From assembly GCA_963731635.1 (NCBI GenBank), contig CAVSWB010000002.1:418465-482464 (forward strand): DNA of 64,000 bases, given 5' to 3'. The stretch is from an uncultured Chloroflexia bacterium. Lineage in GTDB: Bacteria > Chloroflexota > Limnocylindria > Limnocylindrales > CSP1-4. Numbering within the stretch: the stretch's first letter is position 1; every line of letters starts with the position of its first letter. The position numbers and the translations under genes were made by a program. The notes beneath the pieces are model-generated. The model was not told the DNA's origin, did no database searches, and saw only the letters and a list, made by a program, of their open reading frames with translations. This document shows positions 1-64,000 of this stretch, one piece after another.

Positions 1-1
1 C

Positions 2-352
2 AAGGAGCACGGCGACCTGGCCGAGAACGCCGAATACGAGGACGCCAAGAACGAGCAGGCATTCGTCGAGGGCCAGATCCAGCGACTCGAGTCTCTGATC
101 AAGAACGCGACGATCATCGATAGCACTCACGGCACGGACCACGTCCAGATCGGCTCCACCGTGAAGGTCCAGGGCACCGAGGGTGCCGAGCAGTTCACGA
201 TCGTCGGGTCTACGGAGGCCAATCCGCGCGACGGCAAGATATCCAACGAGTCGCCGGTCGGCCGCTCGCTGCTGGGCAAGCACAAGGGCGAGTCCGTCGT
301 CGTGCACGTTCCGGCCGGCGATTTCACGTACAAGATCGTCGAAATCAGCTAG
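2..352 (+). CDS. greA: Transcription elongation factor GreA, C-terminal part (5' end outside window)
   Basis: Translation KEHGDLAENAEYEDAKNEQAFVEGQIQRLESLI...GKISNESPVGRSLLGKHKGESVVVHVPAGDFTYKIVEIS matches the GreA coiled-coil C-terminus and FKBP-like domain. Ends at TAG 350-352. Confidence 0.85.
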   Translation, partial: KEHGDLAENAEYEDAKNEQAFVEGQIQRLESLIKNATIIDSTHGTDHVQIGSTVKVQGTEGAEQFTIVGSTEANPRDGKISNESPVGRSLLGKHKGESVVVHVPAGDFTYKIVEIS

Positions 353-365
353 CCGTCCCGCCGCC

Positions 366-1949
366 GTGTACTGGGCCGACGAAATTGCCACCCAGGTCGC
401 GGGTCCGCAGGTAGTCAACGACTCGAAATCGCCTTCCGGTACGGTTCACGTCGGCAGCCTCCGCGGCGTAGTGCTGCACGACGCGATCTACCGTGCCCTT
501 CGCCAGGCCGGCCACGCGGCGACGTTCCTGTACGGCGTCGACGACATGGACGCCATGGATTCGCAGGCCCTGCTGACCCCGGACGCGGTGGATCGTTACA
601 TGGGCGTGCCGCTGTCGCGCGTCCCGGCTCCCGAGGGCAGTGCCGCGACCAGCTACGCACGCCATTTCGTCGGCGAGATCTTCTTCCGGACCTTCGAGCC
701 GCTCGGCATCAAACCCGAGTTCTACTGGGTCAGCGAACTGTACGGCGCCGGCCAAATGGACTCGTACGTCACGCTCGCGCTCGATCGGGCCGACCGTGTT
801 CGCTCGATCTATCAGCGGGTCAGCCACGTCGAGCGTTCGGCCGCCTGGCTGCCGATCCAGGTCATCTGCGAAAACTGCGGCCGGATAGGTACGACCTATG
901 CCACCGATTGGGACGGCGAGACGGTTGCGTACGTCTGCAAGCCCGACATGGTGACGTGGGCCCGAGGTTGCGGCCACGAAGGGCGAGTCTCGCCACTCGG
1001 CGGCCGGGCCAAGCTGCCCTGGAACCTGGAGTGGGCGGCCAAATGGGGCCTGTTCGGCGTCACCATCGAGGGCTGTGGCAAGGATCTGGCAACCGCCGGA
1101 GGCTCGCGCGACCGCTCCGACGCAATCAGCCGCGAAGTCTTCGAGGTCGAACCGCCGCGCAACGTGGCCTACGAGTTCCTCAACGTCGGCGGCAAGAAGA
1201 TGTCCACATCGCGCGGCCAGGGTGTCGCGGCCCACACGATTGCCGAGGTCCTGCCGCCGGAGCAACTCCGCTTCCTCTTCCTGCGGCCGCGCCCCAGCCA
1301 GGTGATCGATTTCGATCCGGAGGGCGACACGATCCCGCGCCTCTTCGACGAGTTCGACCGCATCGCCGCCGCGACTGCCGGCCGCGAGGTCAAGGGCGAG
1401 CTGCCGGCCGACCACGAGCGACTGTTCGGCTACTCGCTGGTCGCGCCCGCGCCGAACGTTGAGGCTGCCGCAGCGGCGTTCAGGCCCGCGTTTGCCCACC
1501 TGGCCCTGCTGCTGCAGATCCCGGGCGTCGATATTGAAGAACGGATGACGGCCGAGAAAGGTTCGCCCCTGACCGAGCTCGAGCAGTCGGTGCTGGCCCA
1601 ACGCGTCGCCTCGGCTCGGGCCTGGTTGGACTCCTATGCCCCCGAACGTGCCCGCCTGGCCGTGCAGCATGATGCCGTCCCGCCCGCGGTCGCCGACCTA
1701 GCCGCGGAACAGCGCTCCTACCTCGCCGCGCTCGCCGTGGCCGCGGAAGGGGAAGGGCCGCGATCGGGCGACGCGTGGCAGACCCTCATATTCCGCGTGG
1801 CCTCCGAATCGGGACTCGCTCCCGGCCGCGCCTTCGGGGCGCTGTACGCGGCATTCCTGGGTCGCACCAACGGCCCGCGCGCCGGCTGGCTGCTGGCCAG
1901 CCTCGAGCCGGCCTTCGTTTTGGCGCGTTTGCGAGCTGCCGCAGGGTAG
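366..1949 (+). CDS. lysS: Lysine--tRNA ligase, class I (archaeal-type LysRS)
   Basis: N-terminus VYWADEIA...SGTVHVGSLRG (HIGH-like motif) and KMSTSRG (KMSKS motif). Same overall layout as class I LysRS (Pyrococcus/Borrelia type). GTG start at 366 just after the greA stop; the long upstream in-frame extension overlapping greA is rejected. Confidence 0.85.
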   Translation: MYWADEIATQVAGPQVVNDSKSPSGTVHVGSLRGVVLHDAIYRALRQAGHAATFLYGVDDMDAMDSQALLTPDAVDRYMGVPLSRVPAPEGSAATSYARHFVGEIFFRTFEPLGIKPEFYWVSELYGAGQMDSYVTLALDRADRVRSIYQRVSHVERSAAWLPIQVICENCGRIGTTYATDWDGETVAYVCKPDMVTWARGCGHEGRVSPLGGRAKLPWNLEWAAKWGLFGVTIEGCGKDLATAGGSRDRSDAISREVFEVEPPRNVAYEFLNVGGKKMSTSRGQGVAAHTIAEVLPPEQLRFLFLRPRPSQVIDFDPEGDTIPRLFDEFDRIAAATAGREVKGELPADHERLFGYSLVAPAPNVEAAAAAFRPAFAHLALLLQIPGVDIEERMTAEKGSPLTELEQSVLAQRVASARAWLDSYAPERARLAVQHDAVPPAVADLAAEQRSYLAALAVAAEGEGPRSGDAWQTLIFRVASESGLAPGRAFGALYAAFLGRTNGPRAGWLLASLEPAFVLARLRAAAG

Positions 1950-2478
1950 GGGAGCCGATGGCGCCGCTGCTTGCCGAATTCCCGCCAGAGCGGCCGTAGG
2001 CAACCCACGGCTGGCCACACCGCCGGTCCGACGACCTTCCTCAAGGTCGTCGAGCGTGCTCCACGAGCACCGGACGGAGCTGAGACCCCGCGGCCGCTGC
2101 CGGTGCCCATCAAGCTTCCATAAGCTCGGATTGGCGGGAAATCGGCAAGTCCGGGAAAGCGGTGCCGCTGCGTGGCGTCGGTCAGCTCTTGCCTGACGAA
2201 CATCACCACGACAACGGGTAAGGTCTCGCTTCGGCTCGACTCTCTTCGGTGGGCCGAATCGACGCTCAAGAACCTTCGGTCGTGCTCTGCAGCACCCTTC
2301 GGACCAGACTCCGGACGCTCCGGACGGGTTCAGTGAGCCCAGGTTGATCAATTTCGTTCTCGTTTGCATTAGGAAGAAGCGGGCGAAGTTGACCGGCCCG
2401 ACGACGGTCGGCGCAGACTAGGAACCGAGGGTTGCGGCGGCAGTAAACAATCCAGGCTTCGCCGCATACCAGAAAAGC

Positions 2479-2982
2479 GTGGAAGCCATTTCCTCGACGT
2501 CCGACGCCTTGGTCGATTTCGACGCGGCCTACGCCCGGCTCTTCGACGAGCTGTGCGCGCTGTGCCGTGCGTTGGGCGCGCCGGATGATGCGGAGGATGT
2601 GGCGCAGGAAGCGCTGCTGTACGGCCGCGCGCACCTGCGCGACCTGCGCGACGAGCGGAATCTCAGGCCGTGGTTGCGCCGGATCGCGGCCCGCGGGGCT
2701 GCGCAGGCGCGCCGGCGCCGACTACCCAGCCTCGACGGAACCGAGCCGAGCTACGTCCCCGTCGACCCGGAGGCGAACATCGACTGCGCGGCGGCCGTAG
2801 CAAGGCTGCCCGAGCGCGAGCAATTCGCGATAGCGCTGGTCTACGGACTCGGCTACCCGCAGGAGGAAGCGGCCCAGGTGCTCGGCATTGCCCGAGGGAC
2901 AGTGGCCGCAAGTCTCTGGAAAGCCCGCCGGAAGCTCGCACGTGAGCTCGCCCCAGCGTCGGGCAAGGAGTTGGAACGATGA
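2479..2982 (+). CDS. ECF-type RNA polymerase sigma factor (sigma-70 region 2 + region 4)
   Basis: DVAQEALLYGRAHL (region 2-like) and C-terminal LPEREQFAIALVYGLGYPQEEAAQVLGIARGTVAASLWKARRKL (region 4 HTH). Stop overlaps the start of the next ORF (translational coupling). Confidence 0.75.
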   Translation: MEAISSTSDALVDFDAAYARLFDELCALCRALGAPDDAEDVAQEALLYGRAHLRDLRDERNLRPWLRRIAARGAAQARRRRLPSLDGTEPSYVPVDPEANIDCAAAVARLPEREQFAIALVYGLGYPQEEAAQVLGIARGTVAASLWKARRKLARELAPASGKELER

Positions 2983-4502
2983 GGATCGTCGGACTTCGGG
3001 CCCCCCATGTGAACGAGCGACGCCTTGCCGAGGCGGCCGAGGTCGGCGCTCCGGCGGGATTGACCGAAGCGGAGCAGCGGCACCTGACGGCGTGCAAACG
3101 ATGCCGCCGCCTCTTCGAGGGGCACAGTCAGGTCGCTCGCCTATTCGCCGCCCAGTGGCAGCGGGTGGACACGCTTCGGGCGCCCCTGCCCGCATGGCGG
3201 CGGCACAGGGTGATGCGGTGGGCTCAGCTCGCGGCGGCCTTCGCCATTGCGGTGGCGCTGACCGCGGTGCTGCTCAACTGGCGCCAGGGCGTCACTCCGG
3301 TAGGTCCCGCCGGCACGCCAACGTCTTCTGCCAGCACTTCGCCGACCGGCGTGCCAACCGCGTCGTCAAGGCTGAGCTCGCCGTTCCCTACGGAAACCAA
3401 GTATCCGATCGAGTCCCCCAACTCGACCCCTTCGAGCGCTGCGATCGTGCTCGATATACCCGCAGCGCTGCGGACCGACGTTCCGTTGCCAGCCGGCGCA
3501 CAGGTCGACACGGGCGTCCTGGTGGCGGACGGCGACTGGCTGGTCATGGGCATCTACTACCCGTACCCTTCGACCATCGAAGCCTTGTACGCCGCAAACC
3601 TGCACACAGGTGCGCTGCGCAAGATACTCGACTCGATCCCGCAGGACGTCTCGGTCGCGGGCTCACAGGCGGCGTGGGTTGATGAAACCTGCCACGAGTC
3701 GATGCCGTCGCCCCTCCCGACCGAGCAGGCGCACATTCCGCCGCTAGTCAACTGCGGCAGCTGGCGGGTGATCCTGGCCGATCTCGACACCGGAGCCAGC
3801 CGAGTGGTTGCCCAGGGAAGCAATCCGCCCGTCGTCAATGACCTCCTTTCGGAGGGAGGGGACCCGCCGCATCCGGTCGTGCCTGCGGCCGCTCTGGGCG
3901 ACGGCGTACTCGCCTACACGACGGGTGACCTCACCCATGGCATCAAGCTCAACCTGTTGACGCTCTCGTCTGGCGCCATGCGAACGATCGCGGTCGCGGC
4001 CCCAATTGCAGAGATGAAGTGGGCGGGCCAGGACCTCGCATGGGTGGAGGACTCGGATCTTCAACCGGCTGGGGGCCTGGGCGGCTCGCCCTACCCGTGG
4101 TATTCGGGGTCTCACCTCATGCTGCTGTCCCAGGGTGCCTCCGCTGCTCGCCAGATCGCCGATGGCGCCTACTTCCTGGACGCGGACACGGGCGAGATCG
4201 CCTGGGACGTAGGCGGCTGCGATACGGGGACCGCGTCAGCTCCGGGCTGGGTGCCCGTGGATACCCATTACGACTACGCCTGCTCGCTGTTCGTCTCGGA
4301 CGGCTGGCTCGGCTGGACGGTGGAGTACCCAAACGCGAACTTCCTGCTCCTCGGACCCTCGGCTTCCGAGCCCGTCGGGATCCTGGACGGCGTTGCGCTC
4401 ACCGGCGGTTGGCTCGTCCTTGGTCCGCAACCGGCCTACCAACGGGGGACCACCTTGATCCCGACGAAGTTGCAGGTCGTCCGGGTTTCCGGCCTGCCTT
4501 AA
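2979..4502 (+). CDS. Putative membrane anti-sigma factor (zinc-finger N-domain, single TM, large extracytoplasmic domain)
   Basis: N-terminal HLTACKRCRRLFEGH resembles a zinc-finger anti-sigma motif (HxxxCxxC). A hydrophobic helix WAQLAAAFAIAVALTAVLL follows, then Ser/Thr/Pro-rich linker and an extracytoplasmic domain. Coupled to the upstream ECF sigma. Confidence 0.5.
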   Translation: MRIVGLRAPHVNERRLAEAAEVGAPAGLTEAEQRHLTACKRCRRLFEGHSQVARLFAAQWQRVDTLRAPLPAWRRHRVMRWAQLAAAFAIAVALTAVLLNWRQGVTPVGPAGTPTSSASTSPTGVPTASSRLSSPFPTETKYPIESPNSTPSSAAIVLDIPAALRTDVPLPAGAQVDTGVLVADGDWLVMGIYYPYPSTIEALYAANLHTGALRKILDSIPQDVSVAGSQAAWVDETCHESMPSPLPTEQAHIPPLVNCGSWRVILADLDTGASRVVAQGSNPPVVNDLLSEGGDPPHPVVPAAALGDGVLAYTTGDLTHGIKLNLLTLSSGAMRTIAVAAPIAEMKWAGQDLAWVEDSDLQPAGGLGGSPYPWYSGSHLMLLSQGASAARQIADGAYFLDADTGEIAWDVGGCDTGTASAPGWVPVDTHYDYACSLFVSDGWLGWTVEYPNANFLLLGPSASEPVGILDGVALTGGWLVLGPQPAYQRGTTLIPTKLQVVRVSGLP

Positions 4503-4615
4503 CCTTTCGCCGCCGTCCTTCGCCCTGCGTGGAGGCGCGCCCGGCTAAACTCAGTGGCAATGCCTCTGTTCCGCCGCGAGCGGACCGGCGCAAGACGCAA
4601 CGGGAGTAGCGACGC

Positions 4616-5929
4616 ATGAGCATCGGGCTGGCAAGGCTGCGCGAGGAGCCGGATCGCATCCGTCAGGGCGCGATCGACAAGGGCGAGGACCCGTCCATCG
4701 TGGATCAGGCCCTCGTGCTCGAAGGCAGGCGCCGCGAGCTGCTCCAGGATTCCGACCGCCTCAAGGCCGAACGCAACGCCGCGTCCAGGCAGATCGGCGA
4801 TGCCATCCACGGCGGCGCCGCCCCCAACGGGCCGGAAGTGGCCGAGCTCCGCGCCGCCTCCACCCGGGCCGGCGAGCAAATCACGACCATGGACGCCGAC
4901 CTCGCCGCCACCGAAGCCGCACTCGAGGACCTGCTCCTTCGCATTCCCAACCCCGCCGACCCGGACGTGCCGATCGGCGACGAGTCGGCCAACCAGGTCG
5001 TCAGAACCTGGGGCGAGGTCCTCCCCAGGGAAGAAGCGCTTCCCAGCGGCGCGATATGGAACCGCCGCCCCCACTGGGAAGTGGCCGAGTCCCTCCACAT
5101 GTTCGACCTGGCGCGGGGCGCCAAAATCACCGGCTCCGGCTTCCCGGTCTACACGGGCCAGGGCTCGAGGCTCCAGCGCGCGCTGATCGATTTCATGCTC
5201 GACGTCCACACGGCGGAGCACGGGATGATCGAGGTCTGGCCGCCCGCGCTCGTCAATGCCGCCTCCGCGCGCGGCACGGGCCAGATCCCGGACAAGGAAG
5301 ACCTGATGTACGTCGCCACGCGCGACGAGCTCTACCTCGTGCCCACCGCCGAGGTGCCGGTCACGAACCTCCATCGAGACGAGATCTTCGAGGCCGCGGA
5401 CCTTCCCCTCCGCTACGCCGCCTACTCGCCGTGCTTCCGCCGCGAGGCGGGCGCCGCCGGCAAGGACACCCGCGGCATCCTCCGCGTCCACCAGTTCGAC
5501 AAGGTCGAGATGGTCTTCTTCGAAAAGCCGGAGGATTCGGCGGAGGCGCTCGAATGGCTGGTCGGGCGGGCGGAGGTCATCCTCCAGCGGCTCGGCCTGG
5601 CATATCGGGTCCTGTTAATGGCGACTGGCGACATGGGCTTCGTTCAGGCCAAGAAGTTCGACCTCGAGGTATGGGCGCCCGGCGTCGAGCGCTGGCTCGA
5701 GGTCAGCTCGTGTTCGAACTTCCGCGACTACCAGGCCCGCCGGATGGCGATCCGGTACAGGCCGGAACCCGGCGCGAAGCCGGAGCTGGTCCACACGCTC
5801 AACGGCTCCGGTCTCGCCCTGGCTCGAACCGTGGCCGCGATCATCGAGACTTACCAGCTCCCCGACGGCACGCTCCTGATCCCGGAAGCCCTCCAGCCAT
5901 ATATGCACACGGACAGAGTCGGCGCATAG
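4616..5929 (+). CDS. serS: Serine--tRNA ligase
   Basis: N-terminal coiled-coil arm (MSIGLARLREEPDRIRQGAIDKGED...) and class II catalytic core (FRREAGAAGKDTRGILRVHQFDKVEMV, TLNGSGLALARTVAAIIE). Typical SerS length of 437 aa. Confidence 0.9.
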   Translation: MSIGLARLREEPDRIRQGAIDKGEDPSIVDQALVLEGRRRELLQDSDRLKAERNAASRQIGDAIHGGAAPNGPEVAELRAASTRAGEQITTMDADLAATEAALEDLLLRIPNPADPDVPIGDESANQVVRTWGEVLPREEALPSGAIWNRRPHWEVAESLHMFDLARGAKITGSGFPVYTGQGSRLQRALIDFMLDVHTAEHGMIEVWPPALVNAASARGTGQIPDKEDLMYVATRDELYLVPTAEVPVTNLHRDEIFEAADLPLRYAAYSPCFRREAGAAGKDTRGILRVHQFDKVEMVFFEKPEDSAEALEWLVGRAEVILQRLGLAYRVLLMATGDMGFVQAKKFDLEVWAPGVERWLEVSSCSNFRDYQARRMAIRYRPEPGAKPELVHTLNGSGLALARTVAAIIETYQLPDGTLLIPEALQPYMHTDRVGA

Positions 5930-6171
5930 CCGGGCCTGTATATTCCGCGCAGACGCCAACCGGCCGCCAGGCCCCGATAGGGAGATGATCGGGACCAGGT
6001 TTCGTAGGGTTTCTGCTTGCCCCCGCGACGTCCAGTCCAGTTCCCGCGTCGGCGCCCGACCTTCATTTGCATATGCCGTAACTGGGCGACCCGGGCACGT
6101 TGCATGGCTGCCGGTAGCGCCGCACAAGGTCGGGCTATCCGGCCTCATTCGAGTGGGAGAGGTGTTCAGCC

Positions 6172-6708
6172 ATGCGACGAATTCTCGGTCTGTCTCTGGT
6201 GCTGGTCGTCTTCGCCGCGGCATGCGGTTCGAGTGGCGCGAGCACCGCGCCGACTACCGCTGACGGATCCCCGTCCGGGGCCACTCAGACCGCCGCCGAC
6301 ACGGGCAACGGCAGCAACAACGGCACCGGCTGCGGCTCGGGCAAGTACCTTACCTACACGACCACGACGTTCTGCGGCTCCGCCAAAGCCAGCGTCAAAG
6401 TGGACTCCACGACATTCGAATTGACCCAGGGGATGTGTGTCGACGATCCCAGCATCGGCTTTGCCGTGAGTGTCGGAACCACGGTCATCGGAGGGGCCAA
6501 CCTGCCTACCGACGCACCGAACTATTTCGGCGTGGTCCAGCAGCCCGGCGAGCAGGCCATGGCGACCGGGCTTCTGGGCGGCCAGGGATTTGTCGTCATG
6601 GACGGCGGCGGTTCCGGTACAGTCAAGATTGCCGCGGACAAGAAGAGCGGCAGCGTGAGCGGCACCGATCTGGGCGGCAAGACCGTCGTCGCCACGTTTA
6701 CCTGCTGA
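6172..6708 (+). CDS. Secreted lipoprotein of unknown function
   Basis: Signal peptide plus lipobox (LVLVVFAAACGSS) and a Thr/Gly-rich mature region. RBS-like GGGAGAGG upstream. Confidence 0.6.
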   Translation: MRRILGLSLVLVVFAAACGSSGASTAPTTADGSPSGATQTAADTGNGSNNGTGCGSGKYLTYTTTTFCGSAKASVKVDSTTFELTQGMCVDDPSIGFAVSVGTTVIGGANLPTDAPNYFGVVQQPGEQAMATGLLGGQGFVVMDGGGSGTVKIAADKKSGSVSGTDLGGKTVVATFTC

Positions 6709-6748
6709 GTCGGCCCGGTCGGGGTCGCGAGGCTGGAGGGATATCGAC

Positions 6749-7084
6749 GTGAAGCCAACGGCGCAACCCGGCTCGTTCGACGACCTCGACATCAGGATCG
6801 GGCGCGTGGTGTCGGCCCAGGAGGCGAGAACTCGCAAGCCGACCTACCGCATGGTCATCGATTTCGGAGCCGAGCTCGGAACGAAGGTCTCGTGCGGCGC
6901 ATACCGCAATTACGCCGCCGACGATCTGGTAGGGCGCCTGGTGGTCGCGGTCGTGAACCTCGGCACCAAGCAGATGGGTCCCGAAATGTCGGAAGTGCTG
7001 GTGCTGGGCGTGACCAAACCCGACGGTGGCACGACCGCTCTGGAACCCGAGTCGGAGGTTTCGCTCGGCTCCGCGGTGTCCTAG
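6749..7084 (+). CDS. tRNA-binding protein (CsaA/YgjH, EMAP/Myf-like OB-fold)
   Basis: FDDLDIRIGRVVSAQEARTRKPTYRMVIDFGAELGTKVSCGAYRNY...LVVAVVNLGTKQMGPEMSEVLVLG matches the CsaA-type tRNA-binding domain. Size of 111 aa is typical. Confidence 0.7.
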   Translation: MKPTAQPGSFDDLDIRIGRVVSAQEARTRKPTYRMVIDFGAELGTKVSCGAYRNYAADDLVGRLVVAVVNLGTKQMGPEMSEVLVLGVTKPDGGTTALEPESEVSLGSAVS

Positions 7085-7452
7085 AACCGTCGAATGCGAC
7101 GCTCGGCGCACCAGGTGGATTCAGAAACCCCCGGCGACCTACCCGGATGGGGCTCGAGTAACATCGCGCCACCGAATTTGGCGAAGCCGAACTCCGACGA
7201 ACCGGGACAAAAGCCTGAACGAGGGCCTCGTAACCAAACGGCAACCTTCTCGGAGGCTGCACACAATCCTGATCTGCAGAAGTCCCCTTGCGTGGAGTCG
7301 GCGGTTGGGTAACCTACGTCGCAAGGCTTGGGCTGGCGTTCCCATATCCGAGTCTGCCGGCGGTGGCGCCTCATTTGCCAGTGGAGGAAATCTGGCTCCT
7401 GGGCAACCGGGTCGGCTCCTTGTCGTATGGAAGTGAGTGGAGGATGGGCCAT

Positions 7453-8710
7453 ATGAAGCCCAAAGCGCTCGTGATCGTGGCCGTGGTCGCGCTGGTGGGG
7501 TCCGCTTGTAGCTCGGCTACAAGCAGCCCGACAGGCTCCGGCGGGTCGGCGGCCAACAAAGTAGTAACCCTCGGCGTGGATCTGCCCCTCTCGGGCGCCG
7601 AAACGCCGAACGGCCAGCCCACGCTCGACGGCGTGAAGCTAGCCGTCAAAGAGAATCCGGTTCCGGGCTACACGATCAACGTCGAGGCCAAGGACGACGC
7701 CCTCAACGGTAAGCACGATCCCCAGACGGGCGCGACCAACATTGGCCAGCTCGTGACGGACTCCTCCGTCTTCGCAGTCGTCGGCCCGTTCAACTCGAAC
7801 GTCGCCCAGGCTGAGATCCCGGTCTCCAACGCCGCGGGCCTGATCCAGTGCAGCCCCGCCAACACCAACCCGGCTCTGACCAAGGGCGCCGCGGCCGCCG
7901 CGCTTCGGGCCACCAACCCGAACCAAGATCGCGTACGTTCGCGTCGCCACCACAGACGACATCCAGGGCCAGGCCGGTGCAGACATCGCCTACACCGTTG
8001 CCGGTGCCAAGACCGCATACGTCGTCGATGACACCGAGACCTACGGCAAGGGTCTCGCCGACCAGTTCGTGACCTCGTTCACGGCTCTCGGCGGAACCAT
8101 CGTCGGTCGCGATGGCGTGGGCGCCAGCGGCCAGTCCGACTTCACCGCGCTTCTCACGGCTGCCAAGGCCAAGAACCCGCAATTCGTTTACTTCGGCGGC
8201 GTGACCGCCACGGGCGGCGGACTGCTGCGCAAGCAGATGGTCCAGAACGGCATGGGCAGCATCCCGTTCGGCGGCGGTGACGGCATCAGCGACGGCTCGG
8301 CCGCAACGGCCAGCTCGTTCCTGAACGTCGCGGGCCCCGACGGCGACCTCAACACCTACATGACCGTGGCGGCCATCCACGACATCCCGAACGCGGCCAA
8401 GTTCGCGGCCGACTACAAGGCCGCGTACGGCACCGAAGCCGGCGCCTACAGCGCCTCCGGCTATGCCTGCGCGCAGATCTTCCTGCAGGCGCTCGCCAAG
8501 GTCGGCAGCAGCCGTGAAGCGGTTCGCGCTTACGTGACGACCACCTCCAACAAGTTCGCGACCGTGCTCGGCGACATCTCGTTCGATGCGAACGGCGACA
8601 CCAGCCAGCACATCATCAGCTACTACAAGTTCGACCCGACCACGAAGGACTGGAAGTACTTCGAGCAGAAGGACTTCACCACCGGAGTGACCACCACAGC
8701 CGCTCCGTAA
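7453..8710 (+). pseudogene. livJ: Branched-chain amino-acid ABC transporter substrate-binding protein (LivJ/LivK-like), interrupted by a +/-1 frameshift near 7900-7925
   Basis: Signal peptide/lipobox MKPKALVIVAVVALVGSAC plus a type I periplasmic binding fold. The N-terminal part reads in frame 1 up to ...ALRATNPNQ. The continuation KIAYVRVATTDDIQGQAGADIAYTVAGAKTAYVVDDTETYGKGLADQFVTSFTALGG reads cleanly in frame 2 from about 7925 into the 8069..8710 ORF. A single indel is the simplest explanation. Confidence 0.7.
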
Positions 8711-8735
8711 GGGCCCGGTTCTCGAATCGATTTCA

Positions 8736-8766
8736 GGGGGCCGGAGCTTATACTCCGGCCCCCTCT
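8736..8766 (+). terminator. GC-rich hairpin downstream of livJ (putative intrinsic terminator/attenuator)
   Basis: Inverted repeat GGGGGCCGGAG-cttata-CTCCGGCCCCC immediately after the livJ stop. There is no clear U-tract, as is common in high-GC genomes. Confidence 0.3.
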
Positions 8767-8809
8767 CCCATCCGCCAGTTTCCCAAACCAGGCTGACCCA
8801 GGAGACTCC

Positions 8810-9775
8810 GTGGACGTCGGGATCGTCATCCAACAGACGCTCAACGCCCTGACCATCGGGGCCATGTATGCGCTGATCGCGCTCGGCTACACGATGGTCT
8901 ACGGCATCATCGAGCTGATCAACTTCGCCCACGGCGATGTCTTCATGGTCGGCTCGTTCGTGACCCTGTGGTTGCTGACAACGATCGGAGTCCAGGGTTC
9001 GATCGACAACCCGGTCCAGCTCGTCATCTTGCTGATCGTGATGTTCGCCTTCGTCATGATCGTAATGGGCCTGGTGGGCGTCCTCATCGAGCGAGTCGCG
9101 TACCGGCCGTTACGGAACGCGCCACGACTGGCGCCGCTCATCACGGCTATCGGCGTGAGCTTCATCCTCCAAAACATCATTCAGGCGACGTACAGCACCG
9201 CCAACTTCAACATCCCCCAGGTCATCGATCCGGGAGCCAAAGTCACCTTCACCCCGCCCAGCTTCAATCTGGCCGGCGTGGCGGTGAAATCGTCGGCAGT
9301 GGACGCGACCGCGGTCCATATCTTCATCGTCGTTCTAGCGATCGCGATGATCGTGGCCCTGCAGATCTTCGTGCGCCGGACCAGGCTCGGCCGGGCCATG
9401 CGATCGACCGCAATCGACCGTGAGGCGGCTCAGCTGATGGGCGTCGACATCAACACCACGATCGCCCTCACCTTCTTCATCGGCTCGGCCCTGGCCGGTG
9501 CGGCCGGAGTGGCCTGGTCGCTCAACTACGGCCTGACGAAGTTCGACATCGGATTCCAGGCCGGTCTCAAGTCCTTTACGGCGGCGGTCCTGGGAGGGAT
9601 CGGCAACACGACCGGCGCCGCGCTCGGTGGGTTCCTGATCGCGTTCATCGAGGTCTTCAGCTCACAGCTCGGCTATTCCCGCTGGAGCGAGGCAATCGTG
9701 TTCGGCATCCTCGTGCTGGTGCTCGTCTTCCGACCCACCGGCATCCTCGGTCAGCAACTGGCGGAACGAGCATGA
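8810..9775 (+). CDS. livH: Branched-chain amino-acid ABC transporter permease LivH
   Basis: Polytopic membrane protein with the LivH-type N-terminus (TLNALTIGAMYALIALGYTMVYGIIELINFAHGD). GGAG RBS upstream. Stop overlaps the livM start. Confidence 0.85.
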   Translation: MDVGIVIQQTLNALTIGAMYALIALGYTMVYGIIELINFAHGDVFMVGSFVTLWLLTTIGVQGSIDNPVQLVILLIVMFAFVMIVMGLVGVLIERVAYRPLRNAPRLAPLITAIGVSFILQNIIQATYSTANFNIPQVIDPGAKVTFTPPSFNLAGVAVKSSAVDATAVHIFIVVLAIAMIVALQIFVRRTRLGRAMRSTAIDREAAQLMGVDINTTIALTFFIGSALAGAAGVAWSLNYGLTKFDIGFQAGLKSFTAAVLGGIGNTTGAALGGFLIAFIEVFSSQLGYSRWSEAIVFGILVLVLVFRPTGILGQQLAERA

Positions 9776-10989
9776 ACCCGTTGCGTGTACTCCTGTTCTG
9801 GCGTCCCGGTTCCTACCTGCGGCAGGGCTACGCGAACCTGCGGTTGCGCAGCCGGCCCATCACGTCCCCGACGGGCCGGTTCTTCGGTGCCCATCAGTCG
9901 CTGTCGGTCATCGTCGGCATGTCGATCGTGACCGCTCTGCTGCCCTTCATCATCCTGCTGCCGCCGTTCTCAGGCTTCAACAACCAGACCAGCTTCGTCG
10001 ACGGCTTCGCTCAGGCCGGTGTCTGGGTGCTGCTCGCCGTCGGCCTGAACGTGGTCGTGGGCCTGGCCGGCCTGCTTGACCTCGGCTATGCCGCCTTCTT
10101 CGCAATCGGTGCCTACACGTATGCGTATGGGGCCTCGCCGTTTTCCCACAACGCCATCCCGTTCTGGCCGATGCTGCTCGTCGGTGCGGCCGTGGCGGCC
10201 ATCTTCGGTCTGCTGCTGGGCGCTCCGACGCTGCGTTTGCGGGGCGACTACCTGGCCATCGTGACCCTGGGGTTCGGCGAGATCGTCCCGGTGGTCTTCA
10301 ACAACTCGGACACCTACACCAACGGCACTAACGGCATCACCGCCCTGTCCCAGCCCTCGCTGCCGATCTACGGGAGCTTCGGCTTCGGCAACCCGGTGCC
10401 CTACTACATAACCGTGGCGGCGATCATCGCGATAGCCATGTGCCTGTTGTATCGGTTGCAGGATTCCAGGTTGGGGCGGGCCTGGATGGCGGTCCGCGAG
10501 GACGAGCTGGCCGCGTCCAGCATGGGCATCAACACCGTGACGACCAAGCTGCTGGCCTTCGCCATCGGCGCATCGACTTCCGGTCTCGCCGGCGTGTATC
10601 TGAGCTCCAAGCTGGCGATCGTTTCGCCGTCCCAGTTCGGGTTCACGGTCAGCTTCACCGTGCTGGCGATGGTCGTGCTCGGCGGCATGGGCAACATCTG
10701 GGGTGTCGCGGCTGGGGCGTTCGTCATCTACGAGATCCAGAGCCAGGGCCTGAAGCAGCTCAACGTTTTCTTCCAGAGCGTCAACCTGCCCGCGATACAT
10801 CTCGGCTTCGTGAACATCGACCTCTCGACGATCAACTTCCTCGACTACCAGTACCTGCTCTACGGGCTCGCTCTCGTCGGGATGATGCTCTTGAGACCCG
10901 AGGGCCTGTTCCCGAGTCGCCGGCGGAGGGCCGAGCTGCACGACGTGGAAGACGCGGGCCTCTCGAACCAGGAGATCACCGTGGCATGA
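9772..10989 (+). CDS. livM: Branched-chain amino-acid ABC transporter permease LivM
   Basis: Polytopic permease with LivM-type conserved segments (GYAAFFAIGAYTYAY, TLGFGEIV, SMGINTVTTKLLAFAIGASTSGLAGV). Coupled to livH and livG. Confidence 0.85.
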   Translation: MNPLRVLLFWRPGSYLRQGYANLRLRSRPITSPTGRFFGAHQSLSVIVGMSIVTALLPFIILLPPFSGFNNQTSFVDGFAQAGVWVLLAVGLNVVVGLAGLLDLGYAAFFAIGAYTYAYGASPFSHNAIPFWPMLLVGAAVAAIFGLLLGAPTLRLRGDYLAIVTLGFGEIVPVVFNNSDTYTNGTNGITALSQPSLPIYGSFGFGNPVPYYITVAAIIAIAMCLLYRLQDSRLGRAWMAVREDELAASSMGINTVTTKLLAFAIGASTSGLAGVYLSSKLAIVSPSQFGFTVSFTVLAMVVLGGMGNIWGVAAGAFVIYEIQSQGLKQLNVFFQSVNLPAIHLGFVNIDLSTINFLDYQYLLYGLALVGMMLLRPEGLFPSRRRRAELHDVEDAGLSNQEITVA

Positions 10990-11990
10990 GCGACGAGACG
11001 GCACCCCCGGTTCTGCGCACCGTCGCCCTGACGAAGGCTTTCGGCGGACTCGTTGCCGTACGAAGCGTCGACTTCGAAGTCCGGCCGGGCTCGATAACCA
11101 GCCTCATCGGGCCCAACGGCGCGGGCAAGACCACGCTCTTCAACATAGTCGCCGGGCTCTATGAGCCGACGTCCGGGCAGGTCGAGTTCCTGGGCCAGCG
11201 GGTCATCGCTTCGCCTGAACGCGGCTGGCTGGAGCCGATCCTGTGGATCTTGCCGGCCTTCCTGGCCTGGGGCCTGACCTACCTCGCCGCGACTGCGGGC
11301 GCGGGCACGAACGCCCTCCAGATCCTGATCCTGATCGGCCTGGCTCTGCTCATCACGACCTTGATCACGGCCGTCATCCGACCGGCCTGGTACACCCGAA
11401 TGCTCGTACGGCTGGGGATCTTCAAGAGCGCCCGTCCCAACGACATGGTCATCGCGGGCATCGGCAGGACGTTCCAGAACATCCGGCTCTTCGCCAACAT
11501 GTCCGCCATGGAGAACGTCCTCGTCGGCATGCACGGCAAACTCCAGGCCAGCCCGCTCGACGCAGTGCTCCGAACCCGCAAGCAGGTTCGGGAGGAAGCT
11601 GCGTCCGCCGAGGAGGCGCGGCGCCTCCTGCGGTACGTGGGCCTGACTGGCCGTGACGACGAGCTCGCTCGGAACCTTCCGTACGGCGACCAGCGCCGGC
11701 TAGAGATCGCTCGGGCGCTGGCGACAAAGCCCAAGCTGCTGCTGCTCGATGAGCCCACGGCAGGCATGAACCCGTCCGAGACCGCTTCGATGATGGCGCT
11801 CTTCGGCCGGATCAGAACCGAGCTCGGCCTGCCCATCCTGCTGATCGAACACGACATGCGGGTGGTCATGGGAGTCAGTGACCGGGTTACGGTCCTCGAC
11901 CACGGCGAGAAGATCGCCGAGGGCACACCGGCCGAGGTCAGGGCCAACAGCCGGGTCATCGAAGCCTATCTCGGGAAGGGTGCGGTCTGA
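10986..11990 (+). CDS. livG: Branched-chain amino-acid ABC transporter ATP-binding protein LivG, with an unusual ~75-aa hydrophobic insertion
   Basis: Walker A GPNGAGKTT, Q-loop region RTFQNIRLF, signature and Walker B LLLLDEPTAGMNPSE, and LivG-type C-terminus VIEAYLG. The ATG at 10986 follows the livM stop. The upstream ORF-track extension from 10440 is wrong-frame overlap and is rejected. Confidence 0.85.
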   Translation: MSDETAPPVLRTVALTKAFGGLVAVRSVDFEVRPGSITSLIGPNGAGKTTLFNIVAGLYEPTSGQVEFLGQRVIASPERGWLEPILWILPAFLAWGLTYLAATAGAGTNALQILILIGLALLITTLITAVIRPAWYTRMLVRLGIFKSARPNDMVIAGIGRTFQNIRLFANMSAMENVLVGMHGKLQASPLDAVLRTRKQVREEAASAEEARRLLRYVGLTGRDDELARNLPYGDQRRLEIARALATKPKLLLLDEPTAGMNPSETASMMALFGRIRTELGLPILLIEHDMRVVMGVSDRVTVLDHGEKIAEGTPAEVRANSRVIEAYLGKGAV

Positions 11991-11993
11991 CAC

Positions 11994-12759
11994 ATGGCTC
12001 AAGCGAGTAGCAAGCCCCGCCCATCCCGCCCCGCCCGACCCGGGAGCCGTTCTCCTGTCGCTCCACGACGTCCATGCCGTCGTACGGCCGGATCGAGGCA
12101 CTGCAGGGAATTTCCTCGAGGTCCGCCGCGGCGAGATCGTGGCCATGCTCGGCGGCAACGGCGCCGGCAAGTCGACTACCCTCAAGACGATCAGCGGCTT
12201 GATGCACCCCCGCTCCGGTTCGATCGAGTTCGACGGCCAGGACGTCATCGACGGTACCCGGCGCATCGCCTGGTGCGGCTCGGTATTGGTCACGCGCCGG
12301 AGGGAAGGCGCATCTTCGGCCGCATGACGGTCCTCGAGAACCTCCAGATGGGCGCCTACTCGCGAAGCGACAAGTCCGAGATGACCGCGGACTACGACCG
12401 CGTCTTCGGCCTCTTTCCACGCCTGCTCGAACGGAAGGGCCAGGCTGCCGGAACCCTGTCCGGCGGCGAGCAGCAGATGCTGGCGATCGGGCGGGCTCTG
12501 ATGGCACGACCCAAGCTGCTCCTGCTCGATGAACCTTCGATGGGGCTGGCCCCCGATCTCGTTGAGCAGATCTTCGAGATCATCACGCGACATCAACTCG
12601 CAGGGCACGACGATCCTGCTCGTCGAGCAGAACGCGCTGATGGCCCTCCACGTCGCGAGTCGCGGATACATCCTCCAGACCGGCAAGATCGTCCTCGCCG
12701 ACAGTTCCGAGGCGTTGGCAGCGAACGAAGACGTCAAGAAGGCGTATCTGGGCGCGTAG
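11994..12759 (+). pseudogene. livF: Branched-chain amino-acid ABC transporter ATP-binding protein LivF with at least 3 frameshifts (possible sequencing indels)
   Basis: LivF segments are spread over frames. The ATG at 11994 is in frame 0. [10 protein letters not shown]...[42 protein letters not shown] is in frame 1. [25 protein letters not shown]...[42 protein letters not shown] is in frame 0. [55 protein letters not shown] is in frame 1. Two compensating indels near 12085-12115 replace the expected [11 protein letters not shown] with [11 protein letters not shown]. Confidence 0.7.
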
Positions 12760-12807
12760 ATCGGCCCCTCGCCGAGCCGAGCCGGCCCTCGCCGAGCCGA
12801 GCCGGCG

Positions 12808-13908
12808 CTAGCGAACCACGCGTCCCGAAGCGCCGCGTATGACCGCTTCCACCTCGTCTCGAGTGGCCATGCTCGCGTCGCCCGGCGTCGTCATCGCGAG
12901 CGCCCCGTGGGCGGCGCCCCACTCGACCGCTTCCGTCGGCGATAGTCCGGAGAGGAACGCATAAACGAGCCCCGAGGCAAACAAATCGCCGCCTCCGACG
13001 CGGTCCAGAACCTCGAGGCCGGGCCGCATCTTCGCCTGGTAGATCGACCCGCCCGCCCACAGGATCGCTCCCCAGTCGTTCCGAGACGCCGTATGGGCGG
13101 TTCGGAGGGTCGTCGCAACGACCCGCAGATTGGGATAGGCGGCAACGACTCGCTCGACCATCCGCGCGTAGCTTTCCGGGTCGAGCTCTGACAGGGACTC
13201 GCCGACACCCTCGACATCGAAGCCGAGAGCGGCGGTGAAGTCCTCTTCGTTGCCGAGCAGCACGTCGACCTGCGCCACCAGCTCGCGGTTGACTTCCTGC
13301 GCCCGAACCCTGCCTCCGATCGCCTGCCAGAGCGAGGGTCGGTAGTTGAGGTCATAGGAGACAACGCAGCCATGTCGCCTGGCCGCCCGCATTCCCTCCA
13401 GGGCGACCGCCGGTGTCGTGTCGGACAGCGCCGCGAAGATGCCGCCGGTATGGAACCAGCGGGCCTTCTCGGTTCCGAAGATCGTCGGCCAGGCCACGTC
13501 GCCCGCCCTGATTTGCGAAACGGCGGTGTGGCCGCGGTCCGAGCACCCCAGCGCGGACCGAATGCCGAAGCCGCGCTCCGTGAAGTTGAGTCCGTTGCGC
13601 GCCGTGCGGCCGACCCCGTCGAAGGGCCGCCATATGAGATGCGAGCGGTCGACGCCGCCGGCCAGGATGAGGTCCTCGACAAGTCGGCCGATCGGGTTGT
13701 CAACGAGGGCGGTGACGACGGCGGTCCGCATCCCGAATGTACGACTGAGGCCGCGGGCAACGTTGTATTCGCCGCCGCCTTCCCAGGTCCGGAACGTCCG
13801 AGCGCGACTGATGCGGTCCTCTCCGGGGTCGAGCCGCAGCATCACCTCGCCGAGCGCAACGCAGTCCCAGCGCGCGCCGTCGGCGGGCGCGATGTTCAGG
13901 ATGGCCAC
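12808..13908 (-). CDS. PfkB-family sugar-acid kinase (2-dehydro-3-deoxygluconokinase KdgK-like)
   Basis: Ribokinase-like fold with the C-terminal anion hole [18 protein letters not shown] and [13 protein letters not shown]. It is a paralog of the kinase at 15754..16833. Confidence 0.75.
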
Positions 13909-14594
13909 GCCGCGCCTCCTTGCCCTGCTCTGATCCGCCGGACGATCCCGACCGCTGCGGCCGCACGGGCCGCTATCTCGTCGAACCGCCCCGCCGCGAC
14001 ATCAGCGCGGGGCGCAACCCAGCTTCCACCGCAGGCGAGGACGGATTCGATCGCCAGATAGCCGGGCAGACTCGCGGCCGTGATGCCGCCGGTCGGGTTC
14101 CAGGCCATCGTGGAGTACGGAGCGGCGAGCGCCCTGAGGTAGGGCAGGCCGCCGATCGGTTCTATGGGAAAGAGCTTCACCGCACGGATCCCGAGCGAGA
14201 TGGCGGCCTCGACCTCGCTCGGGGTGCATACGCCGGGCATCATGGGAACTCCGAGCCGGCCCGCATATTCGACCACGGCACGGTTGAGGCCCGGTGCCAC
14301 GAGCAGTCTGGCGCCGGCGTCGAACGCGACGTCGGCCTGCCGGGTCGAAGTCACCGTGCCGGCGATCAAGAACACGCCGGGCGCGTCGCGTGCGACCCGG
14401 CGCAAGGCTTCAGCGGCAGCCTCGGTCCGGAACGTGACCTCGACGATCGGCAGGCCGCCGGCTTCGAGTGCCTGGGCCAGGGCAACCGCACGCCCGGCGT
14501 CCTCGACCTCGACCACCGGCACCACGCCGGCGGCGCGGAGTCGATCGGCAAAGGTCACCGCTGCACCACCGGAGCCGGGCACGATGGCGGCCAT
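13896..14594 (-). CDS. eda: KDPG/KHG aldolase (2-dehydro-3-deoxy-6-phosphogluconate aldolase family)
   Basis: VVPVVEVEDAGRAVALAQALEAGGLPIVEVTFRT...GAGTV...GVCTPSEVEAAISLGIRAVKLFP is an Eda-type TIM barrel with the Schiff-base lysine region. Start moved to the internal ATG at 14594, dropping a 28-aa Arg-rich extension. Confidence 0.75.
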   Translation of the reverse strand: MAAIVPGSGGAAVTFADRLRAAGVVPVVEVEDAGRAVALAQALEAGGLPIVEVTFRTEAAAEALRRVARDAPGVFLIAGTVTSTRQADVAFDAGARLLVAPGLNRAVVEYAGRLGVPMMPGVCTPSEVEAAISLGIRAVKLFPIEPIGGLPYLRALAAPYSTMAWNPTGGITAASLPGYLAIESVLACGGSWVAPRADVAAGRFDEIAARAAAAVGIVRRIRAGQGGAAWPS

Positions 14595-14649
14595 TGCCGA
14601 TTCCTCCAGTCTCGATGCGGAGCCGTCTCCTTTACGGAGCAGCCTCGGG

Positions 14650-15669
14650 CTAGCTCTTCTTTTCGAGGTGGCCTCCAAAGCCGAAACGCATTGCGGAGAG
14701 GACCTTGTCGCCGTAGTCGGCCTCTCCTCGAGAGGTGAAGCGCGAGTACAGCGCGGTCGTCAGAACGGGGGCCGGCGTGCTGACGTCGATCGCGGCGATG
14801 CTGGTCCAGCGGCCTTCGCCCGAGTCGGAGACCCGACCCGAGAAGTCAGCCAGATCCGGGCTTTCACGCAGGGCCTGGGCGGTGAGGTCGAGCAACCAGG
14901 ATGCGATCACGCTTCCGCGGCGCCAGACCTCGGTCACGGCCGGCAGGTCGAGGTTGTACTGGTACATCTCCGGCTCTCGCAGCGGCGACGTTTCGGCGTC
15001 GATCTCGCGCTGGTTCAAACCCACACCGGCGTGGTGCAGGATGTTGAGGCCCTCGGCGTAAGCGGCCATGACGCCGTACTCGATGCCGTTGTGGACCATT
15101 TTGACGAAGTGGCCTGCGCCGACCGGGCCGCAGTGCAGGTAGCCCTGCTCGGCCTTGTCCGGCTCGCCTTCGCGGCCGGGCGTGCGCGGGGCCGACGCAA
15201 CTCCCGGGGCCAGCGCCTTGAACAGAGGATCGAGGTGCGCGACGGCGGCGTCGGGTCCGCCGATCATCAGGCAGTAACCGCGCTCGAGGCCCCACACGCC
15301 ACCGCTGGTGCCACAGTCGACGTAGCAGATCCCGGCCGGCTCGAGTTCCTTCGAGCGGCGGATGTCGTCGCGATAGTAGGAATTGCCGCCGTCGATGACG
15401 ATGTCGTCGGCCGCCAGCAAAGGAATGAGTTGATCGAGCGTTGCGTCGACGGAGGCCGCCGGAACCATGAGCCACAGGATGCGCGGCTTTTCGAGCTTGG
15501 CGACGAGGTCTGCCAGCGAGCTGGCTCCGCCCGAAAGCGCGCCGTCGGCCACGAGTCCGTCGACGGTCGCCTTCGTCCGAGCGTATCCGAACACGGTATG
15601 GCCGTTTTGCAGCCAACGCCGCGAAATGTTGGCGCCCATTCGGCCGAGTCCGACGAGTCCGACTTGCAT
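14650..15669 (-). CDS. Short-form 6-phosphogluconate dehydrogenase-like NAD(P)-dependent dehydrogenase (Gnd/GntZ/YqeC-like)
   Basis: Rossmann motif MQVGLVGLGRMGANI. Gnd hallmarks GNSYYRDDIRRSKEL, YCLMIGG and HNGIEYGVMAAYAEG. Start at the ATG that gives MQVGLVG. Confidence 0.7.
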   Translation of the reverse strand: MQVGLVGLGRMGANISRRWLQNGHTVFGYARTKATVDGLVADGALSGGASSLADLVAKLEKPRILWLMVPAASVDATLDQLIPLLAADDIVIDGGNSYYRDDIRRSKELEPAGICYVDCGTSGGVWGLERGYCLMIGGPDAAVAHLDPLFKALAPGVASAPRTPGREGEPDKAEQGYLHCGPVGAGHFVKMVHNGIEYGVMAAYAEGLNILHHAGVGLNQREIDAETSPLREPEMYQYNLDLPAVTEVWRRGSVIASWLLDLTAQALRESPDLADFSGRVSDSGEGRWTSIAAIDVSTPAPVLTTALYSRFTSRGEADYGDKVLSAMRFGFGGHLEKKS

Positions 15670-15753
15670 GAAACGATCCTCCTGATCTGATCTGGCTAGA
15701 GTCCGGTGCCGATCCGGCAAGTTCTGTGTTCGATTACCGGAGAGCCGCCATTG

Positions 15754-16833
15754 TCAACGCTGGATTCGGGCGGAGCCGCCCCGAGCGAAAGCCTGAACCT
15801 GTTCGAGCGTGACCATGGTCGTGTCGCCCGGCGTGGTTGTGAGCAGGGCACCGTGCGCCCAGCCAAGTCTGACGGCATCCTCGGCCGTGGCCCCGCTGAG
15901 CAGACCGTATATGAAACCCGAGGCGAAACCGTCTCCGCCGCCGACACGATCCAGAATATCCAGCTCGCAGGTTGGCGCCCGCACGGACCGACCGTCGATC
16001 CAGGCTACGGCGCTCCAGGTGTGGTGGTGGGTTGAATGGACTTCCCGGAGCGTCGTCGCCACGGCCTTCACCGAAGGGAACTTAGCTCTCACATCGTCGA
16101 TCATGCCGAGGAAGACATCGGCGTCGAGCGAGGAGGTCGACTTCACTTCGGGGCCGCGGATGCCGAGGCTCTTCTGGAGGTCCTCCTCGTTTCCAAGCAG
16201 GACGTCGACGTTCGATACGATCTGGCCGATGATCGATTGCGCCCTGTCCGCGCCGCCCCAGATGCCCCAGAGCTTCTCCCGATAGTTGAGATCGAAGCTC
16301 GTGATGGCCCCGGCCTTCTTGGCGGCTTTCATCGCTTCGATGATGAGAGGGCCTGTGGTTTCCGAGAGCGACGCAAAGATCCCGCCCGAGTGGAACCAGC
16401 GAAGTCCATCGGAGAACAGGGCGTCCCAGTCGAAATCTCCGGGCGCGAGTCGCGCGGCGGCCTCGTTTGAGCGGTTGTAGAAGACCACCGGGGCTCTGAC
16501 GCCGTAACCACGGTCGCTGAAGACGGTCGCCATGTTCGGTCCGGTTACGCCGTTGTGGGCGAAGCGTTTGTAGATGCCTCGAACGCCGACGGCTCGGACG
16601 CGTTCGGCGATGAGGTCCCCGATCGGATAGTCGACCATGGCCGACGCGATCGCCGTGTTCATACGGAAGCAGTCAGCCAGGTTGGCGGCCACGTTGAACT
16701 CGCCGCCGCTGACGTAAATGTTGCACTCGGTCGCCTTGCGGAATGGAACGATCCCGGGGTCGAGCCGGTGAACGAGCCCGCCCAGGGATACAAGGTCCAG
16801 AGCGCCTTCCCGGGGGATCATCAGTTGCGCCAT
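15754..16833 (-). CDS. PfkB-family sugar-acid kinase (KdgK/IolC-like), paralog 2
   Basis: Ribokinase-like fold with DRVGGGDGFASGFIYGLLSG and AHGALLTTTPGD. Roughly 45% identical by eye to the kinase at 12808..13908. Confidence 0.75.
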   Translation of the reverse strand: MAQLMIPREGALDLVSLGGLVHRLDPGIVPFRKATECNIYVSGGEFNVAANLADCFRMNTAIASAMVDYPIGDLIAERVRAVGVRGIYKRFAHNGVTGPNMATVFSDRGYGVRAPVVFYNRSNEAAARLAPGDFDWDALFSDGLRWFHSGGIFASLSETTGPLIIEAMKAAKKAGAITSFDLNYREKLWGIWGGADRAQSIIGQIVSNVDVLLGNEEDLQKSLGIRGPEVKSTSSLDADVFLGMIDDVRAKFPSVKAVATTLREVHSTHHHTWSAVAWIDGRSVRAPTCELDILDRVGGGDGFASGFIYGLLSGATAEDAVRLGWAHGALLTTTPGDTTMVTLEQVQAFARGGSARIQR

Positions 16834-16887
16834 GGCTTCTCCAGTCCTAGAACTCAGCAGTTGTTGGCTGCGGCCTGCATGCCTACG

Positions 16888-18171
16888 CTAGCCGACGGCC
16901 GGGACGGACGCGTCGTCCGGGTCCGCCCACTCTTCGTTGGGAACGCGCGCATACCAGCCGGGCCGGCCCGGATCGCGATCGTACGGATAGCCGCCCAGCT
17001 GCTGGAAGAGGGCCGCATAGCGGGCCACTTTCTCATGGTCGAGACGGACGCCAAGCCCAGGTCCGTCGGGAACCGCGATCGAGCCATCGTGATAGGGGAG
17101 CGGGCCGCCCTCGATGATGTCGTCCGCGAGCTGATGGTAGTGGGCGTCCGCGGCGAATTGCATCGAGGGCAAGGCCGCACCGAAGTGGAGCATGGTCGCG
17201 AGCTGTATACCGAGCTCGCCTGAAGAGTGCACGCCGATTCCCAGCTGGAATGTCTCGCACACCGCGGCTGCCTTGAGAACGGGGCGGATGCCGCCCCAGA
17301 AGGTTGTGTCGAGGAGAACCACGTCGACCGCGGGGTCACGGACGTTTGCGGCGAGCTGCTCGAGGTTGGTGACAACGGTATTCGTCGCGATCGGCAGGCC
17401 GACGGCCTGGCGGACCTGGCGCAGGCCGTTCATGCCCCAGGTCGGGTCTTCGTAATAGTCGTTGCGGAGTCCCTTGATGGCATGGCCGATGCGAATTGCG
17501 TCGCGGACGCTGTAAGACGCATTCGGGTCGATTCGCAGGGAGTCGTTCGGAAACGCTTCGGCCAGAGCCAGCAGGCAGCGCAGTTCGTAGTCCGGCGGGA
17601 AAACGCCCGCCTTCAGCTTGTGGGTCGTGAAGCCGCAGCTCGCCTTGAGGGCACGAGCGTGCTCGACCAGCTGATCGACCGTCCGGACCTCCCCGGCGCC
17701 GCTCGCCGAGTTGGGATATCTGAAGAACAGATACGCGGCGAAGGGAACGGCGCTGCGCATCTTGCCGCCCAGCAGGTCGTAGACCGGAACCTCCAGCATC
17801 TTGCCCACGGCGTCGAGGCAGGCGAACTCGAGTGCCGCGTGGATCTGCGTGCGGTTGTCGTATAACGCCGCGGTCGGATTGAGGATCTTGAACCAGAGCG
17901 CGGTCGCGTCGAAGACATCGTGGCCGAGCAGCTTCGGCCTCAGCGATTCAACCGTCAGCTGGGCGCTCTGGCCTCCACCGCCCATCTCGCCGAGTCCGAT
18001 GACGCCGCTCTCCGTTTCTATCTCGATGATGGTCCTGACGAAGCGGCCCCAGTGGGCTCCGGCGGCATGGCGAAGCGGAGCCTCGAGGGGGACGCTGACC
18101 GTGGTCGCTCGCACGTCGGCGATCCTCGATCCACGCGGCGGCCTTCCGTTCCTGGCTCCAGATGCATTCAT
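16888..18171 (-). CDS. gudD: Enolase-superfamily dehydratase, glucarate dehydratase (GudD) subgroup
   Basis: Segments [10 protein letters not shown]...[11 protein letters not shown]...AIKGL...YEDP...[10 protein letters not shown]...DTTFWGG...[28 protein letters not shown]...[12 protein letters not shown]...[12 protein letters not shown] align block-by-block with E. coli GudD from memory (FKLKGGVL...ITLDPNGAWSL...IKIGKYLKG...AEDP...GLPTATNMIA...DPHFWT...[27 protein letters not shown]...PGLGVEIDMDQV). Size 427 aa. Confidence 0.65.
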
Positions 18172-19526
18172 TTCGGCGCTCCTTCATCCGGCGTGGGCGT
18201 CTCGGGTGCCGGCGGCTGCGTGGCGCGTGCGAGCGAAGCCGCACGGTCGAGGACCACCCGTACGGGGACGCCAAGCCGTTCCGCCGCTGCCGCGGCGTCT
18301 GAGTATTCCGTCTGCGTTGTCACGGGCTCACCATCCAGAAGGCCGCGCTTGACCCTGATTTCGGAACCGTCGACATGCACGAGGACTTCGTCGCGAGGCA
18401 GCGCCAGGCGCGCGACCGGCCGCCAGCGGACTCCGAGCGTGGTCGAGGCGGTAAAGAGTGCGCGGGCCGCGGCGTCGAGCGCATGTTCCGAGACAAGGGC
18501 GGTCACAACGTGCCCGGGCCGGCCCTTACGCATGACGACCGGCGTCAGCCAGGCATCCGCGGCGCCGGCCTGGACCAGCGCGTCGAGGACGGCGGGCCAG
18601 AGACGTGGATCGAGATCGTCCACGGTCGCCTCGAGCTCCATCAGGTCGTCCCGACGCCACGGAACCAGGCCCGGGGTAAGGGCGCTGCCGAGAACGACCC
18701 GCATCACGTTGGCCCTTCCGGGCGGATCCTTCGAACCGGCGCCGACACCGACACCGTCGATACGCATCTGCGGCACGGGGCCCCAGTCGTCCGCGAGGAC
18801 TGCCAGCAGGGCCGCCCCGGTTGGCGTGCAGAGTTCCCCCTCGCCGCCTGCCGTGACGGCAGCACCGCGCCCGGTGAGGATCGCCAGCACGGCCGGCACG
18901 GGAACCGGCAATCGCCCATGCGACGACTCGATCGTTCCGCTGCCGACTGCTACGGGGCTGACGACGACCCGGGCACGCGGCTCGAGCAGGCCGAGAACGT
19001 CGAGCGCGGCGGCGCAACCGATGACATCGGCAATCGAGTCCAGCGCACCGACCTCGTGGAGGTGAACCTGATCCAGGCTCTCCCCATGGACGCCGGCCTC
19101 GGCATTGCCCATCAGCAGGAAGACGTCACGGGCAAAGGCGGCTATTGCAGGCGCAAGCGTCGCCGCCCCGGCGACGATCGCCAGCACGTCGCCGACGCTG
19201 CGCGGCGCCGCTGTCTCGGAAACCTGAACGTCGGCCTTGGTGGCACGCAGCCCGTGGCGCCTGGTCGGGCCGGCGCGGACTTCGATTGGTTCGACATCCA
19301 GCGCTCCGATTGCAGCCGTCACGGCTGCGACCGGCGCACCGGCATCCAGCAGCGCGCCCAGCAGCATGTCGCCGGAGGCGCCGGCGGAGGCATCGATCCA
19401 GACGCAGCGGCTGCCTTGTGCCACAGAAATCTCCTCGCGAGGGCGCAACTCGTCCGGCGCAACAGCCGGCCGAAGTCTGACCTCAGTGGGGCCGGGTAGC
19501 AGGACGCCGCGCGATTTGGCAATCAT
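18168..19526 (-). CDS. larC: LarC, nickel-pincer nucleotide (NPN) biosynthesis nickel insertase (DUF111 family)
   Basis: N-terminal [21 protein letters not shown] matches the LarC/DUF111 signature (LDCFSGISGDMxLGAL). C-terminal LarC-like domain present. Start is uncertain: ATG at 19526, alternative GTG near 19427. Stop overlaps the gudD start. Confidence 0.7.
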
Positions 19527-19540
19527 GTAACAACTTGACA
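19495..19540. promoter_or_regulatory. Putative operator palindromes in the larC/lacI divergent intergenic region
   Basis: CAACTtgacAGTTG (5-4-5) immediately followed by GTTGCtGCAAC (5-1-5) within aatcatgtaacaacttgacagttgctgcaaccg. Position fits a LacI-family operator and includes a TTGACA -35-like box. Confidence 0.25.
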
Positions 19541-19570
19541 GTTGCTGCAACCGCTTTCATTCTATGGCCG

Positions 19571-20644
19571 ATGCACCAGCGAAACGGCCCTTCCGCAGCC
19601 TCGATCCGGGATGTCGCCCTCAGTGCGAACGTCTCGGCTGCGACCGTTTCGAGAGCCTTTGCCGCGCCCGACCTCGTCCGCCAGGAAACCCTGGCGCGCG
19701 TCCTTGCCGTCGCCGAGGAGTTGCACTACCGGCCGAGCCGGGCGGCGCGAAGCCTCACGACGGGCAAGACCGGCAACATCGGCGTGATCGTGCCGGATCT
19801 GGGGAACCCGTTCTTCCCGGCGATTCTGAAGGGCAGCCAGGCCCGAGCCCGGGAGGCCGACTACGCCGTCTTCCTGGCCGACTCCGATGAAAGCCCCCGG
19901 CTCGAGATCGAGCTGGTGCGTGCGATGTTGAGGCAGGTCGACGGCATCGTGATCTGCTCGTCCCGGCTGGCCGAGGCGCAGCTTCAGCAGCTCCGGAGGG
20001 ACACGACCCTCGTTCTGCTCAACCGCCGGGTGCGCGGCGCGTCTTCCGTCCTGCTCGACAGCGCCGGGGGCATGCGTCAGGCGGTGGAGCACCTCGTCGC
20101 GTTGGGCCACCGGAAGATTGCCTTCGTGAGCGGTCCCGCCGGGTCGTGGTCCAATCGCGAGCGGCGCCGGGGCCTACGGGCGGGCTCGCGGGGAAGGATG
20201 CTCGAGGTCGTCGACTTCGGTCCGTTCGCGCCCGGTTTCGAGGCCGGGCAGCACGCGGCCGACCTGGCAGTAGCGGCCGACGTGACGGCCGTGATCGCCT
20301 ACAACGACCTGATGGCCCTGGGCATTCTCAGTCGACTCGCCGACCGGGGCATCCCCGTGCCGGAGTACATAAGCGTGGTCGGCTTCGACAACATCTCGAT
20401 GGCCGGAATGTCCACTCCCGCGCTTACGACCGTGGCGCTGCCGCTCGAGCAGGCCGGCCGTGTCGCTATCGAGCTGCTGCTTGAGCAGCTTGCCCATCCA
20501 GGGTCGGGCACGCACGAACAGAGCTTGCCGGCCCAGTTGATCGTTCGACCTTCCACAGGACCCCCACGAAGCGGGTCGCGGTCGGACGTGCGGGTTATGC
20601 GTGGAGGGCCCGCCCAGGACACACCGGTCACCGCGGAGAGGTAG
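19571..20644 (+). CDS. LacI-family transcriptional regulator
   Basis: N-terminal HTH ASIRDVALSANVSAATVSRAF followed by a periplasmic-binding-protein-like sugar-binding domain (GNIGVIVPDLGNPFF...AYNDLMALG...VVGFDN). Confidence 0.85.
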   Translation: MHQRNGPSAASIRDVALSANVSAATVSRAFAAPDLVRQETLARVLAVAEELHYRPSRAARSLTTGKTGNIGVIVPDLGNPFFPAILKGSQARAREADYAVFLADSDESPRLEIELVRAMLRQVDGIVICSSRLAEAQLQQLRRDTTLVLLNRRVRGASSVLLDSAGGMRQAVEHLVALGHRKIAFVSGPAGSWSNRERRRGLRAGSRGRMLEVVDFGPFAPGFEAGQHAADLAVAADVTAVIAYNDLMALGILSRLADRGIPVPEYISVVGFDNISMAGMSTPALTTVALPLEQAGRVAIELLLEQLAHPGSGTHEQSLPAQLIVRPSTGPPRSGSRSDVRVMRGGPAQDTPVTAER

Positions 20645-20675
20645 CGGAGAGAGAGCAAGTAGGGAAGGTGAACAG

Positions 20676-21940
20676 ATGAGACTCAGTTCTTGGGACAAGC
20701 GGCTGGGGATCGTCCTGGCCGTGGGAATGGTCGCGTCGGCTTGCGGTACCTCAAGCCCGACGACCACACCGACACCGACAATCGGCCCGTCGGCTACGAC
20801 CGGCGCGAGCAACTCCGCTGCCGCGAGCGGTTCGGCGGCCGCGGCCTCCATGAAGGTTCCGTCCGCGCCCGTCACCCTCAACATCCTCGACGTCGCCGGC
20901 AACCTCCAGCTCACCAAGGGGATGATCGAGAACTTCAAGGCGGCTCATCCCGAGATCGTCAGCAACGTCACCTACTCGACCGCAACCGCGCCGGAGCTTG
21001 CGGGCAAGCTGCAGGCCCAGCAGCAGGGCGGCAACGTTCAGATCAATCTCGTCCTGACCGGCACCGACGGCCTGTCGGCGGGCATCAAGAACAATCTTCT
21101 GACCAAGGTCATTCCTGACCATCAGGACATGTTCCCCGGTCTGATGGACAACTACCTCGCACCGGCGGCCGACATGCAAGGCCTGGCACAGGGATACGGC
21201 ATTGAAGTCGTTTACTACCCGTCCGGCCCGCTAATCGAGTACAACCCGGCCAAGGTCACCACCCCTCCGACCACGCCCGCAGAGCTGCTCGCCTGGGCGA
21301 AGGCTCATCCCGGCAGGTTCGAGTACGCCCGTCCGGCCAACTCCGGCCCGGGCCGCACGTTCCTGATGGCGCTTGCCGTATCTGCTCGGCGACAAGGACT
21401 CCGACCGACCCGGTCAATGGCTGGACCAACACCTGGGCATACCTCAAGGACCTGGGCCAGTACATCAACGTCTATCAGACCGGCACCACCGCGACCATGA
21501 AGGATCTTGCCGCCGGCACCGTCGACATGATCGCCACCACGACCGGTTGGTACATCAACCCGATCATCCTCGGGACCGTCCCGAAGACGACCGCGGTCGG
21601 CAACTTCGCGAACATGACCTGGGTCACTGACGCGCAGTACGTCGTTATCCCGAACGGTGTCTCGGCCGACGTTCTCACCGCGGACCTGGATCTCATCGCC
21701 TGGATGCTCAAGCCCGATCAGCAGGCCATCGCCTACGACAAGGGCTACTTCTATCCGGGCCCGGCAGTCAAGGGCGTCACCCTCGACATGGCTCCGGCCG
21801 ACAGCCAGGCCGCGCTCAAGGGCGTGGTTCCGGCCCAGTTCGACCAGTGGATTGCGCAGTTCCCCAAGGTCACGTCGCTGCCCGCCGACCAGCAGGTCAC
21901 CGCGTTCGACCTGTGGGACCAGAATGTTGGCAAGAAGTAG
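20676..21940 (+). pseudogene. ABC transporter substrate-binding lipoprotein (PotD/AfuA-like, family 1 SBP) with two closely spaced frameshifts (~21375 and ~21420)
   Basis: Lipobox LAVGMVASACG. The protein reads ...GPGRTFLMAL in frame 0, PYLLGDKDSDRP in frame 1, then VNGWTNTWAYLKDLGQYINVYQTGTTATMKDLAAGTVDMIATTTGWY... in frame 2 through to 21940. Both shifts sit at short homopolymer runs. Confidence 0.65.
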
Positions 21941-22017
21941 GCGGATCGTCGCCACCGATCAGGAATTGACCTGTTAGCAAAGGAAACCAGCCGTGCGCGA
22001 CCAACAGCTTCTCTGAA

Positions 22018-23086
22018 TTGCGTCTCGACCGCATCGGCCGCAACTTCGGCGAGCAGGCCGCACTGAGCGATCTCAGTCTGACGATCCGAGGAGGCGAGTT
22101 CATCGCCCTCCTCGGGCCGTCGGGTTGCGGCAAATCGACGGCTCTCAACTGTCTGGCCGGGCTGCTGCCGCTCTCCAGCGGCAGCATCTGGCTCGACGAT
22201 CGAGCGCATCGACGGGCTGGCCCCCGAGCAGCGTGGCTTCGGGATGGTCTTCCAGAACTACGCGCTCTTCCCGCACATGACCGTTCGCGACAACGTCGCT
22301 TTCGGGCTCAAGATGCGCAAGACGCCTCGCCCGGAATTGCGCCGCCGGGTGGACGAGGCAATGGCTCTGGTCCGGCTCGAGGATCAGGCGACCAAGCTGC
22401 CGGCCCAGCTGTCGGGCGGGCAGCAGCAGCGCGTCGCCATCGCCCGCGCGGTTGTCTATGAGCCGCCGCTCGTGCTCATGGACGAGCCGCTATCCAACCT
22501 TGACGCCCAGCTGCGGCTGGCCATGCGGACCGAGATCCGGCGTCTCCATCAAACGCTCGGCCTGACGACGATCTACGTCACGCACGATCAGGAAGAAGCC
22601 CTTTCGATGGCCGACCGCCTGGTCCTGCTCCGCGAGGGCATTGTCCAGCAGGTCGGCACGCCCGACGACGTCTACGCCCATCCAGCCAATCGTTATGTGG
22701 CGGGCTTCATGGGCTATCGGAACATGCTCGAATTCGACCTCGAGAGCGCCTCCGGAGGCTCGGCGGTGCTCGCTTCCAAGGACGTGCGCCTGACCGGCAT
22801 GACGTTCGGGCCGATCGAGTCGAAGCGAGCCGTGGCCGCGATCCGGCCCGAGGACGTGGTCGTGGACGGGCCCGAGCCGAACCGGTTCCAGGTGACCGCC
22901 GAGGTTGTCGAGTATCACGGTCGCGAACTGCTGATCCTGGCTCGGCTGCCCGCCGGCGAACCACTCTACCTGCGGACCGAGAAGCGGTTCGCCGCCGGCG
23001 ACGCCATCGCAGTTTCGGTGCCGCCGGAACGCGTTCTCGTCTACCCGGCCGATGCACCCGCGGCGCCGACGGAGGCAGTCGTATGA
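22018..23086 (+). pseudogene. ABC transporter ATP-binding protein (PotA/FbpC-like, with C-terminal TOBE/MOP-like domain), frameshift near 22210
   Basis: Walker A GPSGCGKST, then a frame switch. The expected IWLDDRRIDGLAPEQRGFGMVFQNYALFPH is restored by deleting one base in gatcgaGcgcatc. Downstream: LSGGQQQRVAIARA, VLMDEPLSNLDAQLR, YVTHDQEEA. Confidence 0.7.
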
Positions 23087-24000
23087 CGGCCGCGTCTGGC
23101 CTGGCGCCGCGCCCGGCGGCCGCGGGACGCTCGCTCAAGCACCGCCTTGCCGATCGCGGCATCGACCGCGTGCTGCTCTTGCTCCTGCCCGGCGTCCTGT
23201 TTCTGGTGCTGCTCTTCGTGTACCCGTTCCTTTACGGGCTGCAGCTGTCATTCGCCCCCCAAGGCGGTGGCGGACCGCTCGCGAACTATCAGACTTTCTT
23301 CTCGGACCCGTACCTGCGCGACACCATCTGGACAACCCTCAGTCTCGGCGTACCGGCAGCGCTTCTCAACGTGCTGGTCTCCGTGCCGATCGCGTACCGG
23401 ATGCGCGGCGCGTTTCGCGGCAAGCGGACCCTCACCACGCTGCTGGTGGTCCCGATCGCCCTCGGCACGGTCCTCACGGCCGAAGGCCTCATCGAGTTCC
23501 TCGGCCCCTCGGGCTGGCTCAACAAATTCCTGAAGGACTTCGGTCTCGTCGACCAGCCGGTCCTGCTGGTCCACAACTACTGGGGCGTCTTCTTCTCGCT
23601 GGTGATCACGGGCTTCCCGTTCGCGTTCCTGCTCGTGCTCTCGTACCTCTCGGGTATCGATCCGAACCTCGAGCGGGCGGCCTCGGTGATGGGAGCCGGT
23701 TGGGTGCAGCGGTTCCGCCGTATCACCTTCCCGCTGCTCGTCCCGGGTCTGGCCATCACCTTCTGCCTGTCGTTCGTGCTCGCCTTCTCGGTCTTCCCCT
23801 CGGCCAACCTTGTCGGTGATCCGTCCGGCACTACGCGCGTGATATCGATCGCGGCGTACCACGCTGCCTTCGAGCAGTTCGATTATTCGATGGGTTCGAC
23901 GATCTCCATGATCATGGGCGCAGTCATGCTCGGGATTATTGCCATCGTCCTGGGCTGGCGAAGCACGCTCTTCCGAGGAGCCACCGGAGGTAAGGGCTGA
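23083..24000 (+). CDS. ABC transporter permease (PotB-like)
   Basis: Six-TM permease with the ABC inner-membrane EAA-like region (ERAASVMGAGWVQRFRRITFPLLVPG). Coupled to the flanking genes. Confidence 0.8.
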   Translation: MTAASGLAPRPAAAGRSLKHRLADRGIDRVLLLLLPGVLFLVLLFVYPFLYGLQLSFAPQGGGGPLANYQTFFSDPYLRDTIWTTLSLGVPAALLNVLVSVPIAYRMRGAFRGKRTLTTLLVVPIALGTVLTAEGLIEFLGPSGWLNKFLKDFGLVDQPVLLVHNYWGVFFSLVITGFPFAFLLVLSYLSGIDPNLERAASVMGAGWVQRFRRITFPLLVPGLAITFCLSFVLAFSVFPSANLVGDPSGTTRVISIAAYHAAFEQFDYSMGSTISMIMGAVMLGIIAIVLGWRSTLFRGATGGKG

Positions 24001-24875
24001 TGGCCGCCGCGATGAATGCTCCCACCACTGCCGCGCCGCGCGCTTCGAGGCGGAGCTTCCGGCCGTCGAACATCGGGGGCTGGGTGGTCTGGGGCCTGGT
24101 CGCTTTCTTCTTCATCAACCTCGCGGGTCTGATCTCCACAGTCGTCCTCTCGTCGTTCGCGACCACGTGGTTCGGGTCCTGGATCCCCGACGGCTTCACG
24201 ACCCACTGGTACGGCGACGCCTGGGCCGAGTTCGATCTGTCCGACGTGCTCACGGTCACGGCCCAGGTGGCAATCACAGTCGTGGTCGTGTCCGCCCTCA
24301 TCGGCGTTCCGGCAGCCTATGCGCTGGCTCGGCGCAACTTCCCCGGCAAAGCCCTGATTACGGTCCTCTTCCTGCTGCCGATTCTCATTCCGCCGATCAC
24401 CTACGGCATCCCCCTCGCGACCGTGCTCTACAAGGTGCACCTGGCCGGCAGCCTGTCCGGCGTGATCGTGGCGAACCTGGTACCGACGGTGCCGTTCGTT
24501 GTCCTGGTCATGATTCCCTTCATCGAACAGATAGACCCGAAGATCGAGGCGGCGGCGCGGATGTGCGGCGCGGGCACTTTCACGGTCTTCACGCGCATCC
24601 TCGGGCCGCTCCTGGTGCCCGGCATTCTCGCCGCGGCGATCCTGGTACTCGTCCGGACGGTCGGCATGTTCGAGTTGACCTTCCTGACGTCGGGCCCGAC
24701 AAGCTCGACGCTCGTCGTGGTCCTGTATTCGGCGGTGTTCGGAGCCGGCATCAGGGCTCCACAAGAAGTCGACGCGATGGCGGTCGTCTATACAGCCTCG
24801 ATGATGGTGCTGCTCGTGATCGCCCTGCGCTTTGTCAATCCGACTCAGCTGGTAACGCGCGTAGGAAACCGCTGA
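24000..24875 (+). CDS. ABC transporter permease (PotC-like)
   Basis: Polytopic permease with EAA-like loop EAAARMCGAGTFTVFTRILGPLLVPG. ATGA overlap with the upstream permease. Confidence 0.8.
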   Translation: MAAAMNAPTTAAPRASRRSFRPSNIGGWVVWGLVAFFFINLAGLISTVVLSSFATTWFGSWIPDGFTTHWYGDAWAEFDLSDVLTVTAQVAITVVVVSALIGVPAAYALARRNFPGKALITVLFLLPILIPPITYGIPLATVLYKVHLAGSLSGVIVANLVPTVPFVVLVMIPFIEQIDPKIEAAARMCGAGTFTVFTRILGPLLVPGILAAAILVLVRTVGMFELTFLTSGPTSSTLVVVLYSAVFGAGIRAPQEVDAMAVVYTASMMVLLVIALRFVNPTQLVTRVGNR

Positions 24876-24962
24876 GTCGAGCCACCCCCGGCCTCGTCCG
24901 CCGGCGTAGCGGACTGAGGCGCGCTCTGTTCGAGCGCGTCCGGCGAAACCGAAAGGATTGTC

Positions 24963-25715
24963 ATGACCCGAACCGTCGTTGCCCCCGAGCGGCCGGGCGA
25001 CCTGATTGGACTCGCTATTGCCGACCTCGAACCCGGTCAGTCGTTCGAGTCGCCGGGCGATCTCGAAACCGTGGTCGTCGTACTCGGCGGCGTTGTGGAC
25101 GTCGAAGCGAACGGCGAATCGCTCGGGTCGGCCGGGGGACGAGCGTCCGTCTTCGAGGGCCCCGGTCACGCCGTCTACGCTCCTCCAGGCACGCGGCTCC
25201 GACTGAAGGCCACGACCTCAGCTCAGCTCGCCATTGCCACGGCACCCGCCGGCGGATCGTCGCCGGCCGGCGCGCGCGTAATCGGGCCCGGGGACCAGCG
25301 CCTTGCGGACGTTGGCAAAGGGAATTGGGCTCGCACCGTTCGAACCATCCTCGGCCCCGAGCACGCCGCCGGCAGGCTCCTGCTGGGTGAGACGATCAAC
25401 CCGCCGGGCAACTGGTCTTCGTACCCGCCACACCGGCACGATCGCGAGACGCCCGGCGAGGAGGTCAGGCTCGAGGAGGTCTACCTGTTCAAGGTCGATC
25501 CGCCAGAGGGTTTCGGGGTTCAGATCCGTTATGACGAGGCCGCCACCGAAGCCTTCACCGTTCGGGACGGCGACGCGGCAGTCATCCGCACCGGCTACCA
25601 CCCGGTCGTGGCGGCGCCGGGTTACTCCCTCTACTACCTGTGGGTCATGGCCGGCGAAGGCCGAGAAATGATCCCTCACTTCGACCCGGCCCACGCCTGG
25701 GTTCAGAAGTCATGA
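24963..25715 (+). CDS. KduI/IolB-family cupin sugar-acid isomerase (5-deoxy-glucuronate isomerase IolB-like)
   Basis: GNWSSYPPHRHDRETPGEEVRLEEVYLFKVDPPEGFGVQIRYDE...VIRTGYHPVVAAPGYSLYYLWVMAGEGREMIPHFDPAHAWV matches B. subtilis IolB nearly motif-for-motif from memory (GNWSSYPPHKHDQDN...EETYYHELDPGQGFVFQRVY...VPAGYHPVGVPDGYTSYYLNVMAG...HNDPAHEWI). Confidence 0.7.
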   Translation: MTRTVVAPERPGDLIGLAIADLEPGQSFESPGDLETVVVVLGGVVDVEANGESLGSAGGRASVFEGPGHAVYAPPGTRLRLKATTSAQLAIATAPAGGSSPAGARVIGPGDQRLADVGKGNWARTVRTILGPEHAAGRLLLGETINPPGNWSSYPPHRHDRETPGEEVRLEEVYLFKVDPPEGFGVQIRYDEAATEAFTVRDGDAAVIRTGYHPVVAAPGYSLYYLWVMAGEGREMIPHFDPAHAWVQKS

Positions 25716-27247
25716 GCACGCAGCAAGGCTCGACGGAGTCGAGCGAGGCCATCTCGATCCTCCGGCAGGCGGGTGCCCTGGAGGACTCGCTCACGAGCAT
25801 CGAAGGCGGCGGGGCGGGGATCCGGGCCGAAAACCGGGGCTGGGAGATCCTCTTCTGGGCTCCATCGGGACAGCCGGTGCCGGGTGGCATGACGGGCCAA
25901 TCGTCAGAGCTCGGCGGCGGGACGCTGCTCACCGGGGATCCGGACCATGCGAACGCGACCGCTTTGCGCGGTCTCATGCCGTGGCTCCAGCCGCGCACCG
26001 TCGGCGCGGTCACCTCGGTTGGGGTCGGCGACCGGCTGGGCATCGCGACCGTGGGCCATATCGCCGCCTTCCGCGACAATCCGGGAATCGTCCCGGTCCT
26101 GGCTCAGCAGTCCGCTCGCGAGCTTGCGCGGACCGGCCGATCCTTTCGCGATGTAGTCGACGCGGCCACCTTCGGGGCGCTCGCCGCCGGCTGGCGCGAC
26201 GGCTACGGCGCCGATGCCGATCACCTCAAGACCGTCGACGACATCGATGCGGGCCTCGACGCGGGCTGCACCCTGTTCACGGCCGATCCGGGCGACTTCG
26301 TCGTCGACCTGCCGCCAGACGCGCCGCAGGCGGCGATCGAAGCCGCATTCGCTGCGGTGCCTTGGGCCGCTCTCGAAGATGACCCGACCACCTTCGGGCG
26401 GCGCTATCCGGCCCGGCTGGATCTGGATTCGGGCTCGCTCGAGCTTCCCCCGGCAGCCCTCCGGGCCGCCGCCGCGCGATTTGGGCCGGCCGTCGTCCAG
26501 GTGGTGTCAATGTACCGGCACCTGGCCTCAAAGCGCGCCGCCGGCTCGTTCGAGTTCGAGGTGGCAGCCGATGAGATAGAGAACCCCACGACTCTCATCG
26601 GCCATGTGTACGTCGCGACCGAGTTGCGCCGGCTCGGCGTTGACTGGGTGAGCCTCGCCCCCAAGTTCGTGGGCGAATTCGAGAAGGGCATCGACTATCT
26701 CGGAGACCAGGCCGAGTTCGCGGCCGACGTGGAACTCCACGCCGCCATTGCCCGGCGCCTCGGCGACTACAAACTGAGCATTCACTCGGGTTCGGACAAG
26801 TACTCCATCTACGACGCGATCGCCCGTGGGACTCACGATCGGGTCCATCTCAAGACGTCCGGCACGAGCTATCTCGTGGCTCTCGAGACGATCGCGGCCG
26901 CCGAGCCCGAACTCATGCGCCGGATCTGGCGGGTGGCTCTCGGGGCTTATACGGCAGCGAGGGCGACCTATCACGTCTCGGCCAACCCGGCCGGCGCGAC
27001 TTCGCCGGAAGGAGCCTCCGCCGCGGCGCTGGCTGGTCTTCTCAGCGATCCCAACACGCGCGAAATCCTCCATGTCACCTACGGCGCGGTGCTTCACGAC
27101 GATGCCGTGCTCGGCAACGACGTTCGCGCGGCCATCTGGTCGAGGCGCGAGCATTACTGGGCCAACCTCGAAGCCCACATCGGTCGCCACTTGCGGCCGT
27201 TCTCACGGGCCGCCGCACGGGCAGCCGCGAAAGGAGACTCTCGATGA
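25712..27247 (+). CDS. UxaE-like tagaturonate/fructuronate epimerase family protein (assignment tentative)
   Basis: Blocks GADADHLKTVDDIDAGLDAGCTLFTADPGD, LAPKFVGEFEKGIDYLGD, HAAIARRLGDYKLSIHSGSDKYS, HLKTSGTSYLVALE and ILHVTYGAVL resemble recalled Thermotoga UxaE motifs (ADADHVKT, LAPKFPGQFQK, SVHSGSDKFS, HLKTAGTSFLEA, VLHITYGSVL). ATG at 25712 overlaps the upstream stop (ATGA). Confidence 0.5.
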   Translation: MSTQQGSTESSEAISILRQAGALEDSLTSIEGGGAGIRAENRGWEILFWAPSGQPVPGGMTGQSSELGGGTLLTGDPDHANATALRGLMPWLQPRTVGAVTSVGVGDRLGIATVGHIAAFRDNPGIVPVLAQQSARELARTGRSFRDVVDAATFGALAAGWRDGYGADADHLKTVDDIDAGLDAGCTLFTADPGDFVVDLPPDAPQAAIEAAFAAVPWAALEDDPTTFGRRYPARLDLDSGSLELPPAALRAAAARFGPAVVQVVSMYRHLASKRAAGSFEFEVAADEIENPTTLIGHVYVATELRRLGVDWVSLAPKFVGEFEKGIDYLGDQAEFAADVELHAAIARRLGDYKLSIHSGSDKYSIYDAIARGTHDRVHLKTSGTSYLVALETIAAAEPELMRRIWRVALGAYTAARATYHVSANPAGATSPEGASAAALAGLLSDPNTREILHVTYGAVLHDDAVLGNDVRAAIWSRREHYWANLEAHIGRHLRPFSRAAARAAAKGDSR

Positions 27248-28047
27248 GCAACCTCCAAGCTGCCGGCTCGGCCTCGGGTATCGGCCTCTTCGACCTCACC
27301 GGCCGGGTGGCCGCGGTTGTCGGCGGCGCCGGCGTCCTCGGCGGCACGGTTTGCCACGGCTTCGGCGATGCCGGGGCCGCGATCGCGGTGCTCGATCGCT
27401 CGCAGGAGCGCGCCGACGAACTGGTGGCGGCGCTCAAGGCCAAGGGCGTCAGGGCGGCCGCCTTCGTGTTGGATGCCTCGGATCAGGCGTCTGTCGAGGC
27501 GGCGCACAAGGCGGTCGAGGCGGCGCTCGGCCCGGTCGACATCCTCGTCAATGCCGTCGGCATCAACAGCGGGACGCCCTTCTTCGAACTCGGGCTGGAG
27601 GAGTGGAACCGCGTTCTCCAGGTGAACCTGACCTCGTGCCTGCTGGCTTGCCAGATCTTCGGCAAGGCCATGGTCGATCGCGGGCAGGGCGGGTCGATCA
27701 TCAACTTCTCGTCGGCGTCCTCGGAAGTGCCGCTCTCACGCGTGCTGACGTATTCGGTGTCCAAGGCCGGGATCAACATCCTGACGCGCTACCTGGCGCG
27801 CGAGCTGGCGCCACACAAGATCCGGGTCAACGCCATCGTGCCGGGGTTCTTCCCGGCCGAGCAAAATCGCAAGCTGCTCGATGACGCCCGGATCGAGTCG
27901 ATCATCCGCCACACCCCGGCCGGCCGGCTCGGCGAGGCCGAGGAGCTGGTCGGAACCATGATCTGGCTCGCCTCGGACCGCGCCTCCGGCTTCGTGACGG
28001 GGTCCCTCGTCCGCGTGGACGGCGGCTTCAGCGCGATGACAATCTGA
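27244..28047 (+). CDS. Short-chain dehydrogenase/reductase (UxuB/KduD-like sugar-acid oxidoreductase)
   Basis: Gly-rich NAD(P) motif VVGGAGVLGGTV, NAVG, catalytic S...YSVSKAG triad, PG motif. Coupled to the UxaE-like gene. Confidence 0.8.
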   Translation: MSNLQAAGSASGIGLFDLTGRVAAVVGGAGVLGGTVCHGFGDAGAAIAVLDRSQERADELVAALKAKGVRAAAFVLDASDQASVEAAHKAVEAALGPVDILVNAVGINSGTPFFELGLEEWNRVLQVNLTSCLLACQIFGKAMVDRGQGGSIINFSSASSEVPLSRVLTYSVSKAGINILTRYLARELAPHKIRVNAIVPGFFPAEQNRKLLDDARIESIIRHTPAGRLGEAEELVGTMIWLASDRASGFVTGSLVRVDGGFSAMTI

Positions 28048-28077
28048 GCCCGGGAGCCGGCGCTCCGCCGAGAGGCG

Positions 28078-28854
28078 TCAGCCCACCCGGCCCCGAGCGA
28101 TGAGCGCTCCGACCGTGCCCGCCCCAACGCCGTCGTCCACTCCCACGATGGCCACTCCGGGCGCGCACGACGAGATCATCGCCAGCAGCGCGCTCAATCC
28201 GCCGAAGGTCGAACCGTAGCCCACGCTCGTCGGACAGGCGATTACCGGTACACGTGCCAGCCCGCCGACGACGCTGGCCAGCGCCGCGTCCATGCCCGCC
28301 ACGACGACGATCGCGTCGGCTCGCTCGATTTGGGGCTCTTCGGCGAGAAGTCGGTGAAGCCCGGCGACGCCGACATCTGCGATCACGTGGACCTCGGCTC
28401 CCAGGAGCCGGGCGACTTGAGCGGCCTCGTCGGCTACCGGCAGGTCCGAGGTTCCGGCAGTGAGTACCAGGAGCCGCCCCCGAACTTCCGGGACCGCCCG
28501 GGGAATAGCCAGCAGACCCGGACGCTCGTGCCATTCGGTCTGCAGGCCTCGCGCCTGCGCCAGAACCTGGATAGCGCCGGCTTGCTCGGCCGTGACGCGT
28601 GTCACGACCACGCTGGATTCGTCCTGATCCAGCTGCGATTCGACGATTGCCAAGAGCTGATCGAGCGTCTTGCCGGGGGCATAGACGAACTCCACGATGC
28701 CCTGACGAATGCCGCGGTGGTGATCGACGCGGGCGAAGCCGAGGTCGCCGAACGGCAGCCGGCGCAGCGATTCGAGCGCCTCTGAGACCGGCACCGTGCC
28801 CTTGGAAACCCCCAGCAAGAGATCCTCCAGGCCGGAGGCGTAGACGTCAGGCAC
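28078..28854 (-). CDS. larB: LarB, pyridinium-3,5-biscarboxylic acid mononucleotide synthase (PurE-like NPN biosynthesis carboxylase)
   Basis: C-terminal PurE-like fold (LVLTAGTSDLPVADEAAQVARLLGAEVHVIADVGVAGLHRL...VVVAGMDAALASVVGGLARVPVIACPTSVGYG). The N-terminal LarB-specific domain is present. Start trimmed to a GTG near 28854 to avoid a 100-bp overlap with larE. Confidence 0.65.
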   Translation of the reverse strand: MPDVYASGLEDLLLGVSKGTVPVSEALESLRRLPFGDLGFARVDHHRGIRQGIVEFVYAPGKTLDQLLAIVESQLDQDESSVVVTRVTAEQAGAIQVLAQARGLQTEWHERPGLLAIPRAVPEVRGRLLVLTAGTSDLPVADEAAQVARLLGAEVHVIADVGVAGLHRLLAEEPQIERADAIVVVAGMDAALASVVGGLARVPVIACPTSVGYGSTFGGLSALLAMISSCAPGVAIVGVDDGVGAGTVGALIARGRVG

Positions 28855-29782
28855 TCGGCCCGTCTCCGGCGCCGGTTCCTGCGTAGGCCGCCGGCGACCA
28901 GCTCTCGAACCCGAGCTGGACAAGACGGGCCTGGACGTCGTCAGCACTGATCCGCAGCCTGGTCAGTTCGTCCGCCTCAACCTCCACCCGGGCGTGGCTC
29001 CCGAAGTCTCGGACGCGGACCTGGGCAAAGCCGAGCGCTCGAAGGGCGAGTTCGGCCGCCTCGACCCGCCGCAGCCGATCGGCGGTTATCGGCTCGCCGA
29101 ATGGGATCCGGCTTGCCAGGCAGGCCGACGCCGGCCGATCCCAGCCGGAAATGCCCAGCGATCGAGCCAGGCTGCGCAGCTGGTCCTTGGTGATTCCGGC
29201 TTCGGCGAGGGGAGAGCGGACGTGGAGTTCGGCGCCGGCGGCCATGCCCGGGCGGTCGGTCCGGACCGTGTCCGAGGCGTTCGTGCCGTCGACGACCCAG
29301 GCGTATCCCTCGGCCCTCGCGGTCGCGGAGGCGGCGCCGTAGACCTCCAGCTTGCAGAAATAGCAGCGCGACCTGGGGTTGCGCGCATAGCGCGGATCGT
29401 CGAGCTCCTTGGTCGGGACCATGCGCCAGCGGGCCCCGTGGCGGCCGGCTTCGCCGGCGGCGACCGCCGCATCGGCGCGATCCCACGCCGGCACTGCGGC
29501 CGAGTCTCCGGTGAGGGCAAGGCAGCGCTCGCCCAGGATGGGCGACGCGACCGCCAGCAGAAAGCTCGAGTCGATTCCGCCCGAGAGCGCCAGGACGCAT
29601 GAGCCCAGCCCCTCGACGATCGAGAGCAAGCGCTCGAACCGCTCGATCGCCAGGGCGTCGGTCCCTGCCGGTCCGCTCTTCGCCAGCTCCAGCAGCAGAC
29701 GCGACGCCGTCGCGGTCGCGGTCGCGGTCGCGGTCGAGGTCGCTCCTGAGGTTCGGTTGGTCGGAGGGCCGTTGCCTGACAT
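28847..29782 (-). CDS. larE: LarE, ATP-dependent sacrificial sulfur transferase of NPN cofactor biosynthesis (PP-loop ATPase)
   Basis: PP-loop SGGIDSS. Conserved Cys-containing SACLASRIPFGEP matches the LarE sulfur-donor cysteine region. Overall LarE/QueC-like alpha/beta ATPase. The N-terminus carries a (Thr-Ala)n hexanucleotide repeat. Confidence 0.75.
   Translation of the reverse strand: MSGNGPPTNRTSGATSTATATATATASRLLLELAKSGPAGTDALAIERFERLLSIVEGLGSCVLALSGGIDSSFLLAVASPILGERCLALTGDSAAVPAWDRADAAVAAGEAGRHGARWRMVPTKELDDPRYARNPRSRCYFCKLEVYGAASATARAEGYAWVVDGTNASDTVRTDRPGMAAGAELHVRSPLAEAGITKDQLRSLARSLGISGWDRPASACLASRIPFGEPITADRLRRVEAAELALRALGFAQVRVRDFGSHARVEVEADELTRLRISADDVQARLVQLGFESWSPAAYAGTGAGDGPSA
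29711..29740. repeat. Hexanucleotide microsatellite (CGCGGT)x4 plus one imperfect unit inside the larE 5' region, encoding (Thr-Ala)n
   Basis: Seen directly: cgcggtcgcggtcgcggtcgcggtcgaggt. On the minus strand it encodes ...STATATATATASR in LarE. Confidence 0.6.
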
Positions 29783-29887
29783 CGGCCTGACGATACATCC
29801 TCTTCACCGTCCGCGCGCCGGGCGCTCTCGCCGGGCCGGGGGCCGCTCGGTGTAGAGTTGAGCCCTCGTACGAGGCGAGCCACGATC

Positions 29888-31258
29888 ATGAACCAGGACA
29901 CCGCCCACCCCACGGTCAAGCCCGAAACGCTCGCCGATCCGCCGGCTTCGGCCGCTGCGCCGACCCCGTCGCCGGCGTCCCACCTCGAGCCGTTCGCCGA
30001 ATTCATGGGCGGAACCCTGCCGCGCTGGGCGCTCGTCCGCCACCACATGCATGTGGACGAAGTGGCCGACGTGACCGCGGCGGTCGGCGAAGCGCTGGAG
30101 CCCGTTCGAGTGCTCATCCGGCCCGGTTCGCGCGTGTGTCTGGCGGTCGGCAGCCGCGGTATCGACAGGATCGATGAGGTCGTTCGCGCGGCGGTCGCCT
30201 GGGTCCGGTCAGCCGGCGCCGAGGTCTTCGTCGTGCCGTCCATGGGCAGCCACGGAGGCGCTACGGCGGAGGGCCAGCTCGAGGTGCTCGCGTCCTACGG
30301 CATGACTCCCGAATCGATCGGCTGCGAGATTCGATCGAGCATGGAGACGGTCGAGCTGGGCGAGGTTCGTCCCGGAATCCCGGTCTTCGTGGATCGCAAC
30401 GCTTTCGAAGGCGCCGACATCATCGTGCCGATCAATCGCGTCAAGCCGCACACGGACTTCAGCGGCGAGATCGAGAGCGGTCTCATGAAGATGATCGCGA
30501 TCGGGCTGGGTAAGCAAAAGGGCGCCGACACGTTCCATCGCCAGGGTTTCGCGACGTTCCATGAGCTGATTCCGATGGTGGCCGAGTTCACGCTCTCAAA
30601 GGCCAATATCCCGTTCGGCCTGGCCCTCGTCGAGAACGGCTACGCGAGGTTGTCGCGGATCGAGGCGGTGCCGCGGGACAGGATCTGGGAGCGCGAGCGT
30701 GAGCTGCTGGCGGAGGCTCGAGAGCAGATGGCGAGGCTTCCTCTCGCAAAAATCGACGTGCTGGTGCTCGACTACATCGGCAAGGACATCAGCGGCCTGG
30801 GCATGGATTCCAACGTGGTGGGCCGTTACTACACCGGGCCGACGGGCGACGGCCCGAGCATCCAGCGGATCGTCGTCGGCGATCTTACGGAGGAAACCGA
30901 GGGCAACGCCGTCGGCATCGGCATGGCCGACGTAGTGCTGAGGCGCGCGGTCGAGAAGATGGACTCGTACAAGACCTACATGAACTGCATCACGGCCAAG
31001 ACGCCGGAAGGCGCACGCGTGGCCCTGACCATGGATACGGACCGGCACGCCCTCCTCGTGGCAATCGCCTCCTGCCTCAAGGTAGAGCCGGCCACCGCCA
31101 GGATCGTCCGGATTCGCGACACCAAACACCTCGGGATGCTCTATGTGAGCGAGCCGGCACTCGCAGACGTGCTGGCGACGGGTCGTTGCGACATCGTGCG
31201 GCCGCTCGAGGCGATCGAGTTCGATCAGGGCGGGATGTACGCGTCGGCAGTGGGGTAG
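29888..31258 (+). CDS. LarA-family nickel-pincer-dependent 2-hydroxyacid racemase/epimerase homolog (DUF2088/LarA)
   Basis: Motif PINRVKPHTDFSGEIESGLMKMIAIGLG fits the LarA KPH...SGG-K region that tethers the NPN cofactor. Size of about 456 aa and domain order are consistent with LarA-family proteins. Gene is divergent from larE and larB. Start at the ATG giving MNQDTAHP. Confidence 0.65.
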   Translation: MNQDTAHPTVKPETLADPPASAAAPTPSPASHLEPFAEFMGGTLPRWALVRHHMHVDEVADVTAAVGEALEPVRVLIRPGSRVCLAVGSRGIDRIDEVVRAAVAWVRSAGAEVFVVPSMGSHGGATAEGQLEVLASYGMTPESIGCEIRSSMETVELGEVRPGIPVFVDRNAFEGADIIVPINRVKPHTDFSGEIESGLMKMIAIGLGKQKGADTFHRQGFATFHELIPMVAEFTLSKANIPFGLALVENGYARLSRIEAVPRDRIWERERELLAEAREQMARLPLAKIDVLVLDYIGKDISGLGMDSNVVGRYYTGPTGDGPSIQRIVVGDLTEETEGNAVGIGMADVVLRRAVEKMDSYKTYMNCITAKTPEGARVALTMDTDRHALLVAIASCLKVEPATARIVRIRDTKHLGMLYVSEPALADVLATGRCDIVRPLEAIEFDQGGMYASAVG

Positions 31259-31294
31259 GCGCCCGGGGCGCGTCTCGGGGCGGGCCAACTCGTC

Positions 31295-31984
31295 TCAGCG
31301 GAAGTCCTGCGCGTTGAACCACTTCCCGCTCGTGCCGTCCTCGAGCAGCACCGGAACGAGGGCGCCCGGCAGCACCGATTCCACAGCCCCGGGTGCCCTC
31401 GGGCCGCCGAGGTCGGTGCGCAGCCAGCCTGGATCGAGCAGGTTCAGGCACACGCCGGTTCCCGCCAGATGGGGCGCCATGTCGTACACGTACTTGTCGA
31501 GAGCCGCCTTGGACGCGGCGTAGGCCATGAGCTGCGGCTGGTCCTTGATGCCCGACGTGAGGTTCACCACCCGACCGAACTTCCGCTCGATCATGCCGGG
31601 AAGCAGCATGTTGGAAAGAGTGATGGGCGCGATGGCGTTCACCTGGAAGCTGAGCTCGTACTCGGCCGCGTCCGTGGTGAACATGTCCTCGTGCCAGGGC
31701 ATCTGGATGCCGGCGTTGTTGAAGAGGATGTCGATGCCGCCGGAGATTTCGAGGGCGTCCCGGCCCAGCGCGAGGACCTGCACCTGGTCCGAGAGTTCGG
31801 CCTCGAGCGCGTGCACCGTCAGGCCACGAGCCTTGAACCGGGCCACAAGCTCGGCCGTATGTTCGCGTTTGCGGCTGTGCAGGATCAGACGGCAGCCCAT
31901 GTCCGCCAGCGCCGCGGCAACCTGCCGGCCGACGCCTCGACTAGACCCGGTGAGCAGCACCCACTTGCCCGAAATATCCAACAT
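31295..31984 (-). CDS. Short-chain dehydrogenase/reductase
   Basis: LLTGSSRGVGRQVA Rossmann motif, NNAG, and catalytic S...YAASKAALD. Convergent with the LarA-family gene. Confidence 0.75.
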   Translation of the reverse strand: MLDISGKWVLLTGSSRGVGRQVAAALADMGCRLILHSRKREHTAELVARFKARGLTVHALEAELSDQVQVLALGRDALEISGGIDILFNNAGIQMPWHEDMFTTDAAEYELSFQVNAIAPITLSNMLLPGMIERKFGRVVNLTSGIKDQPQLMAYAASKAALDKYVYDMAPHLAGTGVCLNLLDPGWLRTDLGGPRAPGAVESVLPGALVPVLLEDGTSGKWFNAQDFR

Positions 31985-32111
31985 GCGATCTCCCATCGTT
32001 CGGCCACCGCCCGCGTCGACATGATCCCATGGCCGGGCGCGGCTCGAGGCACTGCGGGGTGGCAGGTTCTCGCCAGGGTCGCCCCAGGTAAACTGAGCGC
32101 GCCGGCGCCGC

Positions 32112-32197
32112 GGAGAGGTGGCAGAGCGGTCTATTGCGGCGGTCTTGAAAACCGCTGGACGAGAGTCCCGTGAGTTCGAATCTCACCCTCTCCGCCA
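32112..32197 (+). tRNA. tRNA-Ser (anticodon TGA)
   Basis: Acceptor GGAGAGG/CCTCTCC plus discriminator G and CCA. Anticodon stem-loop GCGGT-CTTGAAA-ACCGC with TGA centred. Long variable arm TGGACGAGAGTCCCG, T-arm GAGTTCGAATCTCAC. Class II tRNA length. Confidence 0.85.
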
Positions 32198-32210
32198 AGA
32201 TTGCCCTCGT

Positions 32211-33524
32211 GAAATGGCCCGTCTGGTGCATCGAGCCAGGTCAACGACAGAACACTGGCAGCTTCATGGCAGCTTCGCGAGTACAGTACGGAGCAAGAGC
32301 GAAGGTGCCAGGGTCGGACCGGAAGCCTTCACCGGCGCTCCTGTATCGGAGCAACGCACGGTGGACCAGGAGACCAAACGGCCGAGGCGGTCGGCCGGCG
32401 AAGGGGCCATCTACGAAACCGCGGATGGCCGGCTCCGCGGATCCGTTCTGGTTGACCTCCCAGACGGTCGCCAGAAGCGCGTCTATGTCAGCGGCCGAAC
32501 GCGAGCTGACGTCGTGCGGAAGCTCGACGCGAAGCGCAAGGAAAGCGCTGCCGGCGCGGTGACCGGCGAGACGCTCGGCGAGTATCTCGCCCGCTGGATC
32601 GTCGCCTGCAAGCCGCGTCTTCGGCCTGCGACGCACACCGAATACGCCCGCCACGTCGCCCAATACTGGGCCGCACTGGCCAGGACGCCACTGACACGCC
32701 TTCGGCCGCTTGATGTCGAGCAGAGGCTTGGACAGCTGCTCGAGCGCGGCCTCTCGCCTCAGACCGTCCGGCACGCCCGCTCAACGCTGCGGCGGGCGCT
32801 GAACGACGCAATCCGCGAGGGCATTCTGAACCGCAACGCTGCGGCGCTGGCGCGGCCGCCACGAGTCGCCGGCCGGGAAATGCGGGCGCTCTCCCCATCG
32901 GAGGCTGGCCGTCTCCTCTCGGGGACGGCTGAAGATCCTGGGGGGCCACTCTACGCCGTCGCTCTCGGTACGGGCTGCCGCCTCGGCGAGCTGCTCGGCC
33001 TCTCATGGGACGACATGGCCGACGACGGTGCCTCGATCGTCATCCGACGTTCGCTCGCCGCGGTAGACAACATCGACCCTGAGACCGGCAAGCGACACCG
33101 AACGTGGAGGCTGGCCGAGCCCAAGACGGCCAAGAGCCGACGGACCGTCATGCTCCCGACGATCGCGACTGAGGCCCTGAGGCGTCAGAAGGCCCGCCAG
33201 GCGGCCGCCAGACTTGCGGCCGGTGCAGCGTGGCAGGACCGGCACAACCTCATCTTCACCGACGCGTTGGGCCGCCCCGCGCGCCCGGACAATGTCTCGG
33301 GATACTTCCGCGCGGCGGTCGATAGGCTCGGCCTGCCACACGTTCGCTTCCACGATCTCAGGCATTCCGCGGCGACCCTCATGCTGTCCCAGGGCGTGCC
33401 GCTCAAGGTCGTGAGCGAGACCCTGGGTCATAGCTCGATCGCTATCACTGCCGACGTGTACCAGCACGTCACCCCGGATCTCCGGCGCGAGGCCGCCGAA
33501 GCGATGGACCGGGCCCTGAAGTGA
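32211..33524 (+). CDS. int: Tyrosine-type site-specific integrase
   Basis: C-terminal catalytic domain with R...HDLRHSAATLM...LGHSSIAITADVYQHV (R-H-R-Y tetrad) and an N-terminal SAM-like domain. Directly 3' of tRNA-Ser. Start set at the first ATG after the tRNA. Confidence 0.85.
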   Translation, partial: EMARLVHRARSTTEHWQLHGSFASTVRSKSEGARVGPEAFTGAPVSEQRTVDQETKRPRRSAGEGAIYETADGRLRGSVLVDLPDGRQKRVYVSGRTRADVVRKLDAKRKESAAGAVTGETLGEYLARWIVACKPRLRPATHTEYARHVAQYWAALARTPLTRLRPLDVEQRLGQLLERGLSPQTVRHARSTLRRALNDAIREGILNRNAAALARPPRVAGREMRALSPSEAGRLLSGTAEDPGGPLYAVALGTGCRLGELLGLSWDDMADDGASIVIRRSLAAVDNIDPETGKRHRTWRLAEPKTAKSRRTVMLPTIATEALRRQKARQAAARLAAGAAWQDRHNLIFTDALGRPARPDNVSGYFRAAVDRLGLPHVRFHDLRHSAATLMLSQGVPLKVVSETLGHSSIAITADVYQHVTPDLRREAAEAMDRALK

Positions 33525-33542
33525 CAGTGCGGCTGGCGGGCA

Positions 33543-33770
33543 TCAGCTTCGACCTGACGCGACCTCGCTGATGGCTGAGGACGGAACCAACCGTCGCCGG
33601 CCCACCTTCACACTCCGGATGCGTCGAGCCGAGATCTCCGAATACAGGGCCGACCGGCCGATCCCAAGAGCCCGGGCGGCCTCAGAGATGCTAAGCAGGC
33701 GATCTGGCTCGCGCGCGCTCGGACGAGCTTCAATGGCTATCTCATCGCGCAACGCCTCGACGAGTTCCAT
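33543..33770 (-). CDS. Excisionase/MerR-like HTH DNA-binding protein (Xis-like)
   Basis: LLSISEAARALGIGRSALYSEISARRIRSVKVGRRRLV is an HTH_17/excisionase-type motif. The longer 116-aa ORF is rejected because it overlaps the rep stop. Confidence 0.5.
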   Translation of the reverse strand: MELVEALRDEIAIEARPSAREPDRLLSISEAARALGIGRSALYSEISARRIRSVKVGRRRLVPSSAISEVASGRS

Positions 33771-33889
33771 GACGGCAGCACGCAGCCGGTGGCTCACCAG
33801 GTCAGGTTCGTTCCCGAATGGCCTGCTCGATGACTGGCGCTCGACTCGGTGTAGTCGCTCGGGGGAAGGCCCCCGCCTCTGCAGCTCGT

Positions 33890-35305
33890 TCATGGCGACG
33901 CGCGATTCCGAGACCAGTGGAGTCCCGCTTCACTGCGCCCCGAACGACCCGGCGAGAACGCGCTTGCTCGAAAGCCCGCGGCCACGGCCCGCTCAGCCGG
34001 ACTCAGCCCCGACCCGGCGTAGTGGAAGCTCCGTCGAACAACGATCTGGTCGCCTATGGCCTTGGTGCGAACCTCCGCTAGCCAGGGATCGGCCTGGGCT
34101 TGGTATTCCGCCCGGACGGCTCGGAGAGCCGAGAACGTTACGGAGTAGCGTCGGGCTTTGGTTAGGAAGTGGCCACGAAAGCCGAGGTTGTGCGCCCAGC
34201 GCGGGCTGATGGTCCAGGCAGATCGCATGAGCGAGCGGGCATGATCCGAGAGCTCGGCTCGCTCGATCACGGCGCCCACTCGGATCCGTTTGTCAAGTCC
34301 GCCCGCGGCTCCTGCGTCCTTTGTTGCGTACTTTGCTAGGTACGATGCGATTGCCGTCCGATCGCCGTCGTCACGGTTCGCGTTGCGCTCTACGGGCCGG
34401 ACGTCGACCTGCATGCCCCAGCGGATCATCAACTCGCGACCGTCGGGTCCTGCCACCGTCACCGCTACTCGCGCCGCGGTGCGGGCGACGGCCTCCGCTA
34501 GACGCTGCGCCGTCGCTCCGCCCGCCGGCGCGGTGTCGGGACCGTCGGGTCCGTCGAGCCGGATGACCGCATGGACGTGCACGGCACCACGGGCCTGGAA
34601 CTCCGCGACCTTGGCGTAGGCGATGCGGACCTGCGATCGCAGTAGCGCCACGCTAAGTCCGCCCAAGGCCGCGAGCTCGCGTGGTAGATACGTGATCGTT
34701 CGACGCCATAGGGCGCCGAGGTTCGCGTTCCACAGAGCCGCGGCCTCGTAGTCATAGCAGTCGGGGCAGATTGCCTGACCGATCCGGGGATCGCCGTCGG
34801 CATGGCGGTCGAGGCAACGCACCGACACTCCGTGTTCGCAGGTTTCCGCCGGATCATGTGGCCGGCAGGGGCGCACGCCACCCGCGTCGACGATGCGGCG
34901 ATGGACTGCGCCGAACGATGGTGCGGTGAACGTGGCGAACACGAGCGGATGCGAGGCGACAGAGGGCGAGACGCCTCGATCCTCGTCACCCGCCAACCCA
35001 GCCGCCACCAGGAAGTAGGCGTCGCGACGATATCGCTCCGAGCACGGTGGGCAGCGCGACTCGCGTCGGTTGCCGCAGGCGACGAGGACGAAGCCTGGGG
35101 CCTGCGCTCTCGTCGACCGCCGAGCCAGGACTGCTCCCGAGCGTCCCGAGACCGCGACCGACTCACCTTCGAGGCGGATCGGCGACGTGCAGCCGCCGGT
35201 TCGGCGGATCAACTCGACGACGGCCGGTGCGCCGGCGCCGTAGCGGCGTGTGAGCACCGCCCAGGACGCCGGCTCGAAGGTCGTGCGAGACGTAGCGACC
35301 AGCAT
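33890..35305 (-). CDS. Replication initiator protein of actinomycete integrative element type (RepSA/pSAM2-like)
   Basis: Conserved blocks FATFTAPSFGAVH, RCLDRHADGDPRIGQAICPDCYDYEAAALWN and GAVHVHAVIRLDG are typical of RepSA-like rolling-circle initiators. Start moved to the internal ATG (MLVATSR), dropping a 110-aa Arg-rich wrong-frame extension. Confidence 0.6.
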   Translation of the reverse strand: MLVATSRTTFEPASWAVLTRRYGAGAPAVVELIRRTGGCTSPIRLEGESVAVSGRSGAVLARRSTRAQAPGFVLVACGNRRESRCPPCSERYRRDAYFLVAAGLAGDEDRGVSPSVASHPLVFATFTAPSFGAVHRRIVDAGGVRPCRPHDPAETCEHGVSVRCLDRHADGDPRIGQAICPDCYDYEAAALWNANLGALWRRTITYLPRELAALGGLSVALLRSQVRIAYAKVAEFQARGAVHVHAVIRLDGPDGPDTAPAGGATAQRLAEAVARTAARVAVTVAGPDGRELMIRWGMQVDVRPVERNANRDDGDRTAIASYLAKYATKDAGAAGGLDKRIRVGAVIERAELSDHARSLMRSAWTISPRWAHNLGFRGHFLTKARRYSVTFSALRAVRAEYQAQADPWLAEVRTKAIGDQIVVRRSFHYAGSGLSPAERAVAAGFRASAFSPGRSGRSEAGLHWSRNRASP

Positions 35306-35315
35306 CACCCTTGCC

Positions 35316-35741
35316 TCAGGCGCCCTGCTCCGCGCGGTGGAGCGCCTGCGGGACCTGCCCTTTCGGCGTCGCTGCACGCACGGCAGTCGCTCGGAACGAC
35401 CAGGCCTGGCGCGGCCGGGATCCCGAGGTATCCACGTAGGCAGTCGCCGTGAGACCCTCGAACGACACCGCGGGGAACGGGGACCCCGCCGGAGCCTGGG
35501 GAAGAACGGGCGCAGTGCGAGACGCGATCTTGACCCGGACGACCTTGGTTCGCGCCTCGGGATCGGCGTCGAACACCGAGATCGCCCACAACGGAAGTCC
35601 CGAGTCTCGATCGTGCGCCTGGACCCGTTGCTCACGGGTCGAGGCCTCGAAGTCGATGACCTGCTCTACGCCGCCAACCGCGTATGCCCCATGCGGGAAC
35701 AACAGCTCGCTGGTGATGGGAATGTGTCTGCTAAGTGCCAT
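35316..35741 (-). CDS. Hypothetical protein (island-borne, upstream of rep)
   Basis: 141-aa ORF with coding-like composition, co-oriented and contiguous with rep (11-bp gap). No recognisable motif. Confidence 0.4.
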   Translation of the reverse strand: MALSRHIPITSELLFPHGAYAVGGVEQVIDFEASTREQRVQAHDRDSGLPLWAISVFDADPEARTKVVRVKIASRTAPVLPQAPAGSPFPAVSFEGLTATAYVDTSGSRPRQAWSFRATAVRAATPKGQVPQALHRAEQGA

Positions 35742-35837
35742 GACATTCGCTCCTATGTGGTTTGGAACAGCCAGAAACAGCCGACGCTTTGCTCACAGCT
35801 ATCGCCGTGAAGAGCTCGCGTAGGGGCTCTGAAATGT

Positions 35838-36185
35838 GGGGGCGAGCGCTCTCTTTTGGTCCGGTGTGCCTTACCGGGACCTGCGCCAATCGCCACCGAA
35901 AACGCTAGGCCGACCGATCCGGACAGTCAAGAAGTGTGCGTACGGCCTTGCGTACCATTTGCGGCACGAAATTCCCGAGCAATCGTCCGGAGTCTGCAAC
36001 TGGTCGTTCCAGTTCCATCGACAAGCTCGCGGAGGCGGTCCGGGAAAGTTGGGGCGAGCGCTCTCTTTTGGTCCGGTGTGCCTTACCTGGACCTGGGCCA
36101 ATCGCCACTGAAGACGCTAGGCCGACCAACTGGGAGAGTCAACGTCTTCTGCGTACCATTCGGCGTACCATCGGGAGCAGAATCC
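35838..36185. repeat. Two copies of a ~140-bp direct repeat (unit ggggcgagcgctctcttttggtccggtgtgccttacc-ggacctg-gccaatcgccac-gaa-acgctaggccgacc...) separated by ~70 bp
   Basis: Copy A runs from 35838 and copy B from 36047. The first ~100 bp are over 90% identical, then a divergent tail still shares gagtcaa...tgcgtaccat. Non-coding by ORF inspection. Lies between the rep cluster and the protease gene. Confidence 0.7.
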
Positions 36186-36559
36186 GGTTGAGACACCGTC
36201 AGGGGGTGTGGAAACGACACTCCTGAGCTCGGTGGCTGGCCGAGATCGCGCGCCAACCGCAGCTTCACGCCGGGCCTGTCGGTGTCAACGACGGCTTTCG
36301 CCAGATCGCTGCGACCGGCGAGTGTGGCCCGATGCACGGGGTCATCGGGCGGGTTCGCCTCTTATCGCCGCGATCCGCTCGTCGAAGCACCCCGGGAGGG
36401 GCGGTGGCTTGTTACGACTTTCTCTACGAGATCGAGATCGGGATCCAATACTTGACTATGGCAATGACAAGAGACCAAGATAGGCTGGCTTAGGGGGGAG
36501 CACCAATGAGGGTTTCCAGATCGGCGATCCGCCTCCTTGGGCACGGAAAGGGCGGTCCG

Positions 36560-37864
36560 ATGCCTAGGAACGTATCACGCCGGATTCCGCTGGCCGCAAT
36601 AGCTGGCGTCCTAGTGGCAGCGACGGCGATGGGAGCGCAGACCGGTTATGCGGCCGCCGCGACGCCATACCCCGGCGAAACGCTCGACCCAAGCGGGATC
36701 TCCCTGGTGGGGCTGACTCCGTACCAGGTCCGAACTATCAATGACCAGCAGGCTCAGGCATATTCGAGTGCCATGGATCTGGCCCAGAGGAACCCGAACG
36801 ACATGGGGTATCCGTGGCTTGATACCGCCACCAACGTGCTGACCTTCGCTCCGACAACTGGTCGGGGGGAATCACTCGCCGTGGCAGCCACGACCGCAGC
36901 CACGACCGGCTCTGTGTCTCGGTCCATCCAACCGGCACAGGCCTCGATCGCTCGACTTTCGAACATCGCTGACTTGGTGACGCGTCTCAACGCCAAGGGT
37001 GTCGCGCACGCAGATCTGATCTGGAAAACATCGCCGGACGAAGAGCACAATCGGACCATCATCACTGTCAGCGCCCTCAACAGCGACCTGATGTCCACCC
37101 TAGCAACGTCGTTTGGCACCAATCTCATCGCAGTTCGGATAGACCCGCACAAGCTAATGGCATCCTCGGACACCCGTTCGAGGGACACAAGCCCGTTCTG
37201 GGGAGGAGCCAACGTTTACGTTCCCGCGGGCCAGTGCTCCACCGGGTTCCCTTGGAACGTCGGTGGTGGCGTCTACGGCATGCTGACCGCAGGGCATTGC
37301 GCGCCTACGGGCGGCACCGTATCTAACGCTGCTTACTATCCCAACACCTGGGGGACTGTCACCAGCGGTTCCGAAGAGAACTGGCAAACCGGCAGCGGTA
37401 CGGCCTACTACAACGGGCAGAGCACCTATAGGGGCGATGTGTCGCTTATCCGCATCGACCACGGAGCCACGTCCCAGGCCGAGATCTATACCAATGACGG
37501 CACCACCAGCCGGATAGTGGGCGCAATGAGTGGCTGGGTTGGTCTCGGAAACTCCGTCTGTTTCAGTGGCAACGTTACGAACTATTGGTGTGGCATGGTC
37601 ACCGAGACAGGCGTGAATATGTGGTACGCCGGCGATGGGGTGAACGTTTGGGCGAGGAACGTTGACGATGCGTCTGCCGTAGGGGCCACGTGTCCGACAC
37701 ATGGCGACTCCGGCGGCCCCGTCTATCAGTGGCGCTCCGACGGGAGAGCGATCGCGCAGGGCATCCTGAGCGGGTCAGCGCCGGAAATTCTCGCTTGCGA
37801 CATGTTCTTCACCGACATCAATAACTCGTACATCGCGCTCCCTGGTTACTTGATGGTGAGTTAG
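36560..37864 (+). CDS. Secreted S1 (chymotrypsin-fold) serine protease, alpha-lytic/streptogrisin-like with N-terminal pro-region
   Basis: Signal peptide RRIPLAAIAGVLVAATAMGAQTGYAAA. Catalytic His in LTAGHCA and Ser in GDSGGPVY. Pro-domain plus mature domain layout of S1E proteases. Confidence 0.8.
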   Translation: MPRNVSRRIPLAAIAGVLVAATAMGAQTGYAAAATPYPGETLDPSGISLVGLTPYQVRTINDQQAQAYSSAMDLAQRNPNDMGYPWLDTATNVLTFAPTTGRGESLAVAATTAATTGSVSRSIQPAQASIARLSNIADLVTRLNAKGVAHADLIWKTSPDEEHNRTIITVSALNSDLMSTLATSFGTNLIAVRIDPHKLMASSDTRSRDTSPFWGGANVYVPAGQCSTGFPWNVGGGVYGMLTAGHCAPTGGTVSNAAYYPNTWGTVTSGSEENWQTGSGTAYYNGQSTYRGDVSLIRIDHGATSQAEIYTNDGTTSRIVGAMSGWVGLGNSVCFSGNVTNYWCGMVTETGVNMWYAGDGVNVWARNVDDASAVGATCPTHGDSGGPVYQWRSDGRAIAQGILSGSAPEILACDMFFTDINNSYIALPGYLMVS

Positions 37865-37942
37865 CGATCGCACGAGGATATCTATGATCTGAGGGCGGGC
37901 GGCCACTAGGTCGGCCCGCCTTCTCATGACCGTGCACCGACT

Positions 37943-38401
37943 TTGACGTTTCGCCGACCAGCAAAGGGAATTGTGCCGATGACATCAGATGTGGGTGAAG
38001 CCACCCAGCGAACCAGGAGGAGGAGGCCCAAGGTGAGGCGACGCTGGCTTGCGGCGGCGGTGTGCCTCGTTGTGGTCCTATTGTCAATACGTGCTCTAGA
38101 CCGCGATACGCGGATCGACTACTACCGAGTCCTCGACCCGCAGACGATCGGCGTTGAGACTACTGGCGGGGCGGACTCATGGACACGGATCACGAGCGTG
38201 GTTGAGACTTCGTCGAGCGTGACGATCAAGGTCAGCTCGCTTTCGGTGCCTTTCCTGCCCGGCACGGCGGACGGCAGGTTCGTGGAACTTAGCGTAAGGC
38301 TGAGTCAGCCGCTCGGAGTGCGGGCGGTCATCGATGGCAGTCGTGGCGACACGCTCGCTCCAGCGCCGAGTCCCTGGCCCCCGCAACTCGGGAATCCCTA
38401 G
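37943..38401 (+). CDS. Hypothetical membrane-anchored protein
   Basis: Arg-rich N-terminus then a single TM (WLAAAVCLVVVLLSI) and about 100-aa extracytoplasmic domain. A minus-strand ORF overlaps (38177..38650), so this call is weak. Confidence 0.35.
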   Translation: MTFRRPAKGIVPMTSDVGEATQRTRRRRPKVRRRWLAAAVCLVVVLLSIRALDRDTRIDYYRVLDPQTIGVETTGGADSWTRITSVVETSSSVTIKVSSLSVPFLPGTADGRFVELSVRLSQPLGVRAVIDGSRGDTLAPAPSPWPPQLGNP

Positions 38402-38929
38402 GAGCTTGGGCGACCGGTCTGGGTCCCGAGTCGACACGACGAACTCGCGGTCATCCACGGATAACCGCAGCGGTGCTCGGAACAACGCCACTTCTGTAGC
38501 ACACCCAGCCCCGGCGCGGGATCGCGAGATCGATCGTTCCGACGCGGGTGTCCCAGCGGTGTTCCCGATATCTATTGCGGGTTGTTCGGCATCGCCGTCC
38601 GCACTCGCCTTCCGCAGCATCTCGAGCACGGCCATCCTGTCCTCGGCCATCGCGGTGTTCCTTTCGTCGTCGGTTGCAACTCCAACGACGCGAGAATGAC
38701 GCGATGGCCGCTGTTGTGGTCGGCCGGTTCAGCTGTTACACCACGTTGCTGGGTGATCTAGTCAACAGTCTATTGACATTGGCGGTACGCTGACTTTGGT
38801 TCGGTCGAGACCGCGAGGGCGGTGGCAGGAGACTCCGGCGAGGGAATTGGGGTCCGACGTCAGCGACTTGGTCCGTAGAAGCTGCTGCCACGGCGTCGGG
38901 CCTCAAAGCGTTCGTTGGAGGGAAGCGCA

Positions 38930-39841
38930 ATGAGTTTCTCAGTTGATGGAACCCTGGCCTACCCGAGACATGGAGGCCGATGCAGGTGGTCCGTCTTTGG
39001 TGCCCTGGTCGTCGCGTGCGCGATAGCCGTTCTCGCCGCGTCGCCAGCTTTCGCAGCCGATCCGAATGTCACAGTCCAATCGACGAGCGGCTCACCAGGA
39101 ATCGCGATTGATCCGAATGGTCCACGCACGCCAGCACAGCTGGGATACACCCAATCCTACGCTGACGCCAAGCACGCCCAGTTCAATGCCGCGGTCGCAG
39201 CCAAGACAACATCCGGGAACGTATCGCCGGCAGGCCAATACTATTCCGAGCAGCTGAATGGCTACGTCCAGTACCACCAGAAGACAGACCACTGGTGCCT
39301 AGCGGCCGATCTTCAGAGCCTCCTCGCGTGGAACTTTGGGACTGCCACGTACGTCGGGTCCAGCGTGCTGACGCATCAAACGACCATCGCGACAGCCATA
39401 AATACGGGCCCATATGGAGCCGACGACTATACCGCCCTTGCGTACGCAAATAGCGCGTTCAGCTATTGGGGCAAGAACTTCCGCTATGTTCCGACCTACG
39501 ACATGACGTCCGCCGCCTTTCAGAACCAGATTACAAACGAGATCGACATCTACTACGAACCCCTGTACGCCCGGGTCAACGTCAGCAGTCCCTACTACGT
39601 TTGGCATCAAACAGGCACTGCATACCACGCGACATTGAGCGTCGGATACTCAAGCAATGGTTTGACTACCATGATCGGCGATCCGTTCACCGCCAGCACG
39701 AGCGGCTGCCCGGAAGGCATCGGCTATCCAGGCTACAGCCCTAACCCTGACTATGGCTGTGTCTACTGGGGTTTCTCTACCTCTAGCTACTACAGGGCCG
39801 TGAGCGGCATGGTCAATGGCGAGGACCCGGAGTGGTTCTAG
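38930..39841 (+). CDS. Secreted protein, putative papain-like/C39-like cysteine peptidase
   Basis: Signal peptide VFGALVVACAIAVLAASPAFAADP. Candidate Cys-His dyad in DHWCLAADLQSLLAW and TAYHATLSVGY. Lower GC than surroundings. Confidence 0.45.
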   Translation: MSFSVDGTLAYPRHGGRCRWSVFGALVVACAIAVLAASPAFAADPNVTVQSTSGSPGIAIDPNGPRTPAQLGYTQSYADAKHAQFNAAVAAKTTSGNVSPAGQYYSEQLNGYVQYHQKTDHWCLAADLQSLLAWNFGTATYVGSSVLTHQTTIATAINTGPYGADDYTALAYANSAFSYWGKNFRYVPTYDMTSAAFQNQITNEIDIYYEPLYARVNVSSPYYVWHQTGTAYHATLSVGYSSNGLTTMIGDPFTASTSGCPEGIGYPGYSPNPDYGCVYWGFSTSSYYRAVSGMVNGEDPEWF

Positions 39842-39863
39842 TTCCGGGCCTGGAAGACCGCGC

Positions 39864-41096
39864 ATGAGGCGAGCCGCATGCAGTCTCCTGGCCGCATCGA
39901 TGATGATTCTTGTGTCGGCGGGTTGCCACTCGGGTCCGATTGTCTCGCCCCGTTCGAGCCCGCCGACTAACCAACACATCCAAGACAGCGCTTCGGCGTC
40001 ACTGCCCTTCGTCGCGCAGTCCCCGACATCGGTGGCGCCCACTGAGACTACTGCAGGCTCAACAACTCCCCCAGCCTTTGATGTGGTCGCGCTTCCGGAC
40101 TCGTATCGCGAACACCGAATGTCTTCGGATGGACCACGCGTCGTGTTGGACGAGGTCCCTTCCACGAACGACGCCAACGTCGGGAGTGTTGTCATCGTCG
40201 ATCTTGCGACGCACACCTGGGAACCGCTCGCGGATGCGGCGTCGGGCTACCAACCGTGGAACCCGGTCATCCGCGGCGACACGGCCGCTTGGGTCGAGTG
40301 GAAGTACGCCAGCCCGCCGGCCTCTGGATCGTGCTCATGGCGGATTGTCGTGATGAGCCTGAGCAGCGGGAAGAGCCACGTGATCGCGAGCGGGACCAAC
40401 ACGCGGTTTCAAGGCCTCGGTGCTCCGCCGCCGCCTCTCGCTCTCGATGGCACACAACTCGCCTACGCTGTCCAGGCGACCTCGGGTTCAAGGCCTTTCG
40501 GCTGGCAAATCCGCGTGTTGGATCTGGCTAGCGGGCGTGTCCAGCGGACGATCGACACTGGCGAGGAGATCTACGGTTTCGGCCTCTCCAACGGTGCCGT
40601 GGCGTACTCCGAGGGACTTGTCGATGAGGGCCGCGGCTTCGTCTACAAGACGAGGCTTATGCTCTCGACGCTCGAGAGGCCAGCTCCACGCCAGCTCGCG
40701 TCTGATGCGTTCGAACTCTCCTTCCGCGATGGCAGGCTGGCCTGGGCGGCCGACCCAACCAGTAGCCAGGAGCGGGGAGGGCGCCCGGCTGCACCGCGCG
40801 TCTGGACGGCCGCGGATCCCGATTGGCGCCCAGTTGCCGTCGCGGACCAGCCATCGGACTCTGTCCAGCAGGCGTGGCCCGCAGCTTCGCAACTGGGAGT
40901 GAGCTTCACCGCGATGGATCCAACAAATCCGGATCCGAACGGGCTTATGCTCTGGTTCTGGGATCCTAAGACGGGTCGGGCAGATGCAGTTCCGGGCTCT
41001 GAAGGAACGATTCTTTCGAGTCAGGGTTCGGGCTGGCTTACCTTCGCCGGCGGCCTAGGAGACGCGGTCACCGTCTCAGGTTTGGCCAAGCCATAA
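39864..41096 (+). CDS. Lipoprotein with beta-propeller-like repeats (TolB-like, unknown function)
   Basis: Lipobox LLAASMMILVSAGC followed by a Ser/Thr/Pro linker. Repeated segments of the form ...G..LA/WA...D suggest a propeller. Confidence 0.5.
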   Translation: MRRAACSLLAASMMILVSAGCHSGPIVSPRSSPPTNQHIQDSASASLPFVAQSPTSVAPTETTAGSTTPPAFDVVALPDSYREHRMSSDGPRVVLDEVPSTNDANVGSVVIVDLATHTWEPLADAASGYQPWNPVIRGDTAAWVEWKYASPPASGSCSWRIVVMSLSSGKSHVIASGTNTRFQGLGAPPPPLALDGTQLAYAVQATSGSRPFGWQIRVLDLASGRVQRTIDTGEEIYGFGLSNGAVAYSEGLVDEGRGFVYKTRLMLSTLERPAPRQLASDAFELSFRDGRLAWAADPTSSQERGGRPAAPRVWTAADPDWRPVAVADQPSDSVQQAWPAASQLGVSFTAMDPTNPDPNGLMLWFWDPKTGRADAVPGSEGTILSSQGSGWLTFAGGLGDAVTVSGLAKP

Positions 41097-41356
41097 GCTT
41101 GGTCGGACACTGGCGTGCTGGCGGCCCCTAAGCCTGGCCGTGGACCAAGGTCGCGGCGATCGAGGCCGGCACCACAATCCGACGGCGGGAACGGCCGGCT
41201 CTCGTAGAGCCTCCAAGATGATGACCTGGCGAGCCGGACTTGGCAGCTTCGCTGGCATCTTCGCCGGCGAACAGAGGCGGACGGCGAGGCGCCAGGTCGG
41301 ATCACCTCGCGCTCAAATCGAACGCTGACGGACCCTCGCGACCGCTCTAGAGCACC

Positions 41357-41410
41357 CTTGAAAACCGCAGACCGGAAGGTCCCAGGGTTCGAATCCCTGC
41401 CTCTCCGCCA
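41357..41410 (+). repeat. att-like junction B: divergent 3' half of a tRNA-Ser (cttgaaaaccgcagaccggaaggtcccagggttcgaatccctgcctctccgcca)
   Basis: Retains the anticodon-loop 3' side, a variable arm, a T-arm and the acceptor CCTCTCCGCCA, but differs from the intact tRNA in the variable and T arms. Flanked by 'ccggtagcaa' motif repeats. Confidence 0.6.
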
Positions 41411-41544
41411 AGAATTTGAGCGTGAATAGGCCATTTGTATCGCTGAAACCGGCACATTCTGTCCGAAGCCGGTAGCAATCCGTGGTAGCAACTGAACCGC
41501 CCTGGGTCTGATGGAGGCTCCATCTCTTGGAGGATGATGGAGCA

Positions 41545-41886
41545 ATGTCAGAGAACCAAGGCAGTCACGACCACCGTCACCGTTACCCGCCAGAGCTTCG
41601 AGAGCGCGCCGTTCGGATGGTCTTCGAGACGATCGAGCAGTCCGGCGAACGCACCGGTGCCGTCACCCGAGTAGCTCGCAACCTCGGCGTCGGAACCGAG
41701 TCGCTTCGCCAGTGGGTCCGCCAGGCCGAAGTCGACAAGGGCGCTCGAGCCGGCCTCACGACCGAAGAGCGCCGGCGCATCGTCGAGCTCGAGAAGGAGA
41801 ACCGGGAGCTGCGCCGCTCCAACGAGATCCTCAAGAGCGCCGCAGCTTTCTTCGGGGCGGAGCTCGACCGCCGCTCGCAGAAGTGA
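41545..41886 (+). CDS. IS3-family transposase OrfA (HTH)
   Basis: RYPPELRERAVRMV...GAVTRVARNLGVGTESLRQWVRQ HTH and leucine-zipper-like RRIVELEKENRELRRSNEILK, typical of IS3 OrfA. Confidence 0.8.
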   Translation: MSENQGSHDHRHRYPPELRERAVRMVFETIEQSGERTGAVTRVARNLGVGTESLRQWVRQAEVDKGARAGLTTEERRRIVELEKENRELRRSNEILKSAAAFFGAELDRRSQK

Positions 41887-42767
41887 CCCGCTACATCGAT
41901 CAGAACCGTGGCTCCTATGGGGTCGAGCCGATCTGCGCTGAACTGCAGATCGCCCCCAGCTCCTACTACGCCGCTCGCAGTCGGCCCCCATCGGCGCGGG
42001 CCGTTTCTGACTCGATGCTCAAAGACGTCATCATTCGCGTTCACCGGGCCAACTTCGGGGTATACGGGGCCCGCAAGGTCTGGAAGGCCCTCCACCGCCT
42101 GGGCATGGACGCTGGCCGCGACCAGGTCGCCCGCCTGATGAAGGCCGTGGCACTGCAGGGCGTCACGCGGGAAAAGACGATCCGGACGACCAAACCCGAC
42201 GATCAGGCTTCCCGACCGGCCGACCTCGTCGAGCGCAGCTTCACCGCATCGGGGCCCAATCGGCTCTGGCTCGCTGACCTCACGTATGTCTGGACCGACG
42301 CCGGCTTCGCCTACACCGCCTTCATCACCGATGCCTTCTCGCGACGGATCGTCGGCTGGCGGACGAGCGCGAATCTCCGGACCGATCTCGCGCTCGACGC
42401 CCTTGAGATGGCGCTCGCCTTCCGGGGAAAGGAGCTGCCCGGCCTGGTCCACCATTCCGATCGCGGAGTGCAATACCTCGCCATTCGCTACACCGAGCGC
42501 CTCGATGAGGCCAAGGCCGTCAACTCCGTCGGGAGCAAGGGCGACAGCTACGACAACGCCCTGGCCGAGTCGGTCAACGGCCTCTACAAGGCCGAGCTCA
42601 TCCGCCGGCGGAAACGCTGGCGAACGCTCGGGGAGCTCGAACTCGCGACCGCGGCGTGGGTTCACTGGTACAACATCGAGCGGCTCCACGGCACCTGCGG
42701 CGACATCCCTCCGGCCGAGTTCGAGGAGGCCTACTATCGCCAACTAGAAGAGGCGCATGCCGCCTGA
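41883..42767 (+). CDS. IS3-family transposase OrfB (DDE integrase core), expressed as OrfAB via -1 frameshift near the end of orfA
   Basis: DDE motif context: LWLADLTYVWTDAGFAYTAFITDAFSRRIVGW (D), HHSDRGVQY (D), DNALAESVNGLYKAE (E). The frame is -1 relative to orfA. The exact slip site is not resolved, so the 5' coordinate is approximate. Confidence 0.75.
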   Translation: MTRYIDQNRGSYGVEPICAELQIAPSSYYAARSRPPSARAVSDSMLKDVIIRVHRANFGVYGARKVWKALHRLGMDAGRDQVARLMKAVALQGVTREKTIRTTKPDDQASRPADLVERSFTASGPNRLWLADLTYVWTDAGFAYTAFITDAFSRRIVGWRTSANLRTDLALDALEMALAFRGKELPGLVHHSDRGVQYLAIRYTERLDEAKAVNSVGSKGDSYDNALAESVNGLYKAELIRRRKRWRTLGELELATAAWVHWYNIERLHGTCGDIPPAEFEEAYYRQLEEAHAA

Positions 42768-43110
42768 TTCCAATTCCGGGAGTCTCCACGATTCCCAGGG
42801 CGGTTCAAACGGCGCACACAGCCGAACAGCGCCGAACAGAGCGCAAGGTCCTCAGACCGGACTCCATTGCCAGCATGCACCTGTAGTCTCGACGTCCGCG
42901 ATCCTTGTACCGAACAACCTCAGCGCGGCGGTGAGAAGGGGCGACCGACAGCGAAGAACTCGGAGAGAGCGCGATCTCGTCGGCTGAGGTGGTCGACTTC
43001 GGCGCTAGCCGCCTCCAGTGCGCTCTATGATCACGTCAAGTGGCCCCACCGTGATCACCAGAGTTGGCCCCACCCCGACCGGTGTGATGGCCTTCTGACA
43101 GGTCTCTAGA

Positions 43111-43893
43111 TCAGGTCGCTGGCGATCCCTCCTTTCGCTTTGTCTGGCTGGTCCGGAGCCGATACGAGGCCGATCCGGTCTCGAGAATGTGGGCCCGGAA
43201 TGTGAGCCGGTCGACGACCGCGGCCGCCAGGCGCGGGTCGGTGAAGGTCTGGCCCCACTCGCTGAATGGGGCGTTGGACGCGACCGCGATCGAGGCTCGC
43301 TCGTCGCGTTCGGTCAGAACCTGGAAGAGCAACTCGGCGCCCCGACGATCCAGATGGAGGTAGCCGAGTTCGTCGAGACAGAGCAGGTCCAGGCGCCCAT
43401 AACGGCCGATGACTCTGGAGAGTTCGCGCTCGTCCTCGGCTTCCACGAGCTCGTTGACGAGGGCCGCCGCAGTCACGTAGCGAACCCGGCGACCCTGCTC
43501 GCAGGCGGCGATGCCAAGACCGATCAGCAGGTGCGTCTTGCCGGTCCCGGAATTGCCCAGCAGCACGACCGGCTCGCCCTCACCGATCCAGTTGCAGGTT
43601 GCGAGAGCCGCCAGAGTCCCCGGAGCGATCGTTGGCGTGGCGCCCAGATCGAACTCGGAGAGGCGCTTGATGCGAGGGAAGCGGGCTTCGGCGATCCGGC
43701 GCTCCCGTCGCCGAGACTCCCTGTCCTCGACTTCGGCCGCGAGCAGTTCGGCCAGATACGCCCGGTGGGTGACCCGATCGCGGACGGCCGCAGCGGCAAG
43801 CTCGTCGGCCTGCGCGCGGACGGTCGGCAGATGCAGGACGCGGGTGGCAACGTCGATCCCGACCGAGGCCGCTTCTTCGGTCAGACCTCTCAT
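43111..43893 (-). CDS. istB: IS21-family helper ATPase IstB
   Basis: Walker A LLGNSGTGKTHL and Walker B LLCLDELGY in an AAA+ DnaC-like fold. Confidence 0.85.
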   Translation of the reverse strand: MRGLTEEAASVGIDVATRVLHLPTVRAQADELAAAAVRDRVTHRAYLAELLAAEVEDRESRRRERRIAEARFPRIKRLSEFDLGATPTIAPGTLAALATCNWIGEGEPVVLLGNSGTGKTHLLIGLGIAACEQGRRVRYVTAAALVNELVEAEDERELSRVIGRYGRLDLLCLDELGYLHLDRRGAELLFQVLTERDERASIAVASNAPFSEWGQTFTDPRLAAAVVDRLTFRAHILETGSASYRLRTSQTKRKEGSPAT

Positions 43894-45467
43894 CGGGTGG
43901 TCCCCCCAAGGAGGCCGTCATAGACGGTCAGGGCCGGAGCCGACCGGTCATAACGTGCCAGATGGGTGGCCGAAGGAACGGTCGAGCCGGTCGGGCCGCG
44001 GTGCTCGGCGATCCGTCTGGCCTCGATGGCCACGAGGGCAGCATCTGCCGAGCCCATGGAGTTGACGGCTTCGAGAGCGGCGTGGACCGCCGGGAATGGC
44101 ATCCGTCGGTGGAGCAGGAGCACCTCGATAAGCGCCCGCGTGCCGCCCGCGTCGCCGAACTTGCGTCGCGCCCTGGCCCAAAACGCCTCATGTGCGGCCG
44201 TGAGCACGCCCCGCTCACGGGCCTGATGGGTCGCGAGGGCACCGGGCATCGCGCCTGGCTTGCGGGACAGGATCTCCAGATAGTGGTCGAGCACCAGGGT
44301 CTGGCTGCCCCGGATCGTGCTGCGCTCGTGGGAGGCGACGACTGTGCCGCCATCGACGACCTCGATGCGGGTGCCACCGATCCGAGCAGATAGCTGCCTG
44401 CCGGCGTATCTGGCGGGCACCGAATAGAAGCATTGGCGGACGCAGACCCGGGCCTTGGAGTCGACCCGGACGGTCGCGATCCGGGCCGCATCGAAGGGAG
44501 CATCAGGCAGCGGTTGCAATGCCGCCCGATCGGCCTCGCCCATCGTCCCGACGGTCAGACGGCGGGTGCCGATGTGGCGGGCGAGGTCGCGCCGGTCCGC
44601 CTCTTCGAGGCGGCGGTTGAGATCGGCGAGGCTCTTGACCTTGGGCACAGGCACGAAGAAGTGGCGGCGCTGGCGGCCGACCTCGCCCTCGATGCCGCCC
44701 TTCTCGTGGGCACCTTCCTCGCCCGGGATGCAGAAGAAGGAGTCGAAGCCATAGTGGGAGCGCAGGGCGATGAAACGCTCGGTCTCGGTTCGGTCTCGTC
44801 CACGCAGGACCCGGGCCACAAGGGAGCGGGCGTTGTCGTATCGGATCCGGGCCGGCACCCCGCCGATGCGGGCAAAGGCGGTGACGTGGCCCTCGAGGAA
44901 CGCCTCCTGGCCCTCCGATCCGAAGGCGACGTGGATAGCGACGCCCGAATGGGACAGGCGCAGCTCGAAGACCGAGACCGAGGTGCGCTCGCCGGCCATG
45001 ATCACGTCGGCGAGACCGAAGTCGACCTGGGCTTCCGAGCCAGCCAGATGATGAGCCACGATCGCAACGTCGCGGTGCTCGAGGTGCAGCTCGCGGCGGC
45101 ACTCGCGGACATAGCGGCGGACGGTGCTCTCGGCCACATCGGCGCCGTGCTCATCGACCAGACGCTCCCAGATCCGCCGGGCCGTGTGGCGCTGCTTTCG
45201 CGGTGCGTCGGCATCGGCGACGAGCCAGGCCCGGATGGTGGCCGCATGCGGTCCGACCGCCGGTGCGACCCGCGACTCGACGGGCTTGCGTGGCGGCGGG
45301 ACCGCGCAGGCGAGGGCCTGGCGGACCGCTCGCCGGTGCACCCCATGACGGCGCGCCAACTCGCGGATCGACACCCCTTCCTCCCGGTGGTCTCGGCGGA
45401 TACGCTCGAACTGCTCCACCCTCGACAACTCCTTCCTCCGTCGCTCGTGATGGCCTCGCAAGACCAA
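43890..45467 (-). CDS. istA: IS21-family transposase IstA
   Basis: N-terminal HTH (IRRDHREEGVSIRELARRHGVHRRAVRQAL) and a DDE core (QVDFGLA..., ...YDNARSLV...) typical of IstA. Length 525 aa. Confidence 0.85.
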   Translation of the reverse strand: MVLRGHHERRRKELSRVEQFERIRRDHREEGVSIRELARRHGVHRRAVRQALACAVPPPRKPVESRVAPAVGPHAATIRAWLVADADAPRKQRHTARRIWERLVDEHGADVAESTVRRYVRECRRELHLEHRDVAIVAHHLAGSEAQVDFGLADVIMAGERTSVSVFELRLSHSGVAIHVAFGSEGQEAFLEGHVTAFARIGGVPARIRYDNARSLVARVLRGRDRTETERFIALRSHYGFDSFFCIPGEEGAHEKGGIEGEVGRQRRHFFVPVPKVKSLADLNRRLEEADRRDLARHIGTRRLTVGTMGEADRAALQPLPDAPFDAARIATVRVDSKARVCVRQCFYSVPARYAGRQLSARIGGTRIEVVDGGTVVASHERSTIRGSQTLVLDHYLEILSRKPGAMPGALATHQARERGVLTAAHEAFWARARRKFGDAGGTRALIEVLLLHRRMPFPAVHAALEAVNSMGSADAALVAIEARRIAEHRGPTGSTVPSATHLARYDRSAPALTVYDGLLGGTTR

Positions 45468-45572
45468 TCGAGCCTACGGAATTGAGGTCGGGGGTGGGGC
45501 CAACTCTGATGATCGAACCGGCCGAAAGTGGGGCCGGTTTAGGTCTCGTATGCAACAGCAGACGTAGAGTGT

Positions 45573-46370
45573 ATGATCCAGCATATGAGCGACCTGCGGG
45601 ACTGGATCCTCGGACTGCCCGGACATGGCCAGTACACGTTCTCGACGCGGGATGCCTGCGACCAGCAACCTGCCATCAGCGCCGCGAGCACGAACGCTGC
45701 GCTCGCGCGGGCGGAGGCTGCGGGCCTGATCGTCACGCCCGTCCGCGGTTTCCACGTCGTAGTTCCCCTAGAGGATCGGGGAGTTGGCGCACCGTCCTGG
45801 CGCATCTTCCTCGACCCGATGATGACGCACCTCAGTCTCACGTACTACGTTGGCCTTTTGACCGCGGCCGCCCAACATGGCGCTTCTCCTCAGGCGGGCC
45901 AGATTACGCAGGTGGTTGTGCCACGGCAGAGACGGCCCATTGATGTAGGCCGAGGCCGGATCGAGTTCGTGGTCTGCCAAGACACGGCGAGCGCGCCGAT
46001 CGAGTTCGTAAACGCGCCGTCGGGCCGCTACCGCATGGCGACGCCGGAACTCACTGCCCTTGACCTCGTCCGCTATAGCTCCCGTGCCGGGGGGTGGGGG
46101 AACGTCATGAGCGTCCTGCGCGACCTCGCACCCGCGCTTCGCCCGAGTCACTTTCGGCCTGTACTTGCGATGGAGCCCGCGGCAGCAGACATCGCGCGGC
46201 TCGGCTATCTCCTCGAGCAGCTTGGCGCGGCCGACGCAGCGGCCCCGCTCCGCCGTTGGATCGAGGTGCGCCCGGAAAGCTGGGTGCCGCTCGTGCCGGG
46301 GTCCGGCCGAGCCGGAGTCCGCGATCCGCGTTGGCGGATCGTCGTCAACGAATCCATCGAGGCCGATTGA
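45573..46370 (+). CDS. AbiEi-family antitoxin/transcriptional regulator (type IV toxin-antitoxin/abortive infection)
   Basis: N-terminal wHTH-like region, and gene immediately upstream of, and overlapping (TGATG), a DUF1814 nucleotidyltransferase. 265 aa is a typical AbiEi size. Confidence 0.65.
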   Translation: MIQHMSDLRDWILGLPGHGQYTFSTRDACDQQPAISAASTNAALARAEAAGLIVTPVRGFHVVVPLEDRGVGAPSWRIFLDPMMTHLSLTYYVGLLTAAAQHGASPQAGQITQVVVPRQRRPIDVGRGRIEFVVCQDTASAPIEFVNAPSGRYRMATPELTALDLVRYSSRAGGWGNVMSVLRDLAPALRPSHFRPVLAMEPAAADIARLGYLLEQLGAADAAAPLRRWIEVRPESWVPLVPGSGRAGVRDPRWRIVVNESIEAD

Positions 46371-47152
46371 TGCTGCCGCGCGGGGAGATCCTGGCATGGC
46401 GGGCGGACCATGCACCGTGGGCTGACGAAGACGACGTCGAGCAGGACCTGCTCCTGACCCGCGCCCTATGCGACATTTTTGCTGACCCGTTTCTCCATGA
46501 GCGTCTGGCGTTCCGGGGCGGGACGGCCCTTCACAAGCTGCACCTTCCTCCGGCGGCGCGCTACTCGGAGGACCTCGACTTCGTGCAACGCAAGCCAGAA
46601 CCGATCGGGCCGACGCTTGATCGGCTGCGTTCTGTCCTGGGTTGGCTTGGGCGGGGCCGCTCGGAGATCGGCGAGCACCCGAAACTGAGCTTCCAGTTCG
46701 CTACCGAGGCGACTCGACAGACCCGGCGTCTCAAGATCGAAATCAACACCCACGAGCATTTCGGGAGCGTCCTCGAGTTGCCGTTCACGGTGACCTCGCG
46801 CCCGCTGACAGCAAAGGTCGCGATCCCGACCTACTCGCTCAACGAACTCCTCGCGACCAAGCTCCGGGCTCTGTACCAGCGGCGCAAGGGGCGCGACTTG
46901 TTCGATCTCTGGTATGCGAACGAGAGAGGGAAGATCGCGCCCCAAGAGATCGTTCGGCTATTCGGCGTCTACTTCGCAGGCTCCGGGCTCGCGGTCCCGA
47001 GCCGCGCGAGCTTCGAGCGCAATCTCGCGGCCAAGGGGTCTTCTGGCGTGTTCGCCGAGGTCGGCCCGCTGCTCCGACCGGGGATCGCTTGGGACCCTGC
47101 GACCGCTCTCGAGTGGCTCAGTGCCGAGTTACTGCAGTACCTCTACAGCTGA
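46370..47152 (+). CDS. AbiEii/AbiGii-family nucleotidyltransferase toxin (DUF1814)
   Basis: NTase motif FRGGTALHKLHLPPAARYSEDLDF (hG[GS]...D.D) and conserved K/R-rich C-terminal region. Translationally coupled to AbiEi. Confidence 0.75.
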   Translation: MLPRGEILAWRADHAPWADEDDVEQDLLLTRALCDIFADPFLHERLAFRGGTALHKLHLPPAARYSEDLDFVQRKPEPIGPTLDRLRSVLGWLGRGRSEIGEHPKLSFQFATEATRQTRRLKIEINTHEHFGSVLELPFTVTSRPLTAKVAIPTYSLNELLATKLRALYQRRKGRDLFDLWYANERGKIAPQEIVRLFGVYFAGSGLAVPSRASFERNLAAKGSSGVFAEVGPLLRPGIAWDPATALEWLSAELLQYLYS

Positions 47153-47173
47153 TGAGCGGGCGCGGCGGTTGCC

Positions 47174-49564
47174 ATGAGTGAGCGCGATGCCGTGAACCCC
47201 GACGAGCTGCGCCTTGAGCTGGAGGGTCTCCGGGCCGAGAACCGGCGCCTGCGGTCGCTGCTCGGGTTGGATGTCCCCGAAAGGGCGACGTCCGCACCGC
47301 CGCCCGCGCCCGACTGGGAGCCAACGCTCTTCCGTGATCCGTTGGCGTCAACGGGTCGGGTGCCCGTGGACAACCGTTCCTCACCGGAGTCCAAGGTTGC
47401 GCTCTTCCGGTCGTTGTTCGCGGGGCGCGGTGACGTCTACGCCGCGAGGTGGGAGAACGAGCGCAGCGGGAAGTCGGGATGGAGCCCTGTGGTCGTCGGT
47501 GGTCCGGCCAACGCTCGGCGGCAAGATCGTGAGTACGTGCCGCTGGACGACGGGATCATCGCTGCGCACCTGACGGGTCGGGTGCACGTCGGCCTGTACC
47601 CGCTGTTGCGCGACGACAGATGCCGGCTTCTCGTGTGCGACTTCGACGGCCCGACCTGGCCCCTCGATGTAGGTGCGTACGTCGACGCGGCGAAGGTCGC
47701 TGGAGTCCCTGTGGCGCTGGAGCGCTCGCGATCGGGCGAGGGCGCCCACGTCTGGATGTTCTTCGGCGGTCCGGTCGTCGCATCGGCCGCGCGGCGGGTC
47801 GGTGCCCACTTGCTGCGCGAAGCGATGACTGTGCGAGCCGAGATCGATCTCGCAAGCTACGACCGGCTCTTCCCGGCCCAGGACTTCATGCCGAATGGAT
47901 CGTTCGGCAACCTGATCGCGCTGCCGCTCCAGGGGGCTTGTCGGCGCCGAGGCACTACCGTCTTCCTGGACCCGTCGACACTTCGGCCATTTGACGACCA
48001 GTGGGCCTTCCTTTCCTTGCTCGGTCGCAGCTCTCCAGAAGCGATCGAGTCAATGGCCGAGTCGGTGCGCCAGGTGGCCGCCGGCCCTCTGGAGTCGACC
48101 TATCGGCCACCGCGTGGGCGTGAAATGCCGAAGGCACCGACTACCGTTATGGCCGATGCCGGGGCGATGCTCTCGATCGATCGGATCGGCCTCCCGCCGG
48201 CTCTGCTCGCGGGGCTCAAGCATCTGGCCTCGCTCCACAACCCCGAGTACTACGAGAAGGAGCGGCTGCGCCTCTCAACCTGGAAGACGCCGCGCTTCCT
48301 TCGCTGCTACGGCGAGTCTTTCGACCGACTGCTGCTACCGCGCGGCCTGCGCGAAGCGGCCGAAGCGATCGTCGCCGAGGCAGGCAGCCGTCTCGTCGTG
48401 CGGGAACAACACCCGGACCTGGCCCGGATCGAGGTTCAGCTGCAGGCGACGCTGCCGGCGGGTCAGCAGGATGCACTCGATGCGCTTTGTCGCCACGATC
48501 TGGGCGTGCTCGTCGCGCCGCCCGGTGCCGGCAAGACCGTGCTGGCGTGCGCGGTCATCGCTCATCGCGCGGTGCCCACGCTCGTGATCGTCGATCGCCA
48601 ACCGCTCCTTGAGCAGTGGCGCGAGCGCCTCGTGACTCACCTTGGCATGAACCGAAAGCAGATCGGCGTCGTCGGGGCGGGCCGACGCCGACCACACGGC
48701 GTCGTCGACATCGCGATGGTGCAGTCGCTGGCACGGCGCGACGATGTCACAGGGTTGACGGCGGGGTACGGGTTCGTGGTCGTCGACGAGTGTCACCACG
48801 TGCCGGCCACCACGTTCGAGCGGGTGGTTCGTGAAATCGGAGCGCCCGCGTGGCTCGGGCTGACGGCCACACCCTACCGGCGCGATGGGCTCGAAGGGCT
48901 GATCACGATGTACTGCGGTCCCATCCGGCACCGCATGGGCGAACGCCAGACCGAGGACTCGGACTTCGTCCGCGCTCTCGTTGTCCATCCGACCGACCAC
49001 GTGGCCGCGCCGGCCGAGGCCGACACCCCGGCCGGAATGTCGATCCAATCGGTCTTTCGGGGCCTCGTCGAGGATGAGGACCGGACGCGGCTGATCTGCG
49101 CGGACGTCGCCACGGCTGTTCGTGCGGGCCGCAATTGCCTCCTCCTGTCGCAGTGGACCGAGCACATCGCATCGCTCGGAGCCTTGCTCGCGGAGCTTGG
49201 AATAGAGGCTGACGTCCTGCAGGGCGGCGTTGGCAAGAAGGCGCGGCGCGTCATCACCGACCGACTTGCCGGGGCTCGATCCGGGGACGGCGTCGTGCTG
49301 CTAGCCACCGGCAGCTTCCTTGGCGAGGGCTTCGACTGCCCGCCGCTTGACACGCTGTTTCTTGCGTTCCCCATCGCGTTCAGGGGACGGTTGGTCCAGT
49401 ACGCCGGTCGCGTCCTGCGACCGATCGACGGCAAGGCGCGGGTCGAGGTCCATGACTACGTGGACGCCCGCGTGCCCGTCCTTGCCCGCATGCATGCCAA
49501 GCGCCTCACGGCCTACGCGAGCCTCGGCTTCGATGTGGGCGAGAGACGGTTGGCACGGTGGTGA
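47174..49564 (+). CDS. Fusion protein: N-terminal archaeo-eukaryotic primase/polymerase (PrimPol) domain + C-terminal superfamily-2 DEAD/DEAH (ResIII/Helicase_C) helicase
   Basis: PrimPol-like N-domain: HLTGRVHVGLYPL, catalytic LLVCDFDGP (DxD) and SGEGAHVWMFF (sxH). Helicase: Walker A APPGAGKT, DExH VVVDECHH, motif III TATP, Helicase_C LLATGSFLGEGFDCP...QYAGRVLR. 796 aa. Confidence 0.6.
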   Translation: MSERDAVNPDELRLELEGLRAENRRLRSLLGLDVPERATSAPPPAPDWEPTLFRDPLASTGRVPVDNRSSPESKVALFRSLFAGRGDVYAARWENERSGKSGWSPVVVGGPANARRQDREYVPLDDGIIAAHLTGRVHVGLYPLLRDDRCRLLVCDFDGPTWPLDVGAYVDAAKVAGVPVALERSRSGEGAHVWMFFGGPVVASAARRVGAHLLREAMTVRAEIDLASYDRLFPAQDFMPNGSFGNLIALPLQGACRRRGTTVFLDPSTLRPFDDQWAFLSLLGRSSPEAIESMAESVRQVAAGPLESTYRPPRGREMPKAPTTVMADAGAMLSIDRIGLPPALLAGLKHLASLHNPEYYEKERLRLSTWKTPRFLRCYGESFDRLLLPRGLREAAEAIVAEAGSRLVVREQHPDLARIEVQLQATLPAGQQDALDALCRHDLGVLVAPPGAGKTVLACAVIAHRAVPTLVIVDRQPLLEQWRERLVTHLGMNRKQIGVVGAGRRRPHGVVDIAMVQSLARRDDVTGLTAGYGFVVVDECHHVPATTFERVVREIGAPAWLGLTATPYRRDGLEGLITMYCGPIRHRMGERQTEDSDFVRALVVHPTDHVAAPAEADTPAGMSIQSVFRGLVEDEDRTRLICADVATAVRAGRNCLLLSQWTEHIASLGALLAELGIEADVLQGGVGKKARRVITDRLAGARSGDGVVLLATGSFLGEGFDCPPLDTLFLAFPIAFRGRLVQYAGRVLRPIDGKARVEVHDYVDARVPVLARMHAKRLTAYASLGFDVGERRLARW

Positions 49565-49776
49565 CGGACCTCGTGGAGGCGACTGATCCAGCCACTCTTC
49601 GGCGGATAGAAGAGGCAGGGCTGACGCCTGCTTCCAGAGGCAATTCCGGCCTCCCTACCGGTAGCAACAGCCGGTAGCAACAGGGGCGAACATCGGCGAA
49701 TTCGAGGCCCGGGAATCGGGCCCATTCCCTCGTGAGATCAGCCATCGGCGAACCCCCGCGAACCCCCTGACCCAGA

Positions 49777-49830
49777 CTTGAAAACCGTAGAGCGCAAGCT
49801 CCCTGGGTTCGAATCCCAGCCTCTCCGCCA
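49777..49830 (+). repeat. att-like junction C: second divergent tRNA-Ser 3' half (cttgaaaaccgtagagcgcaagctccctgggttcgaatcccagcctctccgcca)
   Basis: Same architecture as junction B, with its own variable and T arms. Embedded in a ~330-bp repeat shared with 58440-58860. Confidence 0.6.
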
Positions 49831-50002
49831 ACATTGTGAGCGTGAATTGGCCATTTTCGTGGCCTAAACGGGCCCTTTGTGTCCAAAGCCGGTAGCAATC
49901 GTCGGTAGCAACGGCGCACACAGCCGAACAACGCCGAACAGAACGCAGCGGTCCTCGAGACCGAGCCATTGCCAGCACCGGTGGTCTTTCTAAGCCTCGT
50001 CG

Positions 50003-50233
50003 ATGGCCGGGAGCGCGCTCTGGCTCGTCGCTGGATTGGCCCTCTTCGCCGCCGGGCTCGGTTGGCTCGGGGTGTCGGCTCTCTCGCGCGTGTGGCAGCC
50101 GCTGGCCGTCGGCGGTGCGGCCGTTGGTCTCGTGGTGCTGGTCCTCTTCTTCCACCCGTTCTACCTGGTCGCGGTGCTGATCAACGTGGCGATCTTGGTG
50201 CTCATCTCGGGCGCCCTCGCACCGGCGAGATAA
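50003..50233 (+). CDS. Small hypothetical membrane protein (2 TM)
   Basis: 76-aa ORF, entirely hydrophobic (LWLVAGLALFAAGLGWLGVSALS...). Weak call. Confidence 0.3.
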   Translation: MAGSALWLVAGLALFAAGLGWLGVSALSRVWQPLAVGGAAVGLVVLVLFFHPFYLVAVLINVAILVLISGALAPAR

Positions 50234-50259
50234 GGCGGCCGAGCCCTAGAAGGTTCTAG

Positions 50260-50715
50260 TCACTTGCCGAACATCTCCTGGGCCGGCCATTGCAGCCACA
50301 GCTGCGCCAGGAGAATCGCGACGTTCAGCGTCATCGCAACCCCGGTGTTCAGCATCGAGCGGAGTTCGGTCGGCGACCCTGGCCAGGCGCCTGCGATGAG
50401 CCCGACGCCGGCGATCGACGCGATGGCGGACGCCACCGCGATCTGCCGCCAGGGTGCGTCCGGGACAAGGATCCCCCAGAAGGACAGCGCGGCCAGCAGG
50501 AAACCGACAGTAGCTACGAGCCAGAATGGGATCGCCACAGCTGCTGCCGCATTGGGCCCGAGCCCGGGCACGAGCCACGACCGCACGCCGACAATCGAAG
50601 CTGAGACGCCACCGACGGCCTGACTAGCGAGCCCACCGAGAGCGATGGCGTGCGCGATGGCGTGGGCGCCGAGCGCGACGACGATGATGATCCCTAGAAC
50701 CGAGGGGGAGAACAT
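50260..50715 (-). CDS. Hypothetical 4-TM membrane protein (paralog of 52672..53106)
   Basis: MFSPSVLGIIIVVALGAHAIAHAIALGG...WLVPGLGPN...FWGILVPDAPWR is about 40% identical to the paralog (AAGVLLLHGLGHGGALGA...WLVPSLPTD...FWGVVIPGSVWR). Start trimmed to the ATG giving MFSP. Confidence 0.45.
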   Translation of the reverse strand: MFSPSVLGIIIVVALGAHAIAHAIALGGLASQAVGGVSASIVGVRSWLVPGLGPNAAAAVAIPFWLVATVGFLLAALSFWGILVPDAPWRQIAVASAIASIAGVGLIAGAWPGSPTELRSMLNTGVAMTLNVAILLAQLWLQWPAQEMFGK

Positions 50716-51087
50716 GGCTCCTGTCCTTGTCAGACTTGAGTGGCTGGCGCGGCCCGGTCGGTCGACTGTTCGGAGGTCGGGACTAACCGGAGGATGGGGA
50801 ACGTCCGGTTGGTCGCACGGGCGTACCGCTCGTATGCGGGGTTGCGACGTAGGATCCGCTGCCACCAGTCGGCCGGGCCTAAGGAGGGTCTGTTTGACCT
50901 CAGGTAGTCGAGCCCCTCAGTGAGCGCTGCAGGCCGGCTACCTCAGTCTCTATTAGTGGGGGCACGGTAGCAACGGCGGACAGAGCCGAACAACGCCGAA
51001 CAGAACGCAGCGGTCCTGTAGACCGCGCACGGCCCGTCGACGGGCGAGTAGGGGAGGAGCCGCTGACGAGATCTGAACTTCCGACTG

Positions 51088-51945
51088 TCAATCGGACCGT
51101 CTTTCTACTGGCGTGGGAACGAGGGTCGTTTGTCCGATCGCCCTCGCGAAGTACGCCAGAAGCCAAAGACTGACGCTCGCGATGGCGAGGTGGACCACGA
51201 CCACGGCCGGCTCTAGTGCACGGCCACTGAGTAGCCCGTCTAGCTCGGCAGAAGCAGCGAAGGCCAGCCCATTGAGCCCTGAGACCAGGAGCAATCCGGA
51301 GGCCGCAACGTAGCCAAGGGCTATTCGCCGCCAAAGGAGCGCGCCACCGAGGAGCAGTACCGGCGTGCCCAACGCATAGTCGACGACCCACTGGGGGCGC
51401 ATCCCGGTCTGGCTTGAGGGGTTGCCGAGCGAAGCGCCGACGGTGGCCGTCAAACCGACATAGGCGAGGACGGAGATAAGGACCAGCGCAATCCCAACAC
51501 GTCGTGCGGGTGCCACGGCAAGACGCCGGTGGACCTCCTCGGCGTCAATGCTGGCCACGATGCCGGTCAGTGTCCATGCGCTCAGCGTCACCACGGCGAC
51601 ATACGCGAAGAACAGCCCGCTAAGAGGGGCGGCCACCAGGTACAAGGCGTCGGCATAGAGGGCGTAGAAGAGCGCACCCGGCCAGAGAAGCAGGCCCAGG
51701 AGTGATCCGCGTTTCGCGAGCAAAATCGAGCCCAGCAGAATGGGCAACCCGAGGAAGAGATTGGCGGCGTCGCCTCCGCGCGAAACCTGGACAAGTGGCG
51801 ACTCGGGGTCGTACACGCCGTTAGAGCCCAGCACAAGCCCCGCAATCGAAGCCGCTGCGAGGGCGAGTGCCACCATGAGCGAGGAGGCGTATGCAACGCT
51901 GAGGTCACGCCTGAGTGGCAGGGTGGCTTCGATCTTCGATGTCAT
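51088..51945 (-). CDS. Polytopic membrane protein (about 8 TM), unknown function
   Basis: Start set at the ATG (MTSKIEATL) that overlaps the upstream gene's stop (ATGA). Multiple hydrophobic helices. The Arg-rich N-terminal extension is rejected. Confidence 0.5.
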   Translation of the reverse strand: MTSKIEATLPLRRDLSVAYASSLMVALALAAASIAGLVLGSNGVYDPESPLVQVSRGGDAANLFLGLPILLGSILLAKRGSLLGLLLWPGALFYALYADALYLVAAPLSGLFFAYVAVVTLSAWTLTGIVASIDAEEVHRRLAVAPARRVGIALVLISVLAYVGLTATVGASLGNPSSQTGMRPQWVVDYALGTPVLLLGGALLWRRIALGYVAASGLLLVSGLNGLAFAASAELDGLLSGRALEPAVVVVHLAIASVSLWLLAYFARAIGQTTLVPTPVERRSD

Positions 51946-52643
51946 CAGATGCCTCCTTCGGCCGCCGTGACAGGCCTGAGGCTCGCTGACGGCTTCGCGA
52001 TCCGGAGGGTTACAACGACGACCGTGCAGGCTAGCCAGAGCGCGTAAAGCGGGTAAGGCAGGTACGCGCTCAGCCATCCGTCGGCGGCCAGCGGCCCACC
52101 GTCGATGACAATTCCACACACCGGGATCAGCTGAGCGACGGCGGCTGCCAGCGAGAGCCATCCGAGCCAGGCCGGGAAGATCGCAGCCCGGAATATGAGC
52201 ACGGCGACCGCAAGCAGCATCACCGCGAGCGGCAGGTTTGCGACCACGAATAGGGCATCCATGATTCCTATGAGCGCGGGCTGACCCGCGTCATGCGCGG
52301 CGCTGGCGAGGCCGACCTGGAAGGCGAGCGCCGCGAGCGTGATCGCCGTCGACGCGACGCCCGCGCCCATCGCCAGGTTCGACAGCCGGGCGCTGCCACC
52401 TTCGGCCTGCGAGAGGAAGCTCCGCAGGCTCCCGAGGAACCAGAGGAAGAAGCCAGCGCCGACAACGAACAGCAGGGCTTGAGCCCGGAGCGCCCCCTGA
52501 TTCTCCGCGTAGTGCGCGACGATCGTCGCGACCGGATCGCTCGCACTCAGCGCGCCGCGCTCAAACAGCATCGCGGCAGCGCCAGTCGCGATCGCGCCGA
52601 AGCCACTTGCGGCGCCCCAGCACTCCCATTGCATCTCGTTCAT
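51945..52643 (-). CDS. Membrane protein (4-6 TM), unknown function
   Basis: Hydrophobic helices alternating with short loops. Coupled to the downstream membrane protein gene. Confidence 0.5.
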   Translation of the reverse strand: MNEMQWECWGAASGFGAIATGAAAMLFERGALSASDPVATIVAHYAENQGALRAQALLFVVGAGFFLWFLGSLRSFLSQAEGGSARLSNLAMGAGVASTAITLAALAFQVGLASAAHDAGQPALIGIMDALFVVANLPLAVMLLAVAVLIFRAAIFPAWLGWLSLAAAVAQLIPVCGIVIDGGPLAADGWLSAYLPYPLYALWLACTVVVVTLRIAKPSASLRPVTAAEGGI

Positions 52644-52671
52644 GACAGCACTCCTTGTCTGTGTCGTTCGC

Positions 52672-53106
52672 TCAGCTGACCAACACGGCTGCGGATGGCC
52701 AGCGCAGCCAGAGCACGGCGACGAGGACGGCGACGTTCACGGCCAGGGCCGCGAAGGTGTTGAACATCGGCCACGTACCGAAGAAGAGCGTGATCCCGGC
52801 GATCGAGGCGAGCGCGGACGCCACGGCCAGCGGCCGCCAGACGCTGCCCGGGATGACGACGCCCCAGAACGACATCGCCGCGATGGCGAATCCGGCCAGC
52901 GACGCGATCCAGAGCGCACTGGCGAGCGTCGTCGCCGTGTCCGTCGGAAGGGACGGGACGAGCCACGAGCGGGCCGCGAGCCAGCCGCCCGTCGGCGTGC
53001 CGGGGCGGAACCGGATCCACGCCAGAGCTCCCAGGGCTCCGCCATGGCCGAGCCCGTGCAGGAGCAGCACACCGGCTGCAACGAGCTTGATGGTCTGGTC
53101 AGACAT
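52672..53106 (-). CDS. Hypothetical 4-TM membrane protein (paralog of 50260..50715)
   Basis: See the paralog. Start at the ATG giving MSDQTIKLVAAGVLLLHGLGHGG. Confidence 0.5.
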   Translation of the reverse strand: MSDQTIKLVAAGVLLLHGLGHGGALGALAWIRFRPGTPTGGWLAARSWLVPSLPTDTATTLASALWIASLAGFAIAAMSFWGVVIPGSVWRPLAVASALASIAGITLFFGTWPMFNTFAALAVNVAVLVAVLWLRWPSAAVLVS

Positions 53107-53110
53107 GTCT

Positions 53111-53551
53111 CTACGCCTCCTGTGGCTCGACACGGAACACGGGGTGGTCAGCGGGGTCGGGGAGCGCCGCAAAGAACTCGCGTGCCCGCCAACCCATGTG
53201 CTCGCGGTAGGCGGTCACGACACGGTCGTGTTCGTCGCCGCAGACCTCGACCGCGCGGAACGGCTCGTGCGTCCGGCCCCTCCGCAACTCGCCCTCTCCG
53301 GCAGCCCGCAGGTTGCGCACCCAGTGCGTCTCGCCGCCGCCCGAGACCAGGTAGCGACCGCCTTCGAACTCGAGCGTGGGGACAGGCGTCCTGATCGGGC
53401 GACCCGTTCGGCGACCGCGCACCGTGAGCGTGGGGCCGCCGAGCCAGAGCGTGATGGGGTTCACCACGCGGCTCATGAAGAACCGCGAAGGCACGTACGG
53501 ACGCGGTCCCGGCTCCTTCGTGGACATCGGATCGTCAATCTGCTGCATCGG
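53111..53551 (-). CDS. Deazaflavin (F420H2)-dependent nitroreductase/oxidoreductase, DDN family
   Basis: Signature TGRPIRTPV..EFEGGRYLVSGGGETHWVRNL..GEGEL matches the DDN/PPOX-class F420-dependent family (TGRPR.....DG.YYLV.S.GG....WYRNL). Length about 146 aa. Confidence 0.7.
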   Translation of the reverse strand, partial: PMQQIDDPMSTKEPGPRPYVPSRFFMSRVVNPITLWLGGPTLTVRGRRTGRPIRTPVPTLEFEGGRYLVSGGGETHWVRNLRAAGEGELRRGRTHEPFRAVEVCGDEHDRVVTAYREHMGWRAREFFAALPDPADHPVFRVEPQEA

Positions 53552-53807
53552 AAAGCTCCTTCGATTGTTCGGTTGTCGGCGCTCGGACCTCCGCCGACTC
53601 GGCCGCGGCGTGGATGAGTTGCGCAGCAATGAGCCCAAGGCCCGCGTCCCGCAGTCGGGTCATCAGCCCGTACAGGGCGGCTTGATCGACGGCGGCGAAG
53701 ATCAGCAGCGAGTCGCCGCCCGGCAGCAGCCGGAGCTCTTCGCAACCAAGGAAGCGGGCGCGTCGCTGGTCGAGGTGGCCGGCGACTCGGATCTCGTAGC
53801 GGTTCAT
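53535..53807 (-). CDS. Small hypothetical protein
   Basis: 90-aa ORF between the LAL regulator and DDN (MNRYEIRVAGHLD...). No motif recognised. Confidence 0.3.
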   Translation of the reverse strand: MNRYEIRVAGHLDQRRARFLGCEELRLLPGGDSLLIFAAVDQAALYGLMTRLRDAGLGLIAAQLIHAAAESAEVRAPTTEQSKELSDAAD

Positions 53808-53923
53808 GCCACGATGTTCGGGCTCGGGCATCGCAGACGCGCCTCGCGGAAGGCCGGTCTTTGGGCGCTCGCGTCCCCTGCCAAAAGGAGGGGATCAGGC
53901 AGGGACGAGGCGCCGCCGCGGCT

Positions 53924-56644
53924 TCAGACGAGACCGATCTGCTGGGCGCGCAGGAGCGCCTGGGTTCGGCTCGTCGCGCCGAGCTTGGCGAGAACGTGGC
54001 CGACGTGCCACTTCGCCGTGCCGAGCGAGACTGTCAGGCCAACGGCGATCTCCGCGTTGCTCGCGCCATGGGCCATCAGGCGCAAGACATCGAGCTCGCG
54101 GGCGGTGAGCGTCTCGAGCAGGCGCCCGTCGGCGCCCTGCCGCACCGATGTGCCGGGCACGGGTGGCTGCTGCGAGCCGGCCTCGGTCGGCTCGGTGGCG
54201 AAGGCGCCGATCATAAGGTCCACGAAGGCGGGTGCAACCGGGCGGACGAAGGGCATGAGGTTGGCAATGGGTAGTCCGTCATCGACGAACCGCCGGACGT
54301 AGCCGCCGGGAGCGGCGAGCTCGACCGCCCGTTCCAGTGAGCGCAAGGCGTCGTTTCGACGACCCATCGCGTTGGCAACCACCGCCTCCAGGACGCCGAT
54401 CGAGATAAGGTCAGCCACGGCTCCGGCGGCTTCCTGCGCCTCCTTCGTCCGAGCGAGCAGCTCGCGAGCCTCCTCGAACCTGCCCTGAGCCAGGCGTACC
54501 CGGGCGATCGTCGTGTCCATCGAGCGACGCAGAACCTCCATGAGAGGCGAGCCCGCTGGTGCCTCCGGTATCGCCTGGTCTGCCCAACGCGCGGCGCCGG
54601 CAACATCGCCCATCCTGAGGAGGACACGGGCCTCGGTCTCAGCGGCGACCCCCGGGAGCGCCATGCCGGTCGAGCGAAGGTCACGTTGACTGATCCGGAG
54701 CGCCTCGAGCGCGGCCGCTTCGTCGCCGCAGGCGAGGCGAACCAGCGCGAGGTACGAGATCGCCCAGCCGAGCACGGGACGCCCGACCCCCATCCGGCGT
54801 GCCGCCTCGAATCCCGCCTCGAGCTCGCGACGGGCCTCGACGAGGTCGTTGGCTTCGTAGCGGACGATGCCGAGCACCACGCGCGCGGGCCAGGCGATCG
54901 TTCGGGGTCGGCTCTGTCCATCGGCCTGTTGTGCGAGGACGGTGCGGCAGATGGTTTCGGACTCGCCGCGCAGGCCGACGAGTGTAAGAGCGTGGCATAG
55001 CGGGTTGACTGCGGGCAGGACGGCCATCGGGTTGCCGGCCTCAAGCGCTGCCCGGTAGCCCGCCCGCAGCGTGTCGACGGCGGGACCGTATTCCCCTCGC
55101 GCGAGCGATCCAAGGCCTGCAGCCAGCAGCCCAAACGAGCGGAACAGCGGATCTTCGCCCATGAGCCCGAGTCCCTCGATCGCCAGGCTCTCTGCGTTCG
55201 GCCCGGTTACCGTCGCCATCATTGCCCGGAGGATGAGCAGTCGCCCCTCGGCCGGCCCGCGCGCTCCGGACGAGACAACATGACTCTCCGCGAGGGCCAC
55301 CGCCGCGCCGACCTGGCCCGTCTCGAACAGCCCCCACGCCTGTAGCGAGACCAGCTCCGGGCTTTCTATGACCCGCTCCCCGGGCAAGGCATCGAGCCAG
55401 CCGAGGAGCGTCACGAGCTCGCCGGCCTCGAACGCCGGCCGGGCCGCGCGCTCGATGAGTTGGAGCGCAAGATCGATCGCGCCCGCGGCCAGGGCGTGCT
55501 CGATCGCCTCGGACGCGAGACCCGCCGCCTCGAACCAGCCCGCGGCACGCTCATGGAGCTCGCGTCGGGCGTCTTCGGCGATCTGGGCGCGGAGGTAGTC
55601 GGCGAAGAGGCGGTGGTAGCGATACCAGCGCCGCTCGGCATCGAGTGGGACGAGGAAGAGGTTCGCCCGCTCGGCCCGTTCGAGGAGAGCGGCGGCGTCG
55701 GGGCGACCAGTGAGCTCGCGACAGAGTCCGGCTGTGAACCGCTCGGCGACCGATATCTGGACCAGGAACGCGCGAAGCTCCTCATCGACGCCGCTGAGGA
55801 CCTCGTCGGCGAGGTAGTCGAAGACGAACCGCTGGTTGCCGCCGAAGGCCTCGATGAGTGCCGCCGGGTCAGGCCGGTCGCGCAGCGAGATCGCCGCGAG
55901 CTGGAGGCCTGCAATCCAGCCCTCGGTTCGCTCGACGAGGACTTCGACGAGGCGGGGCTCGAGCGAGATGCCCACGGCCGCGAGGTAAACAGACGCTTCA
56001 TCGCTGGTCCACCGCAGGTCTCCGGCCCGGAGCTCGACGAGCCGGCCGTGGGCCCGGAGCCTGGCTAGCGGCAGCGGTGGGTCCTCGCGCGTTAGCAGGA
56101 CGAGATGGACGAACGGCGGTTCACGTTCGATCAGGAACCGAACGAGGCGATGGACAGGCTCCGCGGTGATGAGCTGGTAGTCGTCGATGACCAGCACGAA
56201 CTGGTCGTCGCTCGCGGTCAACGCATCGACCAGCGAAGCGCTGACGAGCTCCGGGCTCGGGGTCGACCCGGGCCCGAAGAGGTCTGCCGCGTTGGCAGCC
56301 GCCGGTCTGACTGTTGCCAGGGCCGCGGCGAGGTACCGGGTGAAACGCGCGAGATCATTGTCGGCGGGATCGAGCGAGAGCCAGGCGTAGCCGATCCCCC
56401 GGGACCCGAGCCAGTCGACGGCGGCGACGGTCTTCCCATAACCAGGTGGAGCCGAGAGCAGGATCAGCCGCGTGCTGTCCTCGAGTCCGCGATCGAGCAA
56501 TGCGCTGAGCCGCTGCCGTTCTCGATGACCCGCGCCCGTGGCCGGTGCCCGCAGCTTCGTTGAGACGAGCGGCGCCACAAATGCTCGCTCCTGGGGTTGG
56601 GAGCGAGCGACGCGCGGGGCTGGCGCGCTTGATGGGTTCATCAA
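53924..56644 (-). CDS. LAL/MalT-type large ATP-binding LuxR-family transcriptional regulator
   Basis: N-terminal P-loop NTPase (LLSAPPGYGKT), long TPR-like helical middle, and C-terminal LuxR HTH (LTARELDVLRLMAHGASNAEIAVGLTVSLGTAKWHVGHVLAKLG). 906 aa. Confidence 0.75.
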   Translation of the reverse strand: MMNPSSAPAPRVARSQPQERAFVAPLVSTKLRAPATGAGHRERQRLSALLDRGLEDSTRLILLSAPPGYGKTVAAVDWLGSRGIGYAWLSLDPADNDLARFTRYLAAALATVRPAAANAADLFGPGSTPSPELVSASLVDALTASDDQFVLVIDDYQLITAEPVHRLVRFLIEREPPFVHLVLLTREDPPLPLARLRAHGRLVELRAGDLRWTSDEASVYLAAVGISLEPRLVEVLVERTEGWIAGLQLAAISLRDRPDPAALIEAFGGNQRFVFDYLADEVLSGVDEELRAFLVQISVAERFTAGLCRELTGRPDAAALLERAERANLFLVPLDAERRWYRYHRLFADYLRAQIAEDARRELHERAAGWFEAAGLASEAIEHALAAGAIDLALQLIERAARPAFEAGELVTLLGWLDALPGERVIESPELVSLQAWGLFETGQVGAAVALAESHVVSSGARGPAEGRLLILRAMMATVTGPNAESLAIEGLGLMGEDPLFRSFGLLAAGLGSLARGEYGPAVDTLRAGYRAALEAGNPMAVLPAVNPLCHALTLVGLRGESETICRTVLAQQADGQSRPRTIAWPARVVLGIVRYEANDLVEARRELEAGFEAARRMGVGRPVLGWAISYLALVRLACGDEAAALEALRISQRDLRSTGMALPGVAAETEARVLLRMGDVAGAARWADQAIPEAPAGSPLMEVLRRSMDTTIARVRLAQGRFEEARELLARTKEAQEAAGAVADLISIGVLEAVVANAMGRRNDALRSLERAVELAAPGGYVRRFVDDGLPIANLMPFVRPVAPAFVDLMIGAFATEPTEAGSQQPPVPGTSVRQGADGRLLETLTARELDVLRLMAHGASNAEIAVGLTVSLGTAKWHVGHVLAKLGATSRTQALLRAQQIGLV

Positions 56645-57009
56645 GCATCAGGGTAGCGCGCGCAACATCCCCTGTACCGCCGAGACCGGCCCTGAGACAC
56701 CAGCGTCGGGACCGCTCCCCCAGAGCTTGGATTTGCGTCGTGCTGGCCGACATCGAGACTGGAGAGCGGGAATGGGCACGTCATCTTGGGCGTTAACCCC
56801 GAAGGCAATATTGACGTGCCCGACTCTACCAAGCCCAACGGTTGGGTAGGCCTGGCCGCGCAGAGTATGTCTCCAAGCGACCCGACACGGGTCCCTCTTG
56901 TTGTCCTCCTGCTCGGAACCGTGCTCCGCGGAGTCATCTTCACCCGCCGCGCCCTGCGCTGGGTCGACGTAAACGCTGCGCTCGCGCGGACGGAGGCCGC
57001 TGGCGTCTA

Positions 57010-57052
57010 GCACTACAAGATATTGACTGTAGTGGTACCACTCGTGTAGTGT
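57010..57052 (+). promoter_or_regulatory. Putative promoter/operator of the second AbiE module: inverted repeat CACTACA-agatattgac-TGTAGTG around a TTGAC -35-like box
   Basis: Palindromic arms flank ttgact 10-50 bp upstream of the 57059 start. AbiEi proteins are known to autoregulate through inverted repeats in their promoter. Confidence 0.3.
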
Positions 57053-57058
57053 CAGCGC

Positions 57059-57826
57059 ATGAGCGAGAAGTCCGAAGGCGCCAAACTGGTTGAGGTGGTG
57101 CACCTGGCGTTCCTCCAGGTTCTGCCTTCCTATATGCCGGTTGGCGACTACGTTGTAAAGGGCGGAGCGAACCTGCGTCTGTGGTTTGACAGTCGCAGAC
57201 GGTCCCAGGACATCGATCTTGACTACCTGCGGGCAGAACGTTTCTACCTCGTAGAGGATCAGATCGACAAGACCCTGGCTGCCCGCGCGTTCCGCGAGAT
57301 CCTCCGCTCCGGAGGCGTGTCGATCTCTGACCCAACCAAGCCGAAGCAGACCTCGACGACCCGCCGATGGAAGTTCGTCGCGAGCGGTCCAGCGGGCCTG
57401 TTGAACACGAAGATCGAATTCTCGTCGAGGGTTGGAACGGTGGATCCCGAACATGCCTTCCAGCAGGCTCGTGCCGACGTAGGCGCCGGCCTCGGCCTCC
57501 GGGTCGTAAAGGCTGAGCACTACCTAGCACCGGCCGCGATCCGCCAGAAGATCGGCGCGCTTGCAGGCCGCTCCGAGACCGAACCCAGAGACGTGTTCGA
57601 CCTTGACCTTCTTTTGGGCGCATACCCGAACGCTCTGACGCCGGGGCACGTGGACCCAGCCTTGATCGACAAGGCTGTCGCCGCGGCTATGGGCATCGCC
57701 TACGACTCCTACCATGACCTCGTGGTTGACTTCCTCGAAGAGGAATTCGTGCCCATCTACGGCCGGCCGGACGTCTGGACCAGCATGGTGCTCGAGGTCG
57801 TCGAGCGCCTTGAGGCTTTGAAGTGA
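57059..57826 (+). CDS. AbiEii-like nucleotidyltransferase toxin (DUF1814 family)
   Basis: NTase motif VKGGANLRLWFDSRRRSQDIDLDY and conserved C-terminal basic region. Followed by an overlapping AbiEi-like gene. Confidence 0.65.
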   Translation: MSEKSEGAKLVEVVHLAFLQVLPSYMPVGDYVVKGGANLRLWFDSRRRSQDIDLDYLRAERFYLVEDQIDKTLAARAFREILRSGGVSISDPTKPKQTSTTRRWKFVASGPAGLLNTKIEFSSRVGTVDPEHAFQQARADVGAGLGLRVVKAEHYLAPAAIRQKIGALAGRSETEPRDVFDLDLLLGAYPNALTPGHVDPALIDKAVAAAMGIAYDSYHDLVVDFLEEEFVPIYGRPDVWTSMVLEVVERLEALK

Positions 57827-58434
57827 GCTTGCTCGAAGCCGAGACCATCCTCGACCGGATCGGGCCGGTCATCGAGACGCGAGAGGCGGCCGCGGCCTTG
57901 TTGCGCAGCGTTCCTTCGACCAGCCGTACTCTGGGCGCCCTCGCCGAGGCCGGCCATGCCCACAGGATTCGCCACGGCCTGTGGTCCATCGGACCGACGC
58001 CGCCGGATCCTTACCAGATCGTAGGCGATCTGACCCGGCCGCATCCTTCATACGTGTCCTTCCAGTCCGCGCTCAACTTCCATGGGATGATCGATCAGAT
58101 CCCGCGCGACACCACGGTAGCCTCGCTCGATCGCGCCCGCCGGATCACGACGACGATCGGCACCTACGCGGTCCACCACATCCCAGGCGAACTCTTCGGC
58201 GGATGGACCAAGGGGACGCGGGGACGCGTAGCGACGCCCGAGAAGGCCATCTTTGACCTCGCGTACATCAGCGCGGCGCGAGGCGCGCCGCCTCGTCGCG
58301 TACCCGAGATCGATCTGCCAGCGGGCTTCGATCGCGCCGCGATCGACGAGTGGATCGCCAAAATAGCCGACCCGCGCATCGCCACCATGACCAACAGGGG
58401 TGTGCGACAGATTCTGGCGAGGGCCGTTCGCTAG
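57823..58434 (+). CDS. AbiEi-like antitoxin (wHTH), located downstream of its cognate toxin
   Basis: N-terminal region LLRSVPSTSRTLGALAEAGHAHRIRHGLWSIG resembles the AbiEi N-terminal wHTH (..RV.RGVY..). C-terminal domain about 120 aa. 4-bp overlap with the toxin gene. Confidence 0.55.
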   Translation: MSLLEAETILDRIGPVIETREAAAALLRSVPSTSRTLGALAEAGHAHRIRHGLWSIGPTPPDPYQIVGDLTRPHPSYVSFQSALNFHGMIDQIPRDTTVASLDRARRITTTIGTYAVHHIPGELFGGWTKGTRGRVATPEKAIFDLAYISAARGAPPRRVPEIDLPAGFDRAAIDEWIAKIADPRIATMTNRGVRQILARAVR

Positions 58435-58595
58435 GGGTAGTTGCGGGATGGCCGTGGTCTCGAATCCTGGGTCGTCTACCGGTAGCAACAGCCGGTGGCA
58501 ACAGAGCCGAACACCGGCGGATTCGGGGCCCTAGAATCGCCCAATTCCCTCGTGAATCGGTCATCCACGGACCCCCGCGAACGCGCTGAGTGAGA

Positions 58596-58654
58596 CTTGA
58601 AAACCGCTGGACGAGAGTCCCGTGAGTTCGAATCTCACCCTCTCCGCCAAGATT
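58596..58654 (+). repeat. Direct repeat (attR-like): exact copy of the 3' 59 nt of tRNA-Ser(TGA)
   Basis: Identical to 32144-32202. Flanked on both sides by the ccggtagcaac-motif repeat family. Confidence 0.8.
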
Positions 58655-59160
58655 TTGAGCGTGGATCGGCCGTTGCGGTCGCCGAAAACCGGCCCGACTT
58701 GTCCGAAGCCGGTAGCAACAGCCGGTAGCAACAGCCTACGCGGCCGAGCGACGCCGAACGGAACGCAGCGGTTCCAGGACCGAAGGCGCTGCTCCTCCAC
58801 ACAGCCCGTCGACGGGCGATTAGGGGAGTAGCCGCTGACTAGATCTGGGCATTCGAGCTCGAGGTCTGGCTCGGCGAACTGGACCGGCATTCGGTGCGCG
58901 TCGGGCTGTATGCCGAGGGCGTTGACGGCGGTGTCCCGGTGCGGCAGGAGATGAAGCGCGGTCGACGGCAGGCGGGCACGGCTGGCAGCTTCGTCTACGG
59001 CGCGGTCGTAGGAGCGGACCGCTCGGTTTCGGACTACACGCCCCGAGTGATTCCGCACCGCGCCGGAGTTTCGATACCACTGGAAGACTCGCGCATCCGC
59101 TGGCAGCGTTGATCGGCCGAGAAGTATTGCCCGGGACTCGGGTTCCTGTGGAAGCTATAG

Positions 59161-61681
59161 CTACGCGGCCTTGACCAGCGAGTGCGCCTGCTTCTTTGGT
59201 CGCGCCGCGTTTGGCGGTGCGGCCTTGGCAGGATCGAGTAGCCGATATGCGAGCACTTTGACCTGGTCGTTCACGAGGAACCACGCCAGCGCGTAACCCC
59301 AAACGAACAGAGCCCAACCCCAGCCCAGCGGTGTCATGAAGAGCCCATATACGGCTATCAATGTGGCCACTGCCTGAGTGCCGAAGACCGCGAGCAGCAA
59401 TACTCGTGCGGGGCGGATGGTCCAGAACCGACCGCGTGTGCGCGTCAGGAAGATTGTCAGGTGGCCGGCGACAGACAGCTTTAGATACATTAGCGTTTGG
59501 ATGTGGCCCTGGTCGAGATTGAAGACTCGCTCGGCGAGGAAGAACAAACCGAAGGCCGACACGACTCCGATGACCCCGAGCACCGTCGAGATCCCCAGCA
59601 CCATGCGCATATTCCAGGCTTCGGGCTGGTCCTTGTAGTGGACGTTGTCGTAGGCGATGGACAGGATGGCGCCATCGTTGAGCAACGCCAGCATGACGAT
59701 CATCACGGCCGTGACCGGGTAGAAATTGAAGACCAGAATCGCCAGGGTCATGAACAGCAGCACCCGCAGCGTCTCGGCGATGCGGTAGATCGCGTAGCTG
59801 TTCATCCGCTGGAAGATCTTGCGGCTCTCCTTGATCGCCTCGATGATCACCGAGAGGCCGGAGGTCACCAGCACGATGGATGCAGCTGCCCGCGCCGCGT
59901 CAGTTGCGCCCGAGACCGCGATCCCGCAATCGGCCTTCTTGAGCGCCGGGGCGTCGTTCACGCCGTCACCCGTCATGCCCACGATGTGGCCGCGCTTCTG
60001 GAGGATCTCCACGATGTGGAACTTGTGCTCGGGGAACACCTGGGCGAAGCCGTCCGCGCTCTCGATTGATTTCGGACAGCTTTGCGGTCGCTTGATGCTT
60101 GGGATCGCCAAAGCCGCTGGCGTCGAGGATGTTCGTCCCCATCCCGAGCTTCTTGGCAGTCTCGACGGCGATAGCCAGCGCGTCGCCTGTGACCATCTTG
60201 ATGGTCACGCCCATCTGGCGGGCAGTGGCGATGGTCGCCTTGGCCTCAGCCCAGGGCGGATCGAATAGGGGCAGCACTCCGAGGAACTGCCACTTCCCTT
60301 TGCCGTCCGCCCGGGCCACGCCCAGAGAACGGAAGCCCCGCGCCGCAAACTCGTTGACGGCCTTGTCTACGGCGGCCTTGACCTTCCCGGCATTCGCGGA
60401 CATCTCCAGGATCACCTGGGGCGCGCCCTTGGCCACCTGGAACGTCTTGCCATCGGGGCCCTTGACGGTTGCTTCGGTGCGCTTGTGCACCGGGTCGAAG
60501 GGCTGGAAATGGACCACCGCGTAGCTCTTCAGGGCTTTGGTGTCCTTGAGGCCGTCGAGCACCGCCATGTCGATGGTGTCCTTGTCTTCCTCGCGCGAAG
60601 CCAGGGCGGCGCAGAGGATTACCTCATCGGCATCGACGCCGCTGACGCCAAAGGGATCGCCCAGGGTCAGCTTGTTCTGGGTCAGCGTCCCCGTCTTGTC
60701 CGCGCACAGCACGTCCACGCCGGCGAGTTCTTCGATGGCCGCCAGCCGCGTGACGATCGCCTCTCGCTTGGCCAGCAGGCGAGCGCCAACTGCCATGGTC
60801 ACCGACAGCACGGTCGGCATGGCCACCGGGATCGCGGCGACGGTCAGCACCAGGGCGAACTGCAGGGTGGTCAGGATCGGGTCGCCGCGGATGACCGAGA
60901 CGATGATGATCACAGCCACCAGGGCCACCGCCAGGATGATCAGGTAGTCGCCGATCTTGAGCACCGCGCGCTGGAAGTGGCTGACGGTGTGCGCCTCCTG
61001 CACCAGCTCCGCCGTCTTGCCGAAATAGGTATTAGCGCCGGTCGCATAGACGAGCGCACTGATCTCGCCCTGTCGGACGATCGAACCCGAGAACACGGCC
61101 TGGCCCGGCTTTCGCGTCGCGGGCAGCGACTCGCCCGTCAGCGCGGACTGGTCGACCTCGATCGAGTCGCCGTCGAGCAGGCGGGCATCCGCGGGCACGA
61201 TGTCGCCAAGACGAACGCGAATGACGTCGCCTGGCACCAGCTCGCGCGCCGGCGGCGTGACCCATTTGCCGTCCCGCCGCACCCTGGCTTCAACCGCCAG
61301 CTTCGCCTTCAGCGCCGCGATGGCGTTGCCCGCCTGGTGCTCTTCCCAGAACCCGACCACGGCGTTGGCGAGAAGCAGGACAAGGATGATGCCGAAGTCA
61401 GGCCAGTGCTGGGCCACTGCCGAGAGGATTACCGCGGCCTCGATCATCCACGGGATCGGGCCCCACAGGTACGTGAGGAACTTGAGGAACGGGTTGTCCT
61501 TCTTCTCCTCGATCTCGTTGGGACCGTATTGGACCAATCGCTTCGCGGCCTCGGCCTGAGTGAGCCCCTCCGGCGACGACCCCAGCTTCTTCTGGAGTTC
61601 CGCCATGGGCATGGATTGGAAATCGCTCTTGGCCTTGGGGATCGATCTCGGCTCCGCCTTGGGCCGATATGGTTTTGGCAT
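59161..61681 (-). pseudogene. P-type ATPase (type IIIA plasma-membrane H+/cation-ATPase-like) split by a frameshift near 60060-60110
   Basis: The N-terminal ORF (59966..61681) has actuator TGES, phosphorylation site CADKTGTLTQN and KGAP. The C-terminal ORF (59161..60111) has MTGDGVNDAPALKKADCGIAV hinge and C-terminal TM helices. The junction ...KHQATAKL / IESADGFAQVFPEHKF changes frame. Confidence 0.75.
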
Positions 61682-61686
61682 CTGGG

Positions 61687-62493
61687 TCACGCTCCCGAGA
61701 TGTCGCGCCGGGCGACAGCGAACACCCCTGCCGCGGTCAGGATGATCGTCGGCACCGCGAGCGCCGCGTAGCGCCACAGCTCCGTCGCGTTCTCGAGCGG
61801 GTTGCCGCCGAACGCCCAATCCCAGGGCGAAAGGTGTCGCCAGGGTGCGAGAACGGCGCTGAGCGGGAACAGTGAGTTGGCGATCAAACCGGCGAAGGCC
61901 ACGCCGAGACCGATCGCCAGGACCAGCGAAGGGCGCCCGCGGATGCCGGCGACGGCAACCGCCAGGCTCCCGTGGAACGCGGCGAGCAGACCGGAAAGCA
62001 CGACCGTGGAGAGCACGAACCGGATGTCGATCTGAAGGTCGAACGCCGCGTCGCTGGCGAGCTGGGCCAGCAGTGTGACGACCGTGATCACGGCCAGGGC
62101 GATGAGCGCCGCGACCACTCGACCGATCAGGACGACCCGTCGAGAGATGGGCTGGGCGAGAGACAGCTCCATCCGACCGGCAGCCTCCTCGCTCGCAGTT
62201 TGGCCGTTCACAAACAGGACCGCCGCAGCGGCGAGCAGGAGTGGCACAAAGAAGTCATACAGGTTGCCGCGCAGGAACCCGGCGGGCGTGCCGAAGTCCG
62301 CGAGACCGAATGCCTGCACCACGCCCGAGGGCAACTGATCCATCGCCTGAGAGATGCCCGACGAACCCTTGAACGCCGGCCACACGGAGATCGTGCCGGC
62401 GATCAAAGCCGCGAGCCCGAGCGACCACCAGATCGTCGCTCGTCGCATGGCGCGCAGCGGGCCGCCGACCAGTTCGCGGATGCGCCCGTTCAT
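61687..62493 (-). CDS. ABC-2 type exporter permease
   Basis: Six predicted TM helices with ABC-2 family topology. Stop overlaps the start of the upstream ATPase gene. Co-oriented. Confidence 0.6.
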   Translation of the reverse strand: MNGRIRELVGGPLRAMRRATIWWSLGLAALIAGTISVWPAFKGSSGISQAMDQLPSGVVQAFGLADFGTPAGFLRGNLYDFFVPLLLAAAAVLFVNGQTASEEAAGRMELSLAQPISRRVVLIGRVVAALIALAVITVVTLLAQLASDAAFDLQIDIRFVLSTVVLSGLLAAFHGSLAVAVAGIRGRPSLVLAIGLGVAFAGLIANSLFPLSAVLAPWRHLSPWDWAFGGNPLENATELWRYAALAVPTIILTAAGVFAVARRDISGA

Positions 62494-63392
62494 GCCGCCC
62501 CTCCATCGTATAGATCGAGGAACGCCTCTTCGAGATCAGGCTCCTCGACCAGCATCGAACCGACTCGATGACTGGCGAGCAACGCAAGCAGAGGCTGGAT
62601 GGATCCCGATAGGGTTGCGGTGAAGCGGTGGTCGTCGACGACCGGATCGACCACGCCTGGGAGGGCCTTGAGTTGCGCCTCAGGCGGGTCGTCCTCGAAC
62701 CAGACCTCGATGCGCTGGCGGGCACGGCCTCGAAGTTCCGCGACAGTACCCTGCGCCACCAGCTTGCCGGCCCGCAGGATGGCCACCCGGTCCGCCGCCC
62801 TCTGGACTTCGCTCATGACATGCGACGAGAGGAAGACCGTCGCGCCGGCCGCGCGGGCTTCTCGAACCATCGCTAGAAACTCGCGCTGCATCAATGGATC
62901 AAGGCCATTGGTCGGCTCGTCGAGGACGATCAGCTCGGCGTCGAAGAGGAACGCGAGCAGCAGCGCGACCTTGCGCCTGTTGCCCGTCGACAGGTCGCGC
63001 AGGCGGCGGTGCAGGTCGAGTCGGAGTCGCTCGGCGAGCTGGTCGCGACGGGCCGGATCGAATCCGCCCCGCAGGTGCCCGAAACTGGTGGCCAACTCCA
63101 TTCCGGTAAGTCGGTCTGGCAGCCTCAGCTCGCCGGGCACATAGGTGAGCCGGCGCCGCAACGCCACCCCGTCACGGGTCGCATCGAGGCCGAAGGCGCC
63201 GATGCGACCGGCGGTGGGCCGCAGCAGCCCGAGCAGGCAGCGGATCGTGGTGCTCTTGCCCGAACCGTTGGGCCCGAGAAAGCCGAAGACCTCGCCGCGC
63301 GCCACCTTCAGGTCTATGCCGCGAACGGCCTCGACTTTGCCGTAGTGCTTCACGAGGCCGTCGATCACGACGACCGGATCCGCGGCCTTCAT
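62490..63392 (-). CDS. ABC transporter ATP-binding protein (ABC-2/CcmA-like)
   Basis: Walker A GPNGSGKST, signature LSTGNRRKVALLLA, Walker B LIVLDEPTNGLD, H-loop SSHVM. Start set at the internal ATG (MKAADPVVVIDG). Confidence 0.75.
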   Translation of the reverse strand: MKAADPVVVIDGLVKHYGKVEAVRGIDLKVARGEVFGFLGPNGSGKSTTIRCLLGLLRPTAGRIGAFGLDATRDGVALRRRLTYVPGELRLPDRLTGMELATSFGHLRGGFDPARRDQLAERLRLDLHRRLRDLSTGNRRKVALLLAFLFDAELIVLDEPTNGLDPLMQREFLAMVREARAAGATVFLSSHVMSEVQRAADRVAILRAGKLVAQGTVAELRGRARQRIEVWFEDDPPEAQLKALPGVVDPVVDDHRFTATLSGSIQPLLALLASHRVGSMLVEEPDLEEAFLDLYDGGAA

Positions 63393-64000
63393 GACGCCTC
63401 CGCTCCTGAGGCGATGCGGCTCGCGAGCAATGACTGCAATGCCTCCCGCGCCGTCGGGCGCTGTGAAGACGGTCAGGTGATCGCCCGCTTCGAGGACGAC
63501 GTTGCCGCGCGGCACGATGACCTTCTCCCCGCGCATGACCGAGACGAGCACGCTGTCTCGCGGCCAGGCCGTCTCCGATACCCGCTTTCCGGCGAGGACA
63601 GAGCCCGGCCCGATTTCGGCTTCGAGCAGGCTACCGGTCGAGCCGACCGTGTTGACCTGGCGGACGTTTGCGGCCAGGGCCCCTCGGTATGCCGCCACGA
63701 CGTCCCGTGTGGACAGGATGCCGGCCAGGCGATCGTTGGCCACGACCGGAACCCACGACTGGTGCCCGTCGGCGAGAACTCCGAGGACATCGTCGAGGGA
63801 GTCGTCCGCTGAGACGAAGGTTCCGTCCAGGGCGAGATCGCCGACCTTTGCCGCCTGATCGGCCGCGACGAGAGCGGTGAGGTCGACACTGCCGCGCAGC
63901 GAGCCACCCCGATCGACGACAGGGGCGCCGGGCACGCCAGAGGACTCAAGTCGTGCGCGCGCCGCCGCCACGTTCTGATCCGAGTCGAGCACCACCCGCG
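63393..64000 (-). CDS. CBS-pair + TrkA-C-like domain region continuous in-frame with the downstream ABC ATPase (5' end beyond window)
   Basis: Two CBS-like units (VVDRGGSLRGSVDLTAL..., VVANDRLAGILSTRDVVAAY) then a TrkA-C-like segment (EAEIGPGSVLAGKRVSE...VLVSVMRGEKVIVPRGNVVLEAGDHLTVF). There is no stop codon before the ABC ATPase methionine, so this is either a fusion or a frameshifted upstream gene. Confidence 0.4.

Follow-up and report, generated by a model that had tools for sequence, protein, structure and literature searches.

Positions 12.8–31.3 kb of the window, the 64-kb stretch of DNA analysed here, which comes from a Chloroflexota genome of Limnocylindria type, are best explained, with moderate confidence, as one hexuronate catabolic island in which a six-gene minus-strand run forms the lower half and mannonate has two exits. 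Judged from the encoded proteins and their neighbourhoods, this would be a known kind of pathway, built here with four uncharacterised substitute enzymes. Curated model cutoffs are passed by Gnd, Eda, LarB, LarC, LarE, the group-22 LarA homologue (LarA22) and the IolB-family protein.

The six-gene run is confirmed (Table 1). All ORFs and domains were found in the order given in a preliminary description, namely larC, a gudD-like enolase-superfamily gene, pfkB-2, a gnd-like gene, eda and pfkB-1, and a GC3 of 0.79–0.83 in all six supports real coding. The genes had also been described as packed with overlapping or near-overlapping ends. This holds for two of the five junctions: larC and the enolase gene share a 4-nt ATGA overlap (larC stop and enolase ATG) with GAAGGAG upstream, and eda and pfkB-1 overlap by 13 nt, pfkB-1 starting with GTG after AAGGAGG. 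The other three are short gaps between probable starts (54 nt for enolase/pfkB-2, 84 nt for pfkB-2/gnd and 55 nt for gnd/eda), and the packing is less tight than claimed. Position 19526, previously taken as the larC boundary, is an alternative ATG; the gnd start agrees with a full-length alignment to the orthologue in the related locus L001. Searches inside the run gave no convincing terminator or sigma-70 promoter and no Rfam element; the six genes are presumably co-transcribed.

Table 1. Features of the island in window coordinates, with model scores in bits and cutoffs in parentheses.
Feature	Position	Strand	Description	Model match
pfkB-1	12808–13908	−	PfkB kinase; last gene of the run	PF00294
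eda	ORF 13896–14678; probable ATG 14594 after GGAGG	−	KDPG/KHG aldolase	PF01081, 189; TIGR01182, 208 (156)
gnd	ORF 14650–15720; ATG 15669	−	Short-form decarboxylating 6-phosphogluconate dehydrogenase	TIGR00872, 405 (297); NF007161, 438 (271)
pfkB-2	15754–16833	−	PfkB kinase	PF00294
Enolase-superfamily gene	16888–18171	−	Enolase superfamily	MR_MLE_N + MR_MLE_C
larC	ORF 18168–19550; probable GTG 19424 preceded by GGAG	−	Fused LarC1/LarC2; promoter-proximal in the run	PF01969, 386; LarC1 TIGR00299, 178 (90); LarC2 NF052512, 118 (50)
Promoter-like block, TTGACA-16 nt-CATTCT	19535–19563	+	larC/lacI intergenic; encloses putative LacI-family operator	
lacI	ATG 19571–20644	+	Regulator gene divergent from larC	LacI HTH + Peripla_BP_3
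ABC importer	20697–24875	+	CUT1-type; SBP, MalK-like ATPase, two permeases	
Cupin isomerase	24963–25715	+	IolB/KduI family	PF04962, 257; TIGR04378, 211 (205)
UxaE	25640–27247 (longest ORF)	+	UxaE-family tagaturonate/fructuronate epimerase	PF16257, 402
SDR1	27244–28047	+	Match to mannonate oxidoreductase, just below cutoff	NF006132, 262 (281)
larB	28078–28947	−		NF033503, 232 (175)
larE	28847–29782	−		TIGR00268, 244 (150)
LarA homologue (LarA22)	29858–31258; probable start 29888	+	NCBIfam 'group 22'	NF052515, 502 (400)

The enolase-superfamily protein is probably an acid-sugar dehydratase of a GlucD-like subgroup, an aldonate dehydratase that would convert D-mannonate to 2-keto-3-deoxygluconate (KDG). 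The KxK motif, the D/E/N metal ligands and the Asp-His dyad, of GlucD type, are conserved. The best NCBIfam match is the glucarate dehydratase equivalog, at 180 bits against a cutoff of 829; the ManD model gives 85 against 550. The protein is 33–35% identical to E. coli GudD and GudX, lacks the insertions of both and has Ser in place of their Asn341. Identity as a GudD orthologue was rejected on this score, the 33% identity and the missing insertions and Asn341. Its best PDB matches, 4it1, 3vc5 and 3vdg, are structural-genomics entries with putative or generic names; none of the PDB entries of the closest solved relatives bears an experimentally based function name, and a literature search found no functional study of these proteins. 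Homologues carry the JGI label 'glucarate dehydratase', but their surroundings are aldose-oxidation clusters, not glucarate clusters: those about 70% identical are flanked by an SDR and an SGL lactonase and accompanied by GH38 α-mannosidases and a mutarotase-like DUF4432 protein, the signature of a route from sugar through lactone and aldonate to 2-keto-3-deoxy-aldonate. These contexts suggest mannose oxidation, and the window contains no lactonase. The failed equivalog and the homologue clusters speak against the original view that the run encodes a non-canonical route following a GudD-type dehydratase. For an aldonate substrate, the canonical continuation would be KDG kinase and Eda, with Gnd and PfkB-2 forming a second, parallel branch rather than post-dehydratase steps.

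The two PfkB kinases are 43% identical and share the KDG kinase of T. maritima (2afb) as closest solved relative, which is the best PDB match of PfkB-1 at 176 bits; both fall far below every NCBIfam equivalog cutoff. PfkB-1 is predicted to be a KdgK-like KDG kinase. Its gene adjoins eda here and in L001, and the protein shares 48% identity with the KdgK-like kinase encoded in cluster L091 of Bacteroidota. PfkB-2 is 77% identical to kinases of Bacteroidota and Acidobacteriota MAGs whose genes adjoin those for Gnd, a LarA homologue, UxaE and an SDR, and pfkB-2 adjoins gnd in L001, L013 and L026; one homologue (L093) lacks both gnd and LarA as neighbours. Since PfkB-1-type kinases are 42–48% identical to PfkB-2 orthologues, which are themselves 77% identical across phyla, the two represent separate orthologous groups. 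PfkB-2 is predicted to be a distinct, highly conserved hexonate (gluconate or mannonate) 6-kinase feeding Gnd, although we know of no characterised PfkB-family gluconate or mannonate kinase. The earlier suggestion that the two kinases act on different acceptors gains support from their divergence and from the pairing of pfkB-1 with eda and of pfkB-2 with gnd and a LarA homologue in three phyla. In L091 and L092 a canonical long Gnd replaces the short form.

The larC product is the predicted nickel insertase for the NPN cofactor. Its gene had been regarded as remote from the nickel client; the LarA homologue, larB and larE, 8.7–10.4 kb away, lie in the same ~19-kb island. The larC/enolase arrangement, including the ATGA overlap, is the same in L001. 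The position of larC varies between lineages, and not even close relatives all keep it at the operon head: L017 lacks it, and in L010, L012, L014 and L048 it is the first gene of another unit. Between larC and lacI, a putative LacI-family operator, TGCAACCGCTTTCA, lies at 19546–19559, the sole exact match to TGNAANCGNTTNCA in the 64-kb window. Both the promoter-like block and the operator are kept upstream of lacI in L001 and L017. The lacI gene, whose frame and start were derived from the sequence and an alignment to L001, is divergent from the run, as first described, and points the same way as the transporter and upper-pathway genes. The conserved operator supports the proposed tie of larC to sugar-acid induction, and the island may be regulated by the LacI repressor.

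In the importer, the SBP and ATPase frames are each broken by one single-base indel; the L001 counterparts are intact (421 and 363 aa). The island might therefore be decaying. Frameshifts are also scattered over unrelated genes of the window. The cupin gene holds the slot of UxaC in L026 and L091, and no UxaC gene was found in the window. From gene position only, the cupin is predicted to be a uronate aldose-ketose isomerase in place of UxaC; to our knowledge, the IolB family is associated with 5-deoxyglucuronate rather than with glucuronate or galacturonate. The probable start of UxaE is at ~25720–25750, and its alignment to L001 UxaE begins at 25748. SDR1, a predicted fructuronate reductase resembling D-mannonate oxidoreductase, precedes LarA22 in 36 of 46 related loci and is 54% identical to the SDR adjoining UxaC in L091. 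The NPN cofactor biosynthesis genes larB and larE sit between SDR1 and the LarA homologue, which is predicted to be an NPN-dependent isomerase, a hexonate 2-epimerase. Its top 17 Foldseek matches are all LarA-family structures, and His132, His198, Lys211 and His227 are common to a group-18 LarA homologue. The second catalytic His is followed by Thr-Asp, whereas Glu-Val/Ser is typical of gluconate 2-epimerases (PMC11770544), and the substrate may thus differ from theirs.

The pfkB-2/gnd module with UxaE, an SDR and a LarA homologue recurs in Chloroflexota, Bacteroidota and Acidobacteriota. The gene order is UxaC-SDR1-LarA22-x-pfkB2-gnd in L026 (Limnocylindria), UxaE-SDR-LarAH18-Gnd-PfkB2 in L092 (Acidobacteriota) and UxaC-SDR-..-LarAH-PfkB(KdgK-like)-UxaE-PfkB2-Gnd-SDR-Eda in L091, which has two PfkB kinases, Gnd and Eda like the window. 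L001, with an enolase 86% identical, reads larC-enolase-eda-pfkB1-pfkB2-gnd followed by a GH130 gene; the eda/pfkB1 and pfkB2/gnd pairs are intact but ordered differently. In Halalkalibacter oceani, a LarA22 homologue (46% identical) belongs to a cluster enolase-PfkB-Eda-LarA22-2-hydroxyacid dehydrogenase-TRAP-IlvD/Edd, in agreement with the contexts that Desguin 2020 (Table S1) gives for group 22. Most LarA22 loci have only SDR1 within 10 kb; the full island was thus seen in a subset of genomes, in part because the flanks analysed ended before it.

In the pathway that we favour, the ABC importer would take up glucuronate and/or galacturonate, possibly as a small oligomer. The IolB-like cupin, replacing UxaC, would turn the aldo-uronate into a keto-uronate, UxaE would interconvert tagaturonate and fructuronate, and SDR1 would reduce fructuronate to D-mannonate. 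Through one exit, the enolase-superfamily dehydratase would convert D-mannonate to KDG, which PfkB-1 would phosphorylate and Eda cleave to pyruvate and glyceraldehyde-3-P. Through the other, LarA22 with its NPN cofactor and PfkB-2 would lead mannonate to 6-phosphogluconate, from which Gnd would form ribulose-5-P and regain the reducing equivalent used by the reductase. We infer all substrates from gene content, as well as the order of kinase and epimerase in the second exit. The need of this exit for the nickel-pincer cofactor would explain why larC heads the operon and why larB and larE lie beside the LarA gene. A LacI-type repressor at the one larC/lacI operator could let uptake and the upper pathway be induced together with both exits and nickel insertion.

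The same architecture could serve a non-hexuronate substrate, a neutral hexose or another aldonate (for example D-mannonate from mannose, L-gulonate, L-idonate or D-altronate) that is taken up or arises through oxidation, with C2 epimerisation by LarA22 suiting the dehydratase and/or the kinase. The GH38, mutarotase-like, SDR and lactonase neighbours of the enolase homologues, the GH130 gene in L001, the LarA22 loop residues unlike those of GntE and the CUT1 type of the importer would fit; such ABC systems are typical for neutral sugars and oligosaccharides. We consider this unlikely, as UxaE and an IolB/KduI-family uronate isomerase are present in the island, the latter replaced by UxaC in L026 and L091, no lactonase or aldose dehydrogenase signature was found in the window, and a CUT1 ABC system serves digalacturonate in T. 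maritima (PMC3750489). It is less probable still that the cupin and SDR1 act like KduI and KduD and supply PfkB-1 and Eda with KDG made from the 4-deoxy-L-threo-5-hexosulose uronate of lyase-degraded polysaccharides, with LarA22, PfkB-2 and Gnd serving another substrate. The cupin does belong to the KduI/IolB Pfam family, SDR1 matches KduD models at 166 bits and the neighbours of group-18 LarA homologues include KduI-type genes (Desguin 2020, Table S1), but 339 bits would be required for the KduD equivalog and the KduI model gives only 16. Moreover, UxaE lies between the two genes, the enolase dehydratase would be left without a role, and LarA22, the close partner of SDR1, requires a 2-hydroxy acid, while KDG is a 2-keto acid.

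The route first proposed, in which a GudD-type enzyme acts on glucarate or idarate and 5-dehydro-4-deoxyglucarate enters a new phosphorylative route through the kinases, the Gnd-like enzyme and Eda, appears very improbable. The best NCBIfam match, the JGI label and the GlucD-type active-site residues agree with it, but the score and identity are low, the GlucD insertions and Asn341 are gone, the homologues lie in neutral-sugar oxidation clusters, and no GudP-type transporter, KdgD or GarL was found in the window. Furthermore, Gnd passes the 6-phosphogluconate dehydrogenase equivalog and long Gnd takes its place in L091 and L092, which argues that the branch ends at 6-phosphogluconate, out of reach for glucarate. 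There is similarly little to recommend redundancy or chance clustering, with two KDG kinases, a housekeeping gnd and a merely adjacent larC. The shared closest structure 2afb and the isolated L093 homologue would be in keeping with it; the recurrent adjacency of pfkB-2, gnd, LarA homologue, UxaE and SDR in three phyla, the separate orthologous groups of the kinases and the larC/enolase overlap common to L001 are not.

The proposed hexuronate island has the same functional gene set as the T. maritima regulon, which comprises aldH-pelB-gnd-uxaRED-gntEK plus kdgAK-uxuBA (PMC3750489). Its PfkB-2/Gnd/UxaE/SDR/LarA module mirrors Thermotoga gnd-uxaE-uxaD-gntE-gntK, leading from mannonate through 6-phosphogluconate to ribulose-5-P. 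For GntE, itself a LarA homologue, epimerisation of D-mannonate to D-gluconate has been demonstrated, a step believed to lead into the pentose-phosphate pathway (PMC7583248). The redox logic of both exits has been described in Lactobacillus suebicus (PMC6978723).

The six genes between 12808 and 19550 belong to the families that the preliminary description had named from the sequence, and the LacI-family gene (ATG at 19571) is divergent from them as described. All six ORFs lie on the minus strand, have a GC3 of 0.79–0.83 in a window of ~67% GC, carry family matches and are intact, unlike several other genes of the window. Gene starts were picked by Shine-Dalgarno motifs and by alignment to the orthologous locus. 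With the chosen starts, larC and the enolase-superfamily gene share an ATGA overlap, the overlap of eda with pfkB-1 is 13 nt long, and gaps of 54, 84 and 55 nt separate the genes at the remaining junctions. Scans for sigma-70 promoters and terminators, which were uninformative, gave no consensus element inside the run, and no Rfam element interrupts it, the tRNA being the only Rfam match. The common strand, the junctions and the lack of an internal terminator or promoter consensus fit one transcript, and a single operon is plausible.

Features of the catabolic island, split genes of the window and enolase clusters of other genomes
Feature	Location	Strand	Match or remark
PfkB kinase, KdgK-like (pfkB-1)	12808-13908	minus	
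KDPG/KHG aldolase (eda)	13896-14678	minus	TIGR01182, 208 bits (cutoff 156)
Short decarboxylating 6-phosphogluconate dehydrogenase (gnd)	14650-15720	minus	TIGR00872, 405 (cutoff 297); NF007161, 438 (cutoff 271); full-length coverage
Second PfkB kinase (pfkB-2)	15754-16833	minus	
Enolase-superfamily protein	16888-18171	minus	PF13378, 180 bits; PF02746, 43 bits
Fused LarC1/LarC2 nickel insertase (larC)	18168-19550	minus	TIGR00299, 178 (cutoff 90); NF052512, 118 (cutoff 50); both modules
CUT1 ABC importer: SBP, MalK-like ATPase, two permeases	right of lacI	plus	
IolB/KduI-family cupin	right of lacI	plus	TIGR04378, 211 (cutoff 205)
UxaE-family epimerase	right of lacI	plus	PF16257, 402 bits
SDR1, predicted fructuronate reductase	right of lacI, 27244-28047	plus	nearest to D-mannonate oxidoreductase, 262 (below cutoff of 281)
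larB, larE	beyond SDR1, before LarA22 gene	minus	
tRNA-Ser gene	32112-32197		right end of island
Liv-type ABC transporter	left of run		convergent with pfkB-1
Split SBP gene	20697-21940		extra T near 21374, extra base near 21407
Split ABC ATPase gene	22009-23086		break near 22200
Split Liv-type ATPase genes	11013-12560		
Split P-type ATPase gene	59161-61819		far from island
Cluster with ~70%-identical enolase, L003	4232-13999		other genome
Cluster with ~70%-identical enolase, L089	3151-12735		other genome
Cluster with ~70%-identical enolase, L087	8001-11482		other genome

The enolase-superfamily gene had been taken for a GudD-type dehydratase, and this entry step did not hold up. The protein reaches 179.6 bits against the glucarate dehydratase equivalog TIGR03247, whose cutoff is 828.7, is 33–35% identical to E. 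coli GudD and GudX (33% to GudD), lacks the three GlucD insertions and has relatives in neutral-sugar contexts. The GlucD catalytic set comprises the KxK motif, the metal ligands Asp235/Glu260/Asn289, the Asp313-His339 dyad and Asn341. In the alignment with GudD/GudX (PDB 1ec7 and 4gyp), K185/K187, D215, N217, E241, N264, D288, H315, D342 and H344 are conserved, a set that covers KxK, the metal ligands, the Asp-His dyad and the counterparts of Asp366/His368; the enolase-superfamily fold is shared as well, and Ser317 stands at Asn341 of GudD. The protein has both the N- and C-terminal MR_MLE domains together with the metal ligands and general bases of the acid-sugar dehydratases of the superfamily. 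With KxK, the Asp/Glu/Asn ligands and the Asp-His dyad retained, an acid-sugar dehydratase activity is plausible. Its surroundings differ from those of GudD/GudX, since neither a transporter for glucarate nor an enzyme for the later aldarate steps is encoded beside it; GudP, GarL and KdgD were found neither in the window nor in six contexts of enolase homologues.

The nearest solved relatives are 4it1, 3vc5/3vc6/4dhg, 3vdg/3vfc, 3va8, 4dye and 2oqh, structural-genomics entries with putative or generic names, and the true GlucD structures score ~100 bits below them. A literature search found no functional study of 3VC5, 4IT1, 3VDG, 3VA8, 4DYE or MSMEG_6132. The family is large, with thousands of metagenomic homologues whose automated label is mostly ‘glucarate dehydratase’. 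Enolases of ~70% identity, from two independent lineages, are encoded in clusters of the order GntR-SBP-permeases-GH38-DUF4432-SDR-enolase-SGL lactonase-GH38. Other contexts pair the enolase with an SDR or a lactonase beside sugar ABC importers, and one homologue adjoins an AGE-family 2-epimerase. The predicted pattern of these contexts is sugar to lactone to aldonate to 2-keto-3-deoxy-aldonate, and the α-mannosidases in the homologue clusters make D-mannonate the likeliest aldonate. With mannonate as the predicted substrate the product would be KDG, for which a KDG kinase and Eda are the textbook next steps; the non-canonical route proposed downstream of GudD falls if the substrate is an aldonate. 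The GH38 clusters predict, in turn, an oxidative route from D-mannose through mannonate to KDG in Gaiellaceae and other soil bacteria. The closest related island (L001) carries a GH130 gene of the β-mannoside phosphorylase family after gnd (15468-16496) which is absent from the window, a hint of mannose-containing glycans as a possible further source for the island.

The two PfkB kinases are 43% identical to each other, and the nearest PDB entry of both is the Thermotoga maritima KDG kinase structure 2afb. Against the KdgK equivalog NF041332 (cutoff 440), pfkB-1 scores 145 and pfkB-2 125; both fall below every kinase equivalog cutoff, and membership of the PfkB superfamily alone is established. 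An inositol reading (IolB-IolC-IolJ) was rejected, as the window holds no iolD, iolE, iolG or iolJ and both kinases reach ~100 bits against the IolC cutoff of 300. The earlier proposal of two phospho-acceptors for the two kinases gained support from comparative context, which separates pfkB-1/eda from a pfkB-2/gnd module. The order in the window is larC-enolase-pfkB2-gnd-eda-pfkB1 and that in L001, with an 86% identical enolase, is larC-enolase-eda-pfkB1-pfkB2-gnd; the eda/pfkB1 and pfkB2/gnd pairs thus move as units.

The pfkB-2/gnd module recurs in other phyla. Kinases 77% identical to pfkB-2 are encoded in MAGs of Bacteroidota (L091, 8001-9083) and Acidobacteriota (L092, 7561-8643). The Bacteroidota cluster reads UxaC-SDR-2-hydroxyacid dehydrogenase-LarA homologue-PfkB (KdgK-like)-UxaE-PfkB2-Gnd-SDR-Eda, the Acidobacteriota cluster UxaE-SDR-LarAH18-Gnd-PfkB2, and a Limnocylindria cluster (L026) UxaC-SDR1-LarA22-x-pfkB2-gnd. 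Because its neighbours in the clusters (UxaE, Gnd, Eda, SDR) are only 28–54% identical to those of the window, and the LarA homologues <25%, pfkB-2 is the most conserved component, which may reflect either unusually strong constraint or recent transfer. The dehydrogenase of L091 and L092 is a canonical long Gnd (768 bits), and the branch therefore ends at 6-phosphogluconate.

The client of the nickel-pincer cofactor in the island is LarA22, a LarA homologue of 456–466 aa that scores 502 against NF052515, ‘nickel pincer cofactor-dependent isomerase, group 22’ (cutoff 400). Searches of the PDB with the single sequence and with a profile gave no match. The AlphaFold model has an overall pLDDT of 65 and is confident in the N-terminal domain only; its top 17 Foldseek matches are all LarA structures, with E-values of 3e-9 to 2e-6. 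Residues H132, H198, K211 and H227 are invariant with the group-18 LarA homologue and, judged by motif spacing, probably correspond to LarA H108/H174/K184/H200. Gluconate 2-epimerases of the GntE type carry a loop signature of Glu-Val/Ser after the second catalytic His (PMC11770544). LarA22 has Thr-Asp at this place, and hence no GntE (groups 19/20) signature; the group-18 protein has Glu-Val. Group 22 is listed as of ‘unknown function’, and the genes given as its neighbours are those for SDR, dehydratase, TRAP, sugar-kinase and UxaC proteins (Desguin 2020, Table S1).

A genome scan for relatives of LarA22 yielded 80 loci, 46 of them close (at least 56% identical) and with upstream sequence available; sightings of lower-pathway genes are limited by the 10-kb flanks. 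SDR1 lies upstream of LarA22 in 36 of the 46, adjacent in 25 and with larB-larE between in 11, which indicates that the SDR product is probably the LarA22 substrate, or the reverse. The second SDR of the window (31295-31996, minus strand, 233 aa) converges on the 3′ end of the LarA22 gene and has no close counterpart beside LarA22 in other loci, where 34–35% matches occur only several kb off. The cultured Halalkalibacter oceani DSM 100579 encodes a group-22 LarA homologue of 46% identity in a cluster (L060, 6818-19923) of the order enolase-PfkB-Eda-LarA22-D-2-hydroxyacid dehydrogenase-TRAP(DctPQM)-IlvD/Edd. This cluster is a further link between group 22 and a breakdown of acid sugars that ends in KDPG, and the isolate is a tractable organism for finding the group-22 substrate; no lar biosynthesis genes were found within the 21-kb locus.

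Four lar genes, including that of the client enzyme, are contained in one ~19-kb catabolic island, which larC thus shares with its client. The coupling of nickel-pincer maturation to sugar-acid catabolism that had been suggested from the position of larC is supported. The ATGA overlap of larC and the enolase gene is common to the window and L001. In L017, with an 84% identical enolase, the enolase gene is promoter-proximal and the locus is without larC and larB/larE; in four other loci (L010, L012, L014 and L048), larC heads a unit divergent from iolB-SDR1. The lar genes thus move about within the island, and their presence would reflect that LarA22 needs the cofactor, rather than any particular tie to the dehydratase.

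Between larC and lacI, at 19535-19563, lie TTGACA, a spacer of 16 nt and CATTCT. A candidate operator in the spacer, TGCAACCGCTTTCA, agrees perfectly with the half-site pattern TGNAANCGNTTNCA of the LacI family and is the sole exact match within the 64 kb, and the whole TTGACA-TGCAACCGCTTTCA-CATTCT block is conserved in L001 and L017. The palindrome CAACTTGACAGTTG, the operator suspected at first, is neither conserved nor statistically unusual and was replaced by this conserved site; no inverted repeats were found in three intergenic regions at the thresholds used. In all three loci lacI starts ~9 nt past the −10-like hexamer, a spacing that suggests a leaderless lacI mRNA. One LacI operator between the divergent units would suffice to co-regulate uptake, the upper pathway, both exits from mannonate (via KDG to Eda, and via 6-phosphogluconate to Gnd) and nickel insertion.

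Proteins of the window have their best matches in Limnocylindria/Chloroflexota MAGs (80–87% identical), which point to this group. Single-base indels relative to intact L001 orthologues break the SBP and importer ATPase genes. The SBP has no match in the PDB, and hence there is no hint of what is imported. Similar breaks affect unrelated genes outside the island, which makes consensus errors of a long-read assembly more likely than decay into pseudogenes. Beyond the tRNA-Ser(TGA), up to 50000, the window encodes a tyrosine integrase, a pSAM2-type RepSA replication initiator, IS21 (IstA/IstB) and IS3-type transposases and, at 47174-49564, a TOTE-type AEP primase-helicase; GC falls to 61% at 36–40 kb. 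The region 32112-50000 has the appearance of an integrative element similar to the AICEs of actinomycetes, which would have entered at the tRNA, directly next to the catabolic island. At the other end of the window, PF01921 (284 bits) marks a gene for a lysyl-tRNA synthetase of class I type (183-1949), with a gene for a sigma factor of the ECF type beside it. Bacteria with a class I LysRS are in the minority.

The value of the island lies in its enzymological predictions, which concern what LarA group 22 acts on, a hexonate kinase of the PfkB family, what an orphan enolase subgroup does and an isomerase independent of UxaC. For group 22, which at NCBI is named only ‘isomerase, group 22’, the predicted role is C2 epimerisation of a hexonate during hexuronate catabolism. 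A substrate class is suggested for an enolase subgroup with several solved structures, and the ‘glucarate dehydratase’ label of many of its closest relatives is corrected. We consider it possible, but rather unlikely as a whole, that LarA22 acts on a phosphorylated hexonate, that pfkB-2 founds a new, unusually conserved hexonate-kinase family within PfkB, that the enolase subgroup of 4it1, 3vc5 and 3vdg constitutes a third, independent mannonate dehydratase family, and that the cupin is a UxaC-independent uronate isomerase. Soil and peat Limnocylindria embed the synthesis of the nickel-pincer cofactor in a predicted plant-polymer sugar-acid pathway, which implies a nickel requirement for this carbon source. 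No paper joining nickel-pincer enzymes, mannonate and 6-phosphogluconate was found in a literature search.

The exit through KDG has the predicted chemistry of the Ashwell pathway (UxaC-UxuB-UxuA-KdgK-Eda), namely uronate to keto-uronate, mannonate, KDG, KDPG and finally pyruvate and GAP. Three of the five steps differ in being assigned to families that are distant or not related at all, namely an IolB-like cupin, an enolase-superfamily dehydratase and, where the Ashwell pathway has UxuB of the long-chain mannitol-dehydrogenase type, an SDR. The gene neighbourhoods of LarA group 18 (NF052594, ‘nickel-dependent putative hexonate epimerase’) are enriched in genes for SDR, 6-phosphogluconate dehydrogenase, ribokinase-family kinase, UxaC and KduI (Desguin 2020, Table S1), and in L092 group 18 occurs with the kinase 77% identical to pfkB-2; the window protein belongs to group 22 instead and is <25% identical to the group-18 protein.

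The other exit resembles that of L. suebicus, in which UxaE and fructuronate reductase form the upper pathway and mannonate then passes through 6-phosphogluconate to Gnd, an alternative to KDG that renders hexuronate catabolism redox-neutral (PMC6978723). There, mannonate is phosphorylated before it is epimerised, and the genes for the two steps were not identified (PMC6978723). The island offers pfkB-2 and a LarA homologue, adjacent in several phyla, as candidates, with pfkB-2 as the candidate orphan gluconate/mannonate 6-kinase and partner of Gnd, although nothing ties these genes to L. suebicus itself.

The T. maritima UxaR regulon is reportedly also treated in work by Rodionova from 2012. 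It comprises aldH-pelB-gnd-uxaR-uxaE-uxaD-gntE-gntK and kdgA-kdgK-uxuB-uxuA (Rodionov 2013, PMC3750489). Its GntE, a LarA homologue of group 20, was shown to interconvert D-mannonate and D-gluconate and proposed to send mannonate into the pentose-phosphate pathway (Desguin 2020, PMC7583248). The gene set of this bypass (UxaE, fructuronate reductase, LarA-family epimerase, kinase and Gnd) is present within 12.8–31.3 kb of the window, and equivalent clusters occur in L026, L091 and L092. Judged by predicted function, both systems have UxaE, an SDR reductase, a LarA-family epimerase and a kinase with Gnd, in addition to KDG kinase, KDPG aldolase, mannonate dehydratase and a CUT1 ABC importer, all under one sugar-responsive repressor. 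The logic, predicted for the window, is also the same: mannonate has two exits, one to KDG and one to 6-phosphogluconate by way of a nickel-pincer epimerase. They differ in that T. maritima uses a group-20 LarA, an FGGY GntK, UxuA and a GntR-family regulator, whereas the window has group 22 with other substrate-loop residues, a PfkB kinase, an enolase-superfamily dehydratase and a LacI-family regulator. An IolB-like cupin takes the place of UxaC, which is present in L026 and L091, and the island, unlike that of T. maritima, has larB, larC and larE within it. Judged by its gene content, the island would thus be a variant of the Thermotoga-type pathway with other enzyme families at four of its steps.

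Follow-up and report, generated by a model that had tools for sequence, protein, structure and literature searches.

A group 22 LarA-superfamily enzyme in a hexuronate catabolic locus of Chloroflexota: a predicted hexonate 2-epimerase

Analysis of a 64-kb stretch of DNA (64,000 nucleotides, referred to below as the window) revealed a gene for a 456-aa LarA-superfamily protein (29888..31258, plus strand), accompanied by a complete larB/larE/larC set and by genes of sugar-acid catabolism. We tentatively propose, with somewhat less than even confidence, that this protein, a member of LarAH group 22, is an NPN (nickel pincer cofactor)-dependent C2 epimerase, which converts D-mannonate to D-gluconate and is loaded by the LarB, LarE and LarC proteins of the locus. 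The most economical prediction is a known reaction performed by a different LarA clade, rather than new chemistry.

Family, fold and active site of the group 22 protein

The ATG at 29888 is backed as the start codon by full-length orthologues. The product matched the NCBIfam model NF052515 ("nickel pincer cofactor-dependent isomerase, group 22"), which corresponds to group 22 in the LarAH classification of Desguin et al. 2020, with 502.5 bits (cut-off 400). The protein is very divergent: its match to the LarA N-terminal model of Pfam (Lar_N) barely exceeded the threshold (23.8 bits, cut-off 23.3), and a Pfam match to DUF362 fell below it. When the AF2 model of the protein (pLDDT 83.5) was compared with the PDB using Foldseek, the best 19 matches were all LarA-family structures (E 1e-8 to 1e-11), and the first match after these reached only E 0.02. 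The NF052515 score and the LarA-only structural matches bear out the family membership claimed in the original prediction. That prediction had also considered the enzyme undescribed, which does not hold: the clade was catalogued as group 22, of "unknown function", by Desguin et al. 2020, with Rxyl_2987, Bcoa_1745, Cagg_0419, GK1970, Pjdr2_1789 and others as members (PMC7583248), and it has a curated NCBI HMM. No biochemical characterisation of the clade was found in the searchable literature. The gene of the window comes from a Limnocylindria-type Chloroflexota MAG.

Residues R90, H122, H188, K201 and H217, the equivalents of R75, H108, H174, K184 and H200 of LarA, did not vary among 21 sequences drawn from at least five phyla. 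This comparison supports the view that the protein is a LarA-superfamily enzyme with the NPN-binding and catalytic residues of that superfamily. The residue pattern of the group is V/A-R-H-H-T-(D/A)-K-H, and the window protein carries the group 22 motifs GSRGI, MGSHGG, KPHT.F and IESGLMK. In contrast, the residues Y294, Q295 and K298, which form the lactate site and bind the carboxylate in LarA, are replaced, and D72, F175 and F176 are not kept either. Thus, of the four LarA residues singled out beforehand for comparison, His108, Lys184 and His200 have their equivalents (H122, K201 and H217), whereas Lys298 does not. An invariant loop, GK(D/N)ISGxGxDxN, stands where LarA has its Y294-K298 region.

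By analogy with LarA, K201 would tether the cofactor and H217 would ligate nickel, while H122 and H188 would act as an acid/base pair on opposite faces of the substrate. The reaction would proceed by proton-coupled hydride transfer, in which the C2-H hydride passes to C4 of the pincer and a transient 2-keto acid is formed.

The group 22 model matches the two-domain fold of L. plantarum LarA (PDB 5HUQ; TM ~0.5, E 2e-8), and both systems have LarB, LarC and LarE, although the two proteins are only 13% identical. The LarA fold is also common to GntE (LarAH groups 19/20; T. maritima TM0442, PDB 4NAR, and C. glutamicum GntE1), with 4nar present among the Foldseek matches. GntE and the group 22 protein share the NPN-binding Lys and His, both catalytic His residues, and SDR and sugar kinase neighbours. 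Nevertheless, they are only ~14% identical, and phmmer found just a 64-residue stretch (E 0.22). They further differ in an insertion of three residues, located between the catalytic His and the Lys that tethers the cofactor, and in the group 22 loop that occupies the place of the Y294-K298 region. Moreover, the GntE signature E, V at the F175/F176 positions is T, D or T, A in group 22. The group 22 active site is therefore not GntE-like, which argues against the reading that we favour.

Cofactor genes and catabolic neighbours in the window

All locus genes named in the original prediction were found, each with a score far beyond chance. LarB, the NaAD carboxylase/hydrolase (28078..28854, minus strand), matched NF033503 with 232 bits (NCBIfam cut-off 175) as well as Pfam AIRC. 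Its open reading frame spans 28078-28947 on the minus strand; the likely start is a GTG at 28854 that overlaps the larE stop, and the two genes are translationally coupled. LarE, the ATP-dependent sulfur insertase (28847..29782, minus strand; TIGR00268, 244 bits, cut-off 150), has a PP-loop SGGIDS at residue 67 and CXXC-C cysteines at positions 140, 143 and 221. Read following PMC9283937, this motif suggests that LarE is probably of the CXXC-C, [4Fe-4S] type, as opposed to the sacrificial type of the LarA system. LarC, the CTP-dependent nickel insertase (18168..~19430, minus strand; TIGR00299/LarC1, 178 bits; LarC2, 118 bits), has its ten-residue N-terminal motif. The gene lies ~9 kb upstream of the interval 28078-31258 and thus beyond the coordinates given in the original prediction. 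It heads a minus-strand catabolic operon, with a 4-nt overlap between its stop and the dehydratase start. All three proteins exceeded their NCBIfam cut-offs (NF033503, TIGR00268, TIGR00299), which confirms the predicted presence of a complete larB/larE/larC set.

Downstream of larC, the minus-strand operon encodes (i) an enolase-superfamily acid-sugar dehydratase (16888..18171; Pfam MR_MLE_N and MR_MLE_C), (ii) a PfkB kinase (kinase b, 15754..16833; Pfam PfkB), which is KDG-kinase-like (158 bits vs 2afb) and is paired with (iii) a short-type decarboxylating 6-phosphogluconate dehydrogenase (Gnd-like, 14650..15720; PRK09599, 438 bits, and TIGR00872, 405 bits, both above the cut-offs), and (iv) the KDPG/KHG aldolase Eda (13896..14678; Pfam Aldolase, 189 bits; TIGR01182, 208 bits, cut-off 156), paired with (v) a second PfkB kinase (kinase a, 12808..13908; Pfam PfkB), whose NCBIfam matches are KDG-kinase-like. 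The dehydratase, termed GudD-like in the original prediction, is related to glucarate dehydratase, but scored 180 bits against TIGR03247, far under the cut-off of 829, and the PDB entries nearest to it are "putative glucarate dehydratases" that are uncharacterised. The short Gnd had gone unmentioned in that prediction.

On the plus strand, a LacI-family regulator (19535..20644; Pfam LacI and Peripla_BP_3) is divergent from larC. It is followed by a CUT1-type ABC transporter (20676..24875) composed of an SBP, an ATPase and two permeases (Pfam SBP_bac_8, ABC_tran with TOBE_2, and two BPD_transp_1 domains). Comparison with intact orthologues revealed frameshifts in the SBP gene (near 21374-21395) and in the ATPase gene (near 22203). 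Next come an IolB/KduI-family cupin isomerase (24963..25715; Pfam KduI, 257 bits; TIGR04378 IolB, 211 bits, cut-off 205), a UxaE-like tagaturonate/fructuronate epimerase (25640..27247; Pfam UxaE, 402 bits) and SDR1, a YjmF/UxuB-like reductase (27244..28047) with canonical Gly-rich, NAVG and S/Y/K motifs, whose best NCBIfam match was PRK08277 (D-mannonate oxidoreductase; 262 bits, cut-off 281). No UxaC or BH0493-type isomerase was found within the 64-kb window.

Convergent with the group 22 gene is SDR2, a classical SDR (31295..31996, minus strand; Pfam adh_short, 130 bits) with the motifs TGSSRGVG, NNAG and YAASK. The two SDRs said to flank the LarA-family gene are thus both present, but SDR2 is not a conserved partner, since related loci gave just 26-36% matches. 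The right-hand end of the locus is a tRNA-Ser(TGA) gene (32112..32197, plus strand; ARAGORN and Rfam). A 59-bp sequence is exactly repeated at 32144-32202 and 58596-58654, and the tRNA gene serves as attachment site for an integrated element of 26.5 kb; the genes further to the right belong to this element and do not extend the pathway. Apart from this boundary, profile matches confirmed the whole predicted inventory (dehydratase, KduI/IolB isomerase, UxaE, two SDRs, two KDG-type kinases and Eda), and with it a hexuronate/hexonate rather than a lactate setting.

Conservation of the gene order

The YjmF-like SDR adjoins group 22 genes in both Chloroflexota and Paenibacillaceae/Bacillota, and these SDRs are 53-63% identical between the two lineages; SDR1 shows the same range of identity to its counterparts in Paenibacillaceae and in other Chloroflexota. 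In related loci L009, L010, L012 and L017, the SDR1 gene is directly upstream of the group 22 gene on the same strand; in the window, larB-larE is inserted between them. UxaE next to SDR1 is kept in L001-L003, L006, L009 and L014, and a divergent arrangement of larC with the IolB and SDR1 genes in L004, L005, L007, L008 and L021. In the Chloroflexota relatives L018 and L016 the order is Gnd, kinase b, group 22. The larB, larE and larC genes also adjoin group 22 in Paenibacillaceae and in other Limnocylindria.

In the Paenibacillaceae operon the genes run SDR, group 22, FGGY kinase, LarE, LarB and LarC, with or without Gnd (729 bits), plus a BH0493-type uronate isomerase (532 bits), a type present in four of these loci. 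The partner SDR again best matches D-mannonate oxidoreductase (269-274 bits), and the FGGY kinase is gluconokinase-like (TIGR01314, cut-off 648.55: 652.7 bits in L086, 520 in L084). LacI regulators precede these operons as well, and GH2 and glucuronide-type MFS transporter genes lie nearby. Compared with the other loci, the window has a PfkB kinase instead of the FGGY kinase, a short Gnd instead of the long one, and an IolB/KduI cupin where other lineages carry UxaC or BH0493.

Desguin et al. tabulated group 22 with SDRs, LarE, sugar kinases, sugar-acid dehydratases (including COG0129), TRAP transporters, IclR regulators and glucuronate isomerase, with COG1904 in 20% of contexts (PMC7583248); this set of associates (SDR, LarE, sugar kinase, glucuronate isomerase) matches that of the window. 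The COG0129 dehydratases and TRAP transporters fit several sugar acids. Many family members occur in unrelated contexts, which speaks against the mannonate/gluconate reading: UbiA, flavoprotein and sulfatase genes in Poribacteria, SDR, P450 and LysE genes in Thermomicrobiales-like genomes, and a Tumebacillus context in which no kinase or Gnd was found.

Predicted reaction and alternatives

The conserved module of SDR, group 22, hexonate kinase and 6-phosphogluconate dehydrogenase is the same as that around GntE2 (LarAH group 20, Thermotoga), an experimentally proven D-gluconate 2-epimerase of a UxaE-containing hexuronate pathway, and for this reason mannonate/gluconate C2 epimerisation is the most economical prediction. 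A new reaction or pathway context, as first envisaged, is accordingly not the reading that we favour. SDRs were present in 100% and FGGY kinases in 86% of group 20 contexts, and GntE2 allows D-mannonate from the UxaE hexuronate route to pass into the pentose phosphate pathway. The pathway logic (UxaE-type route, mannonate, gluconate, 6-phosphogluconate, Gnd) is alike for GntE and the predicted group 22 enzyme. D-mannonate is the sole C2 epimer of D-gluconate.

In the proposed pathway, the ABC system would import a uronate, which the IolB/KduI-like cupin (in Paenibacillaceae, the BH0493-type enzyme) may isomerise to a keto-uronate. In this lineage the cupin is a candidate for the aldose-ketose isomerisation of uronates; E. 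coli KduI reportedly aids hexuronate conversion (PMC3578941). UxaE would convert tagaturonate to fructuronate, SDR1 is predicted to reduce fructuronate to D-mannonate, and the group 22 enzyme would yield D-gluconate. Kinase b, a predicted hexonate (gluconate or mannonate) kinase, would then form 6-phosphogluconate, from which Gnd would produce ribulose-5-P; the sequence in which kinase and epimerase act is part of the prediction. In a parallel branch, the enolase-type dehydratase may convert a hexonate to KDG, to be processed by kinase a, the predicted KDG kinase, and Eda. The absence of an FGGY gluconokinase from the window and the resemblance of kinase b to KDG kinase weigh against the favoured reading.

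A rather unlikely variant, which leaves the pathway logic unchanged, is that the kinase acts first and group 22 epimerises 6-phospho-D-mannonate to 6-phospho-D-gluconate for Gnd. An orphan 6-phosphomannonate 2-epimerase activity without an assigned gene is known from Lactobacillus suebicus cell extracts alone, and the mannonate kinase of that species is a gluconokinase homologue (Valk et al. 2020). This activity and group 22 would both act after fructuronate reductase and before 6-phosphogluconate dehydrogenase in a galacturonate route of the UxaE type. The partner kinases are consistent with this variant, being either a non-canonical PfkB or an FGGY enzyme under the equivalog cut-off (L084), although the L086 kinase is above it. 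Several invariant basic residues and the Gly-rich GK(D/N)ISGxGxDxN loop, absent from LarA, point the same way, as this loop could bind phosphate. The characterised GntE enzymes do use free mannonate, but with a high Km (17 and 120 mM). If this variant were true, group 22 would supply the missing gene of the L. suebicus enzyme.

We also consider it improbable, to a similar degree, that group 22 acts on another sugar acid (e.g. the hexonate pairs altronate/allonate, galactonate/talonate or gulonate/idonate, a pentonate, a uronate at C5 or an aldarate), perhaps as a heterogeneous family. The active-site signature, the varied contexts, the co-transcribed dehydratase resembling glucarate dehydratases of unknown specificity, and the very large size of the family (1122 clusters at 50% identity, E<=1e-30) would suit such a reading. 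However, where kinase and Gnd genes are adjacent the product must be (6-phospho)gluconate, and the SDR partner, nearest to mannonate oxidoreductase, is orthologous across phyla.

It is very unlikely that group 22 is a hydride-shuttling isomerase or oxidoreductase, e.g. one that uses NPN to interconvert aldose and ketose uronates in place of UxaC in this window. The lack of UxaC and BH0493 in the window and the generic NCBI name "isomerase" would be compatible with this. NPN can support intermolecular hydride transfer on sugars in the unrelated fold of NphT (PMC13524815), and Desguin et al. suggested that divergent LarAHs might run other hydride-mediated reactions (PMC7583248). On the other hand, dedicated uronate isomerases co-occur with group 22, the IolB/KduI-like gene is another isomerase candidate, and neither catalytic His of the racemase mechanism varies. 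Least probable is a lactate (or small 2-hydroxyacid) racemase or a DUF362-like protein independent of NPN: some sources label homologues "lactate racemase domain-containing" or "DUF362", in line with the Pfam scores, but the replaced lactate-site residues, the sugar-acid context, the invariant Lys tether and Ni-binding His, and lar genes adjacent in three lineages speak against these readings.

With group 22 as a D-mannonate/D-gluconate 2-epimerase, the reading that we favour, uronate carbon would go to 6-phosphogluconate dehydrogenase.

A group 22 member of the LarA superfamily

The 456-aa product of the plus-strand gene at 29858/29888-31258 scored 502.5 bits (cut-off 400) against NF052515, the NCBIfam model entitled "nickel pincer cofactor-dependent isomerase, group 22" (543.6 bits for a Paenibacillus orthologue), and its motifs GSRGI, MGSHGG, KPHT.F and IESGLMK exactly match the group 22 sequences. 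This group is listed in the supplement of Desguin et al. (PMC7583248) as 20 LarA homologues, including those of Rubrobacter, B. coagulans, Chloroflexus, Geobacillus, Paenibacillus, Desulfosporosinus and Syntrophobacter, marked "Unknown function", a label that it has carried since 2020. A full-text literature search for 'group 22' together with nickel-pincer gave no match; the link came from the supplement. The model score, the motifs and the residue table of that paper agree in placing the window protein in group 22 among the LarA subgroups.

The Pfam domain Lar_N (PF09861) gave the window protein a marginal score of 23.8 bits (gathering threshold 23.3), and DUF362 fell below its threshold (22.5 vs 24 bits). 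The PF09861 match is absent from the records of about half of the homologues (P0001-P0433), several of which are annotated as DUF362. Counts of LarA-superfamily proteins that rely on PF09861 or IPR048068 are therefore likely to overlook much of group 22. A HMMER scan of 1.84 billion cluster representatives returned 1122 clusters (50% identity) at E<=1e-30 and 3795 at E<=1e-3, and genome scans detected group 22 in many MAGs as well as in cultured Paenibacillus, Cohnella and Tumebacillus. The group is thus one of the larger LarA clades, and is distributed in Chloroflexota, Bacillota (with the cultivable Paenibacillus and Geobacillus), Poribacteria, Bathyarchaeia and Actinomycetota.

Sequence methods barely reach the solved LarA structures. 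A phmmer search of the PDB with the window protein gave only a 64-residue match, to 4NAR (the Thermotoga D-gluconate 2-epimerase GntE2), at E 0.22, in which PH...K...TFH was aligned, and a search of PDB sequences with the group 22 profile gave nothing at E<=10. The hhalign comparison of the group 22 and LarA group 1 profiles superposed H122 on H108 and H188 on H174 (LarA numbering of the L. plantarum lactate racemase), in a weak, local alignment (E 0.005, probability 6.75%) that ends at H188 and supports the correspondence but does not prove it. For this reason, it was the fold search that settled LarA membership: the best 19 PDB matches of an AlphaFold2 model of the window protein (pLDDT 83.5, pTM 0.79) were all of the LarA family (probability 1.00, E 1.7e-11 to 2.7e-8), and the next match had E 0.022. 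According to this model, the protein has the two-domain LarA alpha/beta fold.

In our alignment of 21 members from Chloroflexota, Bacillota, Poribacteria, Bathyarchaeia and Actinomycetota, the residues R90, H122, K186, H188, T189, E196, S197, K201, H217, K299, D307, N309, R313 and N340 are invariant. K201 and H217, aligned with SGGLK...TFH of 4NAR, correspond to K184, the tether of the nickel-pincer nucleotide (NPN), and to the Ni ligand H200; R90, H122 and H188 are the equivalents of Arg75 and of the two catalytic histidines (H108, H174). Both sets of assignments agree with the residue table of PMC7583248, in which group 22 has V/A, R, H, H, T, D/A, K, H, D, T/P and I/T at D72, R75, H108, H174, F175, F176, K184, H200, Y294, Q295 and K298, respectively. 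The carboxylate residues Y294, Q295 and K298 are not kept; the window protein has D307, S308 and V311 (in group 22 of PMC7583248, D, T/P/S and I/T/V), and K298 is also missing in some other LarA-homologue groups (Desguin et al., PMC7583248). Of the four LarA residues singled out in the original prediction, H108, K184 and H200 were therefore recovered (H122, K201 and H217) but K298 was not (V311). As judged from the alignments, the window protein retains the lysine tether, the Ni-binding histidine, both catalytic histidines and Arg75, and lacks the lactate-site residues, including K298.

Cofactor genes and the surrounding sugar-acid locus

The three genes for NPN synthesis lie on the minus strand of one locus, and all of their products exceeded the cut-offs of the respective equivalog models: LarB (28078-28947), with a PurE-like AIRC domain, scored 232 bits with NF033503 (cut-off 175), LarE (28847-29782), with the PP-loop SGGIDS, 244 bits with TIGR00268 (cut-off 150), and LarC (18168-~19430) 178 vs 90 bits and 118 vs 50 bits with the NCBIfam models LarC1 and LarC2. 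Together with the score of the LarA-family protein (502.5 bits), this bears out the claim that a complete cofactor machinery accompanies that gene. The interval originally assigned to the set (28078-31258) holds larB, larE and the LarA-family gene, but larC lies outside it; it was recovered by a motif scan (a ten-residue N-terminal motif) and confirmed with NCBIfam. Two other assignments were rejected: an ORF at 18375-19499 on the strand opposite larC, called from GC3, gave no family match, and 32118-33524, considered as a LarC candidate, is a tyrosine integrase by family search. The larC stop and the start of the gene that follows share 4 nt, and larE and larB overlap too. No riboswitch was detected in the locus with Rfam.

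The LarE protein contains cysteines C140, C143 and C221, the CXXC-C set, and the NCBIfam model labels it 'sacrificial sulfur transferase' despite this set, which characterises the catalytic [4Fe-4S]-type LarE of Thermotoga (PMC9283937).

The window has a G+C content of ~67%. The minus-strand run comprises larC and genes for an enolase-superfamily dehydratase, PfkB kinase b, a short Gnd-type 6-phosphogluconate dehydrogenase, Eda and PfkB kinase a. The plus-strand run consists of LacI, an ABC transporter, an IolB/KduI isomerase, UxaE and SDR1 (a YjmF/UxuB-like reductase, 27244-28047), and is followed by larB-larE (minus), the group 22 gene (plus) and SDR2 (31295-31996, minus). The sugar-acid neighbours are thus those named in the original prediction, with one addition, the short Gnd. 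Gene order pairs kinase b with Gnd and kinase a with Eda. A PDB look-up gave KDG-kinase-like relatives for kinase b, and the substrates assigned to the kinases below are putative, since kinase b resembles KDG kinase.

The dehydratase (16888-18171, minus), translationally coupled to larC, belongs to a glucarate-dehydratase-related subgroup; its nearest solved structures by PDB look-up (4it1, 3vc5, 3vdg) are uncharacterised as to substrate. The IolB/KduI cupin (24963-25715, plus) passed the IolB equivalog threshold (211 vs 205 bits), and none of the other inositol-pathway genes is present beside it. It occupies the place that a uronate isomerase (UxaC or BH0493) takes in other lineages, and may be a non-orthologous uronate isomerase, a reading helped by the report that E. 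coli KduI facilitates hexuronate conversion (PMC3578941). NPN binding has been proposed for some oxidoreductases adjoining lar genes (PMC13524815); SDR1 and SDR2 were rejected as NPN binders, as both carry the canonical SDR dinucleotide and catalytic motifs.

Compared with the intact orthologues of three Chloroflexota relatives (L002, L003, L009), frame changes were found in the solute-binding protein gene (near 21374-21395) and in the ABC ATPase gene (near 22203). Split genes fall within 20676-21937, 22009-23086, 7288-8710 and 59161-61819, and those elsewhere in the window include genes for a Peripla_BP_6 binding protein and a P-type ATPase. Because the splits are scattered over unrelated genes, they suggest indel errors of a long-read MAG assembly, not pathway decay or pseudogenisation. 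Each of the lar genes, as well as SDR1, UxaE, IolB and group 22, is read in one frame throughout.

Beside the locus, an integrated element of 26,452 bp (32112-58654) is inserted in tRNA-Ser(TGA) (32112-32197). The two copies of the 59-bp direct repeat at its borders (32144-32202 and 58596-58654) are identical. On the element lie the tyrosine integrase gene (ending at 33524), a pSAM2-type RepSA replication initiator (33890-35635, minus), an IS3 element with an ALIL frameshift pseudoknot (41841-41957), IS21 IstA/IstB (43111-45467), two AbiEii toxins, a TOTE-type AEP primase/helicase (47174-49564) and a MalT/LuxR regulator (53924-56644). The pSAM2-type initiator is a hallmark of actinomycete integrative elements, and is found here in a Chloroflexota-like contig.

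Gene neighbourhoods of group 22 in other lineages

In the Limnocylindria-type relatives of the phylum Chloroflexota, the core consists of SDR1, (larB-larE) and group 22, with IolB/KduI, UxaE, an ABC transporter, LarC and Gnd nearby. In four loci (L009, L010, L012, L017), SDR1 immediately precedes group 22 in the same orientation, and the order Gnd, PfkB kinase b, group 22 occurs in two (L018, L016).

The most informative neighbourhoods are those of Paenibacillaceae, whose group 22 proteins are ~46% identical; the gene order in these is LacI / SDR, group 22, FGGY kinase, LarE, LarB, LarC, (NicO), (Gnd) and a ~420-aa protein; the arrangement SDR-group 22-FGGY(-Gnd) was seen in L084, L086, L087 and L089. 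The FGGY kinase is gluconokinase-like (TIGR01314, 652.7 bits vs 648.55 in L086; 520 bits in L084) and Gnd scored 729 bits. The model that fits the SDR best is "D-mannonate oxidoreductase" (PRK08277, 269-274 bits), as it is for the window SDR1 (262 bits), and the Paenibacillus SDR and SDR1 are 55% identical. The ~420-aa protein, conserved at the end of the operons (L084:17435-18727, L087:14464-15726, L088:10072-11346, L089:13805-15070), has no Pfam or NCBIfam match, and clearly belongs to the BH0493-type uronate isomerases, in the amidohydrolase superfamily (PDB 2q08, 532 bits). A GH2 enzyme and a glucuronide-type MFS transporter adjoin in two of the Paenibacillaceae loci.

Published contexts of group 22 include SDR (45%), COG0129 dehydratase (30%), LarE (30%), TRAP transporters, sugar kinase (25%) and glucuronate isomerase (20%) (PMC7583248). 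In Tumebacillus, an SDR is the only nearby gene of note. In the poribacterial loci (L034-L080), the genes after group 22 encode a UbiX-like flavoprotein, a UbiA prenyltransferase or both, as well as a TIM barrel of the xylose-isomerase type and a sulfatase; about 10 of these loci also have LarC at a distance of at most 10 kb. In the Thermomicrobiales-like loci (L081-L083), group 22 is followed by an SDR together with one or two P450s and an exporter, LysE. The contexts of these two lineages offer no usable substrate clue and do not fit the uronate model.

Predicted reaction and its alternatives

The recurring module around group 22, of uronate isomerase, fructuronate-reductase-like SDR, hexonate kinase and 6-phosphogluconate dehydrogenase, would make no sense unless the product of group 22 had the gluconate configuration. 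D-mannonate is the sole C2 epimer of D-gluconate. On these grounds we tentatively predict, with somewhat less than even confidence, that group 22 is a D-mannonate/D-gluconate 2-epimerase, the second of LarA type and shaped independently of the first. Catalysis would follow the standard proton-coupled hydride transfer, with H122 and H188 as bases, NPN on K201 and Ni held by H217. In the proposed pathway, a uronate would be taken up and isomerised to a keto-uronate, the IolB/KduI-like cupin being the only candidate for this step in the window; UxaE, SDR1 and group 22 would then act in turn, followed by kinase b and Gnd, and the dehydratase, KDG kinase a and Eda would form a parallel branch.

The closest parallel is GntE. 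Group 20, which includes the experimentally proven GntE2, has SDR (100%) and FGGY kinase (86%) contexts (PMC7583248), and the surroundings of group 22 are the same: in hexuronate loci, an SDR is accompanied by a sugar-acid kinase and in some cases by Gnd. The accepted role of GntE2 is to pass D-mannonate from a UxaE-type hexuronate route to the pentose phosphate pathway via gluconate kinase and Gnd. However, the GntE pocket signature (E, V, A and H at LarA positions 175, 176, 358 and 359; PMC11770544) is not shared by group 22, which has T and D/A at 175/176 and a different C-terminal pattern.

The kinase might also act first, in which case group 22 would be the 6-phosphomannonate 2-epimerase whose activity Valk et al. 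(2020) described in L. suebicus extracts with no gene assigned and, more generally, the first enzyme with NPN to use a phosphorylated sugar acid as substrate. The non-canonical kinases adjoining group 22, the high Km values that the known GntEs show for free mannonate and the invariant basic, Gly-rich GK(D/N)ISGxG loop, which would bind the phosphate, all speak for this reading, which we nevertheless hold to be rather improbable. If it were true, a family of more than 1000 clusters (50% identity) would be assigned to an orphan activity, and a widespread, redox-neutral, nickel-dependent route would lead from uronic acids to the pentose-phosphate and phosphoketolase pathways. The pocket, which is not GntE-like, and the varying gene contexts are also compatible with a family that may be heterogeneous or may act on another sugar acid. 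A non-epimerase hydride isomerase, e.g. a uronate isomerase, is unlikely, given that dedicated uronate isomerases co-occur with group 22 and that both catalytic histidines are kept. Finally, a lactate racemase or a non-NPN protein is very unlikely: the residues F175, F176, Y294, Q295 and K298 of the lactate racemase proper (group 1) are all replaced, and the context is sugar-acid catabolism instead of a lactate-related one, as the original prediction had anticipated.

The group 22 family, its NPN dependence (inferred by others) and a loose tie to sugar-acid genes were already known from the literature and the NCBI HMM library; the window adds an intact member in a Chloroflexota MAG. The expectation of an NPN-dependent sugar-acid epimerase was right in kind, as far as the prediction goes, but the family is not undescribed. 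Nor is a new reaction supported, as the cross-phylum comparison of genes narrows the function to one predicted reaction, already known from another LarA clade in the same type of pathway.

The gene-order evidence across phyla leads to a specific prediction, the conversion of mannonate or 6-phosphomannonate to gluconate or 6-phosphogluconate. If this prediction is right, it would involve no new type of chemistry for the nickel-pincer cofactor, and the missing gene for an orphan epimerase activity may be found. The LarA superfamily would have taken up one reaction on at least two occasions and solved it with different active sites. The route of the Thermotoga type, from hexuronate via gluconate into the pentose phosphate pathway, would occur far more widely than has been assumed, and would be nickel-dependent in many soil and peat bacteria.

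Follow-up and report, generated by a model that had tools for sequence, protein, structure and literature searches.

A tRNA-Ser(TGA) gene followed by further copies of its 3' half

Within the window, i.e. the whole stretch of 64,000 nucleotides analysed here, ARAGORN identifies a single tRNA, an intact tRNA-Ser(TGA) at 32112-32197 on the plus strand (Rfam tRNA 56.9 bits), and the tyrosine integrase gene int1 adjoins it at 32361-33524, as an earlier sequence-only reading had described. The 3' part of this tRNA constitutes core copy O1, the attL core (32144-32202, plus strand; delimited by the exact repeat), and recurs as O4 (variant A; 58596-58654, plus strand) in an exact match of 59 nt. The coordinates and identity given for this repeat in the sequence-only reading stand, but not its description as the last 59 nt of the tRNA, the repeat being composed of tRNA nucleotides 33-86 (54 nt, from the first anticodon-loop base) and of 5 nt, AGATT, past the CCA-less 3' end. 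Two internal 3' halves had been placed correctly as well, i.e. O2 (variant B; 41357-41410, plus strand), which equals a fragment in contig L088, and O3 (variant C; 49777-49830, plus strand), whose sequence recurs unchanged in the 3' half of L098's intact tRNA-Ser and in a fragment of L157. A pattern of T-arm and acceptor end finds exactly the four sites O1-O4, with 0 expected in shuffles. O2 and O3 show 72% and 76% identity to the tRNA copy over 76 nt, and chimeras of the window's 5' half with each of the fragments are all called tRNA-Ser.

The copies are under a tRNA-type constraint. Among 13 distinct 3'-half variants, each intact in two arms, 99.1% of the helix cells are paired and compensatory changes occur in 5 of the 9 helix pairs with 21 double-change cells, a level reached in 0 of 500 shuffles. 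Variant A is the commonest 3' half, accounting for 23 of 46 copies, and the intact tRNAs of L009 and L006 are among these. L118 and L012 have a flank of 96% identity, yet the variable-arm loop of the adjoining 3' half differs, so the copies also change by mutation or conversion.

Genes and insertion sequences of the units

Element 1 (32198-41356) carries a complete set of integration-related genes next to the tRNA. The integrase Int1 (plus strand; Pfam Phage_integrase 92.1 bits) has 387 aa if started from the GTG at 32361, which is the inferred start, and the RHR/Y motifs GCRLGE, HDLRHS, GHSS and DVYQH can be read in its sequence. It is followed on the minus strand by xis (33543-33893), encoding an excisionase-type HTH protein (Pfam HTH_17 36.7 bits; TIGR01764 excisionase 38.1 bits, above the cut-off of 28.8), and by a gene for a RepSA-family replication initiator (33890-35635; Pfam RepSA 445.7 bits), which with 397.8 bits stays under the NCBIfam RepSA equivalog cut-off of 700 and is 38-45% identical to actinomycete replication initiators. 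The cargo (35636-41203) is lower in G+C and GC3, as seen in the GC profiling suggested with the sequence-only reading, and contains a pair of 98-nt direct repeats (35833-35930, 36045-36142), a secreted serine protease of the S1 type that shows the motifs TAGHC and GDSGGP (36506-37864), and secreted or lipoprotein ORFs with no assigned function (38915-39841 and 39816-41096). No FtsK/TraB-type transfer gene was found in element 1, nor were Nudix and GntR regulators detected there. Element 1 is probably still competent for excision and replication.

Element 2 (41411-49776) contains two insertion sequences. An IS3-family element with a 29-nt inverted repeat, an AAC target duplication and rve/HTH_21 domains (41493-42807, plus strand) includes an ALIL frameshift pseudoknot (41841-41957, 86.2 bits). 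An IS21-family element with inverted repeat (43053-45514, minus strand; istA 43890-45467, istB 43111-43893; Pfam) sits where an integrase would come after the arm and is missing from the otherwise 94.7% identical copy in L118. Downstream are an AbiEi/AbiEii pair (45573-47152, plus strand; Pfam; PADLOC AbiEi 227.8 bits, AbiEii 285.4 bits) and an AEP primase-polymerase fused to a superfamily-2 helicase (47174-49564, plus strand; Pfam AEP-TOTE 252.8 bits and ResIII; PADLOC PrimPol), which may serve element 2 as a replication module or may act in defence, and which is found at 89-95% identity in L118, L133, L093 and L137. Neither a second integrase nor an integrase remnant was found in the whole window, in line with the earlier description of this part as integrase-less.

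Element 3 (49831-58595) has its cargo on the minus strand (51088-56644; Pfam), composed of membrane proteins, a DUF4386 protein, an F420H2-dependent reductase-like protein (53111-53638) and a LAL-type regulator (53924-56644). At its right end AbiEii (57059-57826) and AbiEi (57823-58434) are encoded on the plus strand (57059-58434; Pfam, PADLOC), and 8 metagenome contigs contain this AbiE module together with the following arm (88-94% identity), with varying neighbours on the right. The Pfam, NCBIfam and PADLOC matches thus agree with the gene content that the sequence-only reading gave for three sub-islands. The junctions of these sub-islands are confirmed as well, but element 3 may represent two fused units, and the region does not end at 58660 as proposed. 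Following O4, a further P'-type arm without an element body behind it continues to 58856 (58655-58856, plus strand), so the array extends beyond 58660 and its right boundary is not clean chromosome. This arm shows 89% identity over 148 nt to the tRNA flank of L012; in L012 and L118 the same arm runs into CcdA-thioredoxin cargo, which the window lacks. It is the vestige of a fourth unit.

Arms and paired repeats at the junctions

In a lambda-type attP, the core is located between P and P' arms carrying arm-type integrase sites. Each junction in the window shows the architecture of P arm, tRNA 3' half and P' arm. Aligning the junctions, as suggested with the sequence-only reading, reveals that the repeats reach well past the tRNA part, ~164 nt being common to the three fragment copies with homologous arms on both sides, and that the P' arms align with the stretch from the intact tRNA to int1.

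Paired 9-10-mers, read from the sequence, are located ~95-117 nt upstream and ~60-85 nt downstream of each core, two per arm and 11-13 nt apart, and they covary with the element. TGGCAGCTTC is present in both arms of element 1, i.e. in P'1 (32198-32360, plus strand; repeats 32256-32265 and 32267-32276), which can be aligned to the P'-type arm of every other copy, and in P1 (41204-41356, plus strand; 41241-41250), where the second repeat, TGGCATCTTC (41253-41262), has one mismatch. Both arms of elements 2 and 3 contain GGTAGCAAC-type pairs. P'2 (41411-43029, plus strand), which is split by the IS3 element into 41411-41492 and 42811-43029 and of which 42808-42928 is 95.9% identical to L098, has GGTAGCAAT at 41471 and GGTAGCAAC at 41484; P2 (49655-49776, plus strand) has GGTAGCAAC at 49660 and 49673. 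P'3 (49831-51091, plus strand) carries its pair at 49891 and 49904 in the proximal part (49831-49966) and is separated from its distal part (50965-51091) by a 1.0-kb segment with two small membrane-protein ORFs and a 64-nt direct repeat at its flanks (49967-50964); P3 (58476-58595, plus strand) has GGTAGCAAC at 58481 and GGTGGCAAC at 58494. The bare P'-type arm again contains GGTAGCAAC at 58711 and 58724. Altogether GGTAGCAAC occurs 8 times compared to 0.21 expected, always on one strand, in the arms of three junctions and once, at 50966, in the duplicated P'3 tail.

Element-specific repeats at equivalent positions of both arms are likewise present in the independent contigs L144, L142 and L118, which also contain a P1 arm with identical repeats. 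Across 25 distinct P arms the conservation rises from 40-60% to 90-100%, the step being exactly at the first repeat, and in 19 distinct P' arms the repeats stand out with 90-100% conservation against a background of 40-70%. The paired direct repeats are therefore most likely candidate arm-type binding sites of the cognate integrase, as judged from position, pairing, conservation and covariation. The N-terminal extension of the integrase (GEGxxYET...) could bind these repeats.

Occurrence of the units in related loci

For comparison, 33 metagenome contigs were used in addition to related loci of ~1.4 Mb. Throughout this set the repeats are confined to tRNA-Ser arrays and are neither detached from the tRNA nor dispersed at other sites, the two findings that would have spoken against the sequence-only reading. 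L081 and L160 have a GGTAGCAAC pair after an intact tRNA-Ser and, after this pair, an integrase with 47% identity to Int1, so the GGTAGCAAC arms are element DNA and not host flank. The GGTAGCAAC sites belong to this sister integrase lineage, whose integrase is not encoded in the window, and elements 2 and 3 would thus be mobile only with an integrase supplied in trans. In relatives the cognate integrase of the GGTAGCAAC arms is frameshifted in L095 and internally deleted in L150 and L097.

Individual units are present or absent in related loci. In L133 an SDR-tRNA region syntenic with the window is followed by an element-2-like unit, L118 contains a copy of element 2 that is 94.7% identical over 4409 nt and lacks both insertion sequences, and L137 and L098 are fusion derivatives. 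L012, L142 and L118 represent three occupancy states of one locus, the same flank (96% identity) being combined with zero, one or two extra units. The comparison suggested earlier thus bears out the polymorphism of the units, but no close relative was found to have a truly empty tRNA-Ser adjoining an unrelated flank; in L158 the flank next to the intact tRNA is unrelated, yet a P-core junction follows after another 4.4 kb. For the strain of the window itself, neither an excised circle nor an empty site was observed.

A model of tandem accretion and its alternatives

These data support with high confidence a model according to which small integrative elements have accumulated in tandem in this region, tyrosine integrases having recombined repeatedly at the 3' half of a single tRNA-Ser(TGA) gene, and the tandem accretion proposed in the sequence-only reading is corroborated by the arms, the covarying repeats, the compensatory changes and the presence and absence of units in relatives. 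The attP of each element is composed of a P arm of ~120-150 nt, a complete functional-type tRNA copy from anticodon loop to 3' end and a P' arm of ~160-260 nt; strand exchange would take place in or near the common anticodon-loop segment CTTGAAA(ACCG). The incoming element would provide the tRNA with a new 3' half and leave the old one at its far end, repeated integration resulting in the P-core-P' junctions between neighbours; crossover point, order of arrival and mobility today are inferred. The array comprises four units, i.e. elements 1, 2 and 3 and the bare P'-type arm.

An entry of the array as a single composite of 26.4 kb, built elsewhere, with the 59-nt outer repeat marking one recent event and the internal junctions being inherited, appears improbable to us. 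It would account for identical outer and differing inner repeats; in addition, L118 again has an element-1-type right arm directly adjoining element 2, showing that neighbouring units can remain together, and co-mobilisation of adjacent units has been proposed for CIMEs and ssrA islands (PMC3146451). The attP of such a composite, however, would join the P3 arm with GGTAGCAAC sites to the P'1 arm with TGGCAGCTTC sites, so no single integrase fits both. The identity of O1 and O4 is expected without recency because variant A is the commonest 3' half, and the exact outer repeat does not mark one 26-kb event. Moreover, the units occur separately, L133 lacking element 1 but having the element-2-like unit at the tRNA, and L142 lacking element 2 but having an element-1-type arm. 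The adjacency in L118, together with an O3-like junction in L157, also speaks against an assembly artefact, in which variants of a polymorphic tRNA-Ser locus were joined via common repeats in an order found in no cell. The locus is indeed highly polymorphic in metagenomes, the junctions have 59-164 nt of similar sequence in common, and a short-read metagenome assembly, if that is what the window stems from, could in principle have put the units in a chimeric order. We consider this very unlikely, only O1 and O4 being identical, and over 59 nt only; between the other junctions the similarity over 164 nt is 62-79%, too low to mislead an assembler, and one element 1 gene is on record on a contig of 0.2-1 Mb.

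Least probable, and largely refuted, is that the GGTAGCAAC flank is native downstream of tRNA-Ser and that the tRNA 3' region gave rise to the internal copies by segmental duplication or homologous recombination. In L012 and L009 this flank does lie directly 3' of an intact tRNA-Ser, no integrase being close by, and the rightmost copy in the window is followed by only ~300 nt and then by a conserved ATPase gene, as in L012. Nevertheless, in L081 and L160 the arm separates the tRNA from the integrase gene, terminal P-core junctions adjoin true, unrelated chromosomal flanks in 8 contigs, identical 9-mers are present in the P arms across the core, and the arm repeats covary with the integrase lineage. 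The cargo between the copies is unrelated, and the copies differ through compensatory changes instead of decay.

Comparison with known integrative elements

In pSAM2 a 58-bp identity segment starts at the anticodon loop, and the identity segment in the window likewise begins there. Elements of the AICE/pSAM2 type and element 1 both combine a tyrosine integrase, an excisionase and a RepSA-family initiator and target the 3' part of a tRNA gene, which the element restores. Element 1 differs in lacking the transfer gene and regulators named above, in int being convergent with repSA-xis instead of forming one operon, and in the low similarity of its RepSA protein to actinomycete proteins; the host of the window is probably a member of the Chloroflexota and not an actinomycete, judging from how MAGs with related flanking genes are labelled, and two array members have no integrase. 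The arms resemble lambda attP in their paired direct repeats ~100 nt on one side and ~60-85 nt on the other side of the core, which are unlike the core and specific for the integrase lineage; the two putative sites per arm, 11-13 nt apart, are a reading of the sequence.

Tandem accretion and integrase-less, att-flanked islands have already been described. In Streptomyces avermitilis AICESav3728 and AICESav3708 lie in tandem in one tRNA gene, a second element inserting into the restored tRNA and a short att copy being left between the two (te Poele et al. 2008, PMC2440964). Tandem accretion of CIMEs is also described for the ICESt1/ICESt3 family of Streptococcus thermophilus (Pavlovic et al. 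2004, cited in PMC3146451; reviewed in PMC5704250). The CIMEs are likewise att-bounded units without recombination or transfer functions, arranged in tandem with an element that has an integrase, all at one chromosomal site, and such arrays evolve via accretion and deletion, matched here by the fusions in L137 and L098 and the integrase deletions in L150 and L097; their target is the 3' end of fda instead of a tRNA 3' half, in another phylum. In addition, the arm sites of Int1 are unlike those of the integrase-less units, so mobilisation by the adjacent element 1 is unlikely. The integrase-less units here have in common a conserved P' tail of their own and are found again in many contigs with varied cargo, suggesting that they are a propagating lineage and not one-off deletion products. 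In Dehalococcoides, probably of the same phylum as the host of the window, multiple tandem ssrA-specific islands lie downstream of one small RNA gene, each with a direct repeat of its 3' end, and 15 islands without integration module were read as possible CIMEs (McMurdie et al. 2011, PMC3146451). These depend on the large serine recombinase DsiB, which targets the tmRNA with a 20 bp repeat and insertion in the T-loop (PMC3146451), in contrast to the tyrosine integrase with lambda-like arms, the 54-nt tRNA copy from the anticodon loop and the RepSA module found here. The window thus provides a clean example of a known process, one tRNA-Ser gene gathering a row of small integrating elements.

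The same element family is present in related peat and fen metagenome contigs.

The tRNA-Ser gene and copies of its 3' half

ARAGORN calls a single tRNA in the window, a tRNA-Ser(tga) at 32112-32197, bearing out the one intact tRNA-Ser(TGA) gene named by the sequence-only reading. The 59-nt repeat which that reading had taken entirely as the end of the gene is exact (32144-32202 and 58596-58654), its tRNA part comprising 54 nt from the first base of the anticodon loop (tRNA nt 33) to the tRNA end, followed by 5 nt beyond the gene. Diverged copies of these 54 nt lie at 41357-41410 and 49777-49830, as had been claimed and as confirmed here by alignment and by a pattern search, the T-arm and acceptor-end pattern matching only four sites in the window and none in shuffled sequence. 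We designate the 3'-half variants A (tRNA and last copy), B (41357-41410) and C (49777-49830), and the units between the copies element 1 (32198-41356), element 2 (41411-49776) and element 3 (49831-58595). Element 1 has direct repeats of the tRNA 3' part at both ends, the tRNA itself being intact.

Chimeras of the 5' half in the window with each fragment are all called tRNA-Ser(tga) by ARAGORN. The window and its relatives among the matches listed contain 46 copies of the 3' half with 16 distinct sequences, 13 of which, those having no deletion in the variable or T arm, formed the alignment for helix covariation. In this alignment 99.1% of the cells of the variable-arm and T-arm helices are paired and five of nine helix pairs show changes on both sides, a covariation reached by none of 500 shuffles; in slid registers pairing falls to 19-52%. 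Judged by their sequences, the 3'-half copies are working tRNA parts. The intact tRNA-Ser of the related locus L098 has a 3' half matching the fragment at 49777-49830 exactly, and a junction fragment in L088 is identical to the one at 41357-41410. Variant A is the most frequent one (23 of the 46 copies from the window and the listed relatives) and therefore the exact outer repeat need not mark one recent 26-kb event; it has no special meaning.

Junction architecture and arm repeats

Alignment of the junctions confirms the four copies and shows the repeat to be larger than earlier noted, as the similarity common to the three fragment copies covers ~164 nt and reaches beyond the tRNA part. At all four copies the order downstream is the 3' half, a conserved box of ~20 nt, ~40 nt of sequence, two 9-10-mers being direct repeats 11-13 nt apart (start to start), and a conserved tail. 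The stretch 32198-32360, leading from the intact tRNA to the integrase gene int1, aligns with the sequence 3' of each fragment, and a second homologous arm precedes each fragment. We call these attP-type flanks upstream and downstream of the core P and P' arm, respectively.

The sequence GGTAGCAAC occurs eight times in the window against 0.21 expected, only on the plus strand; seven of the eight copies belong to arms of the three fragment junctions, the other one (50966) to the duplicated tail of the P'3 arm, and the pairs are completed by copies with one mismatch. At equivalent positions, GGTAGCAAC-type pairs are present in the arms of elements 2 and 3 (41471/41484, 49660/49673, 49891/49904 and 58481/58494). 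Element 1 has TGGCAGCTTC at 32256 and 32267 between tRNA and int1, and in its right arm TGGCAGCTTC at 41241 and TGGCATCTTC at 41253, 95-116 nt upstream of the first fragment, a pair kept in the element-1-type right arms of the related loci L144, L142 and L118. Identity among 25 distinct P arms rises from 40-60% before the first 9-mer to 90-100% between this point and the core; in 19 distinct P' arms both 9-mers stand out with 90-100% conservation against a background of 40-70%. By sequence comparison, the arm repeats covary with the element or integrase lineage and the arms appear to behave as functional sites. The paired repeats are putative arm-type integrase sites of a lambda-like attP, as expected from their position, their pairing and their lineage-specific sequence.

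A structured RNA in the arm tail was considered and rejected, since Rfam finds nothing there; its matches in the window are the tRNA, an IS3 frameshift pseudoknot and sub-threshold opposite-strand matches to tRNA halves only. The arm pattern has no match in viral contigs. Directly after the 9-mer pair, P and P' arms show a GCCGAACA / GGCGAACA-like motif (e.g. 49684-49700 and 49913-49945; likewise 41263-41285 in the P arm of element 1), a candidate site for an excisionase or host factor. A single exact TGGCAGCTTC at 58983-58992, 330 nt right of the last core copy, may be due to chance.

Gene content of the units

Domain searches agree with the gene content described earlier, i.e. int, xis and RepSA, a protease, IS3, IS21, AbiE pairs, a primase-helicase and a LAL regulator. 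Element 1 contains int, xis and a RepSA-type replication initiator. Its integrase gene int1 starts 164 nt past the tRNA, and Int1 scores 92.1 bits with Pfam Phage_integrase (cut-off 27.1), having an intact catalytic domain with readable R, HxxR, H and Y motifs, compared to 30-44 bits with integron-integrase NCBIfam models (cut-offs 265-435). RepSA reaches 445.7 bits with Pfam and 397.8 bits with NCBIfam, the latter below the equivalog cut-off of 700 bits, so it is a divergent member of the family; it is 38-45% identical to actinomycete proteins. Scanning ORFs of at least 300 aa and smaller ones with Pfam and NCBIfam revealed no FtsK_SpoIIIE or related domain in element 1. From repSA to the right arm there are three ORFs of at least 300 aa, whose products are secreted or lipoprotein-like, and the protease of element 1 is a secreted S1-type enzyme with the motifs TAGHC and GDSGGP. 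Identical protein records place this protease on one short and one large contig; for the SDR and the primase-helicase no such record was found. Having int, xis, RepSA and cognate arms, element 1 is probably still able to excise and replicate. The 870-nt gap from the repSA start to the protease gene contains a 98-nt direct repeat (35833-35930 and 36045-36142; 89% identity, 212 nt apart), which could be an origin or a regulatory region. In the GC profile of the three sub-islands only the cargo of element 1 stands out, with a G+C content of 0.59-0.63 (36-40 kb) compared to ~0.65-0.70 elsewhere, and elements 2 and 3 are not distinct in composition; the flanking chromosomal genes pass the GC3 filter, and almost no ORF of element 1 does.

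The remaining cargo comprises IS3 with its frameshift pseudoknot, IS21, AbiEi/AbiEii and an AEP primase-helicase fusion, as well as membrane proteins, an F420H2-dependent reductase-like protein, a LAL regulator and a second AbiEii/AbiEi pair. Both ends of elements 2 and 3 show arms (P' and P) and cores, and Pfam finds in these elements neither a recombinase nor transfer genes. Using Int1 and the L160 integrase as tblastn queries, we found no integrase remnants in elements 2, 3 or the vestige at the end of the array, so that the earlier description of the second sub-island as devoid of an integrase holds. Elements 2 and 3 carry arms of another specificity and would need a GGTAGCAAC-type integrase acting in trans. 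IS3 (41493-42807, target duplication AAC) is inserted into the P'2 arm directly after the second 9-mer and may have disabled element 2. Its full-length ALIL programmed-frameshift pseudoknot at 41841-41957 (Rfam, 86.2 bits) suggests IS3 being intact and possibly active.

The array does not end at 58660 as previously read: the last fragment is followed by a P'-type arm (58655-58856), a homologue of which leads to CcdA-thioredoxin cargo in L012, a locus from the genome collection, and in the metagenome contig L118. This cargo is absent from the window, in which ~300 unrelated bases separate the last arm from an ATPase gene, so that a vestigial fourth unit closes the array. Within element 3, two small membrane-protein ORFs occupy a 1.0-kb segment flanked by a 64-nt direct repeat of the P' arm tail (49903-49966 and 50965-51028; 92%), the distal arm tail following the second copy only; a deletion with loss of one junction may have fused two units into element 3. 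Two small membrane proteins of element 3, encoded at 50260-50865 and 52672-53172 (minus strand), are paralogues with similar C-terminal halves.

Units in related loci

A metagenome scan with the 9-mer-pair pattern returned at least 33 family members among the 80 matches listed; as these loci were chosen by the arm pattern, only their links to tRNA-Ser fragments, integrases and cargo are independent evidence. L118 contains element 2 at 94.7% identity over 4409 nt without IS3 and IS21; the unit lies between two fragments, with an element-1-type arm ahead of it. In L133, SDR gene and tRNA are syntenic with the window (83% nt) and an element-2-like primase-helicase unit directly follows the tRNA, element 1 being absent. 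L012, L142 and L118 have in common a block of 3' half, arm and CcdA-thioredoxin cargo (L118 and L012 being 96% identical over 2167 nt, and the L142 flank being that of L012). Ahead of this block, L012 has the intact tRNA, L142 an element-1-type arm, and L118 an element-1-type arm as well as element 2. At least eight contigs among the matches listed contain the right-end module of element 3 (AbiEii, AbiEi, P arm) at 88-94% identity; its right-hand neighbours there are of at least four kinds, among them two distinct chromosomal flanks. L137 and L098 are fusion derivatives with parts of element 2 adjoining parts of element 3. The cargo of other integrase-less units consists of ABC exporters, toxin-antitoxin-like pairs or membrane proteins. 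In L093 (~427-562), L133 (~2938-3080) and L137 (~760-896), a second, P-arm-like GGTAGCAAC pair lies ~100 nt past the P' pair and precedes the primase-helicase gene; it may be the scar of an almost empty unit.

The presence of the GGTAGCAAC sequence after an intact tRNA without an integrase in L012 and L009, both from the genome collection, raised the possibility of the sequence after the fragments being native chromosomal flank. In the metagenome contigs L081 and L160, however, the 9-mer pair lies downstream of an intact tRNA-Ser with the usual spacing and an integrase gene comes next, and in at least eight contigs among the matches listed P arm and fragment are followed by unrelated sequence, i.e. 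chromosomal flank past a terminal junction. We therefore reject the native flank and regard the sequence after the fragments as the P' arm of a sister element family. The GGTAGCAAC-type integrase of L081 and L160 shares 47% identity with Int1. L095 has a frameshifted copy, and in L150 (2881-3185) and L097 (1-137) residues 4-82 of the protein are joined to residues 388-410 by an in-frame-looking deletion, integrase loss thus being caught in the act. The F-type P' tail of integrase-less units is homologous to, yet distinct from, the tail of integrase-bearing ones.

Mechanism and order of integration

Junction architecture, arm covariation and the separate presence of the units in relatives support the tandem accretion at tRNA-Ser proposed from the sequence. 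The mechanism is most likely classical tyrosine-integrase recombination between an attP consisting of P arm, tRNA 3' half and P' arm and the tRNA gene. At their 5' end the core copies have only CTTGAAAACCG in common and the tRNA-derived part starts at the anticodon loop in every copy; we therefore infer that strand exchange would fall in the anticodon loop, as it does in pSAM2. One scenario explaining the variant at each junction would have element 3 bring C, element 2 bring B and element 1 bring A, in this order, into a chromosome with variant A. Other orders of arrival are possible. In L098 variant C is found with an element-2-type arm, and the 96% identical flanks of L118 and L012 adjoin 3' halves with different variable loops; on these grounds we dropped both a unique order of arrival and a fixed crossover point.

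Comparison with known systems

Two AICEs of Streptomyces avermitilis are known to have integrated in tandem at a restored tRNA (PMC2440964). Element 1 resembles AICEs in having int, xis and RepSA; it differs in two of their defining features, lacking a transfer gene and residing in a host that is probably not an actinomycete, and is not filed as an AICE. Accretion arrays with integrase-less att-flanked units (CIMEs) were described for Streptococcus, and the ssrA islands of Dehalococcoides, with their serine recombinase, have been proposed as a further case (PMC3146451). Like CIMEs, elements 2 and 3 are bounded by att sites and encode neither recombinase nor transfer genes. The Dehalococcoides islands depend on the serine recombinase DsiB and a 20-bp ssrA repeat, in contrast to the tyrosine integrase and tRNA-Ser target found here. 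Unlike integron cassettes, the units have full P and P' arms instead of attC.

Tentatively, and with less than even confidence, we propose a model according to which the integrase-less units form a self-standing lineage of 'att-only' satellites of ~1.7-9 kb, which depend on the GGTAGCAAC-type integrase in trans and swap cargo by accretion and deletion. If so, the units would not be dead remnants and each would retain its P and P' arms, complete and conserved, along with a tRNA 3' half that is functional, with AbiE, primase-helicase, toxin-antitoxin pairs, ABC exporters and regulators as the cargo seen so far, and the tRNA-Ser locus of peat and fen Chloroflexota would be an open, cassette-like platform on which two integrase lineages of different arm specificity use the same core. 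The data suggest small integrase-less units with defence and toxin-antitoxin genes being common in uncultured peat and fen bacteria.

With four junctions in one window, the locus is a well-resolved natural record of island growth at a tRNA hotspot, and more than 30 related contigs among the matches listed show single steps, i.e. unit insertion, IS hits, integrase frameshift or deletion, and fusion of neighbours. Two integrase lineages with covarying arm repeats and an identical core provide a system for studying the evolution of arm-site specificity, which could also show how arm specificity keeps co-resident elements from cross-mobilising. The RepSA/pSAM2-type integration and replication module, hitherto described for actinomycetes, is placed here in a background whose closest relatives bear Chloroflexota labels; the literature library searched contained no paper connecting RepSA to Chloroflexota. 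Current concepts are unchanged, the interest lying in a clean case of arm-site covariation, the many integrase-less units of related contigs and the new host range of the RepSA module.

Host and synteny

The genome collection was scanned with the SDR gene adjoining the tRNA as query. Its closest relatives (77-83% aa) are from 12 MAGs labelled Chloroflexi or Chloroflexia and not from Actinomycetota, and the host, going by these MAG labels only, is probably a member of the Chloroflexota. Among the GTDB relatives we found no clean empty tRNA-Ser site of the same species. Synteny past SDR and tRNA is poor in them: the tRNA lies 9 kb from SDR in L006 and L009, the tRNA-Ser of L009 being identical to that of the window in 86 of 86 nt, and only L012 has the P-type ATPase found right of the array, in the order SDR, tRNA-Ser, 3.7 kb and ATPase. 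In the window this P-type cation ATPase (59161-61819, minus strand) is split into two overlapping ORFs, an N-terminal (59966-61819) and a C-terminal one (59161-60111), representing a frameshift, a pseudogene or a sequencing error. A homologue of the ATPase gene (88% nt) in L098 (1-1757) lies on the 5' side of tRNA-Ser, reflecting either a chimeric contig or a gene order rearranged in comparison with the window and L012.
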